This document shows positions 1-44,769 of a stretch of DNA of 44,769 bases, piece by piece; within the stretch, counting starts at the first letter, position 1; every line of letters begins with the position of its first letter. Source of the stretch: an uncultured bacterium (GTDB lineage Bacteria > Actinomycetota > Acidimicrobiia > Spongiisociales > UBA5794); the NCBI GenBank assembly GCA_965368515.1, contig CBDUNF010000003.1:1-44769 (forward strand). The letters are read 5' to 3'. The position numbers and the translations under genes were made by a program. A model generated the notes under the pieces. That model made no database searches, was not told the origin of the DNA, and saw nothing but the letters and a program-made list of their open reading frames with translations.

Positions 1-833
1 ATCCCCCGAGCGGCGAGCTCGTCTGCCTGGGCGTCGGTTTCCAGCTGGTTGTTGGCGGAGCCGACGACAGCCTGGCATTGCAGACGGGGAACTGTGGCCG
101 AGTTGATTGAACCACCCATGGCGCACGGCGCGAAAATGTCGCACTCGACGTCGAAGATCTCGTCGATGCTCACGGCAACTGATCCGTGTCGGGCCGCCAT
201 TGCGTTGACTGCGTCGATGTTGACGTCCGAGACGATGGTCTTTGCTCCCGCGTTGGTGAGCCGCTCGACGAGGCTCGAACCGACCTTGCCGACACCTTGA
301 ACCGCCACCGTTCGGTCTGCGAGGTCATCGGTGCCCCACAGGTGCTCGGAGACCGCCCGCATTGCGGCGATTACGCCACGGGCAGTGGCCGGAGAGGGAT
401 CTCCTGATCCGCCGTGAGCCTCAGGTAAACCGGTGACCCATTTCGTCTCGGTAGCGATAGCCACCATGTCTGCGGTTGTGGTTCCGACATCTTCGGCCGT
501 TACATACCGGCCACCGAGCGAATCCACGACTCGTCCGAAGGCCCGCAGCAGTCGTTCGCTCCTCATTGTGGCCGGGTCGCCGATGATCACGGCCTTGCCG
601 CCACCGAGCTCGAGTCCGGCTGCCGCCGACTTGTAGGTCATGCCCTTCGAGAGCCTGAGAACGTCGCGCAAAGCGGCTTCCTCCGATGCGTAGGCAAAAA
701 AACGGGTCCCGCCGAGGGCGGGACCGAGTGCCGTGGAGTGGATCGCGATAATCGCCTTCAAGCCCGATATCGGATCATGACCGTATAGAACCTCTTCGTG
801 GGTGTCGGCGGCTATCGCCTCGAATACTCCCAA
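1..833 (-). CDS. Glu/Leu/Phe/Val dehydrogenase (leucine/valine dehydrogenase type); 3' end runs off the window
   Basis: Not in the ORF track because it has no stop in the window. Manual minus-strand translation from TTG at 833 gives MGVFEAIAADTHEEVLYGHDPISGLKAIIAIHSTALGPALGGTRFFAY, the typical Leu/Val dehydrogenase N-terminus. AAAGGA SD at 841-846 (minus strand). Confidence 0.92.
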   Translation of the reverse strand, partial: MGVFEAIAADTHEEVLYGHDPISGLKAIIAIHSTALGPALGGTRFFAYASEEAALRDVLRLSKGMTYKSAAAGLELGGGKAVIIGDPATMRSERLLRAFGRVVDSLGGRYVTAEDVGTTTADMVAIATETKWVTGLPEAHGGSGDPSPATARGVIAAMRAVSEHLWGTDDLADRTVAVQGVGKVGSSLVERLTNAGAKTIVSDVNIDAVNAMAARHGSVAVSIDEIFDVECDIFAPCAMGGSINSATVPRLQCQAVVGSANNQLETDAQADELAARG

Positions 834-974
834 CGGGTGCTCCTTTCGGACAGCGCACAGCTGACAAACCTGGCCTCTGAGACATCCGAATTCTAGTGGT
901 CTCCTGGCGTTTTGAGCTCCGAGATTGAGTTAGGTGACGTGATCCAGGTCTCGGCCGATCGGTAGGATCACTAC

Positions 975-1727
975 ATGATTCATGCGGCCCAACTGCGTTC
1001 GTATCTCCGCAAAGACAGCCTTCCGGGTTACGAATCGCAAAACGAACATGGTGCGGGACCGCTGCGCGGCAATGAATTCTTCGTGTGGCGAGAGTCGTTC
1101 GACGACGACGCGTTCTTTGTCGACTGGGGCGGTAACGCGTATGTCTGCCCGCGCAACTTCCGGTTGCGAATGCTCGAAGGGATGCTTGCATTCAACAACG
1201 CATTTCCAGACGCAGGACTGATTCCAGAGCACGAGATCGTGAACGCCAGTACCAGTCTCGAAGCTTTACGGGATGGGATCCCGGCAATGCGCTCGTACAT
1301 ACTGACCTCGCCGTGGCACGTGCCGGTTCGCTGGTTTGCGTCGTTCCTTCACGAGGAACGCGAGGTCTACGACATGGGGAGCAGGCTATCGATTCGATAT
1401 CGGGCGCAGATGTCCGACGCCCAGAATCGGGTAGAGCGAGCCACCCAGATCGTGGCGGGCGCCGGTTTCGATTCCGGAATCGTCAGTCAGGTACGCTCGC
1501 TCGCTTCGTGGCTCGATGCGTTTCCGCGAGACGCCATGCTCGAGCTCGACTACGGGTCAGTTGCCAATCTCTTCGCTGAGGGTGATCTAGTGCTGGACGA
1601 ATCCGCCGCCGACGTTGCCGCGAGCCTGCTGGCGCTAGAGCACGGCGACCTGGAGCAGGCAGGCACCCACTACGAGGTTCTGTTGCGTCGCTGGGGGCGG
1701 GCGCAAGCCCTTGCGTTTTCGAACTAG
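975..1727 (+). CDS. Conserved actinobacterial hypothetical protein, divergent from the amino acid dehydrogenase
   Basis: 250 aa ORF with WHVPVRWF, LELDYG and DxSAADV...RW...SN motifs. From memory these match the uncharacterised protein next to vdh in Streptomyces. TAGGAT -10 element ends 6 nt before the ATG. Confidence 0.75.
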   Translation: MIHAAQLRSYLRKDSLPGYESQNEHGAGPLRGNEFFVWRESFDDDAFFVDWGGNAYVCPRNFRLRMLEGMLAFNNAFPDAGLIPEHEIVNASTSLEALRDGIPAMRSYILTSPWHVPVRWFASFLHEEREVYDMGSRLSIRYRAQMSDAQNRVERATQIVAGAGFDSGIVSQVRSLASWLDAFPRDAMLELDYGSVANLFAEGDLVLDESAADVAASLLALEHGDLEQAGTHYEVLLRRWGRAQALAFSN

Positions 1728-1758
1728 CAGCCGTTCAGTCCCGCTACGCTCGCCACTG

Positions 1759-4524
1759 ATGACCTCACCACCTGATTCGACAACCGCTCTGAGATCAGAG
1801 ATCCGGCTATTGGGCAACCTGCTCGGCCAGACCCTGGTCAGGCAAGAAGGACCGAAGCTGCTCGAACTCGTCGAGCAGGTGCGCGCTTTGGTCAAAAGCG
1901 TCCGCAGCGCCGAGAAGGATGGCGACACCGCCCAAGGGCGGGCGGAACTACTCGAACTGCTTGGCGATCTCGATCTGAAGACGATCATCTCGCTTGTTCG
2001 CGCATTCACCACCTACTTCTATCTGGCCAATGTGGCCGAGCAGACACACCGGCTCGACAATCAATCGATGCGCCGCAGCCAGCATGACGGTCTGCTGGCT
2101 GGAACGATCGATCGTGTGATCGCGGAGTCAGTGCCGACCGAACTCATCCAGCAAGTCGCTGCCCGCCTCGACGTGCGGCCGGTCTTCACCGCTCATCCCA
2201 CCGAAGCTGCCCGACGGTCGATTCGCACCAAGATCGTGCGATTGGCCGGGCTGCTCGAGCAGCGAGCCGACCCTCGACTGAGCGAGTCGGCTATGGCGCG
2301 CACCGAGCGGCAGGTCGCCGAACTGATTGATCTGATCTGGCAAACCGACGAATTGCGGCGGGAGAAACCCACACCAATTGACGAGGCTCGCACGGTCGTT
2401 GACTACTTCGACCAAATCTTCAGAGAGGTCGCCCCGGATCTGTTTGATGAGCTCGAGTTTCAACTGCAGCGCGCCGGCGCCACTATCGAGCTCAATGCCA
2501 GGCCGCTCCACTTCGGTACCTGGGTCGGCGGAGACAGGGACGGGAACCCCAACGTCACCGCGGAGACAACGCTGACTGTGCTTGGCGCCCAGCACGAGCA
2601 TGCCTTGCGGTCGTTGATAGCTGCCGTAGAGGAACTCTCCTCGGAGTTGAGTACTTCGGAGCGTCTCGTTGAGATCAGTGACGAGCTCCGCGCATCGCTG
2701 GACGAGGATGCCAGGATCATGCCTGCCGTGCACCAGCGCTTCAGTCAGTTGTCCGCCGGCGAGGCCTACCGGCAGAAGTGCGCATACATCTATCAGCGGT
2801 TGGTCAACACACGGGTTCGGATCGGCGGTGCCGCTTCGCATCAGCCCGGCCTGGATTACACAACGTCCGATGAGCTTCTCGGCGAGCTGGAGCTGATGTA
2901 CCGGTCGCTGCAACGTGCGCGCGGAGGGCTGATTGCCGATGGGATCCTGAAACGGCTGATCCGAAGGGTCGCGGTATTCGGTTTCCGACTGGCGACCATG
3001 GATGTGCGTGAGCATTCCACCAAGCACCATGATGCTCTCGCCGATTTGTACGAGCGTCTCGGTGAGTCCGACTATGCGGACCTCGACCGCGACGAACGTC
3101 TGGCACGTCTCGATCGTGAACTTGCCGGGCGTCGGCCCCTGGCACCGCTGGTCACCGTGCTGGATGGGGAGCCGGAGAGGACCCTGGACACTTTCCACGG
3201 CATTCGGACCGCGTTGGATCGCTTTGGCGATGACGTCATGGAGAGCTACATCATCTCCGAGACCCGGGGTGCCGACGATGTGTTGGCGGCTGTCGTGCTG
3301 GCGCGCGAGGCAGGTTTGATCGACCTGCATTCGGGCATTGCGCGGATCGGGTTTGTTCCGCTCTTCGAGACGATTGACGAAGTACGCAGCGCCGGTGTTC
3401 TGCTCGAACAGATGTTGTCGAGTCAGGCCTACCGGTCGATCGTCGCCCTCCGCGGAGATATCCAGGAAGTCATGCTGGGGTATTCCGACTCGAGCAAGCA
3501 CGGTGGTCTGGCAACGTCGCAGTGGGAGCTGTACCGCGCATCACGAGACCTACGTGATACCGCCCACCGTCACGGCGTCGAGCTTCGCCTCTTCCATGGC
3601 CGGGGCGGCACAGTTGGGCGCGGCGGTGGACCAACGGGAGAGGCCATCATGGCGCAACCGTGGGGCACGATCGATGGCCGGATCAAGATCACCGAACAGG
3701 GTGAAGTCATCGCCGACAAGTACGGCTTGCCCGAACTTGCCTCGATCAACCTGGAGGTCCAGCTGGCGGCCACTCTCGAGGCCTCACTTCTCCACCGCTC
3801 CTCCCGGCAGCCCGACTCGGTGCTCAATGAGTGGGACCGGGTTATGGACAACATCAGCAATGCTGCGTACACCAAGTACCGCCAACTAATCGAAACGCCC
3901 GACTTGGTCGACTACTTCCGAACCTCGACACCGGTGGAGGAGTTGGGGGCGATGAACATCGGGTCTCGCCCGGCTCGCCGGCCCGGCGGCGGCAACGACA
4001 ATGTTGGTCTCGATGGGCTGCGTGCCATCCCCTGGGTGTTCGGCTGGACGCAGTCCCGCCAAGTTGTGCCCGGATGGTTTGGAGTCGGTAGCGGACTAGC
4101 GGCGGCTCGAGCTGCCGGGGTCGGCGACGCCATGGAGGCCATGTACGAGGAATGGACGTTCTTCAGGGCCTTTGTCTCCAACGTGGAGATGACTCTGTCC
4201 AAGACCGACCTGACCGTCGCCGCCCAGTATGTCGATTCGTTGGTCCACCCCGACCATCGCCACCCATTCGATGTGATTCGTGCCGAGTACGAGTTGACGG
4301 TTACTGAGATCTTACGGATCACCGGGGATGCTGAGCTACTCGACCGCTATCCAGTGTTGCAGAGAACGTTGGCGATTCGCGACACCTATCTCGACCCGAT
4401 CAGCTACCTCCAGGTGGCGCTCCTGGAGCGGTCCCGATCGGGCGAGGATCAGGATCCCGACCTGCGCCGAGCCCTGCTGCTGACGGTCAACGGCCTGGCA
4501 GCGGGCCTCCGCAATACCGGCTGA
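1759..4524 (+). CDS. ppc: Phosphoenolpyruvate carboxylase
   Basis: Motifs VFTAHPTE, WVGGDRDGNP, QEVMLGYSDSSKHGG, FHGRGGTVGRGGGP, LRAIPWVFGWTQSR and C-terminal AGLRNTG. Start moved from 1711 to the ATG at 1759. Confidence 0.98.
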   Translation: MTSPPDSTTALRSEIRLLGNLLGQTLVRQEGPKLLELVEQVRALVKSVRSAEKDGDTAQGRAELLELLGDLDLKTIISLVRAFTTYFYLANVAEQTHRLDNQSMRRSQHDGLLAGTIDRVIAESVPTELIQQVAARLDVRPVFTAHPTEAARRSIRTKIVRLAGLLEQRADPRLSESAMARTERQVAELIDLIWQTDELRREKPTPIDEARTVVDYFDQIFREVAPDLFDELEFQLQRAGATIELNARPLHFGTWVGGDRDGNPNVTAETTLTVLGAQHEHALRSLIAAVEELSSELSTSERLVEISDELRASLDEDARIMPAVHQRFSQLSAGEAYRQKCAYIYQRLVNTRVRIGGAASHQPGLDYTTSDELLGELELMYRSLQRARGGLIADGILKRLIRRVAVFGFRLATMDVREHSTKHHDALADLYERLGESDYADLDRDERLARLDRELAGRRPLAPLVTVLDGEPERTLDTFHGIRTALDRFGDDVMESYIISETRGADDVLAAVVLAREAGLIDLHSGIARIGFVPLFETIDEVRSAGVLLEQMLSSQAYRSIVALRGDIQEVMLGYSDSSKHGGLATSQWELYRASRDLRDTAHRHGVELRLFHGRGGTVGRGGGPTGEAIMAQPWGTIDGRIKITEQGEVIADKYGLPELASINLEVQLAATLEASLLHRSSRQPDSVLNEWDRVMDNISNAAYTKYRQLIETPDLVDYFRTSTPVEELGAMNIGSRPARRPGGGNDNVGLDGLRAIPWVFGWTQSRQVVPGWFGVGSGLAAARAAGVGDAMEAMYEEWTFFRAFVSNVEMTLSKTDLTVAAQYVDSLVHPDHRHPFDVIRAEYELTVTEILRITGDAELLDRYPVLQRTLAIRDTYLDPISYLQVALLERSRSGEDQDPDLRRALLLTVNGLAAGLRNTG

Positions 4525-4657
4525 TTCCTTCTCTGACTCAGCGTTCGGCACCTCGGTGACCTGCAGTGGGCCGATGGCTACTCAATGTGGTCGTGAGGCC
4601 CGGAGCGGCAGGGTCAAGACCCTTAGAGTTCATACCCGACGGACGTCGTGGTGGGAC

Positions 4658-6211
4658 ATGCTGATTGATCTTGGAGTTGCCCGAACGGCACCCGGCGGGG
4701 TGCCCTCTGAGTGGGCGAGGCACATAGCAAAGACCGACAACGGTTTCCGTATTTGTGGCGACCACACCGCGGCTACTGAAGTCTTCGTTTACTGCCATGG
4801 GGGATTGGCGCTGGTCGCTGATCGACTCGAAGAACTTCTCGATCGACTCAGCGACTTGGCGATCGTGCCGCCGCTCAGTTCGTTCGGGATGAGCGCTCTG
4901 CTTCACCACGGTCTGATCCCTCCGCCGCACACCGAATTCAGGGACGTCTTTTCGCTCACTATGGGTGACATCTTGACGCTTACGTGGTCGGGCGAGGTCC
5001 CGACCGTGGATCTTGACTGTGACTACCCGTGGTTCTCCGATCGGTCAACCGAATCGAGCACTCCCAGCGACGCCACGCTCTTCGACCTAATCGTCCGGGC
5101 AACTGATCAAGCGGTTGCGGCCGAGGGCGGCGAGGGGTTCCTGATGTTGAGTTCGGGCAAGGACTCGGCTGCAATCGCATTGGCCCTGGCCGCAGCAGGA
5201 CACTCCCACATCCCGTGCGTCACTTATAGCTCCGGGCCCGATGACCCTGAGCCGCTGATAGCCGCACAGATTTGCAGCCGCCTCGGGCTCGAGCACCGGG
5301 TTGTTGAGCTACCGAACAACTCAGACAGCGTCACTGCAGCGCTCACTCAGTTCTTTGCCGCATCGCCCGTGCCGGGAACTGACCTGGCGCAGATCCCCTA
5401 CGTGCTGGCAACGGCCGGCGCCAGGTCGGCCGGTGGTGTCGCCATCGACGGCGGCGGCAACGACTCGTATATGGGCTTTCCGGTGACAGGCAAGTGGACC
5501 GCCAAGACTCGTCTTCGAATCAGGGGTGACTCGTTGATCGACTTTGCCCAGAGGCGTGTTGCCGTGGATTCCCCTGTCAACTACGTCGCCCGTAGTCGGA
5601 CGGAGACCTTCCTGTCGGGTCGAATGATCCGGTTTCACGAAAGCCGGAGCTTCTTCCCCGAGGCCGTCGACACGAGAGCGTTCTGGTCCGAGCTCTCCGA
5701 AGCAACCAAGGGCCTGAGCATTTTCGACCTCTATGCGTTGGGCGAGCGATACATAACCCCGCCCTCGTCTATGAAGAAACACGTCTTGTCCGCTCGTGCC
5801 ATCGGCTACGAGCCCTCTGTGCCGTGGTGCAACCACGGTCTCGCCGACTACTTCTTCAATCTCCCAGAGGAATACCGCTTCGATAGGAAGCGGGGAGTCA
5901 ACAAGGTGTTGCTGCGGAGCATGTTGTTGCGTTACCTCGACTACGACGCCGACAAGATCGGCAAGCACTATTTCGCTTTCGATGGCGCACGGTTTGTCGT
6001 GGAGAACATGGACTTGGTTCGGGCTGAGATCAACCAGTGTGCGCTATGGGATCACGACGGTCTGAGCACTGTCCACGGCTGGCTCGGCCAGATCGAGAGC
6101 CGGCCACTGCTGTACCACGCGATCCTGACAGTGTTCATGGTGTCCGGTTGGCACAACCACAGCCGGTTCGTCAAGGCTTCGCCCGGGATCGCTGATGTCC
6201 CCTGGTCCTGA
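4658..6211 (+). CDS. Asparagine synthetase-like protein (ATP-pyrophosphatase domain with degenerate glutaminase domain)
   Basis: PP-loop LMLSSGKDS, DGGGNDSYMG (GxGxDE-like) and NKVLLR. No N-terminal Cys nucleophile. Start uncertain (4556 or 4658). Confidence 0.8.
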   Translation: MLIDLGVARTAPGGVPSEWARHIAKTDNGFRICGDHTAATEVFVYCHGGLALVADRLEELLDRLSDLAIVPPLSSFGMSALLHHGLIPPPHTEFRDVFSLTMGDILTLTWSGEVPTVDLDCDYPWFSDRSTESSTPSDATLFDLIVRATDQAVAAEGGEGFLMLSSGKDSAAIALALAAAGHSHIPCVTYSSGPDDPEPLIAAQICSRLGLEHRVVELPNNSDSVTAALTQFFAASPVPGTDLAQIPYVLATAGARSAGGVAIDGGGNDSYMGFPVTGKWTAKTRLRIRGDSLIDFAQRRVAVDSPVNYVARSRTETFLSGRMIRFHESRSFFPEAVDTRAFWSELSEATKGLSIFDLYALGERYITPPSSMKKHVLSARAIGYEPSVPWCNHGLADYFFNLPEEYRFDRKRGVNKVLLRSMLLRYLDYDADKIGKHYFAFDGARFVVENMDLVRAEINQCALWDHDGLSTVHGWLGQIESRPLLYHAILTVFMVSGWHNHSRFVKASPGIADVPWS

Positions 6212-7910
6212 CGGCACTCCGGCACTCACCGCCTCGTTCACCCATCCCGAGATGAGGCAGCGTCCGGGGCCCGCCGGTGTTTGGTTTGGCGTCGGACTCG
6301 CCGCTCACGATCTTGACCTTCTGGCCGACGCCGCCAACCCCCGCGATGCCGGGGACCGAGCAGTCCATCGCAATAGGGACGCCAGCGTTGTCTTCGTGGC
6401 GATCGCTGACGGTACCGCCACGAGACTGATTGCCTGGAAAGGGCTGTTGTCGATAAGCGAGATCTTCTATGCGGCGACACCCGATGGCGGTTGGTATCTG
6501 ACGGACCACTTCCGGAACGCCGTCGCGATGATTCCCGCATCCGAACGCCAGATGTCTGACGAGGCGCTGCTGCAGCACTACATCGGCGCTGCTGTCTACG
6601 ACCGGGTCACCTACTCGCGCGGGGTCGCACGGCTTGCTAACGGCGATCGTCTCGATCTCGACCTCGCTACCGGAGCGACGGTGGTTGCCAACTTCAGCCG
6701 ACATGTTTCAACGGCGACCGATGAGCCGCTGGAGAGACATCTCGATCGGCTCGACGGAGCGTTTGAGGACGTCACCGGCCCGTTGCAGTCGATCGCCGAT
6801 CTCGGCATCGGGTTCTCCGGTGGAGTCGATTCAACGCTGCTACTCAGCTATCTGGGCGATCACGGGACACCGATCACGATCATCCCCGGTAGCCCTGAGT
6901 TCGATGCTGAAACCGGCTACGCCAGACAAGCAGCGAACCTCATGGGCAGGGTCGCCGCGGAGGTGCGCCTCGACGAGGCCGGCTACCACGACCGTCTCGC
7001 AGACAACATCGAAACGCTTGGCATGCCCGTGGAGAGCTATGTGACTCCGGTGTTGGCGAGTCTCTATGAGTATCCGTCGTCTGTGTTCATGGTCGGGGAC
7101 GGCGCCGACAGCATCTTTGGGTCGGGCCGAGGTATCCGGAGAATTGCCTCGGTGTTGGCCGGCCGACGGGGACGGGGGATGTTGCGTGTGCTCGAAAGCG
7201 TTCCCGGGCCAGTGGGCCGAAGGTCAGAGCAGATCGGTGGCTATGCAGCCCTGTTCGCGGAGCCGCCGGATTCTCCCGACGGCTACGCCGGCAGATCGCT
7301 CGAGTATCACGGCGACAACACTCTTGCGTATGAGATGTTCGGAGCGACGGCCGTCACCGACCTTTACCGGCGGCTTCTGCAGGGGGTGAGCGATCGGGTT
7401 GATCTCGAGACGCCCGAGCACGACCACTTCTTCCGGCATATCGAGATGACCCAGTGGCGCTACATCTTTGCGGACTTGGCGATGGTGGGGAATCATGCCG
7501 CCCAGGGTCTGGGCAAATGGCAGGCACAGCCCTTCTCTAGTTGGCGGGTCATTTCGGAGCATCTCAAGGTGCCGGCCCGGCAGCGCTACTACAAGGGCCT
7601 GTCCGGGAAGTGGATGCTCAAGGAACTGCTCACCCGTCGTGTCCCCGAGTACAAGGTGAACAAGCGAAAGCTTGCAACGGCGCTGCCGTTCGCCCGGTAT
7701 TACCGATCCGGACCGCTGTCTGACGTGTGGGATAGGTACGCCATCCCTGAGGCCGTTCCTTCCGCCCTCCACGACTCCGTGGTGGCAACGCCGAGTGCGG
7801 TGACTTGGAAGGCGATAACCCACGCCATCTGGGAGGACCGGGTGGTGTCCAACACGTCGCTACAACCTCACGCGCCGGCTGTGTCTGCAACCTGGCACTT
7901 GCTCGCCTAG
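6195..7910 (+). CDS. Second asparagine synthetase-like protein
   Basis: FSGGVDS PP-loop, VGDGADSIFG and GKWMLKELL. Overlaps the upstream paralog by 17 nt. No N-terminal Cys. Confidence 0.82.
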   Translation: MSPGPDGTPALTASFTHPEMRQRPGPAGVWFGVGLAAHDLDLLADAANPRDAGDRAVHRNRDASVVFVAIADGTATRLIAWKGLLSISEIFYAATPDGGWYLTDHFRNAVAMIPASERQMSDEALLQHYIGAAVYDRVTYSRGVARLANGDRLDLDLATGATVVANFSRHVSTATDEPLERHLDRLDGAFEDVTGPLQSIADLGIGFSGGVDSTLLLSYLGDHGTPITIIPGSPEFDAETGYARQAANLMGRVAAEVRLDEAGYHDRLADNIETLGMPVESYVTPVLASLYEYPSSVFMVGDGADSIFGSGRGIRRIASVLAGRRGRGMLRVLESVPGPVGRRSEQIGGYAALFAEPPDSPDGYAGRSLEYHGDNTLAYEMFGATAVTDLYRRLLQGVSDRVDLETPEHDHFFRHIEMTQWRYIFADLAMVGNHAAQGLGKWQAQPFSSWRVISEHLKVPARQRYYKGLSGKWMLKELLTRRVPEYKVNKRKLATALPFARYYRSGPLSDVWDRYAIPEAVPSALHDSVVATPSAVTWKAITHAIWEDRVVSNTSLQPHAPAVSATWHLLA

Positions 7911-7916
7911 ACGTCG

Positions 7917-9185
7917 TCAGTCGCGATCTTTGTAGTGCTTGACGAGAGTCTCCCGGTACCAAACGACCTGGAAGATATCCCGGATGCCGTTGCCCAGCGG
8001 TCGGGCAAATGCCTCCGTAGCCCTGGCGGTGAACGCGACGATGACCAGAATCGGGCTGGTGGCAATCGCGATGACTGCCATCGCTCTCGCCTTCTGCGCG
8101 CCGAGTAGTTCGTTGACTTCGACGTACATCGCTGTCGAAATCAGGTTTGCGAGGATGGTGACTGCGACCAGGCCCGACACGACGTAGGCGGATGGCACCA
8201 GATACTGCATCGGGTTGAGCGACCACGGAACTGCGGCAGCGGCGATGTAGAGCAGGCCACCGCCGACCATTACCAGCCTGAATACATTTCGGGTGTGGCG
8301 AGCAGCGCTCAGGTTGCGATCCATCGCGGCTTCCATCGCACGCGGTGAGAGGACCGCGGTCAGCCCCGTGGCCAACACCAACACTGGCTGAGCAACGACG
8401 CGGGCTGCCTCGGCGTATCCAAGTGCCTCTGCCCCCGCCAAAGCGGCAATGATTGCCGCGACCGCAAAGTGAGCCACAGATGGGAACGATGCCTGGAGTA
8501 GTAGCCATCGGCCTTCACGCGCCAGCGACCCGATGCGGAGGGGCTCATCGAGAGGTTTCTGATGGTAAACATCACCGAGGACGATGCCAGTGGCGAGAGA
8601 TAAGGCATTGGCGATAGCCAGCGCACCGAACGGCATGACTGCCACCGGGGCATCGACAATCAGCATTACCCCGAGGCTGACCACGACGCCGAGGAACTGC
8701 ACCCCACTTACCGCGGCGGCTTGCCAGGAGAGACCGGCGATATGGAGTAGCCGCCGCATGTGGTCCTGCAGGGGGGAGAGGACGGTCGCGATGGCCGCCG
8801 TGATCGATAGACCCCAGATGACATCGGAGTCGGTCAACGATCTCGCCAGGAGGGCGGCAACGAGGATGGCCAGAGCGCCCACAGCCGAGACCGGGAGACC
8901 TATCCGCAGGGTGTCTCTGGCTCGGCGCATACGATCGACAATCGGGAAGGTGACGGCATTGACCTCGGCCGGGATCAAGATCAGATTCCACGGCAACACC
9001 ACGCCAAGCCCAAAGGCTGTGAAGAAGATCGCATAGACGCCGCGATCGACGTCATTGAACAGGTTGACCGCACTCAACCCCGCAGCAAACGTGGCCAGCG
9101 ACGCAAACCCGGCATCGGCAACGCCGGCGGGCAGCTTCCTTGCCGTCCCGCGGCCGGTCTCAGCCTTGTTGTCTGCCTGGTCCAC
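7917..9185 (-). CDS. Wzx/MOP-superfamily-like polysaccharide flippase or export membrane protein
   Basis: 422 aa with about 12 hydrophobic segments. The N-terminal DAGFASLATF...GVYA and mid-protein ALGYAEAARVVAQP patterns are typical of oligosaccharide flippases. Confidence 0.65.
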   Translation of the reverse strand: MDQADNKAETGRGTARKLPAGVADAGFASLATFAAGLSAVNLFNDVDRGVYAIFFTAFGLGVVLPWNLILIPAEVNAVTFPIVDRMRRARDTLRIGLPVSAVGALAILVAALLARSLTDSDVIWGLSITAAIATVLSPLQDHMRRLLHIAGLSWQAAAVSGVQFLGVVVSLGVMLIVDAPVAVMPFGALAIANALSLATGIVLGDVYHQKPLDEPLRIGSLAREGRWLLLQASFPSVAHFAVAAIIAALAGAEALGYAEAARVVAQPVLVLATGLTAVLSPRAMEAAMDRNLSAARHTRNVFRLVMVGGGLLYIAAAAVPWSLNPMQYLVPSAYVVSGLVAVTILANLISTAMYVEVNELLGAQKARAMAVIAIATSPILVIVAFTARATEAFARPLGNGIRDIFQVVWYRETLVKHYKDRD

Positions 9186-9302
9186 TTGCGTCCCCGTCTC
9201 GTGCAGCGGACGGTGCCGGCCTGCCGCTGGTCAGAGACGCATCGTATCGGCTGCAGCCCGGTGAGGGGCGTAGCGATGCTGCAAAGTCGGCTACGAGCCG
9301 GC

Positions 9303-10493
9303 TCAGTCCTTCGCCGACCGCCAGGCGGCCCGCAGCTTGGTCTTTTTGCCGGACTGCAGGATGGCGCCGCGGTAGATCCGGCCGCCGAGTTTCACCAGGA
9401 GCGCGGTTGTCACGATGAGGAGCGCGATCGCAACCACAACTTCCCAGACAGGAACCTCCGATGTTGTGGAGCGGACTGCCATCACCATTGGCGACCAGAA
9501 CGGGATGAACGAGGCGATCCGGTTGAACCAGAGATCGGGTTCGAGAAGAGCCATCTGTCCAAAGAAAAAGCCAGGCAGTATCAAGAGCACCGGCAGCATC
9601 GCCACGCCCTGCATGTCCTCTTGACGCGAAATGGTTGCCCCGAGCGCACCGTACATGAAGCTGTAGAAGGTGTACCCGAGTAGGTACCACAGGATCAGCA
9701 GTCCGAGCACCTTGACCCCAAGACCGGTCAGGTCGAAGTCCGCGAGGTCGGCAACCGAGACGGTGAAGATCAGCGCACCACCCAGGGCGATGATCTGGAT
9801 GAGGCCAAGCAGACCGATCCCGAGCACCTTTCCGATGAGCACCTGGGTTGGCCTCACGCGGGAGAGAACGACCTCGACCACCCGGGTCTGTTTCTCCTCC
9901 ATGACTCCCATCATGACGAACTGGCCGAACATGAGAATCGATATGTACAGCAGCATCAAGCCCACGAGTGCGGCGATTTCCGTTGCCTCGTCCTCTTCAG
10001 TTTCCACGGGTTCGACAGTCCGCTCGCTGAACTGAACCGGGAACAACAGGGCGCCGACCTCGTCTGCCGAGAGGCCCATGTCCGCCGCTGTGATCTGACG
10101 TTGGGTAGTTGCGATCCCCCCGGTGATTGCGGCGGAGAGGGGCAACGAAGACTCCTCCTGGAAGACGAGTTCGGATGTGTCATTGATGATTGCAGCGATT
10201 TCGCCCTCGGCCAGCGCCGTTTCCGCCGTTGCGATGTTGTCGAACGATTCCAGCTCGACATCAATGTCCAGCAGGGCTCCCTGTTCCACGATGGCTGCGT
10301 CCGCCCCACTCGGCAGGTCGCCGACCAGCCCGATGATGCTGGGGCCATCGTCACCGCTGGCGAGAGCGATCACCGGTCCAAGAATCACGACTATCCCGAC
10401 CGTGAGCACCATCGCCATGAGGAATGCCTTGCTCTTGGCCCGTTGCGTGAAATCTCGCTTGGCGAGTTCGAAGATCTGGCGGGTCGGGCTCAT
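9303..10493 (-). CDS. ABC-2 type exporter permease (NatB/YhaP-like)
   Basis: VMEEKQTRVVEVVLS..P...LIGKVLG, IPFWSPMVM and GRIYRGAIL motifs. Overlaps the ATPase gene by 4 nt. Confidence 0.9.
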   Translation of the reverse strand: MSPTRQIFELAKRDFTQRAKSKAFLMAMVLTVGIVVILGPVIALASGDDGPSIIGLVGDLPSGADAAIVEQGALLDIDVELESFDNIATAETALAEGEIAAIINDTSELVFQEESSLPLSAAITGGIATTQRQITAADMGLSADEVGALLFPVQFSERTVEPVETEEDEATEIAALVGLMLLYISILMFGQFVMMGVMEEKQTRVVEVVLSRVRPTQVLIGKVLGIGLLGLIQIIALGGALIFTVSVADLADFDLTGLGVKVLGLLILWYLLGYTFYSFMYGALGATISRQEDMQGVAMLPVLLILPGFFFGQMALLEPDLWFNRIASFIPFWSPMVMAVRSTTSEVPVWEVVVAIALLIVTTALLVKLGGRIYRGAILQSGKKTKLRAAWRSAKD

Positions 10494-11371
10494 CGTCGCA
10501 CCGCCTCTCGGAACAGGTCTGTCAGGTTGGGTGGCTCAAAGGCGAATCGAGTCACCTCTCCCTCTGCGGCCGCTTTCTCCAGGATCGGCCCGATGTCGGC
10601 ATTGCGCCCGAGCACGTAGCGGTGACGGCTGTTGGCAACGGCAGTGTCGACACCTCTGATTGGTGCAGTCCACGGCAGACCATCGACCTCGACCTCCAGG
10701 AAGCGGGTGGGCGAACTGCGGCGGAGCTCGGTGACCTCGCCGTTGAGGACGGCAGTGCCGTGGTCGATGATCACCACGTCCTGACACACGTCTGCCACCA
10801 GATCCAACTGGTGGCTCGAGAACACAATGGCGGTCCCGCGGGCGGCGAGGTTGCGAAGAACGTCGGCCATGGTCTCAACTCCGAGCGGATCAAGACCGGC
10901 AAACGGCTCATCGAGGACGGCCACGATCGGGTTGTGCACCAACGCACATGCAAGCTGGACCCGTTGTTGGTTCCCGTGGGAGAGCTCCTCGAGCTTCGAG
11001 TCGGCGCGGTCTTGCAGGCCGAGCTCGTTGAGCCAACGACCAGCGGCCCCGGCCGCCTCTTGGTTGCTCAGCCCGGAGAGCCTTCCGAAATAGGTGACCT
11101 GCTCACCGATCCTCATCTTTGGGTAGAGCCCTCGTTCCTCCGGCATGTAACCGAAGCGCAGCTTGGTCGCCTCATCGATCCTGTCGCCATTCCACGTGAC
11201 GTGACCGGCTTCGGGGTTAATGAGACCGAAGACACAACGCATAGCCGTTGTCTTGCCCGCACCGTTTGGTCCGAGGAATCCAAGGATTCTTCCGGGGTGA
11301 ACGTCGAAGCTGAGTCCGTTCAGGGCGGTGACGTCACCAAAGCGTTTGTGAAGATCATCAAATACAAGCAT
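10490..11371 (-). CDS. ABC exporter ATP-binding protein (YhaQ/NatA-like)
   Basis: Walker A GPNGAGKTT, YMPEERGLYP, signature LSHGNQQ, Walker B VLDEPFAGLDP and SSH switch. Confidence 0.95.
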   Translation of the reverse strand: MLVFDDLHKRFGDVTALNGLSFDVHPGRILGFLGPNGAGKTTAMRCVFGLINPEAGHVTWNGDRIDEATKLRFGYMPEERGLYPKMRIGEQVTYFGRLSGLSNQEAAGAAGRWLNELGLQDRADSKLEELSHGNQQRVQLACALVHNPIVAVLDEPFAGLDPLGVETMADVLRNLAARGTAIVFSSHQLDLVADVCQDVVIIDHGTAVLNGEVTELRRSSPTRFLEVEVDGLPWTAPIRGVDTAVANSRHRYVLGRNADIGPILEKAAAEGEVTRFAFEPPNLTDLFREAVRR

Positions 11372-11475
11372 GCCTGCCTCCGACTGCTAAGTGCTAGTTC
11401 AGCGGGTTGCTCCACCGGTCGCAAGTGGCTGGATTCAGCATTGTGTATGTGCATCAATCCTCCGAACGAAATCGC

Positions 11476-11506
11476 TTGACCCTCACGTAACGTGAGGGTG
11501 TACCGT
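11476..11506 (+). promoter_or_regulatory. MerR-type promoter/operator of tipA (-35 TTGACC, 19-bp spacer, -10 TACCGT, 10-bp dyad)
   Basis: TTGACC at 11476-11481, a 19-nt spacer, then TACCGT at 11501-11506. Perfect inverted repeat ACCCTCACGT-A-ACGTGAGGGT at 11479-11499, closely resembling the Streptomyces ptipA operator. The ATG follows 6 nt after the -10. Confidence 0.9.
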
Positions 11507-11512
11507 GCCTAT

Positions 11513-12271
11513 ATGGCAGAAGAACTGACAGTCGGAGCCGTGGCCCGATTGGCCGGAGTAACTGTGCGCACGTTGCACCACTATGACGAGATCGGTCTGG
11601 TGGAGCCTGCCGGGCGCACCGATTCTGGGTACCGAACGTACGGCGCCAAGGAGTTGGAGCGACTCCAGGAGGTGTTGTTCTTCCGCGAGCTGGGGTTCTC
11701 GTTAGAAACGATAAGAGACATAATCGGGCGGCCCAGCTACTCGAGGGCGGCCGCCCTGGAACAACAACGCGAGTTGCTCGTCATGCATGCGGATCGCCTG
11801 CTGACGATGGTTGATGCCATCGACCGAGCCGTGCTCGCCGAGACAACGGGAGTCAAGATGTCAAGTGAAGAGATGCTCGAGGTCTTTGGGGATTTCGACC
11901 CGGCCCAGTACGAGGAAGAGGCCAAGGAACGCTGGGGCGAGTCCGATGCTTTCAAGCAGTCGGTGCAGCGGACTTCCGGCTACACCAAGGATGACTGGGT
12001 CACTATCGGTGCCGAGAACGACGCCATCAACCAGTCCTTCCTCGCTCTGATGGCTGCAGACACGCCCGCAGATGACCCGGCTGCGATGGATGTCGCCGAA
12101 CAGCACCGAGCCCACATCACCAAGTGGTACTACGACTGTTCGATGGAGATTCACGCCGGTTTGGGCCAGATGTACGTCGCCGATGTCCGCTTCAAGGAGA
12201 ACATCGACAAAGCAGGCGAAGGCCTCGCCGAGTACATGTCAGCCGCCATCGCCGCCAACGCGGCGCGGTAG
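11513..12271 (+). CDS. tipA: MerR-family regulator with TipAS antibiotic-recognition domain
   Basis: N-terminal MerR HTH (TVGAVARLAGVTVRTLHHYDEIGL). C-terminal TipAS-like EVFGDFDP..YEEEAKERWG...YDC...LGQMYVADVRF. Start moved to the ATG at 11513. Confidence 0.92.
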   Translation: MAEELTVGAVARLAGVTVRTLHHYDEIGLVEPAGRTDSGYRTYGAKELERLQEVLFFRELGFSLETIRDIIGRPSYSRAAALEQQRELLVMHADRLLTMVDAIDRAVLAETTGVKMSSEEMLEVFGDFDPAQYEEEAKERWGESDAFKQSVQRTSGYTKDDWVTIGAENDAINQSFLALMAADTPADDPAAMDVAEQHRAHITKWYYDCSMEIHAGLGQMYVADVRFKENIDKAGEGLAEYMSAAIAANAAR

Positions 12272-12296
12272 GGACCTCATTCTGGGAGTTCATCCA

Positions 12297-12325
12297 CACC
12301 GTCCCCCGACAGTCGGGGGATGGTG
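12297..12325. terminator. Strong GC-rich hairpin between convergent tipA and histidine kinase genes (putative terminator)
   Basis: CACCGTCCCCCGA-CAG-TCGGGGGATGGTG, a 13-bp stem with one G-U pair. No U-tract, which is common in Actinobacteria. Confidence 0.6.
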
Positions 12326-12346
12326 CCCCGCACTCGTGCCGGCAAT

Positions 12347-13549
12347 CTAGGCGATGGCCGGCGCCTCGCTGGAAACGAAGGGCAGGGCAATCAAGAACGT
12401 GGTCCCTTCGCCGGGTGTACTCTCGAACGAAAGGTTTCCCCCGTGCTCCTCGATTACCGAATGAGCTATGGCTAGACCCTGACCTGATCCCTTTCCAACG
12501 TCCTTGGTTGTGAAGAATGGTTCGAGAATGCGGTCCTGGATGCTCGCAGGAATCCCCGCACCGTCGTCAGCGATCTTGATCACCACATCGTCGTCTTGCA
12601 CGAAGGTACTGACGCGTATTGCGCCTCTCTCCCCGGGCGTGATTCGCTCCTCGATAGCGTGAGCAGCGTTCACAACGACGTTGAGGACAACCTGTTTGAT
12701 CGGACCCGCCAGGATCGGGACCTTGGGGATGCGGGAGTCAAGGCCGCTGAGGTCCATTTCGGCCACGTTCTTCCACTCGCCTCGGGCAACCGCACAGGTG
12801 ACCGTAATGAGTTCGTTGAGGTCTTCCTCCACCTTCTCCGTCGACCCCGGATGGGCAAAGGACTTGAGCGCCTTGACGATCGAGGCCACTTGGCCGATGC
12901 CTTCCAGGCTTTCCTCGATTGCACCGGGGACCTCCTCAGAGAGGAATTCCACGTCGGCTTGATCGGCAACCGCGTTATAGGCCTCGACGATGCCGGCGAC
13001 CTCGCTCACGTCCCGCACCGCATCCGCAAGATGAGATGCGGCAGACGCTACGTTGAGCAGACCTGTGAGCGACTGCTCGACAAAGCGGGTGTTGTCGCTG
13101 ATGTACTGGATCGGAGTGTTTATCTCGTGTGCGATGCCGGCCGCAAGCCCTCCGATTGCCTCGAGCTTCTGGGCGTTCAGCAGTTCGGCTTGGGTCGCGG
13201 AGAGAGTATCCATCGCGTTCTGGAGTTCGGCAGTTCGAGTACGCACGGTCTGCTCGATCGACTGCCGGATCCGAACCAGGCGGCTGTGAAAGTGGCCTAT
13301 CGCGTAGCCCGTCACGCCGAGTACGAAGGGCGCCAGATCCACTATGTACAGGACAGGTTGTGCGGCGTGAGCCTCGCCGATCCCATTGACGCTTGATGAT
13401 GACATCGCCGCTAGCCATCCGAACAGTGGGAAGGACGCTCCAAAGACGGTGGCCGCCAGCAACCAACGAATCTGGATGCAGCGCTGCCGGCTGGCACACG
13501 ATTGGTCGGGGCTGGTGGGGCAGTCGTGAGTGTCGGCAGACGGGGTCAT
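12347..13549 (-). CDS. Membrane sensor histidine kinase (NtrB-like core)
   Basis: QKLEAIGGLAAGIAHEINTP H-box, NVVVNAAHA N-box, DDGAGIP and PFFTTKDVGKGSGQGL. Two N-terminal TM segments. Start moved to the ATG at 13549, which overlaps the upstream stop. Confidence 0.93.
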   Translation of the reverse strand: MTPSADTHDCPTSPDQSCASRQRCIQIRWLLAATVFGASFPLFGWLAAMSSSSVNGIGEAHAAQPVLYIVDLAPFVLGVTGYAIGHFHSRLVRIRQSIEQTVRTRTAELQNAMDTLSATQAELLNAQKLEAIGGLAAGIAHEINTPIQYISDNTRFVEQSLTGLLNVASAASHLADAVRDVSEVAGIVEAYNAVADQADVEFLSEEVPGAIEESLEGIGQVASIVKALKSFAHPGSTEKVEEDLNELITVTCAVARGEWKNVAEMDLSGLDSRIPKVPILAGPIKQVVLNVVVNAAHAIEERITPGERGAIRVSTFVQDDDVVIKIADDGAGIPASIQDRILEPFFTTKDVGKGSGQGLAIAHSVIEEHGGNLSFESTPGEGTTFLIALPFVSSEAPAIA

Positions 13550-14619
13550 AACAGCACTCCCTCCGGGTGGCCGGCGATGGCGCCCGGGTTGTCTTGGTGA
13601 TGCTCCTGCATCAACGGAAGATGGAGTTCGAACGAAGTCCAACCGTCGTCTCGGCTGTACAAGACCTCACCGCCCATCAGTCGGGCTAGCTTCCGACTGA
13701 CCGTCAACCCGAGACCGATGGACTCGGTACGACCGGGGTCGTCGTGGGCCGTACCAAACGGGGAGAAGATGCGATCGAGGTGACCATCGGGAACCCCGGT
13801 GCCGTTGTCTTTAACGGCAAGTACTGCGATGTCGCCCTCCGCATAGACCTCAACAATGACCTTCTCGCCTCCATACCGGTCGGCGTTGGTGATGAGGTTC
13901 CGAACGATCTGGTGAATTCGAACGGCGTCGCCGACCGCGGTTACCTCTTCAATCCGGGTCGGATCAACATCTACCTTGCAGACCTCGATCATCCTGCACA
14001 GTTCCTCGTCGAGCCGTAGCTCATCCGCAGCGATCGACAAGTGTCCATTCTCGACACGGGCAGCCACGAGGAGGTCCTCGACGATGGCTGCCACTTCCTT
14101 GCTCTCACTGGAGATCAGACCGAGGAGCTCGCTTTGCTCGCCTGGAGAGATCTCCGTATCCGGCTCGATGAGCGTTTGGGCCAGCCCGACTACCGACGTG
14201 AGGGGCGTGCGTAGCTCGTGGCTGACACTGGCAATGAAACGATCCTTCTCGGTTTGGACGGCAGAGAGATGTGCAAGAGCCTGCTCGAGTTCTGCCGTTC
14301 TCCTGTGGACGGTTTGTTCAATGGAGTGCCTGGTCTTGAGAAGACGAGCATGGAAGTGGCCGATGACAAAACCCGTCACGCCAAGCACCAGTGGTGCCAC
14401 ATCGACGATGTAGAGGACAGGCTGAGTGCGGTGGGCCGACGCCAATCCAGCTGCGGCTGAGTCCGCGGTTGCGACTAGCCAACCGACGATAGGGAACAGG
14501 GCGCCGAATACGGCGCCGCCAATGAGCCATCGCGTTTGGACGCACCGTTGCCGGTTGGCACATGGTGCTGTCGCGGCGTCGCAGGCGTGGTCGGAGATGT
14601 CTCCGCCTGGGGCGGCCAT
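13546..14619 (-). CDS. Membrane sensor histidine kinase (HisKA + HATPase_c)
   Basis: FIASVSHELRTPLT H-box, NLITNADRYG, DNGTGVP and GLGLTVSRKLA. The N-terminal two-TM module is homologous to that of the downstream kinase. Confidence 0.93.
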   Translation of the reverse strand: MAAPGGDISDHACDAATAPCANRQRCVQTRWLIGGAVFGALFPIVGWLVATADSAAAGLASAHRTQPVLYIVDVAPLVLGVTGFVIGHFHARLLKTRHSIEQTVHRRTAELEQALAHLSAVQTEKDRFIASVSHELRTPLTSVVGLAQTLIEPDTEISPGEQSELLGLISSESKEVAAIVEDLLVAARVENGHLSIAADELRLDEELCRMIEVCKVDVDPTRIEEVTAVGDAVRIHQIVRNLITNADRYGGEKVIVEVYAEGDIAVLAVKDNGTGVPDGHLDRIFSPFGTAHDDPGRTESIGLGLTVSRKLARLMGGEVLYSRDDGWTSFELHLPLMQEHHQDNPGAIAGHPEGVLL

Positions 14620-14720
14620 CCTGTGTTGCTCCTTAGATCAGTCTCTTGTCCTGTCGGCAGGCCCGATGGTGCGATAAGCGCGCTGGTGGGCTCGCTGTGG
14701 CGCCCGGTTAGGCTGCCCGC

Positions 14721-15449
14721 ATGCCCGTTCAGCTGTTTGTAACTTGCTTGGTCAACAGCCTCTATCCGAATGTGGGTAAGGCGACGGTTGCCCTGCTGGA
14801 ACATGCCGGGTTCGCGGTGCAGTTTCCGTTCGACCAGACGTGCTGTGGCCAGCCGGCGTTCAACGGGGGCTTTGCCGCCGAGGCCAGGACTCAGGCGAAA
14901 CAGACGCTCGATGTGCTGGATGCCACTGAAGGACCCATCGTGATTCCCTCGGGCTCGTGTGCGGCGATGATCATCCATCACAACGCCGAGCTACTCGCAG
15001 AGGATGCCGAATACGCGGCGAAGGCGGATCGGGTTGCCGCCCGCACCAAGGAACTCACGCAATTCCTGGTTGAAGATGCCGGGCTGGAGTTATCTGGAGC
15101 AGGGTGCGACGGGTGCACCGCGACGTATCACGCTTCGTGTCATGGTTTGCGCTGGCTGGGGGTTCTCGACGAGCCAAAGGACCTGTTGCATGAGGCCGGC
15201 GTCCACCGTGTTGACCTCGAGGGCGAGGATGAATGCTGCGGTTTCGGTGGGCTCTTCTCGGTCAAGGCTCCCGAAGTGTCGGCTGCGATGATGGATACCA
15301 AGATCAAGGCCATCCAAGCCAGTGGCGCCGACGTCGTAGTTGGTGTCGATGTGAGTTGCCTGATGCACATTGGTGGCGGGTTGAAGCGCCGCAACAGCCC
15401 GGTCGCCGTCAAACACGTCGCCGAACTCCTTGCCAAGGACCTCTTGTGA
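14721..15449 (+). CDS. lutA: L-lactate utilization protein A (CCG-domain Fe-S protein, LutA/LldE)
   Basis: LFVTCLV, QTCCGQPAFNGG, PSGSCAAM, YHASCH, CCGFGGLFSVK and DVSCLMHI motifs. Confidence 0.93.
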   Translation: MPVQLFVTCLVNSLYPNVGKATVALLEHAGFAVQFPFDQTCCGQPAFNGGFAAEARTQAKQTLDVLDATEGPIVIPSGSCAAMIIHHNAELLAEDAEYAAKADRVAARTKELTQFLVEDAGLELSGAGCDGCTATYHASCHGLRWLGVLDEPKDLLHEAGVHRVDLEGEDECCGFGGLFSVKAPEVSAAMMDTKIKAIQASGADVVVGVDVSCLMHIGGGLKRRNSPVAVKHVAELLAKDLL

Positions 15450-16834
15450 AGCCGATCACCTTCCGCGGTCGAATTCAAGATGCCTTCGCCGAGGGTGTTC
15501 CCATTGCGATCAACAACGGCGCCCGCGGTCACTACAACAAGCGGGTGCTGGCGTCAGCAGCGTTCCCGCAGATGGAGGACATGCGAGATCGGGCGCGGCT
15601 GATCCGAGCCGAGGTGCTCAGCAGCCTCGATGAGCATCTGGCGACGTTCGCCGACTCGGTGGAGCGGCGCGGTGGCTCGGTGTTCTTCGCTGCAGATGCG
15701 GCGGAGGCCAATGAATACATCGTGAACCTGGCTAGGGCCGAGGGAGTCACGAGAGCAGTCAAGGTCAAGTCGATGGTCACCGAGGAGATCCATCTCAACG
15801 CGGCTCTGGAAGCTGCCGGCGTCGAGCCTGTCGAGACTGACCTTGGCGAGTTCATCGTCCAGCTCGCCGGGGAGACGCCGTCCCACATCATCGCTCCTGT
15901 GCTGCACAAGGACCGATACGACGTGGGCAAGCTGTTTGCGGAGAAGCTCGGCGTCGAATACACCGACAAGCCGTCAGAGTTGAACGACATTGCCCGCACA
16001 CACCTTCGCGAGCGGTTCTTGACCGCCGAGATGGGGATCAGCGGAGCCAACTTCGCCGTGGCTGAGGATGGGGCGATCGCTCTCGTCACCAATGAGGGCA
16101 ACGGCAGGATCTGCACCACGGCGCCACGAATTCATGTCGCCGTGATGGGGATGGAGCGGTTGGTGCGAGACCGGGCTGATCTTGCGGTGATGCTCGAGGT
16201 CTTGGCGCGATCGGCAACCGGTCAAGCGCTGTCCGTCTACTCGAACATCGTTTCCGGACCACGACGTGCCGGTGAGCCCGATGGCCCGGATCAATTCCAC
16301 GTTGTGATTGTTGATAACGGGCGGAGCGCAACGTTGGGTTCGGCGGTTGCCGAGATCCTCTACTGCATTCGTTGTGGTGCCTGCCTCAACGCCTGCCCTG
16401 TGTATCGGCATGTGGGCGGCCATGCCTACGGGTCGGTCTATCCGGGGCCGATCGGCAAGGTTGTTACCCCGTCTCTGTTCGGTTTGGAACACTGGCATGA
16501 GCTGCCGTCGGTTTCATCCTTGTGCGGAGCCTGCGAGGAGGTGTGCCCGGTGCGCATCCAGATCCCCAAGCTTCTCGTCGAGTTGCGGCAGCAAACCACG
16601 GCCCACACGCCGCGCTCTATCCGGTTGGGTCTTGCCGGGTATGCCTGGCTGACCACACGGCCGCTGCTATTCCGCGTTGTCACGCGAGGTGCCGCGCTCT
16701 TTGGTCGCCTCTGGGGCCGGGACGGCTGGCTGCGCAAGATCCCGTTCTTGCTACGCGGCTGGACGGAGAAACGAGAGATGCCGGCCCCGGCCGCGCAGAC
16801 ATTCAGCGACTGGTGGAAACACCGTGAGACGTGA
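15446..16834 (+). CDS. lutB: L-lactate utilization protein B (LUD domain + 4Fe-4S, LutB/LldF)
   Basis: KVKSMVTEEI, ETDLGEFIVQL, PSHIIAP, CIRCGACLNACPVY and SSLCGACEEVCPV. GTG start at 15446 overlaps the lutA stop. Confidence 0.95.
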   Translation: MKPITFRGRIQDAFAEGVPIAINNGARGHYNKRVLASAAFPQMEDMRDRARLIRAEVLSSLDEHLATFADSVERRGGSVFFAADAAEANEYIVNLARAEGVTRAVKVKSMVTEEIHLNAALEAAGVEPVETDLGEFIVQLAGETPSHIIAPVLHKDRYDVGKLFAEKLGVEYTDKPSELNDIARTHLRERFLTAEMGISGANFAVAEDGAIALVTNEGNGRICTTAPRIHVAVMGMERLVRDRADLAVMLEVLARSATGQALSVYSNIVSGPRRAGEPDGPDQFHVVIVDNGRSATLGSAVAEILYCIRCGACLNACPVYRHVGGHAYGSVYPGPIGKVVTPSLFGLEHWHELPSVSSLCGACEEVCPVRIQIPKLLVELRQQTTAHTPRSIRLGLAGYAWLTTRPLLFRVVTRGAALFGRLWGRDGWLRKIPFLLRGWTEKREMPAPAAQTFSDWWKHRET

Positions 16835-17462
16835 GCAGTTTCTGGGTCGTGTGAGCAGCGCTCTGCGAGGAGCGGAACTTCCCGACGTTTCCGGTCCCGC
16901 CCACGCCCCCGAGATCATCTTCGCCGATCCCGTCGCGAGGTTCGTCGCACAGGCGGAGAGTGTTGCCGCCGATGTAGTTCGGGTGACCGGTGGACTTGGT
17001 GCCCTTGCTGCGGTAGGGACCACCTTTGGCGGAGAGCGAGATTACATCGCATGGGATGGCCTGGAGGAGATCGTCCCCGGTTGGAACCGGTGGGTATCCG
17101 AATCCGGCCGGAACCGGGTTGATGCCGATGTTCGGGACCGGGCTGCGGATCACGAGCGTGTCGGGGCCGTGACGATCGGCGTTACCACTGCCGACGTTGC
17201 GATAGCGGCAAGTGGTTCGGTCGTGCTGGCCCACGGGCCGGGCAGGCCTAGATCTGCCTCGCTGCTGGTCGAGCGCCACATCGTGCTGTTGCCAATTGAC
17301 CGGATCGTCCATTCCCTGAGCGAGGCGCTCGACCGTGTTGGATGGGACGACAACTCGAACATTGCTGTGATAACAGGGCCCAGCCGCACCGGTGATATCG
17401 AGTCGATTCTCACCCTTGGCGTGCATGGGCCCCGTCATCTTCAAATTGTTTTGATTGGTTAG
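16824..17462 (+). CDS. lutC: L-lactate utilization protein C (LUD domain, LutC/LldG)
   Basis: GSVVL...RSASLL..HI and ITGPSRTGDIESILTLGVHGP motifs. GTG at 16824. Confidence 0.92.
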   Translation: MRREQFLGRVSSALRGAELPDVSGPAHAPEIIFADPVARFVAQAESVAADVVRVTGGLGALAAVGTTFGGERDYIAWDGLEEIVPGWNRWVSESGRNRVDADVRDRAADHERVGAVTIGVTTADVAIAASGSVVLAHGPGRPRSASLLVERHIVLLPIDRIVHSLSEALDRVGWDDNSNIAVITGPSRTGDIESILTLGVHGPRHLQIVLIG

Positions 17463-17474
17463 CCGGCGTTGTCG

Positions 17475-17957
17475 CTACTCGACCGGCGTCACCACCAGCG
17501 TGCCGTCGACCATCTCGCCGAACACGCTCACTGCGTTGTCCGTCCAGGTGACATCGCCCTCGGTCTTCAGATCGTCAGGATCGATCTGGTCGAGGCTGGT
17601 CAGCGTGACGCTGGCGCCACCGCACTGCGGAGGGAATGACTCGGCGAGCGCCTCACACAGACGTGATTCGCCCGCAACGTCAACGAGGAACCCCGTAACG
17701 GTCACTTGACCCGAAGCGCCGGCTGCGTCGGCAATGCTCAGGACCGCCACAGGCTCTTCATCGACTCCCGGGGCGGGGAGGTCTTGCGGCTCGCCACCAG
17801 GCGTGTCGTTGCAGTCCGGTTCGCCAACCAGGCACGTCGTGGAGATGTCCGGTTCGACACCGTCGTTGACCGGGAGTGCCGCGGCATCATCGTCACCACC
17901 GCCGCACGCCGAGGCCATCAATGCGAGTGCGGCCAAGAGCAGGAATACCTTCTTCAT
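17475..17957 (-). CDS. Acidic lipoprotein of unknown function
   Basis: MKK, hydrophobic core and lipobox MASA-C. Paired cysteines in CLVGEPDC and LCEALAESFPPQC. Confidence 0.8.
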   Translation of the reverse strand: MKKVFLLLAALALMASACGGGDDDAAALPVNDGVEPDISTTCLVGEPDCNDTPGGEPQDLPAPGVDEEPVAVLSIADAAGASGQVTVTGFLVDVAGESRLCEALAESFPPQCGGASVTLTSLDQIDPDDLKTEGDVTWTDNAVSVFGEMVDGTLVVTPVE

Positions 17958-18017
17958 CTTTCATCCTTTGGTTCTCGTGATGATTTGACGAAAGGTGACC
18001 GGGCTTTGGTTCCCGGC

Positions 18018-18875
18018 TCAGAGGGCTTGATACCACGAGCGGATTGCCCGCCCGATTTCGTCGGGGGAGTCCTCCTGGATGAAGTGGATGCCGCTCACCG
18101 TGACCTCGGTTTGGTTGGGCCACGAACGACAGAAGTCGCGGGCCGCTCCGGTGAGAATGCTGCCGGGGTTGGCGTTGACGAACAGCTTGGGCAGGTCAGA
18201 GGAGGCCAGCCACCTGCCGTAGTCCGACACGATTGCATGCACATCTGCCGGCTCGCCCTCGATCGGAATCTGGCGCGGCCACGTCAACGTTGGCCTGCGC
18301 CGCTCGCCGCCGTCCAGGTACGGCGCCCGATACGCAGCCATCTCTTCGTCGTTCAGGTCTCGGATGATCGATGCCGGGAGGATGCGTTCGACGAAGACGT
18401 TCTTCTCAATCACGATGCCCTCGCCGGCAGGAGATCGCATTGCTTCGAATATGCCGCGGGCAGTCTCCGGCCACTCACCCCACGTGATCGGCATGACGAT
18501 GGCCTCCATGTAAGCGATGCCCTTTACGCGGTGACGGTTCCGGTTCGCCCAATCGAAGCCGAGACCGCTGCCCCAGTCGTGGATGACGAAGGTCACGCGA
18601 TCGCCGAGATCGAGATGTGCGAGCAGTCCGTCGAGGTACTCACGGTGCTCGACAAACCGGTAGCTATCGGGACCCGAGTCATCAAGCGGCTCCGAGTCGC
18701 CCATCCCGATCAGGTCGGGGGCGATGCAGCGCCCGATGTCGGAGAGATGCGGGATGATGTTGCGCCACAGGTACGAAGACGTCGGATTGCCGTGTAGGAA
18801 CACGATCGGGTCGCCATTCCCCACATCGACATAAGCCATCCTCTTGCCGTTGACCGTCGCAAACTGCTTCTCCAT
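18018..18875 (-). CDS. dhaA: Haloalkane dehalogenase (HLD-II, LinB/DhaA-like alpha/beta hydrolase)
   Basis: [14 protein letters not shown], nucleophile motif VIHDWGS, AYMEA acid, TLTWPRQIP and [10 protein letters not shown] catalytic His. Confidence 0.93.
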
Positions 18876-18916
18876 TGGTGCCCTCCTCGCTCCGGCTTCG
18901 AGAGTACCGGGTCGGC

Positions 18917-19822
18917 TCAGGTGCTGGCGGACCTGTCGCGGCGAGTCGTCAGCCAGGCGCCGAGCAGGATCAGCACAATGCCGATGGCCCCGGCGATGGC
19001 GACGGTCTCGTCACGGACAAGCACACCGAGGATGAGAGCAACCACGGGCATCAAGTAGATGGCAACTGCGCCTCGAGTAGCCCCCATGCGGCCGACGAGG
19101 GTGACCATGCCGATGTAGGCAACTCCGGTACCGAGGAGCCCGAGAGACGCAACCGCAGCTATCGACGACAGTTGCACGGGTTCGGAAGGTGCCGCCGCGA
19201 TGGCGAGTGGGAGCGTGACCAAGGCCGCTACGCCCACGGCTCGCAGTAGCACCGGCAACGCGCCGTAGCGTTGCTGCAGTGGGACGGCGATGTTCATCGC
19301 CAGGCCCTCCAGCAGTGACGCCAGCAGCATGAGGGCGACGCCTGATAGCTGGGTGCCCGCCCCCTCGCCGCGTAGCGAGATCAAGAGCACCCCGGCAAAT
19401 CCGATGGTCAGACCGACAATCTGGATTCGGCCCGGTGCCCGGCGCAGCATGATTGCGGCGAGCAGTGCTGCAAACAGAGGAACTGCGCCGTTGATCATCG
19501 CCGCCACGGACGACGCTATCCACTGTTGGGCAGTCGGGATGAGCAGCAACGGTATCGCCATCCAGATGACGCCCAGAAGGGCGATTGTCGGCCAGTCCGA
19601 CCGATCGACCCTGCGGCGCGCCGGCGGAAACGAAACCAGCACCAGAAACCCGAGAACGAGACGGCTTGCGGCAATGACCGGCGGCCGGAACGACTCGAGT
19701 GCCTCTGCTACGAAGATGAACGACGATCCCCAGATCAGAGCGACTGCGACAAGAAGGCCCCACTCAAACCATCCGTAAGCGTGATGGCTGGTGCCGGCGG
19801 CGGTGCGGAGCCGGGGGGTCAC
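18917..19822 (-). CDS. DMT/EamA family transporter
   Basis: IWGSSF..., about 10 TM segments in two EamA repeats, and [14 protein letters not shown]. Confidence 0.92.
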
Positions 19823-19824
19823 GG

Positions 19825-20439
19825 CTAGTCGAGGACGCCGAGCGCGGTGAGTGCCTTGCGCAGTTGTTCAGGGTCGCTGAAATGGATGACGTTGAAGCCG
19901 AGGTCGGCTGCCGCGGCGATATTCGCTGCGCTGTCGTCGATGAATACACACTCGTCGGCGCTGCGGCCAATGCGATCGAGCAGCACCCGGTAGAGGCGCG
20001 GGTCGGGCTTCTTCAGGCGTTCATCGCCGGAAACGACGATGTACTCGAACCATTGGAGGAACTCGTAGCGTTCCAGGGCAATCGGGAAGGTCTCGGCGGA
20101 CCAGTTGGTGAGGGCGTGGACCTCGGTGCCTTGTTCCTTCAACTCGGACAGAATCTCGAGGGTGCCCTCGATCGGTCCGTTAAGCATCTCCTCCCACCGG
20201 TCCTTGTAGGCGGCGATCCACTCGCTGTACTCGGGATAGATGGCGCTCAGCATGGCGACGCCGTCGCTCCAGAGGCGACCGGCGTCGTGATAGGAGTTCC
20301 AACGGAGCGTCGCAATCTCGCCGAGGAACTCCTCCATTGCTGCTTCGTCTTCGATGACCTTGCGGTACATGTGGCGCGGGTCCCAATCGATGAGGACGGC
20401 GCCGAGGTCGAAGACGATGGCGTTGGGAGTCGATGTCAT
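19825..20439 (-). CDS. HAD-superfamily hydrolase (subfamily IA)
   Basis: Motif I VFDLGAVLIDW, motif II LTNWS, motif III KKPDP and motif IV FIDD. Confidence 0.92.
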   Translation of the reverse strand: MTSTPNAIVFDLGAVLIDWDPRHMYRKVIEDEAAMEEFLGEIATLRWNSYHDAGRLWSDGVAMLSAIYPEYSEWIAAYKDRWEEMLNGPIEGTLEILSELKEQGTEVHALTNWSAETFPIALERYEFLQWFEYIVVSGDERLKKPDPRLYRVLLDRIGRSADECVFIDDSAANIAAAADLGFNVIHFSDPEQLRKALTALGVLD

Positions 20440-20529
20440 GGCAGCACTCTAGGAGAGGATCGCGACTCCGCTTTGGCAACAGATTCTGTCGGCTATACCA
20501 GATAGGCTGGGGGAGACGCGGAGGTCGCC

Positions 20530-21312
20530 ATGGATGTTGTGGATCTGTCCCCGGAGTTCGAGTCCGCCTACCTGGTCTGCCTTGAGGAGTGGTCGGGCGA
20601 AATGGCCGACGCAGGCGACCGCAAGGCGCTGTGGTTCGACCAAATGCGTGATCGTGGCCTGCGAGTGAAGCTTGCGGTCGAGAACGATTGCCCGGTCGGG
20701 ATGATCCAGTACGTACCCATCGAGGAGGGGCTTGCGCTCGGCCGAGATATGTACATGATTCTGTGCATCTGGGTCCACGGCCACCAGGAGGGAGTCGGCG
20801 ACCGGCAAGGCCGCGGCATTGGCGAGGCTCTACTCGAGGCCGCTGAGTCAGACGTCCATGATCTGGGTGCCAAAGGCATCGTCGCCTGGGGTGTCGTTCT
20901 GCCCTTCTGGATGAAGGCGAAGTGGTTCCGTAAACACGGCTATCGCAAGATCGACCGGCAGGGTATCCGAGCGTTGCTGTGGAAGCCGTTTACGGCCGAT
21001 GCCGAACCGCCCCGCTGGATCGAGTCGGGCGCCAAGCCGGCGCCTGTCGACGGCCAGGTCACCGTAACCGCATTCGTGAACGGCTGGTGCCCCGCGTCGA
21101 ACGTGGTCTACGAACGGGCGAAGCGGGCGGCTGCCACATTCGGCGATGAGGTTGTTTTTGAGGAGCACGACACTTTCGGACAGGAAGCGATGGTTCGATG
21201 CGGTCACGCTGACTGCGTGTTTGTCGACGGGAAGACCTTGCAGCATGGCCCGCCGCCCTCATACGACAAGATCCTCAAGCGGATCGAGAAACGGGTCGCC
21301 AAGCTCAAGTAG
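20530..21312 (+). CDS. GNAT acetyltransferase with C-terminal thioredoxin-like (YoaP-like) domain
   Basis: GMIQYVP...ILCIWV, acetyl-CoA motif QGRGIGEALL and WFRKHGY. C-terminal FVNGWCP. GGAGG SD. Confidence 0.82.
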   Translation: MDVVDLSPEFESAYLVCLEEWSGEMADAGDRKALWFDQMRDRGLRVKLAVENDCPVGMIQYVPIEEGLALGRDMYMILCIWVHGHQEGVGDRQGRGIGEALLEAAESDVHDLGAKGIVAWGVVLPFWMKAKWFRKHGYRKIDRQGIRALLWKPFTADAEPPRWIESGAKPAPVDGQVTVTAFVNGWCPASNVVYERAKRAAATFGDEVVFEEHDTFGQEAMVRCGHADCVFVDGKTLQHGPPPSYDKILKRIEKRVAKLK

Positions 21313-22018
21313 CTTTGTAGAACGAGCCTTCACGCAACCCGCCGTTAGCGTCGAGCGGGCCATCGGCATTGCTGAAGCTGATCGGTTCATCCCGACCTTC
21401 CACAGGGGGCCAGCTGAAGTAGACCCCGAAATGCAGGACCGGCCCTGCGGTGCGGCCGGTCGCACCGCTGTGCGCGATCTCGTCACCCTGATTGACCTCG
21501 TCTCCTTCGGCAACACCCGCTCCGAGATGTTGCAGGTGGGCGTAGAAGCCAACGGTGCCATCTTCATGCCGGATCATGACGTAGTTGAAGTGTCTCGAGT
21601 TCTCGTCATCGGGAACGTCCTCTTTGACCTCGACAACGACCCCGCCGCGGGCGGCCACGACCACCGATCCCACCGGCATCGCAAAGTCGTAGGCGAGCTG
21701 ATTCTCGTGGCTGCCGTCGTCATGACAGTACGACTGGATTATCGAGTAGCCATCGCCTGCCGGGTAGGGGAGGACGTATGGCGAGGAGGCCTGGTCCTCG
21801 AAGACGGCTCGACGGAGGCAGCGGTCGTGGTCGGTGAGTGGCGCCGCAGTCGTAGTCGTAGTCGACGCGGTTTCCGGGGCCACGGTTGACGTTGTGGTCG
21901 TGGGGGCCGGAGCAGAGGTGGGTGGGGTGGCGTCCTGGCTGGAGCAGCCGAGCACAATGAGGGCCGCAACCACGATTGGAGCGGAACTCCGGACGCGCTG
22001 CGGGGCGACCACCGACAC
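21305..22018 (-). CDS. M23 family metallopeptidase, probable lipoprotein
   Basis: H....AYDF, YAHL and SGATG...GPVLHF zinc-site motifs. IVLG-C lipobox followed by a Thr/Pro-rich linker. Confidence 0.85.
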   Translation of the reverse strand: MSVVAPQRVRSSAPIVVAALIVLGCSSQDATPPTSAPAPTTTTSTVAPETASTTTTTAAPLTDHDRCLRRAVFEDQASSPYVLPYPAGDGYSIIQSYCHDDGSHENQLAYDFAMPVGSVVVAARGGVVVEVKEDVPDDENSRHFNYVMIRHEDGTVGFYAHLQHLGAGVAEGDEVNQGDEIAHSGATGRTAGPVLHFGVYFSWPPVEGRDEPISFSNADGPLDANGGLREGSFYKAT

Positions 22019-22020
22019 GA

Positions 22021-23151
22021 TTACGCCAGGTAACGGGCGCGGGCGGCGAGGTTCTGGCGGACCTCGGTGGTGATGTCCTCGTAGAACTCCTCGCGCAACG
22101 CCGACTCTGTGGTCGTGTAGACGCTGAAGTACACGACAGCGAATGCGGCAAGGAAGCCGGAGACCCGCAGCAGCTCAGTCGACAACTCGACTTCGATGCC
22201 GAACAGGGTTGACTTCCAGAGAACTGTCGGGTCTGCCGTTGTCCACAGCTGCACCGTCTCCGGTTGAATGACAAGCAGGCCAAGACCAACGAAGAACGCC
22301 CCAATCAGGGCGCTGACAAGCACCAAGCGGAACGATTGGCTGATGAAGACCAGCAGCCATAGATTGCCCCGTTCCCGCCGGGACAGCGGCGGCGGTGCGG
22401 GTTTATCTTCGCTGGTGACCCGTGCCCCCGGGGCATCCTCGCTGAGTGTTTCGATCTCGTCCCATGAGGAGAACACGTTCAGATTGCGTAGCTCCTGAGG
22501 AATCTGTGTGCCGAGAAACACACCGGCCAGCAGTGCGAACAATGCGCCGACGGCAACCAGCAGCGAGGTATCAAGCCGCCCTGCCGATTGCCACGCTTCG
22601 GCGTTGATGAATAGAAACATGAAACCAATCAGAAGCAGCGGCAGGGTGCGGGTGAACAGTCGCAAAGTCCTACCGATGGAATGGATGAGTTGGGCACCCA
22701 CCCACAGCGAGATAGCAACGACACCAAAGCTCGTAATTAGGTAGACGAGGCCGAGAATGACGGCCTGGGTTGTCAGGGTTATGAGCGCTCCGGACCAGTC
22801 GCCCCCGAATATGAGTGGGAGCAATGTTGGTACAACCAGAAAGACGCCGATTTCGACGGGCCCGACCCTGTCGGGCCTCCGCAGCAACGGGCGGAGGCCG
22901 CGTATTCGGTTGATGCCCATCCAGACAGCCAGCAAGATGGCCAGGCCGGCGACACTGGCCGTGATGATCCCCAATGCCGGCCAATCGAGATCGATGGCGC
23001 TGATCGAGCTGAATAGGAACAGCAGCACGAGCATTGGCAACGCCCGGGTGAGAACATCCTCGCTGGCGTTGTAGGCGTCGATGAAGTGCGGTACCCCTCG
23101 ATCGACGAACCATGTCTCGGTGTCGGCTCGGGAATCCTGTTGTCTGCTCAC
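22021..23151 (-). CDS. Integral membrane protein (conserved actinobacterial type, function unknown)
   Basis: WFVDRGVPHFI N-terminus, RTLPLLL..FMFLFINAEAWQ and LSRRERGNL, with about 8 TM segments. Confidence 0.75.
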   Translation of the reverse strand: MSRQQDSRADTETWFVDRGVPHFIDAYNASEDVLTRALPMLVLLFLFSSISAIDLDWPALGIITASVAGLAILLAVWMGINRIRGLRPLLRRPDRVGPVEIGVFLVVPTLLPLIFGGDWSGALITLTTQAVILGLVYLITSFGVVAISLWVGAQLIHSIGRTLRLFTRTLPLLLIGFMFLFINAEAWQSAGRLDTSLLVAVGALFALLAGVFLGTQIPQELRNLNVFSSWDEIETLSEDAPGARVTSEDKPAPPPLSRRERGNLWLLVFISQSFRLVLVSALIGAFFVGLGLLVIQPETVQLWTTADPTVLWKSTLFGIEVELSTELLRVSGFLAAFAVVYFSVYTTTESALREEFYEDITTEVRQNLAARARYLA

Positions 23152-23193
23152 GTCCGCTGATTATCGCACGGCACCGAGCCGCAAGTGCGTGCC

Positions 23194-23862
23194 CTAGACG
23201 GCTTCGGCGGGATCCTTCATCAGCACCGCAGCCACACCGGGCTGAGACGATGTCATGGTCTTCGTAGTTTCCCCTTGGCCGCGCAGTCGAACCCTGATTG
23301 TGGCGAATCGCACGAGGATGGCAGCCGATCCTGTGCCCATCGCCACGCCATAGATGACCAGTGCCCCGTCGCCGACCGCATGTCCGTAATAGCCCCACAG
23401 CAGCGCCTGGCCGAGTCCCACCATCCACAGCCCCGGGGCGATCGCCAGTTGTCCCTTGGTGCGGAAAGCACTCCAAACGGCCGGAGCTATTTGAACGCCT
23501 GCCCACAAACCGAGAGCGGTCCCGACGAGCTGCCAGCCGCCGAGAAGGCCGGCGATACCGATCGTCGACGAGGCTCCTGCGATTGCCAGGTAGGTCCCGC
23601 GGCGCTGGGGTATCGAATGGAGAACGAGCCACAGCAGGGCCACGTACAGCCCGGCGGCGATGATTGGTGACAGCAGGCTGAGCCACAACTCCTGGGACCA
23701 GCGATAGGCACCCCAGCCAACGTTGATGACTACCCCTATCGACGCCCAGATCGGGGAAAGGCCGGCGGTGGAGCTGAGCCGCATGCTTCTAGCCAGTTGC
23801 GGCAACAGTTGGAAGGCGCTGAGCACGGTTGCCATGCCAGCCGCGAACGCCACAATCTCCAT
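23194..23862 (-). CDS. PQ-loop (SemiSWEET/MtN3-like) repeat membrane protein
   Basis: Two repeats: QLLPQLARS...GLS...W and QIAPAVWSA...IA...W..W.YYG. AAGGGGG SD upstream. Confidence 0.7.
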   Translation of the reverse strand: MEIVAFAAGMATVLSAFQLLPQLARSMRLSSTAGLSPIWASIGVVINVGWGAYRWSQELWLSLLSPIIAAGLYVALLWLVLHSIPQRRGTYLAIAGASSTIGIAGLLGGWQLVGTALGLWAGVQIAPAVWSAFRTKGQLAIAPGLWMVGLGQALLWGYYGHAVGDGALVIYGVAMGTGSAAILVRFATIRVRLRGQGETTKTMTSSQPGVAAVLMKDPAEAV

Positions 23863-23993
23863 GTCCCCCCTTCCGGTTACCCGTTACAGGAGGCCGACAC
23901 AGGCGCTGTGATACATGGAACTTGCGTGGCCATACCGCTAAGTCGGAGAGCTACCCAGGCGATCGACCCCGTCCGCCACCCCCGACCTGCGAA

Positions 23994-24069
23994 GCCCCCG
24001 GATGGAGGGAGGAGAACATCCGGGGGCCCCTGTCGGTTGCCCTGGAGCGGGAGGGAAGGGGTGGGCAAC
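23994..24069 (-). ncRNA. Candidate small RNA: two tandem hairpins with C/U-rich loops (6C/cuckoo-like); strand inferred
   Basis: GTTGCCC/GGGCAAC stem (24036-24069) with minus-strand loop ACCCCTTCCCTCCCGCTCCA. Perfect 11-bp stem GCCCCCGGATG/CATCCGGGGGC (23994-24027) with loop TTCTCCTCCCTC. Both lie in a roughly 500-nt intergenic gap. Confidence 0.5.
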
Positions 24070-24340
24070 AGATCGCTGTGTTATGTCGACATAGTGCATC
24101 AAGAACGTGGTCCATACATCAGGCGTGTGGCTGATTCGAGCTAGATCTCGGGTAGTACGTTTGGCCGGGGCCTCCTACGCATTGAGGAGGAGGAATGAAG
24201 TGGTGAGGGTCTGCGACGACGCCGCGACTGCAGCTGAGCGTTCCGCCTAGCGGCGGCTCGATTTGGGCTGGCGTCCCGACCCGGAGTGCTCTCCGGCCCT
24301 AGAGGTTGCGGCTCTGGCGGCGCGATAGTCGGGCTATGAG

Positions 24341-24356
24341 TTCAAGAACTATTGAA
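24341..24356 (+). promoter_or_regulatory. Putative ArsR operator TTCAA-N6-TTGAA
   Basis: Inverted repeat TTCAAGAACTATTGAA, 3 nt before the arsR ATG. It has the dyad form expected for ArsR/SmtB boxes. Confidence 0.65.
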
Positions 24357-24359
24357 TCA

Positions 24360-24626
24360 ATGACACTTGAAGTGAGGGCAGAGCTGTTCTCTGCTCTCGG
24401 TGATCCGATCCGGCTCCAGATTCTCGACCGGCTTGGCGGATGCAAGAAGTGTGTCTGTGATCTTCAGGAGGCGATCGACATCGCCCCCAATCTTCTGTCG
24501 TATCACTTGAGGGTGTTACGAGAAGCCGGTCTGGTCACGACAACCCGACGCGGTCGCTGGATTGATTACGAGCTGTCGCCCACCGCGACCAAAGCAATCG
24601 TCACCGCGTTGCCGTTCCGCCCATGA
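24360..24626 (+). CDS. arsR: ArsR/SmtB metalloregulator with CVC As(III)-type site
   Basis: FSALGDPIRLQIL, CKKCVCDL and LSYHLRVLREAGLV...RGRW. Start at 24360 (alternative 24336). Confidence 0.9.
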   Translation: MTLEVRAELFSALGDPIRLQILDRLGGCKKCVCDLQEAIDIAPNLLSYHLRVLREAGLVTTTRRGRWIDYELSPTATKAIVTALPFRP

Positions 24627-25672
24627 CCGTCGAGACGCAGGAAATTCAACGCCACCACTGGCGCCTGTGGGGAGGGCTCCTTGCTGCAGTCGTCGGTTGG
24701 GTGATCCTCTACTCAATCCATCGGCCTTTCTGGGAATGGGCCCTCTTTGACACGCTCGGCTTGGATCGTGACACCCACCTCGGCGCTGCGGTCGAATTCT
24801 TCTTCTACGACACGACCAAGATTGCCCTTTTGCTATGCGGGATCATCTTTGCGGTGACCGTGCTGCGCAGCTTCATGAGTGTCGAGCGAACCAGGGCATT
24901 GCTGGGAGGGCGCCGAGAGGGGGTCGGCAACGTCGCCGCCGCTGGTCTCGGCGTCGTGACACCGTTCTGCTCGTGCAGTGCGGTCCCCGGGTTCATCGGC
25001 TTTGTCGCAGCCGGGGTGCCCCTCGGCATCACGATGAGCTTCTTGATCGCTAGTCCGATGGTCAATGAGGTTGCGATCGTTCTTCTTTATGGGCTGTTCG
25101 GCTGGAAGGTCGCCGCCGTCTACGTGACCGCCGGCCTCTTGCTCGCAATCGTCGCGGGCTGGGTGATTGGCCGTCTGCGTCTCGAACGCTACGTGGAGCC
25201 GTTCGTGTTCGAGACAACCCTGCGCGGCCAGCCGGTAGACCTTGCAGGTGGGCTCACCTGGACCGATCGCTTTGCCATGGGACGCGAAGAGGTCGTTTCG
25301 ATTCTTCGCAAGATCTGGCCGTATCTGGCGGTGGGAATCGGCATTGGGGCCGCAATCCACGGATGGGTACCCGAGGACTTCTTCGTTGGCGCCGCCGGGC
25401 CCGACAACCCATTGGCCGTCCCGGTGGCAGTTGGCATCGGTGTTCCGCTGTACTCCAACGCCGCCGGCGTCCTACCGTTGGTCGAGGCCCTGCACGCCAA
25501 GGGGCTGGCGATGGGAACGGTGCTTGCCTTCATGATGTCGGTCGTGGCATTGTCGGTTCCCGAGATGGTCCTGCTGCGGCGGGTACTCAAGCCCCGGCTT
25601 CTCGGGATCTTCGTCGCAGTCGTCGCCTCGGGGATCCTCGCGGTCGGTCTTCTCTTCAATCTCATTCTGTAA
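24623..25672 (+). CDS. arsP: ArsP-family (DUF318) permease
   Basis: FFFYDT.KI, TPFCSCSAVP, FLIASPMVNE, GVPLYSN and ALSVPE motifs. Coupled to arsR by a 4-nt overlap. Confidence 0.88.
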   Translation: MTVETQEIQRHHWRLWGGLLAAVVGWVILYSIHRPFWEWALFDTLGLDRDTHLGAAVEFFFYDTTKIALLLCGIIFAVTVLRSFMSVERTRALLGGRREGVGNVAAAGLGVVTPFCSCSAVPGFIGFVAAGVPLGITMSFLIASPMVNEVAIVLLYGLFGWKVAAVYVTAGLLLAIVAGWVIGRLRLERYVEPFVFETTLRGQPVDLAGGLTWTDRFAMGREEVVSILRKIWPYLAVGIGIGAAIHGWVPEDFFVGAAGPDNPLAVPVAVGIGVPLYSNAAGVLPLVEALHAKGLAMGTVLAFMMSVVALSVPEMVLLRRVLKPRLLGIFVAVVASGILAVGLLFNLIL

Positions 25673-25683
25673 GGAGCTAACAC

Positions 25684-25917
25684 ATGAATATCAAAGTCCT
25701 CGGCCCGGGCTGTGCGAACTGCACAACCCTCGAGAAGAGAACAAACGAGGCGCTGCAATTGGCGGGTGTCGAAGCGAGCGTCGAGAAGGTAACCGACTAC
25801 GCCGAGATCGCCTCGTACGGGATCATGTCGACGCCCGGCTTGGTCATCGACGAGCAGGTCGTCGTTTCGGGTCGAGTACCCAAGGTCCACGAGATCCAGG
25901 CCCTGCTCACCCGGTGA
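25684..25917 (+). CDS. Small redox-active disulfide protein (MTH895-like thioredoxin family)
   Basis: IKVLGPGCANC...YGIMSTPGLVID...GRVP. AAGGAG SD. Confidence 0.92.
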   Translation: MNIKVLGPGCANCTTLEKRTNEALQLAGVEASVEKVTDYAEIASYGIMSTPGLVIDEQVVVSGRVPKVHEIQALLTR

Positions 25918-25969
25918 AGGCATCGGGTGCGCCCTTGCCGCAACCAGAATTCTGATAGGGAGTAGAAGG

Positions 25970-26632
25970 ATGAACACAACACTGATCCGTCGGTTGGTCG
26001 CGACGTTGGGCGACAACCGCCTTGCCTTCGCAATCGGGCTGGCCGTGGTCATCCTCGCCGTTGCCTCGGGCGTGGTTGCCGGGGCTGCACCGCTATTCGG
26101 GCTCCTGGGAATCATCCTGGCAGCGGCGGCGATCGTCCTGTCTGTGCGGCGCAGCGCACGGGGGCTTGGTCCGGTGGTCGGGCATTTCGCTTTGGCGGGC
26201 ATCTTGCTGTTCGGCTTGATCCAATTGGTGCCGTACGGGCGCAGTCATACCAACCCTCCGGTGATTGGCGAGCCGGCATGGTCATCGCCTGAGACCCGTC
26301 AACTGATGGTCAACGCCTGTTTTGGGTGCCACAGCAACGAGGTGGAGTGGCCGTGGTACTCGAACGTGGCCCCGATTTCATGGCTGGTCACCCGCCATGT
26401 CGATGAGGGGCGGGACGAGGTCAACTACTCCGAGTTCACCGTCGATCGTGGAGAGGCCGAGGAAACCATCGAGGTGATCCGTGAGGGCTCTATGCCGCCG
26501 AGTTACTACACGGTGTTTGGGCTCCATCCCGAGGCCAGGCTGACCGAAGCCGAGATCGACAGGCTTGTCGCCGGCCTGCGTCTTACGCCGGGGATGTCCG
26601 AGGACGAATCGGAAGAGGAAGACGACCACTGA
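25970..26632 (+). CDS. Membrane-anchored monohaem c-type cytochrome (haem-binding domain protein)
   Basis: Three N-terminal TM segments, IQLVPYG..HTNPP, CFGCH haem motif, WPWYSNVAPISW and the MPP axial Met. Confidence 0.85.
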   Translation: MNTTLIRRLVATLGDNRLAFAIGLAVVILAVASGVVAGAAPLFGLLGIILAAAAIVLSVRRSARGLGPVVGHFALAGILLFGLIQLVPYGRSHTNPPVIGEPAWSSPETRQLMVNACFGCHSNEVEWPWYSNVAPISWLVTRHVDEGRDEVNYSEFTVDRGEAEETIEVIREGSMPPSYYTVFGLHPEARLTEAEIDRLVAGLRLTPGMSEDESEEEDDH

Positions 26633-26738
26633 CGATTGCCTCGCTGCCCGATCAGTCCGGTGCGGTAACTCGCTGCAGATTGCCCCCGTTCAGCCGCGAG
26701 AACGCCTCAGCGGTGTGGCCGCAGGAGTCCTTCAGCCG

Positions 26739-27377
26739 TCAAACGGCGCTTTCGTGCAGCACCGGGACGAAGCCATTGCCCAACGCTGCCACCGAGGTCG
26801 GCGGCGTCAGCACGGCAACCGCGATTCCCCCCGGCCGCGCAACGGGTGGGCCCCATCCGCCGAACGAGAACGGCTGGAGGCTGTCTTTGGTGACCAGGTG
26901 GCACTCTCCTGTCGACCGTTCGACAATCACTACCCCGGTGGGCAATGAGTCCAAGTCGTGCGTCTCTACGATTCTGTCGGCTGCTCGCACGAGTCCTCTT
27001 CCGGGCCGGTGTCGTTCCGCGGCGAGTAGCCGATTCAGATCTGGCGCTCGAAGCGGCTTCTCGGCACCAATAGCCAGGCTGACTGCTTTGCGATACGCGA
27101 GGTAATCCGTGCGCCGGCACAACCCGCAGGGTCGATGGCCGGCTGCGAGAGCAACGGCGTCGTCGAGGAAGAAGAGAGGAGTCCACGTGCGCGGCTGATC
27201 GAGCGGATGCTTCCAGTTGCGGAACTCGGTGCGGCAAGCAATCCACAACGACCCTTGGTGGTGACGCGCGAGGCGGCCGGTGTCGTCGACGAGACAGCCC
27301 CGATTGCCCGTAAACATCCCGTGGGCGGACTCTGCGTGAAGGTCACCCCATGGGTCGACCCGGTTTCTACGTGGCAT
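26739..27377 (-). CDS. Conserved hypothetical protein with Ada-type Cys motif
   Basis: RNRVDPWG, GNRGCL, WIAC and LFFLDDAVALAAGHRPCGLCRR. Start moved to the ATG at 27377. Confidence 0.72.
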   Translation of the reverse strand: MPRRNRVDPWGDLHAESAHGMFTGNRGCLVDDTGRLARHHQGSLWIACRTEFRNWKHPLDQPRTWTPLFFLDDAVALAAGHRPCGLCRRTDYLAYRKAVSLAIGAEKPLRAPDLNRLLAAERHRPGRGLVRAADRIVETHDLDSLPTGVVIVERSTGECHLVTKDSLQPFSFGGWGPPVARPGGIAVAVLTPPTSVAALGNGFVPVLHESAV

Positions 27378-27456
27378 ATCGGTATCCAGTGCAAAGGGCC
27401 GGTCTTGCCTCGAGCGTAACGTGAGCGCTGCGCGATTCCACGCCAGCAGCCGCGGT

Positions 27457-28848
27457 TCAGCGACCGCTGCTCGACGGTGGGATGTTCTGGTTGTGGCGGA
27501 AGACATTCGTCGGATCGACGCGGTCCTTTATCGCAACCAATCGGCCGAACGACTCCTCGCCGTAGGCTTGGCGGACTGCGTCCGATCCCTGTTCGGTCAG
27601 GAAGTTCACGTAGCCGCCAGCAAGCGTGTGGTCGGCGAACTCAGCCATTGCCGCTCGAGTCCAATCGCGATGGCGCCCATCCTCGTCTGCGTCGATCCAC
27701 TGCCCCGCATAGTTAATGAGGAATTGAGCGTCCCGATTCGGGAATGCCCCCATGTCGTGGTTCCTAGCAACGGCGCCGCCCATCTGGAAGAAGCCGAGCA
27801 GGCTGTGTGGTGATGAGATGGTCCGGAGGTGCTGGTCGAGGAGATCAATGACCTCGTCGGATAGCTCTGCAAGCGGTGCCGATTTCCAGTAGTAGCGATG
27901 GCCCACGGGATTGGCTCCGTCAAGAACAGCTTGATGTTCGGTCATCGGCTTTGGCGAGATGGTATCGGCCAGCGGCCGCGCCAGCCGGCGCAGCCGGTCA
28001 GCCCAGCCGGCTCCAGCGGTCGTGTCTCCTAGCCAGGTCGCACCGATCATCACTACCGGCCGGCCCACCAGCTCGGTCGGGATCCACGGGGCGCTGGGCG
28101 CTATCCGTAGGAACACGATCGTCGTTAGATCGTCGGGCGCGTCGGCGACAACGTCCCGGTAGTTACGCAGAACCTGCACGGCATCGGCGCCGTCATAGAA
28201 TACAAATCCGGCCGTGACTGAGGGCTCGATTGAGTGGGCGGCGAACTCGAATTCGGTCACAATGCCGAAGTTGCCGCCTCCGCCACGCAGCCCCCACATG
28301 AGTTCGGGGTCCGATGCATCTGAGACCCAAACGACCTCGCCGGCCGCATCGACCATCGTGACCGCTTTGAGATTGTCGCAGGTAAGGCCGTGCTTGCGCA
28401 TGCTCCACCCGATGCCACCGCCGAGGGTCAGCCCGCCGACACCGGTGTCGTGATCTATGCCTGCGGGCGTCACAAAGCCATGGGGAAGGGTCCCGCGGTC
28501 GAGATCGCCGAGCTTTGCGCCGCCCCCGACTCGTACGGTTGCCGTCGCTGGATCAAGACGAACCTGGGTCATCTGGGCCAGATCAACTACGACACCTTCG
28601 GCAACGATGGCGCTCCCACCCACGTGATGACCGCCGGCACGCACAGACAGGGGCAGGTCTGACTCCACTGCGTACTTCACTGCTCGGGAGACATCATTGG
28701 TATTGGCGCACGTCGCAACGAGAGCGGGACGACGGTCGATCTGGCCGTTCCAGACCTTGCGTACCTCGTTGTATCCGGGGGATTCGGGAAGGTGGATCGT
28801 TCCCTCGAAGGTGGCTTGGAGATCCGTGAGGCGTGTTGTCGTTGTCAT
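27457..28848 (-). CDS. FAD-linked oxidase (VAO/BBE family, 6-hydroxy-D-nicotine-oxidase-like)
   Basis: RAGGHH flavinylation motif, GVGGLTLGGG, WGLRGGGGNFGIVT and C-terminal YVNF...K..VDPTNVF.HNQNI. Start at ATG 28848. Confidence 0.92.
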   Translation of the reverse strand: MTTTTRLTDLQATFEGTIHLPESPGYNEVRKVWNGQIDRRPALVATCANTNDVSRAVKYAVESDLPLSVRAGGHHVGGSAIVAEGVVVDLAQMTQVRLDPATATVRVGGGAKLGDLDRGTLPHGFVTPAGIDHDTGVGGLTLGGGIGWSMRKHGLTCDNLKAVTMVDAAGEVVWVSDASDPELMWGLRGGGGNFGIVTEFEFAAHSIEPSVTAGFVFYDGADAVQVLRNYRDVVADAPDDLTTIVFLRIAPSAPWIPTELVGRPVVMIGATWLGDTTAGAGWADRLRRLARPLADTISPKPMTEHQAVLDGANPVGHRYYWKSAPLAELSDEVIDLLDQHLRTISSPHSLLGFFQMGGAVARNHDMGAFPNRDAQFLINYAGQWIDADEDGRHRDWTRAAMAEFADHTLAGGYVNFLTEQGSDAVRQAYGEESFGRLVAIKDRVDPTNVFRHNQNIPPSSSGR

Positions 28849-28884
28849 GGCAGGGACAGTAGGCGCAGCTTCATACAGTCGGAA

Positions 28885-28899
28885 GTTCGAAATTCGAAC
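28885..28899. promoter_or_regulatory. Palindrome GTTCGAA-A-TTCGAAC between divergent oxidase and HxlR genes (putative operator)
   Basis: Perfect 7-bp dyad centred in the 84-nt divergent gap, between -10-like hexamers on both strands (TACTGT minus 28856-28861; CATACT plus 28920-28925). Confidence 0.6.
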
Positions 28900-28932
28900 C
28901 ACTCTGCGGCGGATCCTGGCATACTCAAACGC

Positions 28933-29610
28933 ATGCGCTCATACGGTCAATACTGTCCGATTGCCAAGGGGGCCGAGTTGCTCGGCGATCGATGGACACT
29001 CCTCATCGTCCGCGAACTCCTATTCGGCCCGGTTCGGTTCAACGAGTTTGAGCGAGGGCTGCCCGGGATCTCCCGCTCCGTTCTTGCCAACCGGCTGCGC
29101 CGTCTGGAGCGAGATGGCATCATCGAACGCCTGCCGAGTGGCGAGGGGTACACGTTCACTCCCGTCGGTGAGACTCTGCGCCCGGTGGTGCGGACGATCG
29201 GTGAGTGGGTGGCCAATTGGGTAATCGAAGACCCCAGGCCCGCCGAGCTCGATCCCGAGCTTCTGATGCTGTTCATCTCCCGTCATGTGAATAGGGCTCA
29301 GTTGCCTGCCGGCAAGACCGTTCTCTGTTTCGAATTCGAGCAGGATGCCCGGCGCTTCTGGCTAACCATGGAACGTCAAGATGTCTCGGTCTGCTTGGAA
29401 GATCCGTGTCTGCCGGTGGCTGTGAAAGTGCGGGCACAGGTTCGGGAGCTATATCGCGTCTATATGGGCCGTACTTCCTTAAGGGATGCACTTGGCAAGG
29501 GATCGGTTGAGCTCGAAGGACTCCCGGCAGATCGACGCCGATTCGAGGATTGGATGAAGTGGAGCGCATACGCACCGACAGTGCGTACGGCCGGCGAGCG
29601 GACCGGCTAG
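28933..29610 (+). CDS. HxlR-family winged-helix regulator with C-terminal SCP2-like domain
   Basis: YGQYCPIAKGAELLGDRWTLLIVREL and RFNEF..GLPGIS...L..RL. The C-terminal FWL...VC..DP...AL..G.V...G fits an SCP2-like domain. Confidence 0.9.
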   Translation: MRSYGQYCPIAKGAELLGDRWTLLIVRELLFGPVRFNEFERGLPGISRSVLANRLRRLERDGIIERLPSGEGYTFTPVGETLRPVVRTIGEWVANWVIEDPRPAELDPELLMLFISRHVNRAQLPAGKTVLCFEFEQDARRFWLTMERQDVSVCLEDPCLPVAVKVRAQVRELYRVYMGRTSLRDALGKGSVELEGLPADRRRFEDWMKWSAYAPTVRTAGERTG

Positions 29611-29664
29611 CCACATCCACCTGACGTCCAGAGCTGCGTCGTCGGATGGCGTGCGTCTGAAGCC

Positions 29665-30078
29665 TCAGCGCCGAGCGGCCGCAAGTCGCGGAATCACCCG
29701 GTACAGCATGCCAGCACAGAGGATGAAGACGCCCACCATTGTCACGACCCCGAGGGTGATGCCCTGCGCCGCGATCAAGAACGCAACTGCAGCCAAGGTG
29801 TATACAACGATGCTGCCGATCATCGCTCGTCGAAACCCGAGCTGTGCCGGATCGCTCTTGCCCTCTGATGACTCCTGCTGCGAGCGGTCGATGAATCCGC
29901 GGGCCGTGGATCGAGAAAGCCCTGCGAGTGCGAACAAGTCATACAGTTCGTCCCGATCCACGCCGGATCGGAGTCGGCGTGCCCACTCCCGGGTAATTGC
30001 CTCAGGTCGTTTGGCAAACGACAAAAGGATCCCGATCTCTTCTTGTGAGAGCACGTAGCGAGGTTCATTCCATGTCAC
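29665..30078 (-). CDS. Hypothetical membrane protein (two C-terminal TM segments)
   Basis: 137 aa ORF filling the gap, with a hydrophobic hairpin at the C-terminus. No recognisable family. Confidence 0.5.
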   Translation of the reverse strand: MTWNEPRYVLSQEEIGILLSFAKRPEAITREWARRLRSGVDRDELYDLFALAGLSRSTARGFIDRSQQESSEGKSDPAQLGFRRAMIGSIVVYTLAAVAFLIAAQGITLGVVTMVGVFILCAGMLYRVIPRLAAARR

Positions 30079-30150
30079 GTCTGCACGATAGGCACCCTTG
30101 ATGTCCTCGCTTTACGGAAGGCTTGATCAGGCGTCGCTCCGGTGATCGCG

Positions 30151-30624
30151 CTAGCGCATTTGACGCACAAAGGCTCCGGCGCCGATCCCCGTACCTGGTA
30201 TGACCACACCGAAGTAACCGGGCCACACCGAGACGTACGGAAAGAGACGCTTGCTGTTGCACTCCAGCACAACCTCGTATGCAAACCCTTCCGGGTACTC
30301 GTTGGCGTTGTGTGTGCTCTCTCCGGGATCCAGTGTCACGACTAGTGCCCCCGGGGCGACAGGTGACTTCACTGCTCCTACCGGGCATTTGAACACAGTG
30401 ACCCGGGCGCGCTGCTGCGATTTGGCGTTGTTGAGAAGGGTCCAGTCCAATGACCCGGAGTTCTCGGGAAGCAAAAACGGGCCGGTTGTGTAGAGATACT
30501 TGTACTCGCCGATCGGCCACCGCTCCAGCAGTGCTCTCTCGGGAATCATCTCCGGCTCGGTTCGAGCGAGCATGCCGGTCGCTAGGTCCTTTTTGGTCGC
30601 GTCTCTGGGCTCGTCCGTGGACAT
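30151..30624 (-). CDS. Hypothetical protein (beta-rich, globular-looking)
   Basis: AGAGGA SD upstream of GTG 30630 / ATG 30624. Protein-like composition (YLYTTGPF, LDWTLLNN, YEVVLEC). Confidence 0.65.
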   Translation of the reverse strand: MSTDEPRDATKKDLATGMLARTEPEMIPERALLERWPIGEYKYLYTTGPFLLPENSGSLDWTLLNNAKSQQRARVTVFKCPVGAVKSPVAPGALVVTLDPGESTHNANEYPEGFAYEVVLECNSKRLFPYVSVWPGYFGVVIPGTGIGAGAFVRQMR

Positions 30625-30812
30625 AACCACTTCCTCTCCACGAGAGCCTCCAGGACTCTCGCTGTAGATTCAGCGGAACCCTTCGCGCACGCACCCGGTC
30701 CTCCTCATGGCATATCACGTCCACGAGGGGATGTCTACGGAATCAGTGCCGATCGAGCCGAATACCTCTCGACCGAAGTGTCGGTCGCACCAGCCGTGCC
30801 GAGCAACCCTGC

Positions 30813-31382
30813 CTATGCCGGCGCCGGTTCGTCCTGCATTGCGGTCTTCGCTTGCTGCGCTGCGGCCGGCATCTCGAGCTCAAAGCAGGCACCGCCGAGC
30901 TTGCTCGACGCGCCTTGATGCAAGGACCCGCCGTGTGCTTCAGCAAGAGATCGGGCAATGGGGAGGCCGATGCCGGAACCGGGAACAGCCGAGTCGAATC
31001 GGTGCGCTCCCCGCTCGAGGAGGTAGCAGACGTCCGCCCAGCCGGGGTAAGGCACCTCGACCTTCAGCACAGCCTCGTAGTACACCCAGATGATCTCTCC
31101 GATCCCCCAGGCGAGTACGCCAGAGCCGATCGTTGCCTATGCAATTCTCGATTGTCCTTCGTTGGTCACGGCGGCGGCGATAACGGCAAGGCCGGCGCCC
31201 GCCGGAACGATCACGTATGCAATCTGGCTGAAATCAAAGGCAAGCTCCTGGGGGAAGACCTCGAAGCCGAGCAGGGCAGTAGACAGAACGGCGAAGGACA
31301 GCAGGCTCAGCAGTGCAACACCCAATGCGCGAGATCGAGCCCTCGAGGAGCCACCCGCTTGGTTGGACGTTGTTGCAGTCAT
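30813..31382 (-). pseudogene. Degraded sensor histidine kinase: membrane N-terminus joined in frame to the HATPase_c tail, with an internal TAG
   Basis: ORFs 31137-31382 and 30813-31085 share one frame. TAG at 31137-31139 sits where Trp is expected (RIA*ATIGSGVLAWGIGEIIWVYY...PYPGWADVCYL). This is followed directly by ERG...PGSGIGLPIARSLAEAHGG, with no H-box or N-box. Confidence 0.75.
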
Positions 31383-31531
31383 GGGATTCCAGTCGCAGAG
31401 TCGCCTGATCTCCCATATATGTCGGCGTTCGAAGCCTCAGACTAAATCATCGGACCGATTGGGCCCGTTCCTTCAGACGGCGCACCGAGGGCCGACAGAC
31501 AGATGACCTGCACCAATCCGAGGAAAGACCG

Positions 31532-31921
31532 ATGCCAACCAAGACCATCCTGGTCGTCGAGGACTCAGATCCGACACGACGACTCATCGAGATGTGTCTG
31601 ACAATGGACGGCTTCAACGTTGTGCACAGCGTGGACGGCGAGTCCGGGCTGGAAATGGCTCGGGAGGTGCTGCCCGATGCCATCGTCTTGGATATCGCTT
31701 TACCGGGTATCAACGGCTGGGAAGTTCTCGAGCAGCTCAGAAGCGACCCCAGCACTAGCGAGATTCCGGTCCTCGTTGCAACTGCGCATGACAGCGACTT
31801 GTCTCGAGTTCGGGCCAAAACCGCAATGGCCGACGCCTTCGTCGGCAAACCCTTCAATCTTTCTGACCTGAGAACGGCGATCGATGGCCTGATCAGGGCG
31901 CCATCGCAGCTGGAGAGCTAG
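31532..31921 (+). CDS. Stand-alone response regulator receiver (CheY-like)
   Basis: ILVVEDS, phospho-Asp in IVLDIALPGING, ATA and KPF. No output domain. Confidence 0.93.
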   Translation: MPTKTILVVEDSDPTRRLIEMCLTMDGFNVVHSVDGESGLEMAREVLPDAIVLDIALPGINGWEVLEQLRSDPSTSEIPVLVATAHDSDLSRVRAKTAMADAFVGKPFNLSDLRTAIDGLIRAPSQLES

Positions 31922-32042
31922 GCCCCACTTCAGCCACGGCTCCAGTAGGTTGATGGTGCGAGACGTTGTCAGGCAATCCGCAGCGTGAATGGGCTCGTCT
32001 TCGCCGCGTAGATCGCGGTCCGGCGAGCAGGGAATGATCTGA

Positions 32043-32071
32043 TTGCATCACTGCGAGGCGGCGGCTACGAT
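32043..32071 (+). promoter_or_regulatory. Sigma-70-type promoter for the sugar/nucleoside cluster (TTGCAT-N17-TACGAT), leaderless start
   Basis: TTGCAT at 32043-32048, 17-nt spacer, TACGAT at 32066-32071, then ATG at 32078 with no SD. Confidence 0.6.
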
Positions 32072-32077
32072 GAACAC

Positions 32078-33082
32078 ATGAACGTCCTCCGAACAGATGT
32101 TCAACAGAATCTGGCGGGGTTGCCGTCGGGAGTTTCAGAGGCGGACTACCGGCTCTGTGTCCGAGCTGCGATGCTGTATTACCAGGCAGGCCTTACCCAG
32201 AACGAAATCGGCGAGCAGCTGGGCTACTCCCGCATCAAGATCAATAGGGTCCTGAGTCTCGCTCGCACTTCCGGGATCTTGGAGATCCAGGTCAAGGTCC
32301 CTCCCGATTGGCACATCGAGTTGGAGACCAGCCTGATCCGTGAATTCGGCCTGCGCGATGCTGTGGTTGTCACGGCCGAGCAATCCGGGCGGTCCCTCGA
32401 ATCCGTGCTTGCTGAAGGTGCGGCCGGGTTTCTGTCAGGCCAGCTCCAACCAGGCATGCGCGTGGGGCTTGGCATTGGTCGAACAATCGCCCACCTCCCA
32501 GAACGCTTTCGGCCCGATCGCCATGTTGATTGTGCCTTCATCGAACTCATCGGGGCGGCATACAACAGGGATTGGGCGAGATTCGACGTCACGTCGAAGA
32601 TGGCAGAACTCGCTGGAGGAACTAGGGAGGCGCTGCAGGTCCCCGGATTCATCACTGATCCGGACCTCAGTACTCGTCTTGCCCGGGAGCCTGCCGTCGC
32701 CGCAACGCTCGATCGCGCTCGCGGGTCCGACATGATGCTGCAAAGCGTCGGCCCGGTCGACACCACAGCCATCCTCTTTCAATACGGTATTCTCGCCGCC
32801 GATGATCTCGAAGATCTGCGAGCGCGCGGCGCGGTGGGTGACGCTCTCGGTTACTACTACGACATCGATGGCAACCACGTCAAGTCGCTGAGTGATTCGA
32901 ATCTGATCGGAATCAAGCTCGAGGATCTGCGCCACGTTCCATGGAGTGTCCTCGTGGCCGGAGGCAAGCCGAAGGTCCCACCAATCGTGGGCGGTCTGCG
33001 CGGTGGCTATTTCAACACTCTCGTGACCGACGACGTAACCGCAAAGATGCTCATTGACTTCGTAGAGGAGCTCGACAGATGA
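32078..33082 (+). CDS. SorC/DeoR (LsrR-like) sugar-phosphate-binding transcriptional regulator
   Basis: AAMLYYQAGLTQNEIGEQLGYSRIKINRVL HTH. Sugar-binding domain with GIGRT, GAVGD..G.YYDIDG, VAGG..K and LVTD. Confidence 0.93.
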   Translation: MNVLRTDVQQNLAGLPSGVSEADYRLCVRAAMLYYQAGLTQNEIGEQLGYSRIKINRVLSLARTSGILEIQVKVPPDWHIELETSLIREFGLRDAVVVTAEQSGRSLESVLAEGAAGFLSGQLQPGMRVGLGIGRTIAHLPERFRPDRHVDCAFIELIGAAYNRDWARFDVTSKMAELAGGTREALQVPGFITDPDLSTRLAREPAVAATLDRARGSDMMLQSVGPVDTTAILFQYGILAADDLEDLRARGAVGDALGYYYDIDGNHVKSLSDSNLIGIKLEDLRHVPWSVLVAGGKPKVPPIVGGLRGGYFNTLVTDDVTAKMLIDFVEELDR

Positions 33083-33954
33083 GCGCTCGAACCGTCGGCA
33101 TCGAGATCTTCTACTTCATGGATCGCTGGTCCGACGATCAGGCGGCTTACTTCTCCAAAGCGGCCGAATGCGGATACGACGGCGTGGAGATCTCGCTGAT
33201 GCCCCATGTCCTCGCAGACCCACGCCGGATCAGAAGCGAAAGCGCCAAGCACAATCTCTCCGTTTTGTGCAGTACGGGACTCACCCCCGAAACCGACATA
33301 TCCGACCCCGATCCAGCAGTCCGCCGCAGTGGTATCGAGTATCTCAAGAGATGTCTCGATGTAGCGAGCGATCTGAAGAGCCCAATTCTCGGCGGCGTGA
33401 CCTATGCCCCATGGTTTGCGTTTCCTGACGACGACCTCGGCTCCAGACGGCAACGATCGGCCGATTCGCTGCGAGAGGTGGCCGTTGCCGCCGACGCCAT
33501 CGGCGTCACGGTCTGCATGGAAGTCCTCAACCGTTTCGAGACTTTCCTCATCAACACAGTGAGCATGGCTCAGGAGTTCCTCGCCCTCGTTGATCACCCT
33601 GCGGTTCGCATCGAGCTGGACACCTTCCACATGAACATGGAAGAACCCGACCTGGGCGCTGCAATCCGTGATGCCGGGCCGCGACTCGGCCACTTCCAGT
33701 GTGCGGCAAACAACCGGGAGATGCCGGGTAAGGGCCACATCAACTGGGATGAGATTGCGACTGCGCTCGACGACGTCGGCTATGACGGTTGGGTTGTTGT
33801 CGAGACCTTCCCCAACCACAACGTTGAAACAGGTCGGTCAACCCATGCGTTCCGCCCCCTTGCGGGTGATCTCATGGCAGAAGCTGGCGAAGCCGCCGAG
33901 TTTGTGCGCAAGCGCCTCGGTGGAAGCGAACGAAAGACGACCCCGAACAAGTAG
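33079..33954 (+). CDS. D-psicose/D-tagatose/L-ribulose 3-epimerase family protein
   Basis: GYDGVEI, DISDPD..VR..G, MEVLNRFE, LDTFHMNMEE, NR..PG.G and VVETF motifs. Confidence 0.88.
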   Translation: MSARTVGIEIFYFMDRWSDDQAAYFSKAAECGYDGVEISLMPHVLADPRRIRSESAKHNLSVLCSTGLTPETDISDPDPAVRRSGIEYLKRCLDVASDLKSPILGGVTYAPWFAFPDDDLGSRRQRSADSLREVAVAADAIGVTVCMEVLNRFETFLINTVSMAQEFLALVDHPAVRIELDTFHMNMEEPDLGAAIRDAGPRLGHFQCAANNREMPGKGHINWDEIATALDDVGYDGWVVVETFPNHNVETGRSTHAFRPLAGDLMAEAGEAAEFVRKRLGGSERKTTPNK

Positions 33955-33962
33955 GAGGATCT

Positions 33963-34988
33963 GTGCGGACCACGAAGCTGATCAACGATCCCGAGGAGAT
34001 CGTTGCCGACATGCTTGCCGGGTTCGCTGCTGCCTATCCGCACATCATCGCGCTAGAAGATGGACTGATCGTCAGGGCACAGCGCAAGGCCGCCGGCAAG
34101 GTTGGATTGGTCATCGGTAACGGGTCTGGTCATGAGCCAGCCATGATTGGTCTCGTCGGTCCCGGCCTGTTTGACGTAAACGTGCCCGGGCCGATCTTTA
34201 CCGCACCCGGTCCTTCCAAGCTGGCCCAGGGCGTAAAGGCAGCCGATGGCGGGGCGGGCGTTCTGATATGTGTTTCGAACCACTCGGGTGACGTCCTCAA
34301 CGCCGAGTTAGCTCTCGAGGATCTCGAAGATGAAGGGATTACCAACGTTGAGTCGGTGATCCTGTACGACGATGTCGATTCTGCCCCGCGCGGGTCCGAG
34401 CCCGAGCGCCGGGGCTCCGCCGGTCTGTTCTTTGTCTGGAAGATCGTCGGGGCCTACGCCGAGACCGGTGCCACCCTTGCGGAATGCCGGGAGATGGCAG
34501 AGCGGGTACGGGACAACACGAGAACGCTTTCAGCCACGCTTGGGAACTGCTCGCACCCAATCTCCGGCGAACCGATCGGTGACCTCGCCGACGGCGAGAT
34601 GGCCATCGGAGTCGGAGTCCACGGCGAGACCGGCGGTGATGCCGTCACGGTTCCCACCGCAAACGAAGTCGTGGACCTGATGATGCCGACGCTGCTCGAG
34701 GATCTCCCCTACGAAGCCGGTGACGAGGTGTGCGTCCTTGTCAACAACTCTGGTTCGATGACGCTGATGGAACTGTCGATCCTCTATCGCAGGATCGACG
34801 AGGTTCTCGGTGAGCACGGCGTCTCCGTGCATCGGGCGTGGCTCGGGCCATATGCAACCACCCAGGAGTCGGCGGGCTTTGCCATTTCGCTCTGCCGGGT
34901 CGATTCCGAGACCAAAGCCCTCTACGACGCACCAGCGGTTGGTGCCTCTGTCCAGTTCATCGCTCCCAAAACCAAGGACACCCAGTGA
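33963..34988 (+). CDS. dhaK: Dihydroxyacetone/short-ketose kinase substrate-binding subunit (Dak1)
   Basis: KLINDP, GNGSGHEP, GPIFTAP, NHSGDVLN, RRGSAG and GVHGETG. AGGAGG SD. Confidence 0.88.
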   Translation: MRTTKLINDPEEIVADMLAGFAAAYPHIIALEDGLIVRAQRKAAGKVGLVIGNGSGHEPAMIGLVGPGLFDVNVPGPIFTAPGPSKLAQGVKAADGGAGVLICVSNHSGDVLNAELALEDLEDEGITNVESVILYDDVDSAPRGSEPERRGSAGLFFVWKIVGAYAETGATLAECREMAERVRDNTRTLSATLGNCSHPISGEPIGDLADGEMAIGVGVHGETGGDAVTVPTANEVVDLMMPTLLEDLPYEAGDEVCVLVNNSGSMTLMELSILYRRIDEVLGEHGVSVHRAWLGPYATTQESAGFAISLCRVDSETKALYDAPAVGASVQFIAPKTKDTQ

Positions 34989-35644
34989 CCAACATCGCGA
35001 CGAAGCTCGACGGCAAGGATTGGCGGCGGCTGGTCCTCGCCGCGGCCGAGGCAGTAGATGAGCATGTCGAGGAACTCTCCCGTCTCGACGCAGCAGTAGG
35101 CGATGGGGACCACGGCGTCAACGTCGCCACCGCGATGCGGCATGCCCGCCGCGAGCTGGCCGACAACGCTGAGCCGCTTCCCAGCGAGGTGCTGAAGACG
35201 CTCGCTTCCGGTTTTCTCGACGAGATGGGGGGTGCTGCAGGCGCCCTCTTCGGAAGCCTGTTCAAGGTGGCCGGTCGCACTTTCGGTGACGCCCCGCATA
35301 CTGACTCAGCAGATCTGGCGGATGCGCTGACCGGCGGGGTGGAAACAGTAATGCGCCGTGGCCAGACCAGCCCCGGCGACAAGACCATGGTCGATGCACT
35401 CGTCCCGGCAGCAGCTTCGGCGCGCGATGCAGCGGAAGCGGGTCTGCCCATCGGGGAGGCGCTGGCCGCCGTGGCCGCAGCCGCCCGCAGCGGCGTCGAA
35501 TCTACGACCTCCATGCCTGCGTCCAGAGGTCGGGCCAAGTACGCGGGGGATAAGGCGATTGGTGTGCCCGACGCCGGGGCAACGACCGTGGCAATCATTT
35601 TTGAGGCTTGGGCGGCAACCGCATCGGAGAGGAACGAGGCATGA
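34985..35644 (+). CDS. dhaL: Dihydroxyacetone/short-ketose kinase nucleotide-binding subunit (Dak2)
   Basis: LSRLDAAVGDGDHG, MGGAAGALFG, GDKTMVDAL, GRAKY and PDAGA. GTG start overlaps the dhaK stop. Confidence 0.9.
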   Translation: MTNIATKLDGKDWRRLVLAAAEAVDEHVEELSRLDAAVGDGDHGVNVATAMRHARRELADNAEPLPSEVLKTLASGFLDEMGGAAGALFGSLFKVAGRTFGDAPHTDSADLADALTGGVETVMRRGQTSPGDKTMVDALVPAAASARDAAEAGLPIGEALAAVAAAARSGVESTTSMPASRGRAKYAGDKAIGVPDAGATTVAIIFEAWAATASERNEA

Positions 35645-37095
35645 CCGACATGAGACCCAATGAAGCAAGGCTTCGCATCGGCTATGTCGGGGTGGCGTTC
35701 GCATCGTATTACGGCATCGAGCTAAATCAGTACGGCAGAGCGATCAGTGGTCTGAGCGGCCTTGCGGATCGGCTCGATTTCGAACTGGTCGCGATCAAGG
35801 ATCCTGTAACCGACATCGAGCTCGCCGAAGCGGCAGCAAGAGAACTGAAGGCGCAGCAGGTCGATTTCCTGATGGTGCAGTTGGCGACGGTCGCCTCCGG
35901 GGAGCTGGTGTTGCCATTTGCCGATGTCGCACCACGGATTGGCATATGGGGCACCCCGGACCCCCACCAGGAAGGTGAGATCAAGCTGCACTCGCTGGTT
36001 TCGGTCAACCACTACGCGTCGATCCTGACCCGCTACCTGCGCGAGGATGCCCCGCCGTACAAGTGGTTCTTCGGGCATGTCGACGACCAGGAGTTCATCG
36101 AGCGTTTCGAGGTCACCGCAAGGTCATTGCGGGCCATCAAGAGGATGTCCACGGCGCGGATCGGATGGATCGGCGGCAACTCGCCCGGGTTCTACAACAT
36201 GAACTTCGAAGAGACTCAGATCAGGTCACGGCTCGGGACCAGGGTTATCGCTCATGAGTTTGGAGAACTGGCGGAGCTAACCGATGCAACCGATCGGGCC
36301 GAAGCCAAGCAGGTCGTAGCCGACCTCACCGCCGCTGCGGCCAATGTGACCGCGGGTGCGGACGGTATGGAAAGAGGCGCTCGCCTCTACCTCGCTCTCA
36401 AGCAGCTTGCGATCACCAACGGTTACTCGGCGTTGGCAGTTCAGTGCTGGCCGAAGTTCCAGGAAATCTTGGGGGTGGCTCCGTGCATGGCGTACAGCTG
36501 GCTCGGTTCCGAGGACGGCTTTGCGGTGTCGTGTGAAGGCGACGTCCCCGGCGCCCTATCGATGCTGCTCCTCAACGAACTCGGCGATCGATCGGGTTCA
36601 TCGACGTTGCTCGACATGACCGCCCTGGACCCGGCAACCAATACGATGTTGATGTGGCACTGCGGCGTCAGTCCCCGGCATTTTGCCAATGAGGACGGGA
36701 TCACCTGGATTGACCACCCCACCCTGGGACGAAAGTCGCCAGACGTATACGGCGTTGCCGGAGACCAAGTCTTCGCCCCCCAGGAAACCACGATCACCTA
36801 TGTCGGTGACAACGCCTCGGAGTTGCTGGTGGTCCGTGCCCGTATCGAGGAACACCCCGCCAAAGGTTTCACCGGTACCCGGGGTTGGTTTGGGGGATTT
36901 GAGCTCAATGGGGAGCCGATTGAGCTAGCAGATCTTGTCAACACACTCGTCGTCCGCGGCCACGAGCATCACTATGCGGTTGGTCAGGGCGACTCGAGCG
37001 ACGAGTTGTTGGAAGTTGCAGCCTGGTTAGGCATGCGAACAGTTGAACGCGTCGGCACCGCCCGGCATCTACAGAGACCGGGGGTGAACTGCTGA
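35641..37095 (+). CDS. L-fucose/L-arabinose isomerase-like aldose-ketose isomerase
   Basis: ALAVQCWP, PCMA, SCEGDVPGA, WHCG and HEHHYAVG patterns of the FucI-like family. Confidence 0.82.
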   Translation: MTDMRPNEARLRIGYVGVAFASYYGIELNQYGRAISGLSGLADRLDFELVAIKDPVTDIELAEAAARELKAQQVDFLMVQLATVASGELVLPFADVAPRIGIWGTPDPHQEGEIKLHSLVSVNHYASILTRYLREDAPPYKWFFGHVDDQEFIERFEVTARSLRAIKRMSTARIGWIGGNSPGFYNMNFEETQIRSRLGTRVIAHEFGELAELTDATDRAEAKQVVADLTAAAANVTAGADGMERGARLYLALKQLAITNGYSALAVQCWPKFQEILGVAPCMAYSWLGSEDGFAVSCEGDVPGALSMLLLNELGDRSGSSTLLDMTALDPATNTMLMWHCGVSPRHFANEDGITWIDHPTLGRKSPDVYGVAGDQVFAPQETTITYVGDNASELLVVRARIEEHPAKGFTGTRGWFGGFELNGEPIELADLVNTLVVRGHEHHYAVGQGDSSDELLEVAAWLGMRTVERVGTARHLQRPGVNC

Positions 37096-37223
37096 CGACG
37101 AAGTGGCCCGGCCGGCGTGACTGCCGGCAGGGATGCGGATGGCGCCTTCAGCCAACGGCTGCAATCGTCCGCCGCGAGAGGATCGGACTCATTCCAGTTC
37201 GAACAAATACGAGGAGAAGGTAT

Positions 37224-38573
37224 ATGACACATCTGAAGGGCAGCAGCTGGCGATGGTTGCTGGCATTGATGGCCTTTGCGCTGATCGTGGCCGCCTGTGG
37301 TGGCGACGATGACGATGACGCAGGGACCACGGAGACAACAGCTGCTGCGACCGAAAATACAGCCGCAGGGACCGAGACGACCGCAGGATCGACAGAAACG
37401 ACTGCTGCGGCTGGCGGTACGCCGGTCGATGCTCCCGGGTTCAGCACCTGGGAAGAGGTCTTGGCGGCTGCTGACGGCACCACGGTGAACTGGTTCATGT
37501 GGGGTGGCTCGGACACAATCAACGCCAACGTTGACAACGACATCGGTGATGCAATCAAGGAACAGTTCAACATCACGCTGAATCGCGTTCCCGCTGATGC
37601 CGCCGACTTTGTCAACAAGGTCCTGGATGAGTCCGCCGCCGGCGTGACCGAGGACGGCACCATCGATCTCATGTGGATCAACGGTGAGAACTTCGCCACG
37701 CTGAAGAACGCTGGACTGCTCTACGGTCCGTGGTCGGAATCACTTCCGAACGCGATCTACGTGCCTTGGGACGATCCTGCCATCGCCAACGACTTTGGTG
37801 AGCCGGTAGAGGGTCTCGAGTCGCCGTGGGGTCATGCCCAGTTCGTCATCGAGTACGACACTGCGTTTGTAGATGCAGCTCCGACCACGTTCGAGGCGTT
37901 GCAGACCTGGGTCCATGAGAACCCCGGCACGTTCACCTACCCGGCGATCCCGGACTTCGTCGGAAGCGTGTTCATCCGCCATCTGTTCTATTGGGCAGCA
38001 GGCGGACCTGAGCCGTTCTTGGGTGAATTCGACCAGGCAGTGTTTGATCAGTACGCACCCGTAGTTTGGGAGTACCTGAACGACCTCGAGCCCGATCTGT
38101 GGCGCGGTGGAGCGACGTACCCCGAAGGTGCAGCAATGGCGGATCTCATGGCCAACACAGAGATCCACTTCAATCTGAGCTACGACCCGGCGCGGGCGTC
38201 GACGAATATCGCTTCGGGTGTCTATCCCGAGTCGATTCGCACGTTCCAGTTCGACACGGGGACGCTCTCCAACAACAACTACGTGGCAATCCCGTTCAAC
38301 GCAGCCAATCCGGCTGGGGCGATGGTGCTTGCCAACTACATCCTCTCACCGGAGTTCCAGCTGATCATGGCTGACCCGGAGCAGTGGGGCTGGTTGGTGC
38401 CGACCGATCCGTCGACATGGCCCGAGGATGCACAAGCAACGCTGGCCAGCTACGGCACGGGTATCGCCACGATCCCGGCTGCCGAACTGACCTCGAAGGC
38501 GCTGCCCGAGCCACAGGGCGAATGGGTGACGGCCATGGAGGCCGGCTGGATCGAGAACGTTCTCGAGAACTAG
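37224..38573 (+). CDS. ABC transporter substrate-binding lipoprotein (YnjB-like)
   Basis: IVAA-C lipobox and Thr-rich linker. VNWFMWGGS, IDLMWINGENF, ESPWGHAQF, FTYP..PDF.G and LW..G.TYP motifs of the YnjB family. Confidence 0.88.
   Translation: MTHLKGSSWRWLLALMAFALIVAACGGDDDDDAGTTETTAAATENTAAGTETTAGSTETTAAAGGTPVDAPGFSTWEEVLAAADGTTVNWFMWGGSDTINANVDNDIGDAIKEQFNITLNRVPADAADFVNKVLDESAAGVTEDGTIDLMWINGENFATLKNAGLLYGPWSESLPNAIYVPWDDPAIANDFGEPVEGLESPWGHAQFVIEYDTAFVDAAPTTFEALQTWVHENPGTFTYPAIPDFVGSVFIRHLFYWAAGGPEPFLGEFDQAVFDQYAPVVWEYLNDLEPDLWRGGATYPEGAAMADLMANTEIHFNLSYDPARASTNIASGVYPESIRTFQFDTGTLSNNNYVAIPFNAANPAGAMVLANYILSPEFQLIMADPEQWGWLVPTDPSTWPEDAQATLASYGTGIATIPAAELTSKALPEPQGEWVTAMEAGWIENVLEN
37320..37415 (+). 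repeat. Imperfect T-E-T-T-A-A coding repeats (flexible lipoprotein linker)
   Basis: AGTTETTAAATENTAAGTETTAGSTETTAAAG directly after the lipobox and Asp run. Confidence 0.7.
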
Positions 38574-38583
38574 CCAACACATT

Positions 38584-38611
38584 GTGGGGTGCCTCTGCGG
38601 AGGCACCCCAC
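38584..38611 (+). terminator. Perfect 12-bp intercistronic hairpin after the SBP gene (mRNA stabiliser or partial terminator)
   Basis: GTGGGGTGCCTC-TGCG-GAGGCACCCCAC, 10 nt after the SBP stop. Confidence 0.7.
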
Positions 38612-38628
38612 CCAAACCTTCCCGGGAG

Positions 38629-39519
38629 GTGAGCGAACTGAGCGAAGTATCTACAAAGCGGCGTATCAAGGAAGCAGTCAAGATCCCTTTGATGCTGACC
38701 CCCGCCGTCGGGCTGATCGTGCTTCTGTTTGGAGGTGGTCTCCTGGTCGGACTAGGCCAGAGCCTTGGCTACTTCCCGGCGATCGGTCTGCGCGATTTCA
38801 CATTTGAGTACTACTTCTCGGTGCTTACCGACAGCAACTTCCTACGGTCCCTCTGGCTTACGTTCCGGATCGCGTTCATCGCAACGGTTCTCTCCAGCGT
38901 TCTGGCCGTCGGGTTTGCGCTAGTGCTCCGGCAGAAGTTCGGGGGCAGCAAACTCGCCACGTTCCTCTTCCAGATACCGATCCCGGTGCCACATCTCGTT
39001 GCGGCCAGCGGCATCATTCTGCTGATCACTCAGAGTGGACTGATTGCCCGGCTCGGCACAGCAATGGGTGTGATAGACGTTCCCGCCGACTTCCCCGCCC
39101 TGGTCTTTGACAAGGCCGGGATCGCCATCATCCTGACCTTCCTGTGGAAGGAGGTCCCATTCGTTGGGTTGGTTGTGCTTGCCATCCTGCAGAGCGTGGG
39201 GCCCCAGTATGAGGAGCAGGCGAGAACACTCGGTGCTAATTCGCGGCAACGATTCTTCTCGGTGCTCTTGCCCCTGATCATGCCGGGGATCATGTCCACC
39301 TCGATCATCATCTTCGCCTTCACCTTCGCCAACTACGAGATCCCCCTCTTATTAGGAGTGAGATTCCCGACGACGTTGCCGGTGGTGGCATACCGCCAAT
39401 ACCAGGACCCCGATCTGGCTCTACGGCCAGAGGCAATGGCGATCAGCATCGTCCTGGCTTTCGTGGCCATCCTCCTGCTGATCGCCTACCGGCGCCTAGC
39501 TAAGTATGCGGTGAGCTGA
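38629..39519 (+). CDS. ABC transporter permease subunit 1 (PotB/YnjC-like)
   Basis: Six TM segments, WKEVPF and EAA loop YEEQARTLGA. Start uncertain (GTG 38629, CTG 38638 or a later ATG). Confidence 0.9.
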   Translation: MSELSEVSTKRRIKEAVKIPLMLTPAVGLIVLLFGGGLLVGLGQSLGYFPAIGLRDFTFEYYFSVLTDSNFLRSLWLTFRIAFIATVLSSVLAVGFALVLRQKFGGSKLATFLFQIPIPVPHLVAASGIILLITQSGLIARLGTAMGVIDVPADFPALVFDKAGIAIILTFLWKEVPFVGLVVLAILQSVGPQYEEQARTLGANSRQRFFSVLLPLIMPGIMSTSIIIFAFTFANYEIPLLLGVRFPTTLPVVAYRQYQDPDLALRPEAMAISIVLAFVAILLLIAYRRLAKYAVS

Positions 39520-39520
39520 C

Positions 39521-40402
39521 ATGACCACTGATACCAAACCCCAAGATCAGCAAGAAGCTCCGAAGGAGTTCGAAGCCAACGTCGACCCGGACTCGCCGGC
39601 TACCCGTTGGGTGCGCCGCCTTGCCGTCAGCTCGATTGTCGTATTCGTCGGTCTACCGATGGTGACGCTCTTCGTCTGGTCGTTTGCTTTCCGCTGGAAC
39701 TTCCCCAACCTGCTTCCCACCGAGTGGGGCATGCGCGCATGGACCTACGTTGCCGACGATTCATCCCGGGTCTTCGAAGGCCTATGGAACAGCACCAAGC
39801 TGGGAGTCCTGGTCACCCTGATGGCAATCATCGTCGGGTTGCCGGCCTCGCGAGCGCTCGGCCAAAACGAGTTCAGGGGCAAGTCGACCGTTGAATGGCT
39901 GCTGATGATGCCGATCATTGTCCCGGCCCTCGTGGCGACGATGGGAATCCATCAGATATTCATCCGGCTCCGTCTCACCGAGACTCTGTTCGGAGTGGCG
40001 CTCGTCCACCTCATACCTTCCATCCCGTACTTCGTGCTGGTGATGGCAAGCGTGTTTGCCAACTACGGCACCGCGTTGGAGGAGACGGCACGGACGCTCG
40101 GTGCCAATCGATACCACGTGTTCCGGTATGTGACGCTGCCCGCGATTTCGTCGGGGCTCGTCGTGGCATCGATGTTCACCTTCCTCATCTCGTGGGGTCA
40201 GTACGTGACCACCCTCCTCATCGGGGGAGGTACGTTCGTGACGTTGCCCCTTGTCTTGTTCCCATTCTTGAGTGGAGGCAACCAATCAAACGCCGCAGCG
40301 ATCAGCCTGGTCTTTGTTGCTCCAGCAGTGATTGCACTTGTAATGACGTCGCGCCAACTCAGCCGCGATTCCAGTGTCATGGGAGGTTTCGGAAAGATAT
40401 GA
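39521..40402 (+). CDS. ABC transporter permease subunit 2 (PotC-like)
   Basis: WNFPNLLP, EAA loop LEETARTLGA and FLISWGQY. Confidence 0.92.
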   Translation: MTTDTKPQDQQEAPKEFEANVDPDSPATRWVRRLAVSSIVVFVGLPMVTLFVWSFAFRWNFPNLLPTEWGMRAWTYVADDSSRVFEGLWNSTKLGVLVTLMAIIVGLPASRALGQNEFRGKSTVEWLLMMPIIVPALVATMGIHQIFIRLRLTETLFGVALVHLIPSIPYFVLVMASVFANYGTALEETARTLGANRYHVFRYVTLPAISSGLVVASMFTFLISWGQYVTTLLIGGGTFVTLPLVLFPFLSGGNQSNAAAISLVFVAPAVIALVMTSRQLSRDSSVMGGFGKI

Positions 40403-41481
40403 CGAACGTATCGCTTCAACAGCTGTCGCGTCGGTTTGGTGACCATCTCGCCGTCCGCGAACTCAATCTCGATATCGAGTCGGGAGAAATGGTTGCCTTT
40501 CTCGGCCCATCAGGCTGCGGCAAAACAACAACTCTGAGAATGATCACCGGTCTCCTGCAACCCACGTCGGGCGACATACTCTTTGACGGGGAGTCGGTTC
40601 TCGACATCCCGACCGAGAAACGCGGGGCCGTGATGGTGTTCCAGAAGCACCTTCTCTTCCCCACAATGAACGTTGCACAGAACGTCGGTTTCGGTCTCAA
40701 GATGGCCGGCGTCGAGAAATCCGAAATCAATCGACGAGTTATGGAGATGCTCGAGCTCGTCGAGCTCCCCGAGCTGGCGAATCGGAAGGCCCACGAACTC
40801 TCCGGTGGCCAGCAACAGCGCATCGCCCTGGCCCGTGCCCTCGTCGTCAAGCCCCAGGTGCTTCTGCTTGACGAGCCACTGGCGAACCTCGATGCCAACC
40901 TGCGAATAACCATGAGACAGCTGATTCGTGACATTCAGAGCGAGATGGGGATCACTGCGATCTTCGTCACGCACGACCAGGAGGAAGCTGTGATGCTCGC
41001 CGATCGGGTGGCCTTGATGTTCGACGGCATTCTCCAGCAGGTCGGTCAGCCCGATGCCTTCTATCGCAGTCCGCGGACGAAGCGAGTTGCCCAGTTCTTC
41101 CGGAGCAGCAACTTCCTTGAAGGTACCCGTACCGGATCGACTGTGACCACCAGGGTCGGTGAGATCACGGTCGATCCTGAATGGGTTCCCGGGGGTGATG
41201 GTCCCGTGGTCCTGGCAGTCCGGCCCGAAGACGTCGAGCTTTCCTCGGCCGAGTCCGGTGACGAAAACCGGATCATCGGCAGGGTGTCCTCCCTCATCTA
41301 CATGGGTTCGCATACCCAGCTTGTAGTCGAAGTGGACGGCACAATCTGGCATGTCCAGGGCTCGGCTCTGCTCCGGGCCGATGAGGGGGACCAGATCTAT
41401 CTTCGTCTTCCGCGCCAGCGAGTCTGGATTGTGGAAGATGACGGCGTCGAAACAGTTGCGGAAGGGTCGGTAGCGGTATGA
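40399..41481 (+). CDS. ABC transporter ATP-binding subunit (PotA/FbpC-like with TOBE domain)
   Basis: GPSGCGKTT, LSGGQQQRIALARA, LLLDEPL and VTHDQEEA. ATG at 40399 overlaps the permease stop. Confidence 0.95.
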   Translation: MTNVSLQQLSRRFGDHLAVRELNLDIESGEMVAFLGPSGCGKTTTLRMITGLLQPTSGDILFDGESVLDIPTEKRGAVMVFQKHLLFPTMNVAQNVGFGLKMAGVEKSEINRRVMEMLELVELPELANRKAHELSGGQQQRIALARALVVKPQVLLLDEPLANLDANLRITMRQLIRDIQSEMGITAIFVTHDQEEAVMLADRVALMFDGILQQVGQPDAFYRSPRTKRVAQFFRSSNFLEGTRTGSTVTTRVGEITVDPEWVPGGDGPVVLAVRPEDVELSSAESGDENRIIGRVSSLIYMGSHTQLVVEVDGTIWHVQGSALLRADEGDQIYLRLPRQRVWIVEDDGVETVAEGSVAV

Positions 41482-42422
41482 CCTCCGCACCGGCTGATGT
41501 CGGCCTGTCGATCGGCAAGCAAAGGGCGCTGCAGTCGGTCTCGACGGCGGACGAGGTATTCGCAATCCTTGCGATCGACCACATTGGTGCGCTTGCGGGC
41601 GTGGTGCGGCCGGATGATCCTTCATCGGTCACCACCGACCAGCTGGTGGAAATCAAGGCCAAGGTTGTTGAGTTGCTCGGCGGAGATGCGTCCGGTGTCT
41701 TGTTGGACCCTGTCCTTGCGCTCGAACCGATCATCCGGCGCGGCGCTCTGCCCGGCAACGTCGGAATGCTGGTGGCGCTCGAGGACGGTGACTACGCATC
41801 GCTTGGGCGCTCCCCACGCCTTTTCGAAGGCTGGGATGTCGGCCGGGCCGCTGCGAGCGGCGCCACTGCGATCAAATGCTCATTCTGGTATGACCCGTTT
41901 TCGCCGTCGGAGGACGCACACCAGTTCGTCATGGACCTCGTTGCCGGCTGCGATCGTCACGGTCTTCCGCTGTTTGCGGAGCCCCTCGTCCCGAAGACCG
42001 CAACCGCAAGTGTGCGTTCGGTTGTAGTTGAGACTGCTCGCAAGATCGGTGGACTCGGCGTAGACATCCTCAAGCTCGAGTTCCCCTCGAGCCACCCCCT
42101 CCCCGGGGGCGAATCCGAGTGGAGAGATGCCTGCGCCGAGCTCACTGAGGCGAGCCCACGCCCATGGACATTGCTGTCTGGTGGTGAAGGGTTCGAGACA
42201 TTTGCCAAGCAGCTTGCGGTGGCGTGCGAGAACGGGGCTTCGGGCTATGTCGCAGGACGTGCGGTGTGGAACGACCTGGTTGCCAGCGGCGTAGCGGTTG
42301 ATGGTCCGGAGGTCGGAGAGGCGCGACGGCGTATCGAGGTTCTCTCGGAGATAGCCGCCAGTCATGCGACACCGTGGTCGCGGTGGTTCAACTTCGCCAG
42401 CACAAGCGGAGGTCAATTGTGA
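41478..42422 (+). CDS. Class I aldolase of the LacD/YihT (tagatose-bisphosphate/sulfofructosephosphate aldolase) family
   Basis: LAIDH, SGVLLDP, AIK, Schiff-base motif DILKLEFP, WTLLSGG and GASGYVAGRAVW. Confidence 0.85.
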   Translation: MTSAPADVGLSIGKQRALQSVSTADEVFAILAIDHIGALAGVVRPDDPSSVTTDQLVEIKAKVVELLGGDASGVLLDPVLALEPIIRRGALPGNVGMLVALEDGDYASLGRSPRLFEGWDVGRAAASGATAIKCSFWYDPFSPSEDAHQFVMDLVAGCDRHGLPLFAEPLVPKTATASVRSVVVETARKIGGLGVDILKLEFPSSHPLPGGESEWRDACAELTEASPRPWTLLSGGEGFETFAKQLAVACENGASGYVAGRAVWNDLVASGVAVDGPEVGEARRRIEVLSEIAASHATPWSRWFNFASTSGGQL

Positions 42423-43516
42423 CGATGCCCACGTTTCCAACTATCTCGGCTGAGCGACGGATGCAGATGCTGGCTGTGCCGACGGGCCGGCGCCGAGTTG
42501 TCATCGACACGGACACAGCCAATGAGATCGATGATCAGTTCGCCCTGGCTTGGGCACTGCAATCGCCCGACGTCCTCGATGTGCAGGCGGTGCTTGCGGA
42601 GCCCTACTCGCATACCCATCTCCGCCAGGGGCTTCTTGCGGCCGATGCTGCGCTTGACGCGGATCCTGCAACGGCGGCCGACATCGAAACAATTGACTCC
42701 TTTGCAGGGTGGGCAGCCCGACTGCGCGCCGCCGGCATCAACCCATCGGATATTCCATTCCCCGGCCCTGCCGAGGGTGTGCAGCAAAGTTATGACGAGG
42801 CTATCCGGGTCTACGAGAAGGTCGGTGTTCCGTCGCAAGGCAAAGTGTTCATGGGCTCTGCGGAGTACCTGCCCGCACCGAGCCAACCGGTCGACAGCCC
42901 CGCGGTCGATCGGCTCATTGAGCTGGCAATGGAGCCAGCCGATGACCCGCTTTATGTCGTAGCGATCGGTTGCCTGACCAATGTCGGTTCCGCAATCCTC
43001 AAGCGGCCCGAGATCGTCGAGCGCATGGTGGTGTCGTGGACCGCCGGCTACCCAACCTGGAGTCCACGCTCGAACCTTGGTTCGCTCAACCTCGACCAAG
43101 ATGTCGCTGCCGCTCGTGTTGTTTTCGAGAGCGGCGTGCCGCTCATGTATTTCCCTGGGTTCTACATGGGGGCGCAGCTCCGATTGTCATTGCCAGAGAT
43201 GGAAGCCTGGGTGAAGGGCAAGGGGGAGATCGGTGACTATCTGCATCACCTCTACACGAACAACCCGTTGCACGCTCAGCGCGGCATCAACGATCACTTC
43301 GGGCGGACATGGATCATATGGGACATGATCAACATCGCCTGGCTTCTCGATCCGACCTGGGTCCCGACCGAGCTGGTGCCCACACCAACCTACGACGAGA
43401 ACGAGTATTGGGTTCCGGCCCCCGGTCCGGAACGGCTCATGCGCGAGGCCCACGGTATCGATAGGGATGCGATCTTCAGGGACTTCTTTCGCAAGCTCGA
43501 GACGTCGCAATCGTGA
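42419..43516 (+). CDS. Nucleoside hydrolase family protein (atypical DxDxxNExDD subgroup)
   Basis: VVIDTDTANEIDDQFAL, VAIGCLTNV, NL.QD..AA..VF and IWD motifs. GGAGG SD before GTG 42419 (alternative ATG 42425). Confidence 0.88.
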   Translation: MTMPTFPTISAERRMQMLAVPTGRRRVVIDTDTANEIDDQFALAWALQSPDVLDVQAVLAEPYSHTHLRQGLLAADAALDADPATAADIETIDSFAGWAARLRAAGINPSDIPFPGPAEGVQQSYDEAIRVYEKVGVPSQGKVFMGSAEYLPAPSQPVDSPAVDRLIELAMEPADDPLYVVAIGCLTNVGSAILKRPEIVERMVVSWTAGYPTWSPRSNLGSLNLDQDVAAARVVFESGVPLMYFPGFYMGAQLRLSLPEMEAWVKGKGEIGDYLHHLYTNNPLHAQRGINDHFGRTWIIWDMINIAWLLDPTWVPTELVPTPTYDENEYWVPAPGPERLMREAHGIDRDAIFRDFFRKLETSQS

Positions 43517-44268
43517 GCGAATATCGATCGATCATGGAGTTGACGGCAGCCGACTGGGAGGGCGCAATCGGTCTGTCGGGCGATGATCTCCCGGTGGCCG
43601 TGATCAGCGAGGGAACCTGGTGGCGCGAGCAGCGGACCAGGGAGCGCCTGGAGTTACTCGAAGATGTCCGCGAGCTTCCGTTTCCGGACATCTTCGTTGG
43701 GAGGTGGCACGGCAAACCGGTTGCGTACTGCTGTGCGTACGGTGCGCCGCGTGCGGTTGAAGTCGCACACCTCTTCGGTTCGCTTGGTGCCCGGCTAGCC
43801 GTACAGATTGGATCGTGCGGTGGGTTACAGGGTGGGCTTGCCCCCGGCGACGTTGTCGTCCCGGACGAGGCGGTCTGCGAGGAGGGAATCGCCCGTATCT
43901 ATGGGGCCGGCGACAGTGTTGAATCGACCGCACTCTGGAGCGACCGAGCCCGGAGTCTGCTGGAAGGTCGGGGGCACGTGGCCCACGGTGGCACGCACCT
44001 GACGTGGTATTCGATCTTCGCCCAAAACGGCGGCATGGTGGAGAGCTGGCACGACGCCGGCTACGTCTCGGTCGACATGGAAACCGCAACAACCTTTTCC
44101 GTAGCGCAGCACTTTGGGATGAGTGCTGTTTCCATGCTCGTGGTCTGGGATGAGCTGCTGCGTGGTCGCAGCTTCCTCGACCCACTCGACCTTGAGCATC
44201 AGAAGCGCTTTGACCATGCGTACACGGACCTGTTTGCGGTCGCCCTTGAATTGGTGGACGCACTATGA
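43513..44268 (+). CDS. Nucleoside phosphorylase (PNP/UDP family 1)
   Basis: YGAP.A, QIGSCGGL...GDVVVP..A..EEG, VDMETAT and LVVWD. Confidence 0.85.
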   Translation: MSEYRSIMELTAADWEGAIGLSGDDLPVAVISEGTWWREQRTRERLELLEDVRELPFPDIFVGRWHGKPVAYCCAYGAPRAVEVAHLFGSLGARLAVQIGSCGGLQGGLAPGDVVVPDEAVCEEGIARIYGAGDSVESTALWSDRARSLLEGRGHVAHGGTHLTWYSIFAQNGGMVESWHDAGYVSVDMETATTFSVAQHFGMSAVSMLVVWDELLRGRSFLDPLDLEHQKRFDHAYTDLFAVALELVDAL

Positions 44269-44343
44269 AAACAAGCCAGCCGGGAAATCTGCCTGCATGC
44301 CCCGTCTGGTCAGCATCTGTTCGCAGGCTGAAGGAGTTCACAC

Positions 44344-44769
44344 ATGACCCTTGCTAGAGAAACCCTCATCGATCTGTGGACCCGGATGGTGAGGATCCGC
44401 CGGTTCGAAGACCGTGTGGCAAGCATCGCGGCCAACAATGAGGCCGACGGTTTCCTGCACACCTACTCCGGCCAGGAGGCCGTTGCCTGTGGTGTGCTCC
44501 CATTGCTAAACGATGGCGACACATTCACTTCCACCTATCGCAACCACGGACACGCCATTGGGCGCGATATTCCGCTCGAGGGTTTGGCAGGAGAGGTCTA
44601 CGGCAAGGCAAACGGCGTGTGCCGCGGCAAGGGCGGCTCAATGCATGTGGCGGATCAAGACTATGGAATGATCGGCGGCATGGGAATCGTCGCCGGCGGT
44701 CTTCCCATCGCTACCGGAGCCGCCTATGGGTACAAGTACCTGGGACGTGACAATGTTTCTGTAGCGTTC
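44344..44769 (+). CDS. ThDP-dependent dehydrogenase E1 alpha subunit (pyruvate/acetoin dehydrogenase-like); runs off the window
   Basis: Not in the ORF track. Manual translation from ATG 44344 (AAGGAG SD) gives MTLARETLIDLWTRMVRIRRFE...GFLHTYSGQEAVACG...STYRNHGH...GVCRGKGGSMH...GIVAGGLPIATGAA. Confidence 0.93.
   Translation, partial: MTLARETLIDLWTRMVRIRRFEDRVASIAANNEADGFLHTYSGQEAVACGVLPLLNDGDTFTSTYRNHGHAIGRDIPLEGLAGEVYGKANGVCRGKGGSMHVADQDYGMIGGMGIVAGGLPIATGAAYGYKYLGRDNVSVAF

Follow-up and report, generated by a model that had tools for sequence, protein, structure and literature searches.

A conserved operon of marine bacteria encodes a candidate pathway for catabolism of an unusual riboside

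The DHAP shunt and 5-deoxyribose salvage are the described systems whose overall working most resembles that of the pathway we propose here. The locus differs from both in that isomerisation would precede phosphorylation, with an additional 3-epimerase, a DAK-family kinase and a class I aldolase; its enzymes are non-orthologous to those of the DHAP shunt. The literature searched yielded no account of these genes as a set, in agreement with a first-pass annotation that knew of no characterised pathway containing it; that annotation’s wider interpretation, in which an imported nucleoside with a non-ribose or modified sugar is cleaved and the sugar isomerised, epimerised, phosphorylated and split, is partly supported.

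The window, a 44,769-nucleotide stretch from an uncultured bacterium of the Acidimicrobiia, carries 13 co-directional plus-strand genes at 32078–44769, whose start and stop codons and junctions we checked. The run is uninterrupted, as originally described, with 4-bp start/stop overlaps at 7 of 12 junctions, and every gene family first named was recovered. Most NCBIfam scores lie below their equivalog cut-offs. The widest intergenic gaps, 128 bp ahead of the substrate-binding protein (SBP) gene and 75 bp ahead of the E1-alpha gene, contain no terminator-like sites; the region has nine such sites, all intragenic, against 7.9 ± 3.2 in shuffled sequences. The contig end interrupts the run within E1-alpha; a conserved catabolic operon of about 19–20 genes is thus represented here by its first 13. 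As claimed before, no ribokinase, phosphopentomutase or DeoC-type gene was present among the scanned open reading frames of the window (those at 3–833 and 14721–15449 left out). LutABC is also present in the window.

The first gene encodes a regulator of the SorC/DeoR(Bacillus)/LsrR type that has a domain for binding sugar phosphates (32078–33082; PF04198, 188 bits; the NCBIfam models DeoR and LsrR give 166 and 141 bits, well short of their cut-offs), replaced in other clades by a GntR/UTRA regulator (24 loci). Its stop codon overlaps the start of the gene of a DTE/DPE-type ketose 3-epimerase, predicted to act on free, unphosphorylated ketoses (33079–33954; PF01261, AP_endonuc_2, 145 bits; NF051856, D-psicose 3-epimerase, 218 bits, cut-off 300); the product matches D-tagatose/D-psicose 3-epimerases in the PDB over its full length (E 7e-51 to 3e-43, with D-tagatose 3-epimerase at 7e-51). 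The sole kinase in the cluster is a two-subunit DAK-family enzyme, proposed to be a ketose 1-kinase, comprising DhaK (33963–34988; PF02733, Dak1, 325 bits; TIGR02363, 303 bits, cut-off 406) and the nucleotide-binding subunit DhaL (34985–35644; PF02734, Dak2, 160 bits; TIGR02365, 162 bits, cut-off 138), whose GTG start overlaps the DhaK stop. The isomerase (35641–37095) had no Pfam match; its nearest named family is the sulfoquinovose isomerase SftI (NF048012, E 8e-45, 153 bits, cut-off 700), matches to AraA were weak (NCBIfam E 8e-5; PDB AraA E 6e-5), and its ESM-Atlas neighbours are FucI/AraA-family clusters (0.95–0.96), which together suggest an aldose-ketose isomerase of the FucI/AraA superfamily. 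Further downstream lies a class I (Schiff-base) ketose-1-phosphate aldolase of the LacD/YihT/DUF2090 group (41478–42422; PF01791, DeoC/LacD, 76 bits; PRK12858, 175.6 bits, cut-off 184; PDB 8tnf E 8e-27, LacD E 5e-21, YihT E 3e-18). Its K199, S234 and R261 align to Lys193, Ser226/227 and Arg253 of SeYihT and are retained in 47/47 cluster aldolases; because the Schiff-base lysine and phosphate pocket are kept, one product should be DHAP. DhaKL could instead be a triose kinase acting on an aldolase product, the ketose kinase being encoded elsewhere.

Between isomerase and aldolase lie the importer genes: a YnjB-type lipoprotein SBP (37224–38573; NF008633, 442 bits, cut-off 203) with an N-terminal signal sequence that includes VAAC, two permeases (38584–39519, start codon uncertain, and 39521–40402; both PF00528, BPD_transp_1) and an ATPase of the PotA/PhnT type with a TOBE domain (40399–41481; PF00005 and PF08402, TOBE_2), for which PhnT2 and PotA profiles score about 322–325 bits, below their cut-offs. 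A sequence search of the SBP against the PDB gave no match; its model (pLDDT 85.3) groups by Foldseek with PotD/PotF, PhnS, MctA and a Thermus dinucleotide-binding protein (TMq 0.53–0.61), and its invariant residues are chiefly aromatic and acidic, with one near-invariant Arg. This importer would take up an intact riboside, probably polar and either neutral or cationic.

The aglycone would be stripped in the cytoplasm by a nucleoside-hydrolase (NH)-like protein of about 365 aa from a distinct subfamily, a putative riboside hydrolase (42419–43516; PF01156, IU_nuc_hydro, 66.7 bits). Of 8000 candidates scored, 2422 are related to it at E ≤ 0.001, and many of these relatives also match PF07632. 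The top Foldseek matches of its model (pLDDT 86.7) are exclusively nucleoside hydrolases (TM 0.53–0.75). Its fingerprint is altered to DTDxxNEIDD; its Asp residues do not vary, nor do the Asn corresponding to YeiK N166 and the Asp aligned to the last Ca ligand (D302), and the His preceding D302 is replaced by Trp in 18/18 sequences, so that the catalytic His is absent. As modelled, the protein shows an NH fold that retains the metal and cis-diol residues. In a weak profile alignment, the positions of YeiK N158 and E164, which we take to be 5'-OH ligands of the ribohydrolase, are occupied by a variable residue and Ser. The adjacent PNP/UDP-superfamily (PNP-like) protein probably cleaves ribosides too, as either a phosphorylase or a hydrolase, and would assist in this step (43513–44268; PF01048, PNP_UDP_1, 81.5 bits; DeoD-type 49 bits, cut-off 230; weak matches to AMP nucleosidase, HpnG and futalosine hydrolase). 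All 36 sequences compared share M189-E190 and W212-D213, and all 36 carry Q, M or I at the position that we equated, by eye from the shared GSCG motif and with no aligner, with a phosphate-binding Arg, presumably Arg87 of E. coli DeoD. With the hydrolase lacking its catalytic His and the PNP-like protein one phosphate-binding Arg, the earlier designation of the substrate as a nucleoside was not upheld. A third ribosyl-bond hydrolase family, DraG-like, adjoins the NH-like gene in 6 loci, and GH51-like furanosidases occur in 12; with such ADP-ribosylglycohydrolase-like or GH51-like enzymes joining in aglycone removal in other clades, the aglycone is perhaps not always the same, nor necessarily a nucleobase.

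From these family memberships, on which each enzymatic step is predicated, we tentatively propose, at somewhat short of even chances, that the imported riboside is deglycosylated and its sugar isomerised, 3-epimerised, phosphorylated at C1 by DhaKL and cleaved to DHAP and an aldehyde. The FucI/AraA/SftI-family isomerase would convert the free aldose to a 2-ketose, the epimerase would invert C3, turning a 3R ketose of the ribulose type into a 3S one of the xylulose type, and after DhaKL action the class I aldolase would release DHAP and X-CH2-CHO. A riboside is suggested by the NH fold, the invariant metal and cis-diol residues, the M-E and W-D pairs of the PNP-like protein and the DraG-like neighbour, and action on free sugar by the epimerase’s matches to free-ketose 3-epimerases and the isomerase’s place in its group. 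As the carbonyl bound by DAK-family kinases is a free one, the ketose is expected to be open-chain, and hence a pentulose without a free 5-OH; our preferred substrate class is thus a putative 5-deoxy-5-substituted ribofuranoside. A blocked C5 is also favoured by the pairing of DhaKL, as only kinase, with an aldolase that requires a 1-phosphate, by the apparent lack of counterparts to the YeiK 5'-OH ligands, and by a cluster lacking ribokinase in a genome with a likely one elsewhere (contig C57, 260 bits). The non-ribose sugar suggested at first is not needed, because a ribose blocked at C5 accounts more economically for an epimerase at C3, DhaKL as kinase and a class I aldolase with 3S specificity; among the examples then given, a deoxy sugar comes nearest to our reading, and a sugar O-methylated at O2 could, by reasoning, not be isomerised at all. 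Plain 5-deoxyribose or methylthioribose is argued against by another contig of the same genome, C100, which carries canonical MtnK, two MtnA copies, a class II aldolase and a CUT2 importer and would make these simplest substrates redundant here; MtnK had no match in the cluster-carrying genomes G078, G126 and G182.

The last gene encodes a ThDP-dependent E1 alpha subunit, incomplete at the contig end (44344–44769; PF00676, E1_dh, 77 bits; TIGR03182, 150 bits over the first 138 of 315 positions). With E1-alpha of the syntenic locus L002 it shares 87% identity; in L002 the E1-alpha start overlaps the PNP-like stop, and E1-beta follows. Reading on in L002 and in contig C96 of the same genome yielded the expected E1-beta and extended the run of 13 or more genes by a beta-hydroxyacid dehydrogenase (HIBADH-like), a LarA-type epimerase and LarCEB. 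The L002 operon has neither E2 nor E3 and so lends no support to oxidation of a fragment by a complete ThDP complex. In this organism, E1-alpha/beta, the dehydrogenase and the LarA-type epimerase may process the aldehyde (or the aglycone); elsewhere an aldehyde dehydrogenase, an acetate-CoA-ligase-like enzyme and a thiolase-like/DUF35 pair may do so. Loci seldom combine the two lower modules: A occurs in 31, B in 16 and both in 2. The module B enzymes, LarA-type (gluconate-2-epimerase group), MR_MLE dehydratase-like and HIBADH-like, look like sugar-acid enzymes, and would suit a longer C3–C4 aldehyde no less well than one of C2.

Such enzymes bear on an alternative that we consider unlikely, in which the sugar is a rare hexose, 6-deoxyhexose or heptose (for example allose/psicose-type or an omega-deoxy furanoside) and the NH-like protein a furanosidase: the aldolase would yield DHAP and glyceraldehyde, lactaldehyde or a (deoxy)tetrose, DhaKL would serve partly as triose kinase, and the LarA-like, HIBADH-like, MR_MLE and E1-alpha/beta proteins would process glycerate, lactate or tetronate. 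The psicose sugar among the first-pass examples belongs here, and D-psicose 3-epimerase is the epimerase’s best named match. Closest to the LarA-like protein is the LarAH14/15/16 group, to which a gluconate 2-epimerase belongs, and other LarA homologs racemise glycerate or lactate or epimerise 2,3-dihydroxybutyrates; the HIBADH-like protein receives comparable scores as a tartronate-semialdehyde reductase and as an L-threonate dehydrogenase, 12 loci contain a gene resembling MR_MLE acid-sugar dehydratases, and the GH51-like furanosidases and LutABC would also fit. However, three ribosyl-specific families (NH, PNP/UDP and DraG-like) accompany the cluster, the NH-like protein retains the metal and cis-diol residues of ribohydrolases, the FGGY or PfkB kinases usual for cyclising hexuloses are both lacking, and psicose epimerised to fructose would leave the aldolase step superfluous.

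An ordinary riboside or other pentoside with a free 5-OH, its pentose passing through xylulose-1-phosphate to DHAP and glycolaldehyde and the lower modules assimilating the C2 unit, is improbable. The isomerase, 3-epimerase, 1-kinase and aldolase logic would suit plain ribose too, the HIBADH-like protein is similar to tartronate-semialdehyde reductase, an enzyme of glyoxylate assimilation, a ThDP enzyme could be a carboligase, and a (di)nucleotide-binding protein is among the SBP’s structural neighbours. Against this, the likely ribokinase would let plain ribose be used at lower cost, xylulose would need no aldolase if phosphorylated at C5, the 5'-OH ligands seem to be missing from the NH-like protein, and no DAK kinase is known to act on cyclising pentuloses.

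Less probable again is a variant sulfoglycolysis of sulfoquinovose or another sulfosugar glycoside, with an SftI-like isomerase, a YihT-like aldolase, a YihU-like reductase and E1-alpha/beta acting on sulfoacetaldehyde or sulfopyruvate. The isomerase and aldolase matches to SftI and YihT would agree with it, as would the HIBADH-like score for sulfolactaldehyde reductase (138 bits) and a HisD-like dehydrogenase that comes after LarB on C96, HpsN, the DHPS dehydrogenase, presumably being of the same family. Yet all these scores fall well short of the family cut-offs (153 of 700 and 138 of 348), with other families equal or better, known sulfoglycolysis has no role for a 3-epimerase, and the loci show no visible GH31 sulfoquinovosidase or PfkB sulfofructose kinase. 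The SBP’s aromatic and acidic invariants with a single near-invariant Arg also fit poorly, an Arg being present in each of the sulfonate pockets described for sulfoglycolytic proteins.

Our preferred reading, the C5-blocked riboside, treats the cluster as one pathway, and its genes are shown to form one co-conserved unit. Among 80 loci from other genomes, retrieved by the NH-like hydrolase, 73, spread over Acidimicrobiia, Chloroflexota, Alpha- and Gammaproteobacteria and Deinococcota, contain other cluster members: ABC permease or ATPase in 61, SBP in 51, DhaK in 50, epimerase in 49, isomerase in 47 and PNP-like in 40, with epimerase, DhaK and isomerase all present in 38. Clustering placed the DhaL family in 36 loci and the aldolase family in 45, and tblastn found the aldolase in 29/80. 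Many loci are cut short, and many lack the aldolase and PNP-like genes. Full synteny at 51–93% identity was seen in L002, L003, L005 and L016. In a class sample of 201 genomes, close orthologs of the isomerase (≥59%) and the NH-like protein (≥53%) occur in the same 4 genomes, none of the other 197 having just one; they share a contig in 4/4, 6.8–6.9 kb apart in three and 25 kb apart in G182. The co-conservation of sugar and nucleoside genes on which the first-pass annotation had staked its single unit was thus found. Chance adjacency of an ordinary nucleoside-salvage pair (hydrolase and phosphorylase) and a rare-sugar operon has the slimmest prospects and is already largely refuted, for although 40/80 loci lack PNP-like, 7/80 have no other cluster gene and the G182 spacing is wide, many such ‘empty’ loci are short contigs, 4-bp overlaps join the ATPase, aldolase, NH-like and PNP-like genes, the NH-like gene lies within the operon in four phyla with differing gene orders, and the phyletic co-occurrence leaves no genome with one close ortholog only.

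The operon is common to marine bacteria from at least four phyla; among them is the cultured Marinovum algicola DG 898, in which it spans 15 genes, MALG_04865–04879. The operon’s combination of enzymes fits no pathway described in the literature searched and apparently converts the sugar of an unusual ribose-containing compound into a glycolytic intermediate.

The 13 genes between 32078 and the contig end form a single run on the plus strand: a SorC regulator, a ketose 3-epimerase, DhaK, DhaL, an isomerase, the substrate-binding protein (SBP), two permeases and ATPase of an ABC importer, an aldolase, a nucleoside-hydrolase-fold protein (hereafter NH-like; 42419-43516), a PNP/UDP-superfamily protein (PNP-like; 43513-44268) and a ThDP E1-alpha, whose N-terminal 141 residues lie inside the window. 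With start codons picked via homology, 4-bp start/stop overlaps occur at 7 of the 12 junctions; the widest gaps measure 128 bp and 75 bp, and a terminator scan placed no terminator-like site within either. The scan for promoter-like sites returned none and terminator-like sites were at about chance level, such a scan being uninformative for a high-GC actinobacterium. The gene families named in the first-pass annotation were all recovered by Pfam, NCBIfam and PDB sequence searches and one ESM-Atlas look-up, and ribokinase, phosphopentomutase and DeoC were absent from the scanned window ORFs (those at 3-833 and 14721-15449 lay outside the scan). DNA near-identical to the window is present in seven DNA runs from marine-sediment or sediment metagenomes (2 studies); no RNA run is among the sequencing runs listed as matching it.

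All 13 genes recur in identical order, at 56-89% identity, on a 67.6-kb contig of another metagenome-assembled genome (locus L002), where co-directional, closely packed genes for E1-beta, a HIBADH-type beta-hydroxyacid dehydrogenase, a LarA homolog, LarC, LarE and LarB follow E1-alpha. In the window's own genome (3.64 Mb in 350 contigs, 93% complete), contig C96 (locus L084) carries from its end a HIBADH-like gene (81% identical to that of L002), a LarA homolog (93%), LarC, LarE and LarB. Judged by this synteny, the join itself being unseen, the operon very probably continues onto C96, and we infer that the unassembled part between the two contigs would comprise only the rest of E1-alpha and E1-beta. 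Four further genes occupy 2881-7207 of C96 on the minus strand: a HisD-like dehydrogenase (425 bits, hisD domain model) directly after LarB, then an SDR resembling gluconate-5-dehydrogenase, a Zn-ADH resembling idonate-5-dehydrogenase and a class 1 fructose-bisphosphatase; this set is absent downstream of LarB in L002.

The rest of the window is occupied by unrelated genes, histidine kinases among them. PEP carboxylase falls within 1711-12271, as do two asparagine-synthase-like genes in tandem (4556-7910) and, on the minus strand at 9303-11371, an ABC-2 exporter pair that adjoins a TipA-type MerR regulator (11492-12271). LutB- and LutC-like lactate-utilisation genes (15233-17462, plus strand; LUD domain, 4Fe-4S, LutB_C) lie 15 kb from the cluster and could matter should the pathway produce lactaldehyde or lactate. 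A BBE-type FAD oxidase on the minus strand and a divergent HxlR-type regulator occupy 27457-29610; between them and the cluster are short ORFs lacking family matches and a lone response-regulator receiver gene (31532-31921).

The NH-like subfamily is large and uniform, at about 365 residues, with 2422 of 8000 scored candidates at E ≤ 0.001, and at least 495 stretches encoding a relative turned up when one genome for each prokaryotic species was scanned. The best 80 of these, each with up to 10 kb of flank on either side, come from Acidimicrobiia (including sponge-associated 'Spongiisocius'), Chloroflexota, Alphaproteobacteria (single-cell genomes, Rhodobacteraceae, Hoeflea, Bauldia), Gammaproteobacteria (Granulosicoccaceae) and Deinococcota (Trueperaceae, Meiothermus). 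Searching these loci by tblastn with the window proteins (E ≤ 1e-10, at least half of the query covered) recovered the permeases in 61/80, the ATPase in 61/80, the SBP in 51/80, DhaK in 50/80, the epimerase in 49/80, the isomerase in 47/80, PNP-like in 40/80, the aldolase in 29/80, DhaL in 26/80, E1-alpha in 19/80 and SorC in 4/80, all of them lower bounds because many loci are on short contigs. All-against-all clustering merges divergent members of the aldolase into one family present in 45 loci; one further ORF family in that clustering (f24) was discarded as an antisense artefact lying across the permease genes. In seven of the 80 (L021, L025, L027, L034, L042, L050 and L074), the sugar, ABC, aldolase and PNP-like genes are all missing. 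Across the set, membership is constant and gene order clade-dependent; on plasmid pMaD8 of Marinovum algicola DG 898 the cluster spans 15 co-directional genes, MALG_04865-04879. Three loci from sponge-type Acidimicrobiia (L033, L017 and L036) have extra genes inserted between those for the hydrolase and those for the importer: a ketol-acid-reductoisomerase-like gene (288 bits, above the ilvC cut-off of 226 and below the PRK05479 cut-off of 336), a Zn-ADH and an MFS transporter; L033 has a small methyltransferase gene too.

Reciprocally, in 201 genomes sampled from the window's class, matches at E ≤ 1e-30 were found to the isomerase in 5 genomes and to NH-like in 6. Close orthologs (isomerase at least 59%, NH-like at least 53%) were confined to the same four of the 201 genomes (G000, G078, G126 and G182); in all four the two genes share a contig, with a spacing of 6.8-6.9 kb in three. 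G182, from the same order as the window genome, has two NH-like copies (contigs C20 and C28, 54% and 53% identity), of which the C20 copy alone shares a contig with the isomerase, at a distance of 25 kb. The weaker matches (33%, 41% and 39%) were unaccompanied, and neither gene was found in the 9 genomes of the window's family within the class sample. We give these co-occurrences as counts, without a P-value, because related genomes are not independent. The cluster is therefore a patchy accessory module in which sugar and hydrolase genes stay together: the co-conservation of sugar and nucleoside genes proposed in the first-pass annotation as a check was borne out, both by this four-genome co-occurrence and by the 38 of 80 loci that jointly hold the epimerase, DhaK and isomerase. 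A literature search, with supplements and subscription journals outside its scope, found no description of this gene combination, of which a prior description is possible, and no ligand or characterisation for YnjB.

The importer consists of a YnjB-type SBP (442 bits for NF008633, cut-off 203), two permeases and a PotA-like ATPase. A structural model of the SBP (pLDDT 85.3) fell by Foldseek into a group spanning PotD/PotF, PhnS, MctA and a Thermus dinucleotide-binding protein; this group is too broad and the SBP has no PDB sequence match, so that a ligand call from structure was dropped. Aromatic and acidic side chains make up most of its invariant residues, and a single Arg is nearly invariant; this weakly suggests a ligand that is neutral or cationic and not a sulfonate or carboxylate.

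NH-like scores 66.7 bits for PF01156, above the gathering cut-off of 34.2, and the top PDB matches of its AlphaFold model (pLDDT 86.7) in Foldseek are all nucleoside hydrolases (TM 0.53-0.75, E down to 2e-13). In IU-type enzymes, a DxDxxxDD fingerprint gives two Ca ligands, and the His before the last Ca-ligand Asp is, in group I, the catalytic residue and leaving-group acid (PMC8910321, section 2.3.1). The NH-like counterpart, D30-T-D32-x-x-N35-E36-I37-D38-D39, is two residues longer than that canonical motif and aligns with DTDP--GIDD of 4kpn across a 2-residue gap in a weak segment; its Asp residues are invariant in 18/18 sequences. The third Ca-ligand Asp, about 230 residues downstream of the fingerprint, is likewise kept (D302, 18/18), and the His that precedes it in E. 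coli YeiK is replaced by W301 in all 18. An Asn aligned to YeiK 166 is invariant in the family; the positions of YeiK N158 and E164, which we take to be the 5'-OH ligands, are filled by a variable residue and a near-invariant Ser. NH-like thus resembles RihA/B/C and IUNH in fold, Ca-ligand aspartates and ribose-site Asn, but unlike them carries about 60 additional residues following strand 3, and its equivalog scores are 25-46 bits against cut-offs of 382-459. From the model and this alignment, we infer that it is a riboside hydrolase, with N-ribosidic cleavage as its predicted reaction; since it has no signal peptide, its substrate should enter the cell intact.

PNP-like scores 81.5 bits for PF01048 (cut-off 25.1) but only 39-49 bits for DeoD-type models (cut-offs 230-338). 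Its M-E and W-D motifs are invariant in 36/36 sequences. At the position presumed equivalent, by eye and a shared GSCG motif, to E. coli DeoD Arg87, which we take to be the phosphate-binding Arg of the R-x-G-S/T-x-G motif, these sequences have Q (24), M (10) or I (2) and never Arg (0/36), so that PNP-like may be a hydrolase; hydrolases of the PNP/UDP superfamily act on 5'-modified adenosines. Elsewhere among the 80 loci, a DraG-type ADP-ribosylglycohydrolase-like gene adjoins NH-like in 6, and a GH51-like furanosidase gene sits beside the importer genes in 12.

The isomerase falls below the family cut-offs for SftI (153 bits against 700) and AraA (21.5 against 622), has no match to FucI in NCBIfam and matches no Pfam family. 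Its placement in the FucI/AraA superfamily rests on full-length homology to SftI (positions 42-441 of 443) and on ESM-Atlas neighbours, and by sequence the sulfoquinovose isomerase SftI is its nearest named family. The epimerase scores 218 bits for NF051856 (cut-off 300) and matches PDB chains of DTE/DPE over residues 6-284 (E 7e-51 to 3e-43), D-tagatose 3-epimerase being the best. DhaK and DhaL, the sole kinase of the cluster, carry their domains on two subunits (Dak1 325 bits, Dak2 160 bits); DhaL lies above its cut-off (TIGR02365, 162 against 138) and DhaK below (TIGR02363, 303 against 406). Kinases of the DAK family bind the substrate carbonyl covalently, and their known substrates are, to our knowledge, dihydroxyacetone, glyceraldehyde and erythruloses, termed ketoses unable to cyclise. 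In Mycobacterium smegmatis, DAK-family erythrulose kinases of the erythritol and threitol pathways reportedly phosphorylate short open-chain ketoses other than dihydroxyacetone and so offer a precedent for the kinase step; as described, those enzymes are fused, take tetruloses and feed isomerases, not an aldolase.

The aldolase (41478-42422) scores 76 bits for PF01791 (cut-off 23.8), 175.6 for PRK12858 (184) and 48-74 for LacD equivalog models (432-519). In SeYihT, Lys193 is the Schiff-base lysine, and Ser226, Ser227 and Arg253 form the phosphate pocket, in the account of PMC8006165. K199 of the window aldolase (ILKLEFP) aligns with the Lys of YihT DLYKVEMP, corresponding to SeYihT Lys193, and is kept in 47/47 cluster aldolases; S234, G236 and R261, aligned with YihT LSSG and AGRAVW, are each kept in 47/47, and the second pocket Ser of YihT is A, E or G. 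Retention of the Schiff-base Lys and phosphate pocket in all 47 makes a 1-phosphorylated ketose as substrate, and DHAP as product, likely. The D-Q-R motif common to LacD, YihT and PDB 8tnf (for '8TNF', our literature search found no paper) reads D-H-I at residues 34-36 of the window aldolase and D-H/Q/A-G/V/Q/I across the cluster, with Arg at the third position in 0/47; this difference was set aside as evidence. A non-phosphorylative cleavage, in which the free ketose would be split and DhaKL would serve only dihydroxyacetone, was set aside given the conservation of the YihT phosphate pocket in 47/47.

Our best explanation, which we hold tentatively and at slightly less than an even chance, is that an imported riboside blocked at C5 by a substituent X is deglycosylated, isomerised, 3-epimerised, phosphorylated at C1 and split to DHAP and an aldehyde. 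The riboside would yield 5-X-ribose, then 5-X-ribulose, 5-X-xylulose and 5-X-xylulose-1-phosphate, and finally DHAP and X-CH2-CHO; the isomerase and epimerase families act on unphosphorylated sugars, and both steps are placed before the kinase. A 2-pentulose lacking a free 5-OH cannot cyclise. D-ribose gives D-ribulose, which is 3R, and class I aldolases of the LacD/YihT/FBP type cleave 3S ketose phosphates; that preference would give the 3-epimerase its role, from ribulose type to xylulose type. The proposed chain uses every core gene once and would also account for the absent ribokinase.

Two lower modules accompany the loci. Module A (31 loci) combines a thiolase-like protein and its DUF35 partner with an aldehyde dehydrogenase and an enzyme resembling acetate-CoA ligase. 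Module B (16 loci) comprises E1-alpha/beta, usually joined by a HIBADH-like gene and by one of two others: a LarA homolog in the window clade and some Chloroflexia, or an MR_MLE dehydratase-like gene in single-cell genomes of alpha- and gammaproteobacteria. The modules are largely exclusive, occurring together in 2 loci only, and probably act on one shared product, aldehyde or aglycone. In the L002 operon the HIBADH-like gene directly follows E1-alpha/beta and E2/E3 are absent; no E2/E3 family is among those common to at least 12 of the 80 loci in our clustering, and the cluster E1-alpha reaches 326 bits for TIGR03182, below the cut-off of 394. An E1 standing without E2/E3 in L002 speaks against the ThDP complex envisaged in the first-pass annotation, an E2 elsewhere in the genome being possible; of the genes which that annotation suggested might lie past the contig end, E1-beta is indeed present in the syntenic relative L002, whereas E2 and DhaM are not, nor does the window cluster have a DhaM-like gene. 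Module B might catalyse a ThDP-dependent elimination of X from X-acetaldehyde. Sulfoacetaldehyde acetyltransferase and phosphoketolase are precedents for ThDP-dependent elimination.

The substrate sugar could be a hexose or deoxy-sugar rather than a C5-blocked ribose, and it is module B that bears on this. The cluster LarA homolog is nearest to the LarAH14/15/16 group, one member of which is a gluconate 2-epimerase, and further LarA homologs have glycerate, lactate and 2,3-dihydroxybutyrates as their substrates; with these sugar-acid relatives, a C3-C4 hydroxy-acid suits it at least as well as a C2 aldehyde. It is mainly on account of these affinities that we grant a hexose or deoxy-sugar substrate a real, if unlikely, place, and that our confidence in the C5-blocked riboside stays short of even.

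In the DHAP shunt (5-deoxyribose salvage), as set out in PMC6079011, a 5'-substituted nucleoside gives up its C5-blocked ribose, which passes through a ketose-1-phosphate to DHAP and a C2 aldehyde; the enzymes are MtnN or MtnP, MtnK/DrdK, MtnA/DrdI and the class II aldolase Ald2/DrdA, and genes for sugar transporters are often part of the clusters. Measured against that account, the proposed pathway would follow the same logic but with other enzyme families and another order of steps: the free sugar would be isomerised before phosphorylation, a ketose 3-epimerase is added, and an NH-fold hydrolase, a DhaK/DhaL kinase, a class I LacD/YihT-type aldolase and a YnjB-type (not CUT2) importer stand where the shunt has its own. 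MtnK/DrdK, MtnA/DrdI and the class II aldolase are absent from both the window and L002, so that the cluster is not a member of the shunt, though it may work alike.

Sulfoglycolysis (sulfo-EMP, YihS/V/T/U; sulfo-TAL, SftI) also resembles the cluster, with an SftI-related isomerase of the free sugar, then a kinase, a YihT-like class I aldolase giving DHAP and an aldehyde, and a YihU-like beta-hydroxyacid dehydrogenase. Yet the cluster proteins score far under the family cut-offs, a DAK-type kinase replaces YihV, which is of the PfkB type, and the GH31 sulfoquinovosidase gives way to an NH-fold hydrolase; neither this hydrolase nor the 3-epimerase has a counterpart there, and the SBP has no evident sulfonate-type basic pocket. 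In the FucI-FucK-FucA (L-fucose/D-arabinose) and RhaA-RhaB-RhaD (L-rhamnose) pathways, an aldose is isomerised, phosphorylated at C1 and cleaved to DHAP and an aldehyde. The cluster shares with them a FucI/AraA-superfamily isomerisation of the free aldose, C1 phosphorylation and DHAP, but they rely on an FGGY kinase and a class II aldolase and lack both a 3-epimerase and glycoside cleavage.

All three defining DHAP-shunt enzymes are on another contig of the window's own genome, C100 (locus L083), where a canonical 5-deoxyribose/methylthioribose DHAP-shunt cluster (1066-11378, minus strand) holds two MtnA paralogs (410 and 388 bits), MtnK (398 bits, above cut-off), an ABC importer of the ribose-type CUT2 class and a bifunctional enzyme joining a class II aldolase to an SDR (931 bits). 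This genome would therefore have two importer-linked routes ending in DHAP, and plain 5-deoxyribose or methylthioribose would be redundant as a substrate of the window cluster. MtnK had no match in G078, G126 or G182, all carriers of the cluster. In the window's genome, a likely ribokinase is on contig C57, and no MTA phosphorylase or MtnN scored above cut-offs. Candidate substrates matching a polar/cationic importer are SAH, SAM, S-ribosyl amino acids and onium or arsinoyl ribosides, none of them specifically supported.

That the cluster degrades 5-deoxy-5-onium or 5-arsinoyl ribosides, whether arsenosugars and their adenosyl precursor or SAM/SAH-derived sulfonium and thioether analogues (candidates are S-ribosylmethionine and S-ribosylhomocysteine), strikes us as very improbable. 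Variable N-/O-riboside hydrolases would then remove differing aglycones, the shared 5-substituted ribose would give DHAP and X-acetaldehyde, and this aldehyde would either lose X to E1-alpha/beta or be oxidised by the aldehyde dehydrogenase and CoA ligase. With arsenosugars the products would be dimethylarsinoyl-ethanol or dimethylarsinoyl-acetate, long-postulated microbial intermediates toward arsenobetaine. An ACR3 gene follows the cluster in L002 (352 bits, cut-off 283), and an ArsP_1-family permease gene lies 6.4 kb upstream of the cluster in the window; we rejected these neighbours as evidence for arsenic, because ACR3 flanks the cluster in 1/80 loci only, the permease reaches only 96 bits for Cu/Zn-efflux or SaoE-type models and no ars operon is among the ORFs scanned at 15233-31921. 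A haem-binding-domain gene is paired with an unassigned 255-296-aa ORF in both places, upstream of the cluster by the permease gene in the window (24623-27506) and downstream by ACR3 in L002 (18900-21057).

The cluster is real, widespread and testable in culture, directly so because cultured bacteria carry it: Marinovum algicola DG 898 (on pMaD8), Paracoccus seriniphilus and Parasedimentitalea marina. Its proposed logic, that of the DHAP shunt, is already known; what appears to be new, from gene content, is the enzyme families and the order of steps. If the C5-blocked riboside reading is correct, the cluster would offer a second answer, built from non-orthologous enzymes, to the problem of a ribose closed to phosphorylation at C5. 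It would do so in a widespread accessory operon whose hydrolase has relatives in at least 495 stretches, from bacteria that span at least four phyla and are free-living marine, sediment or sponge-associated. With its dedicated importer, the operon would feed on an exogenous metabolite pool not yet listed among marine bacterial substrates. The identity of the substrate would give functions to the NH-like subfamily (at least 2422 proteins) and a first ligand to YnjB-type binding proteins, and would explain the role of E1-alpha/beta pairs that lack an E2.
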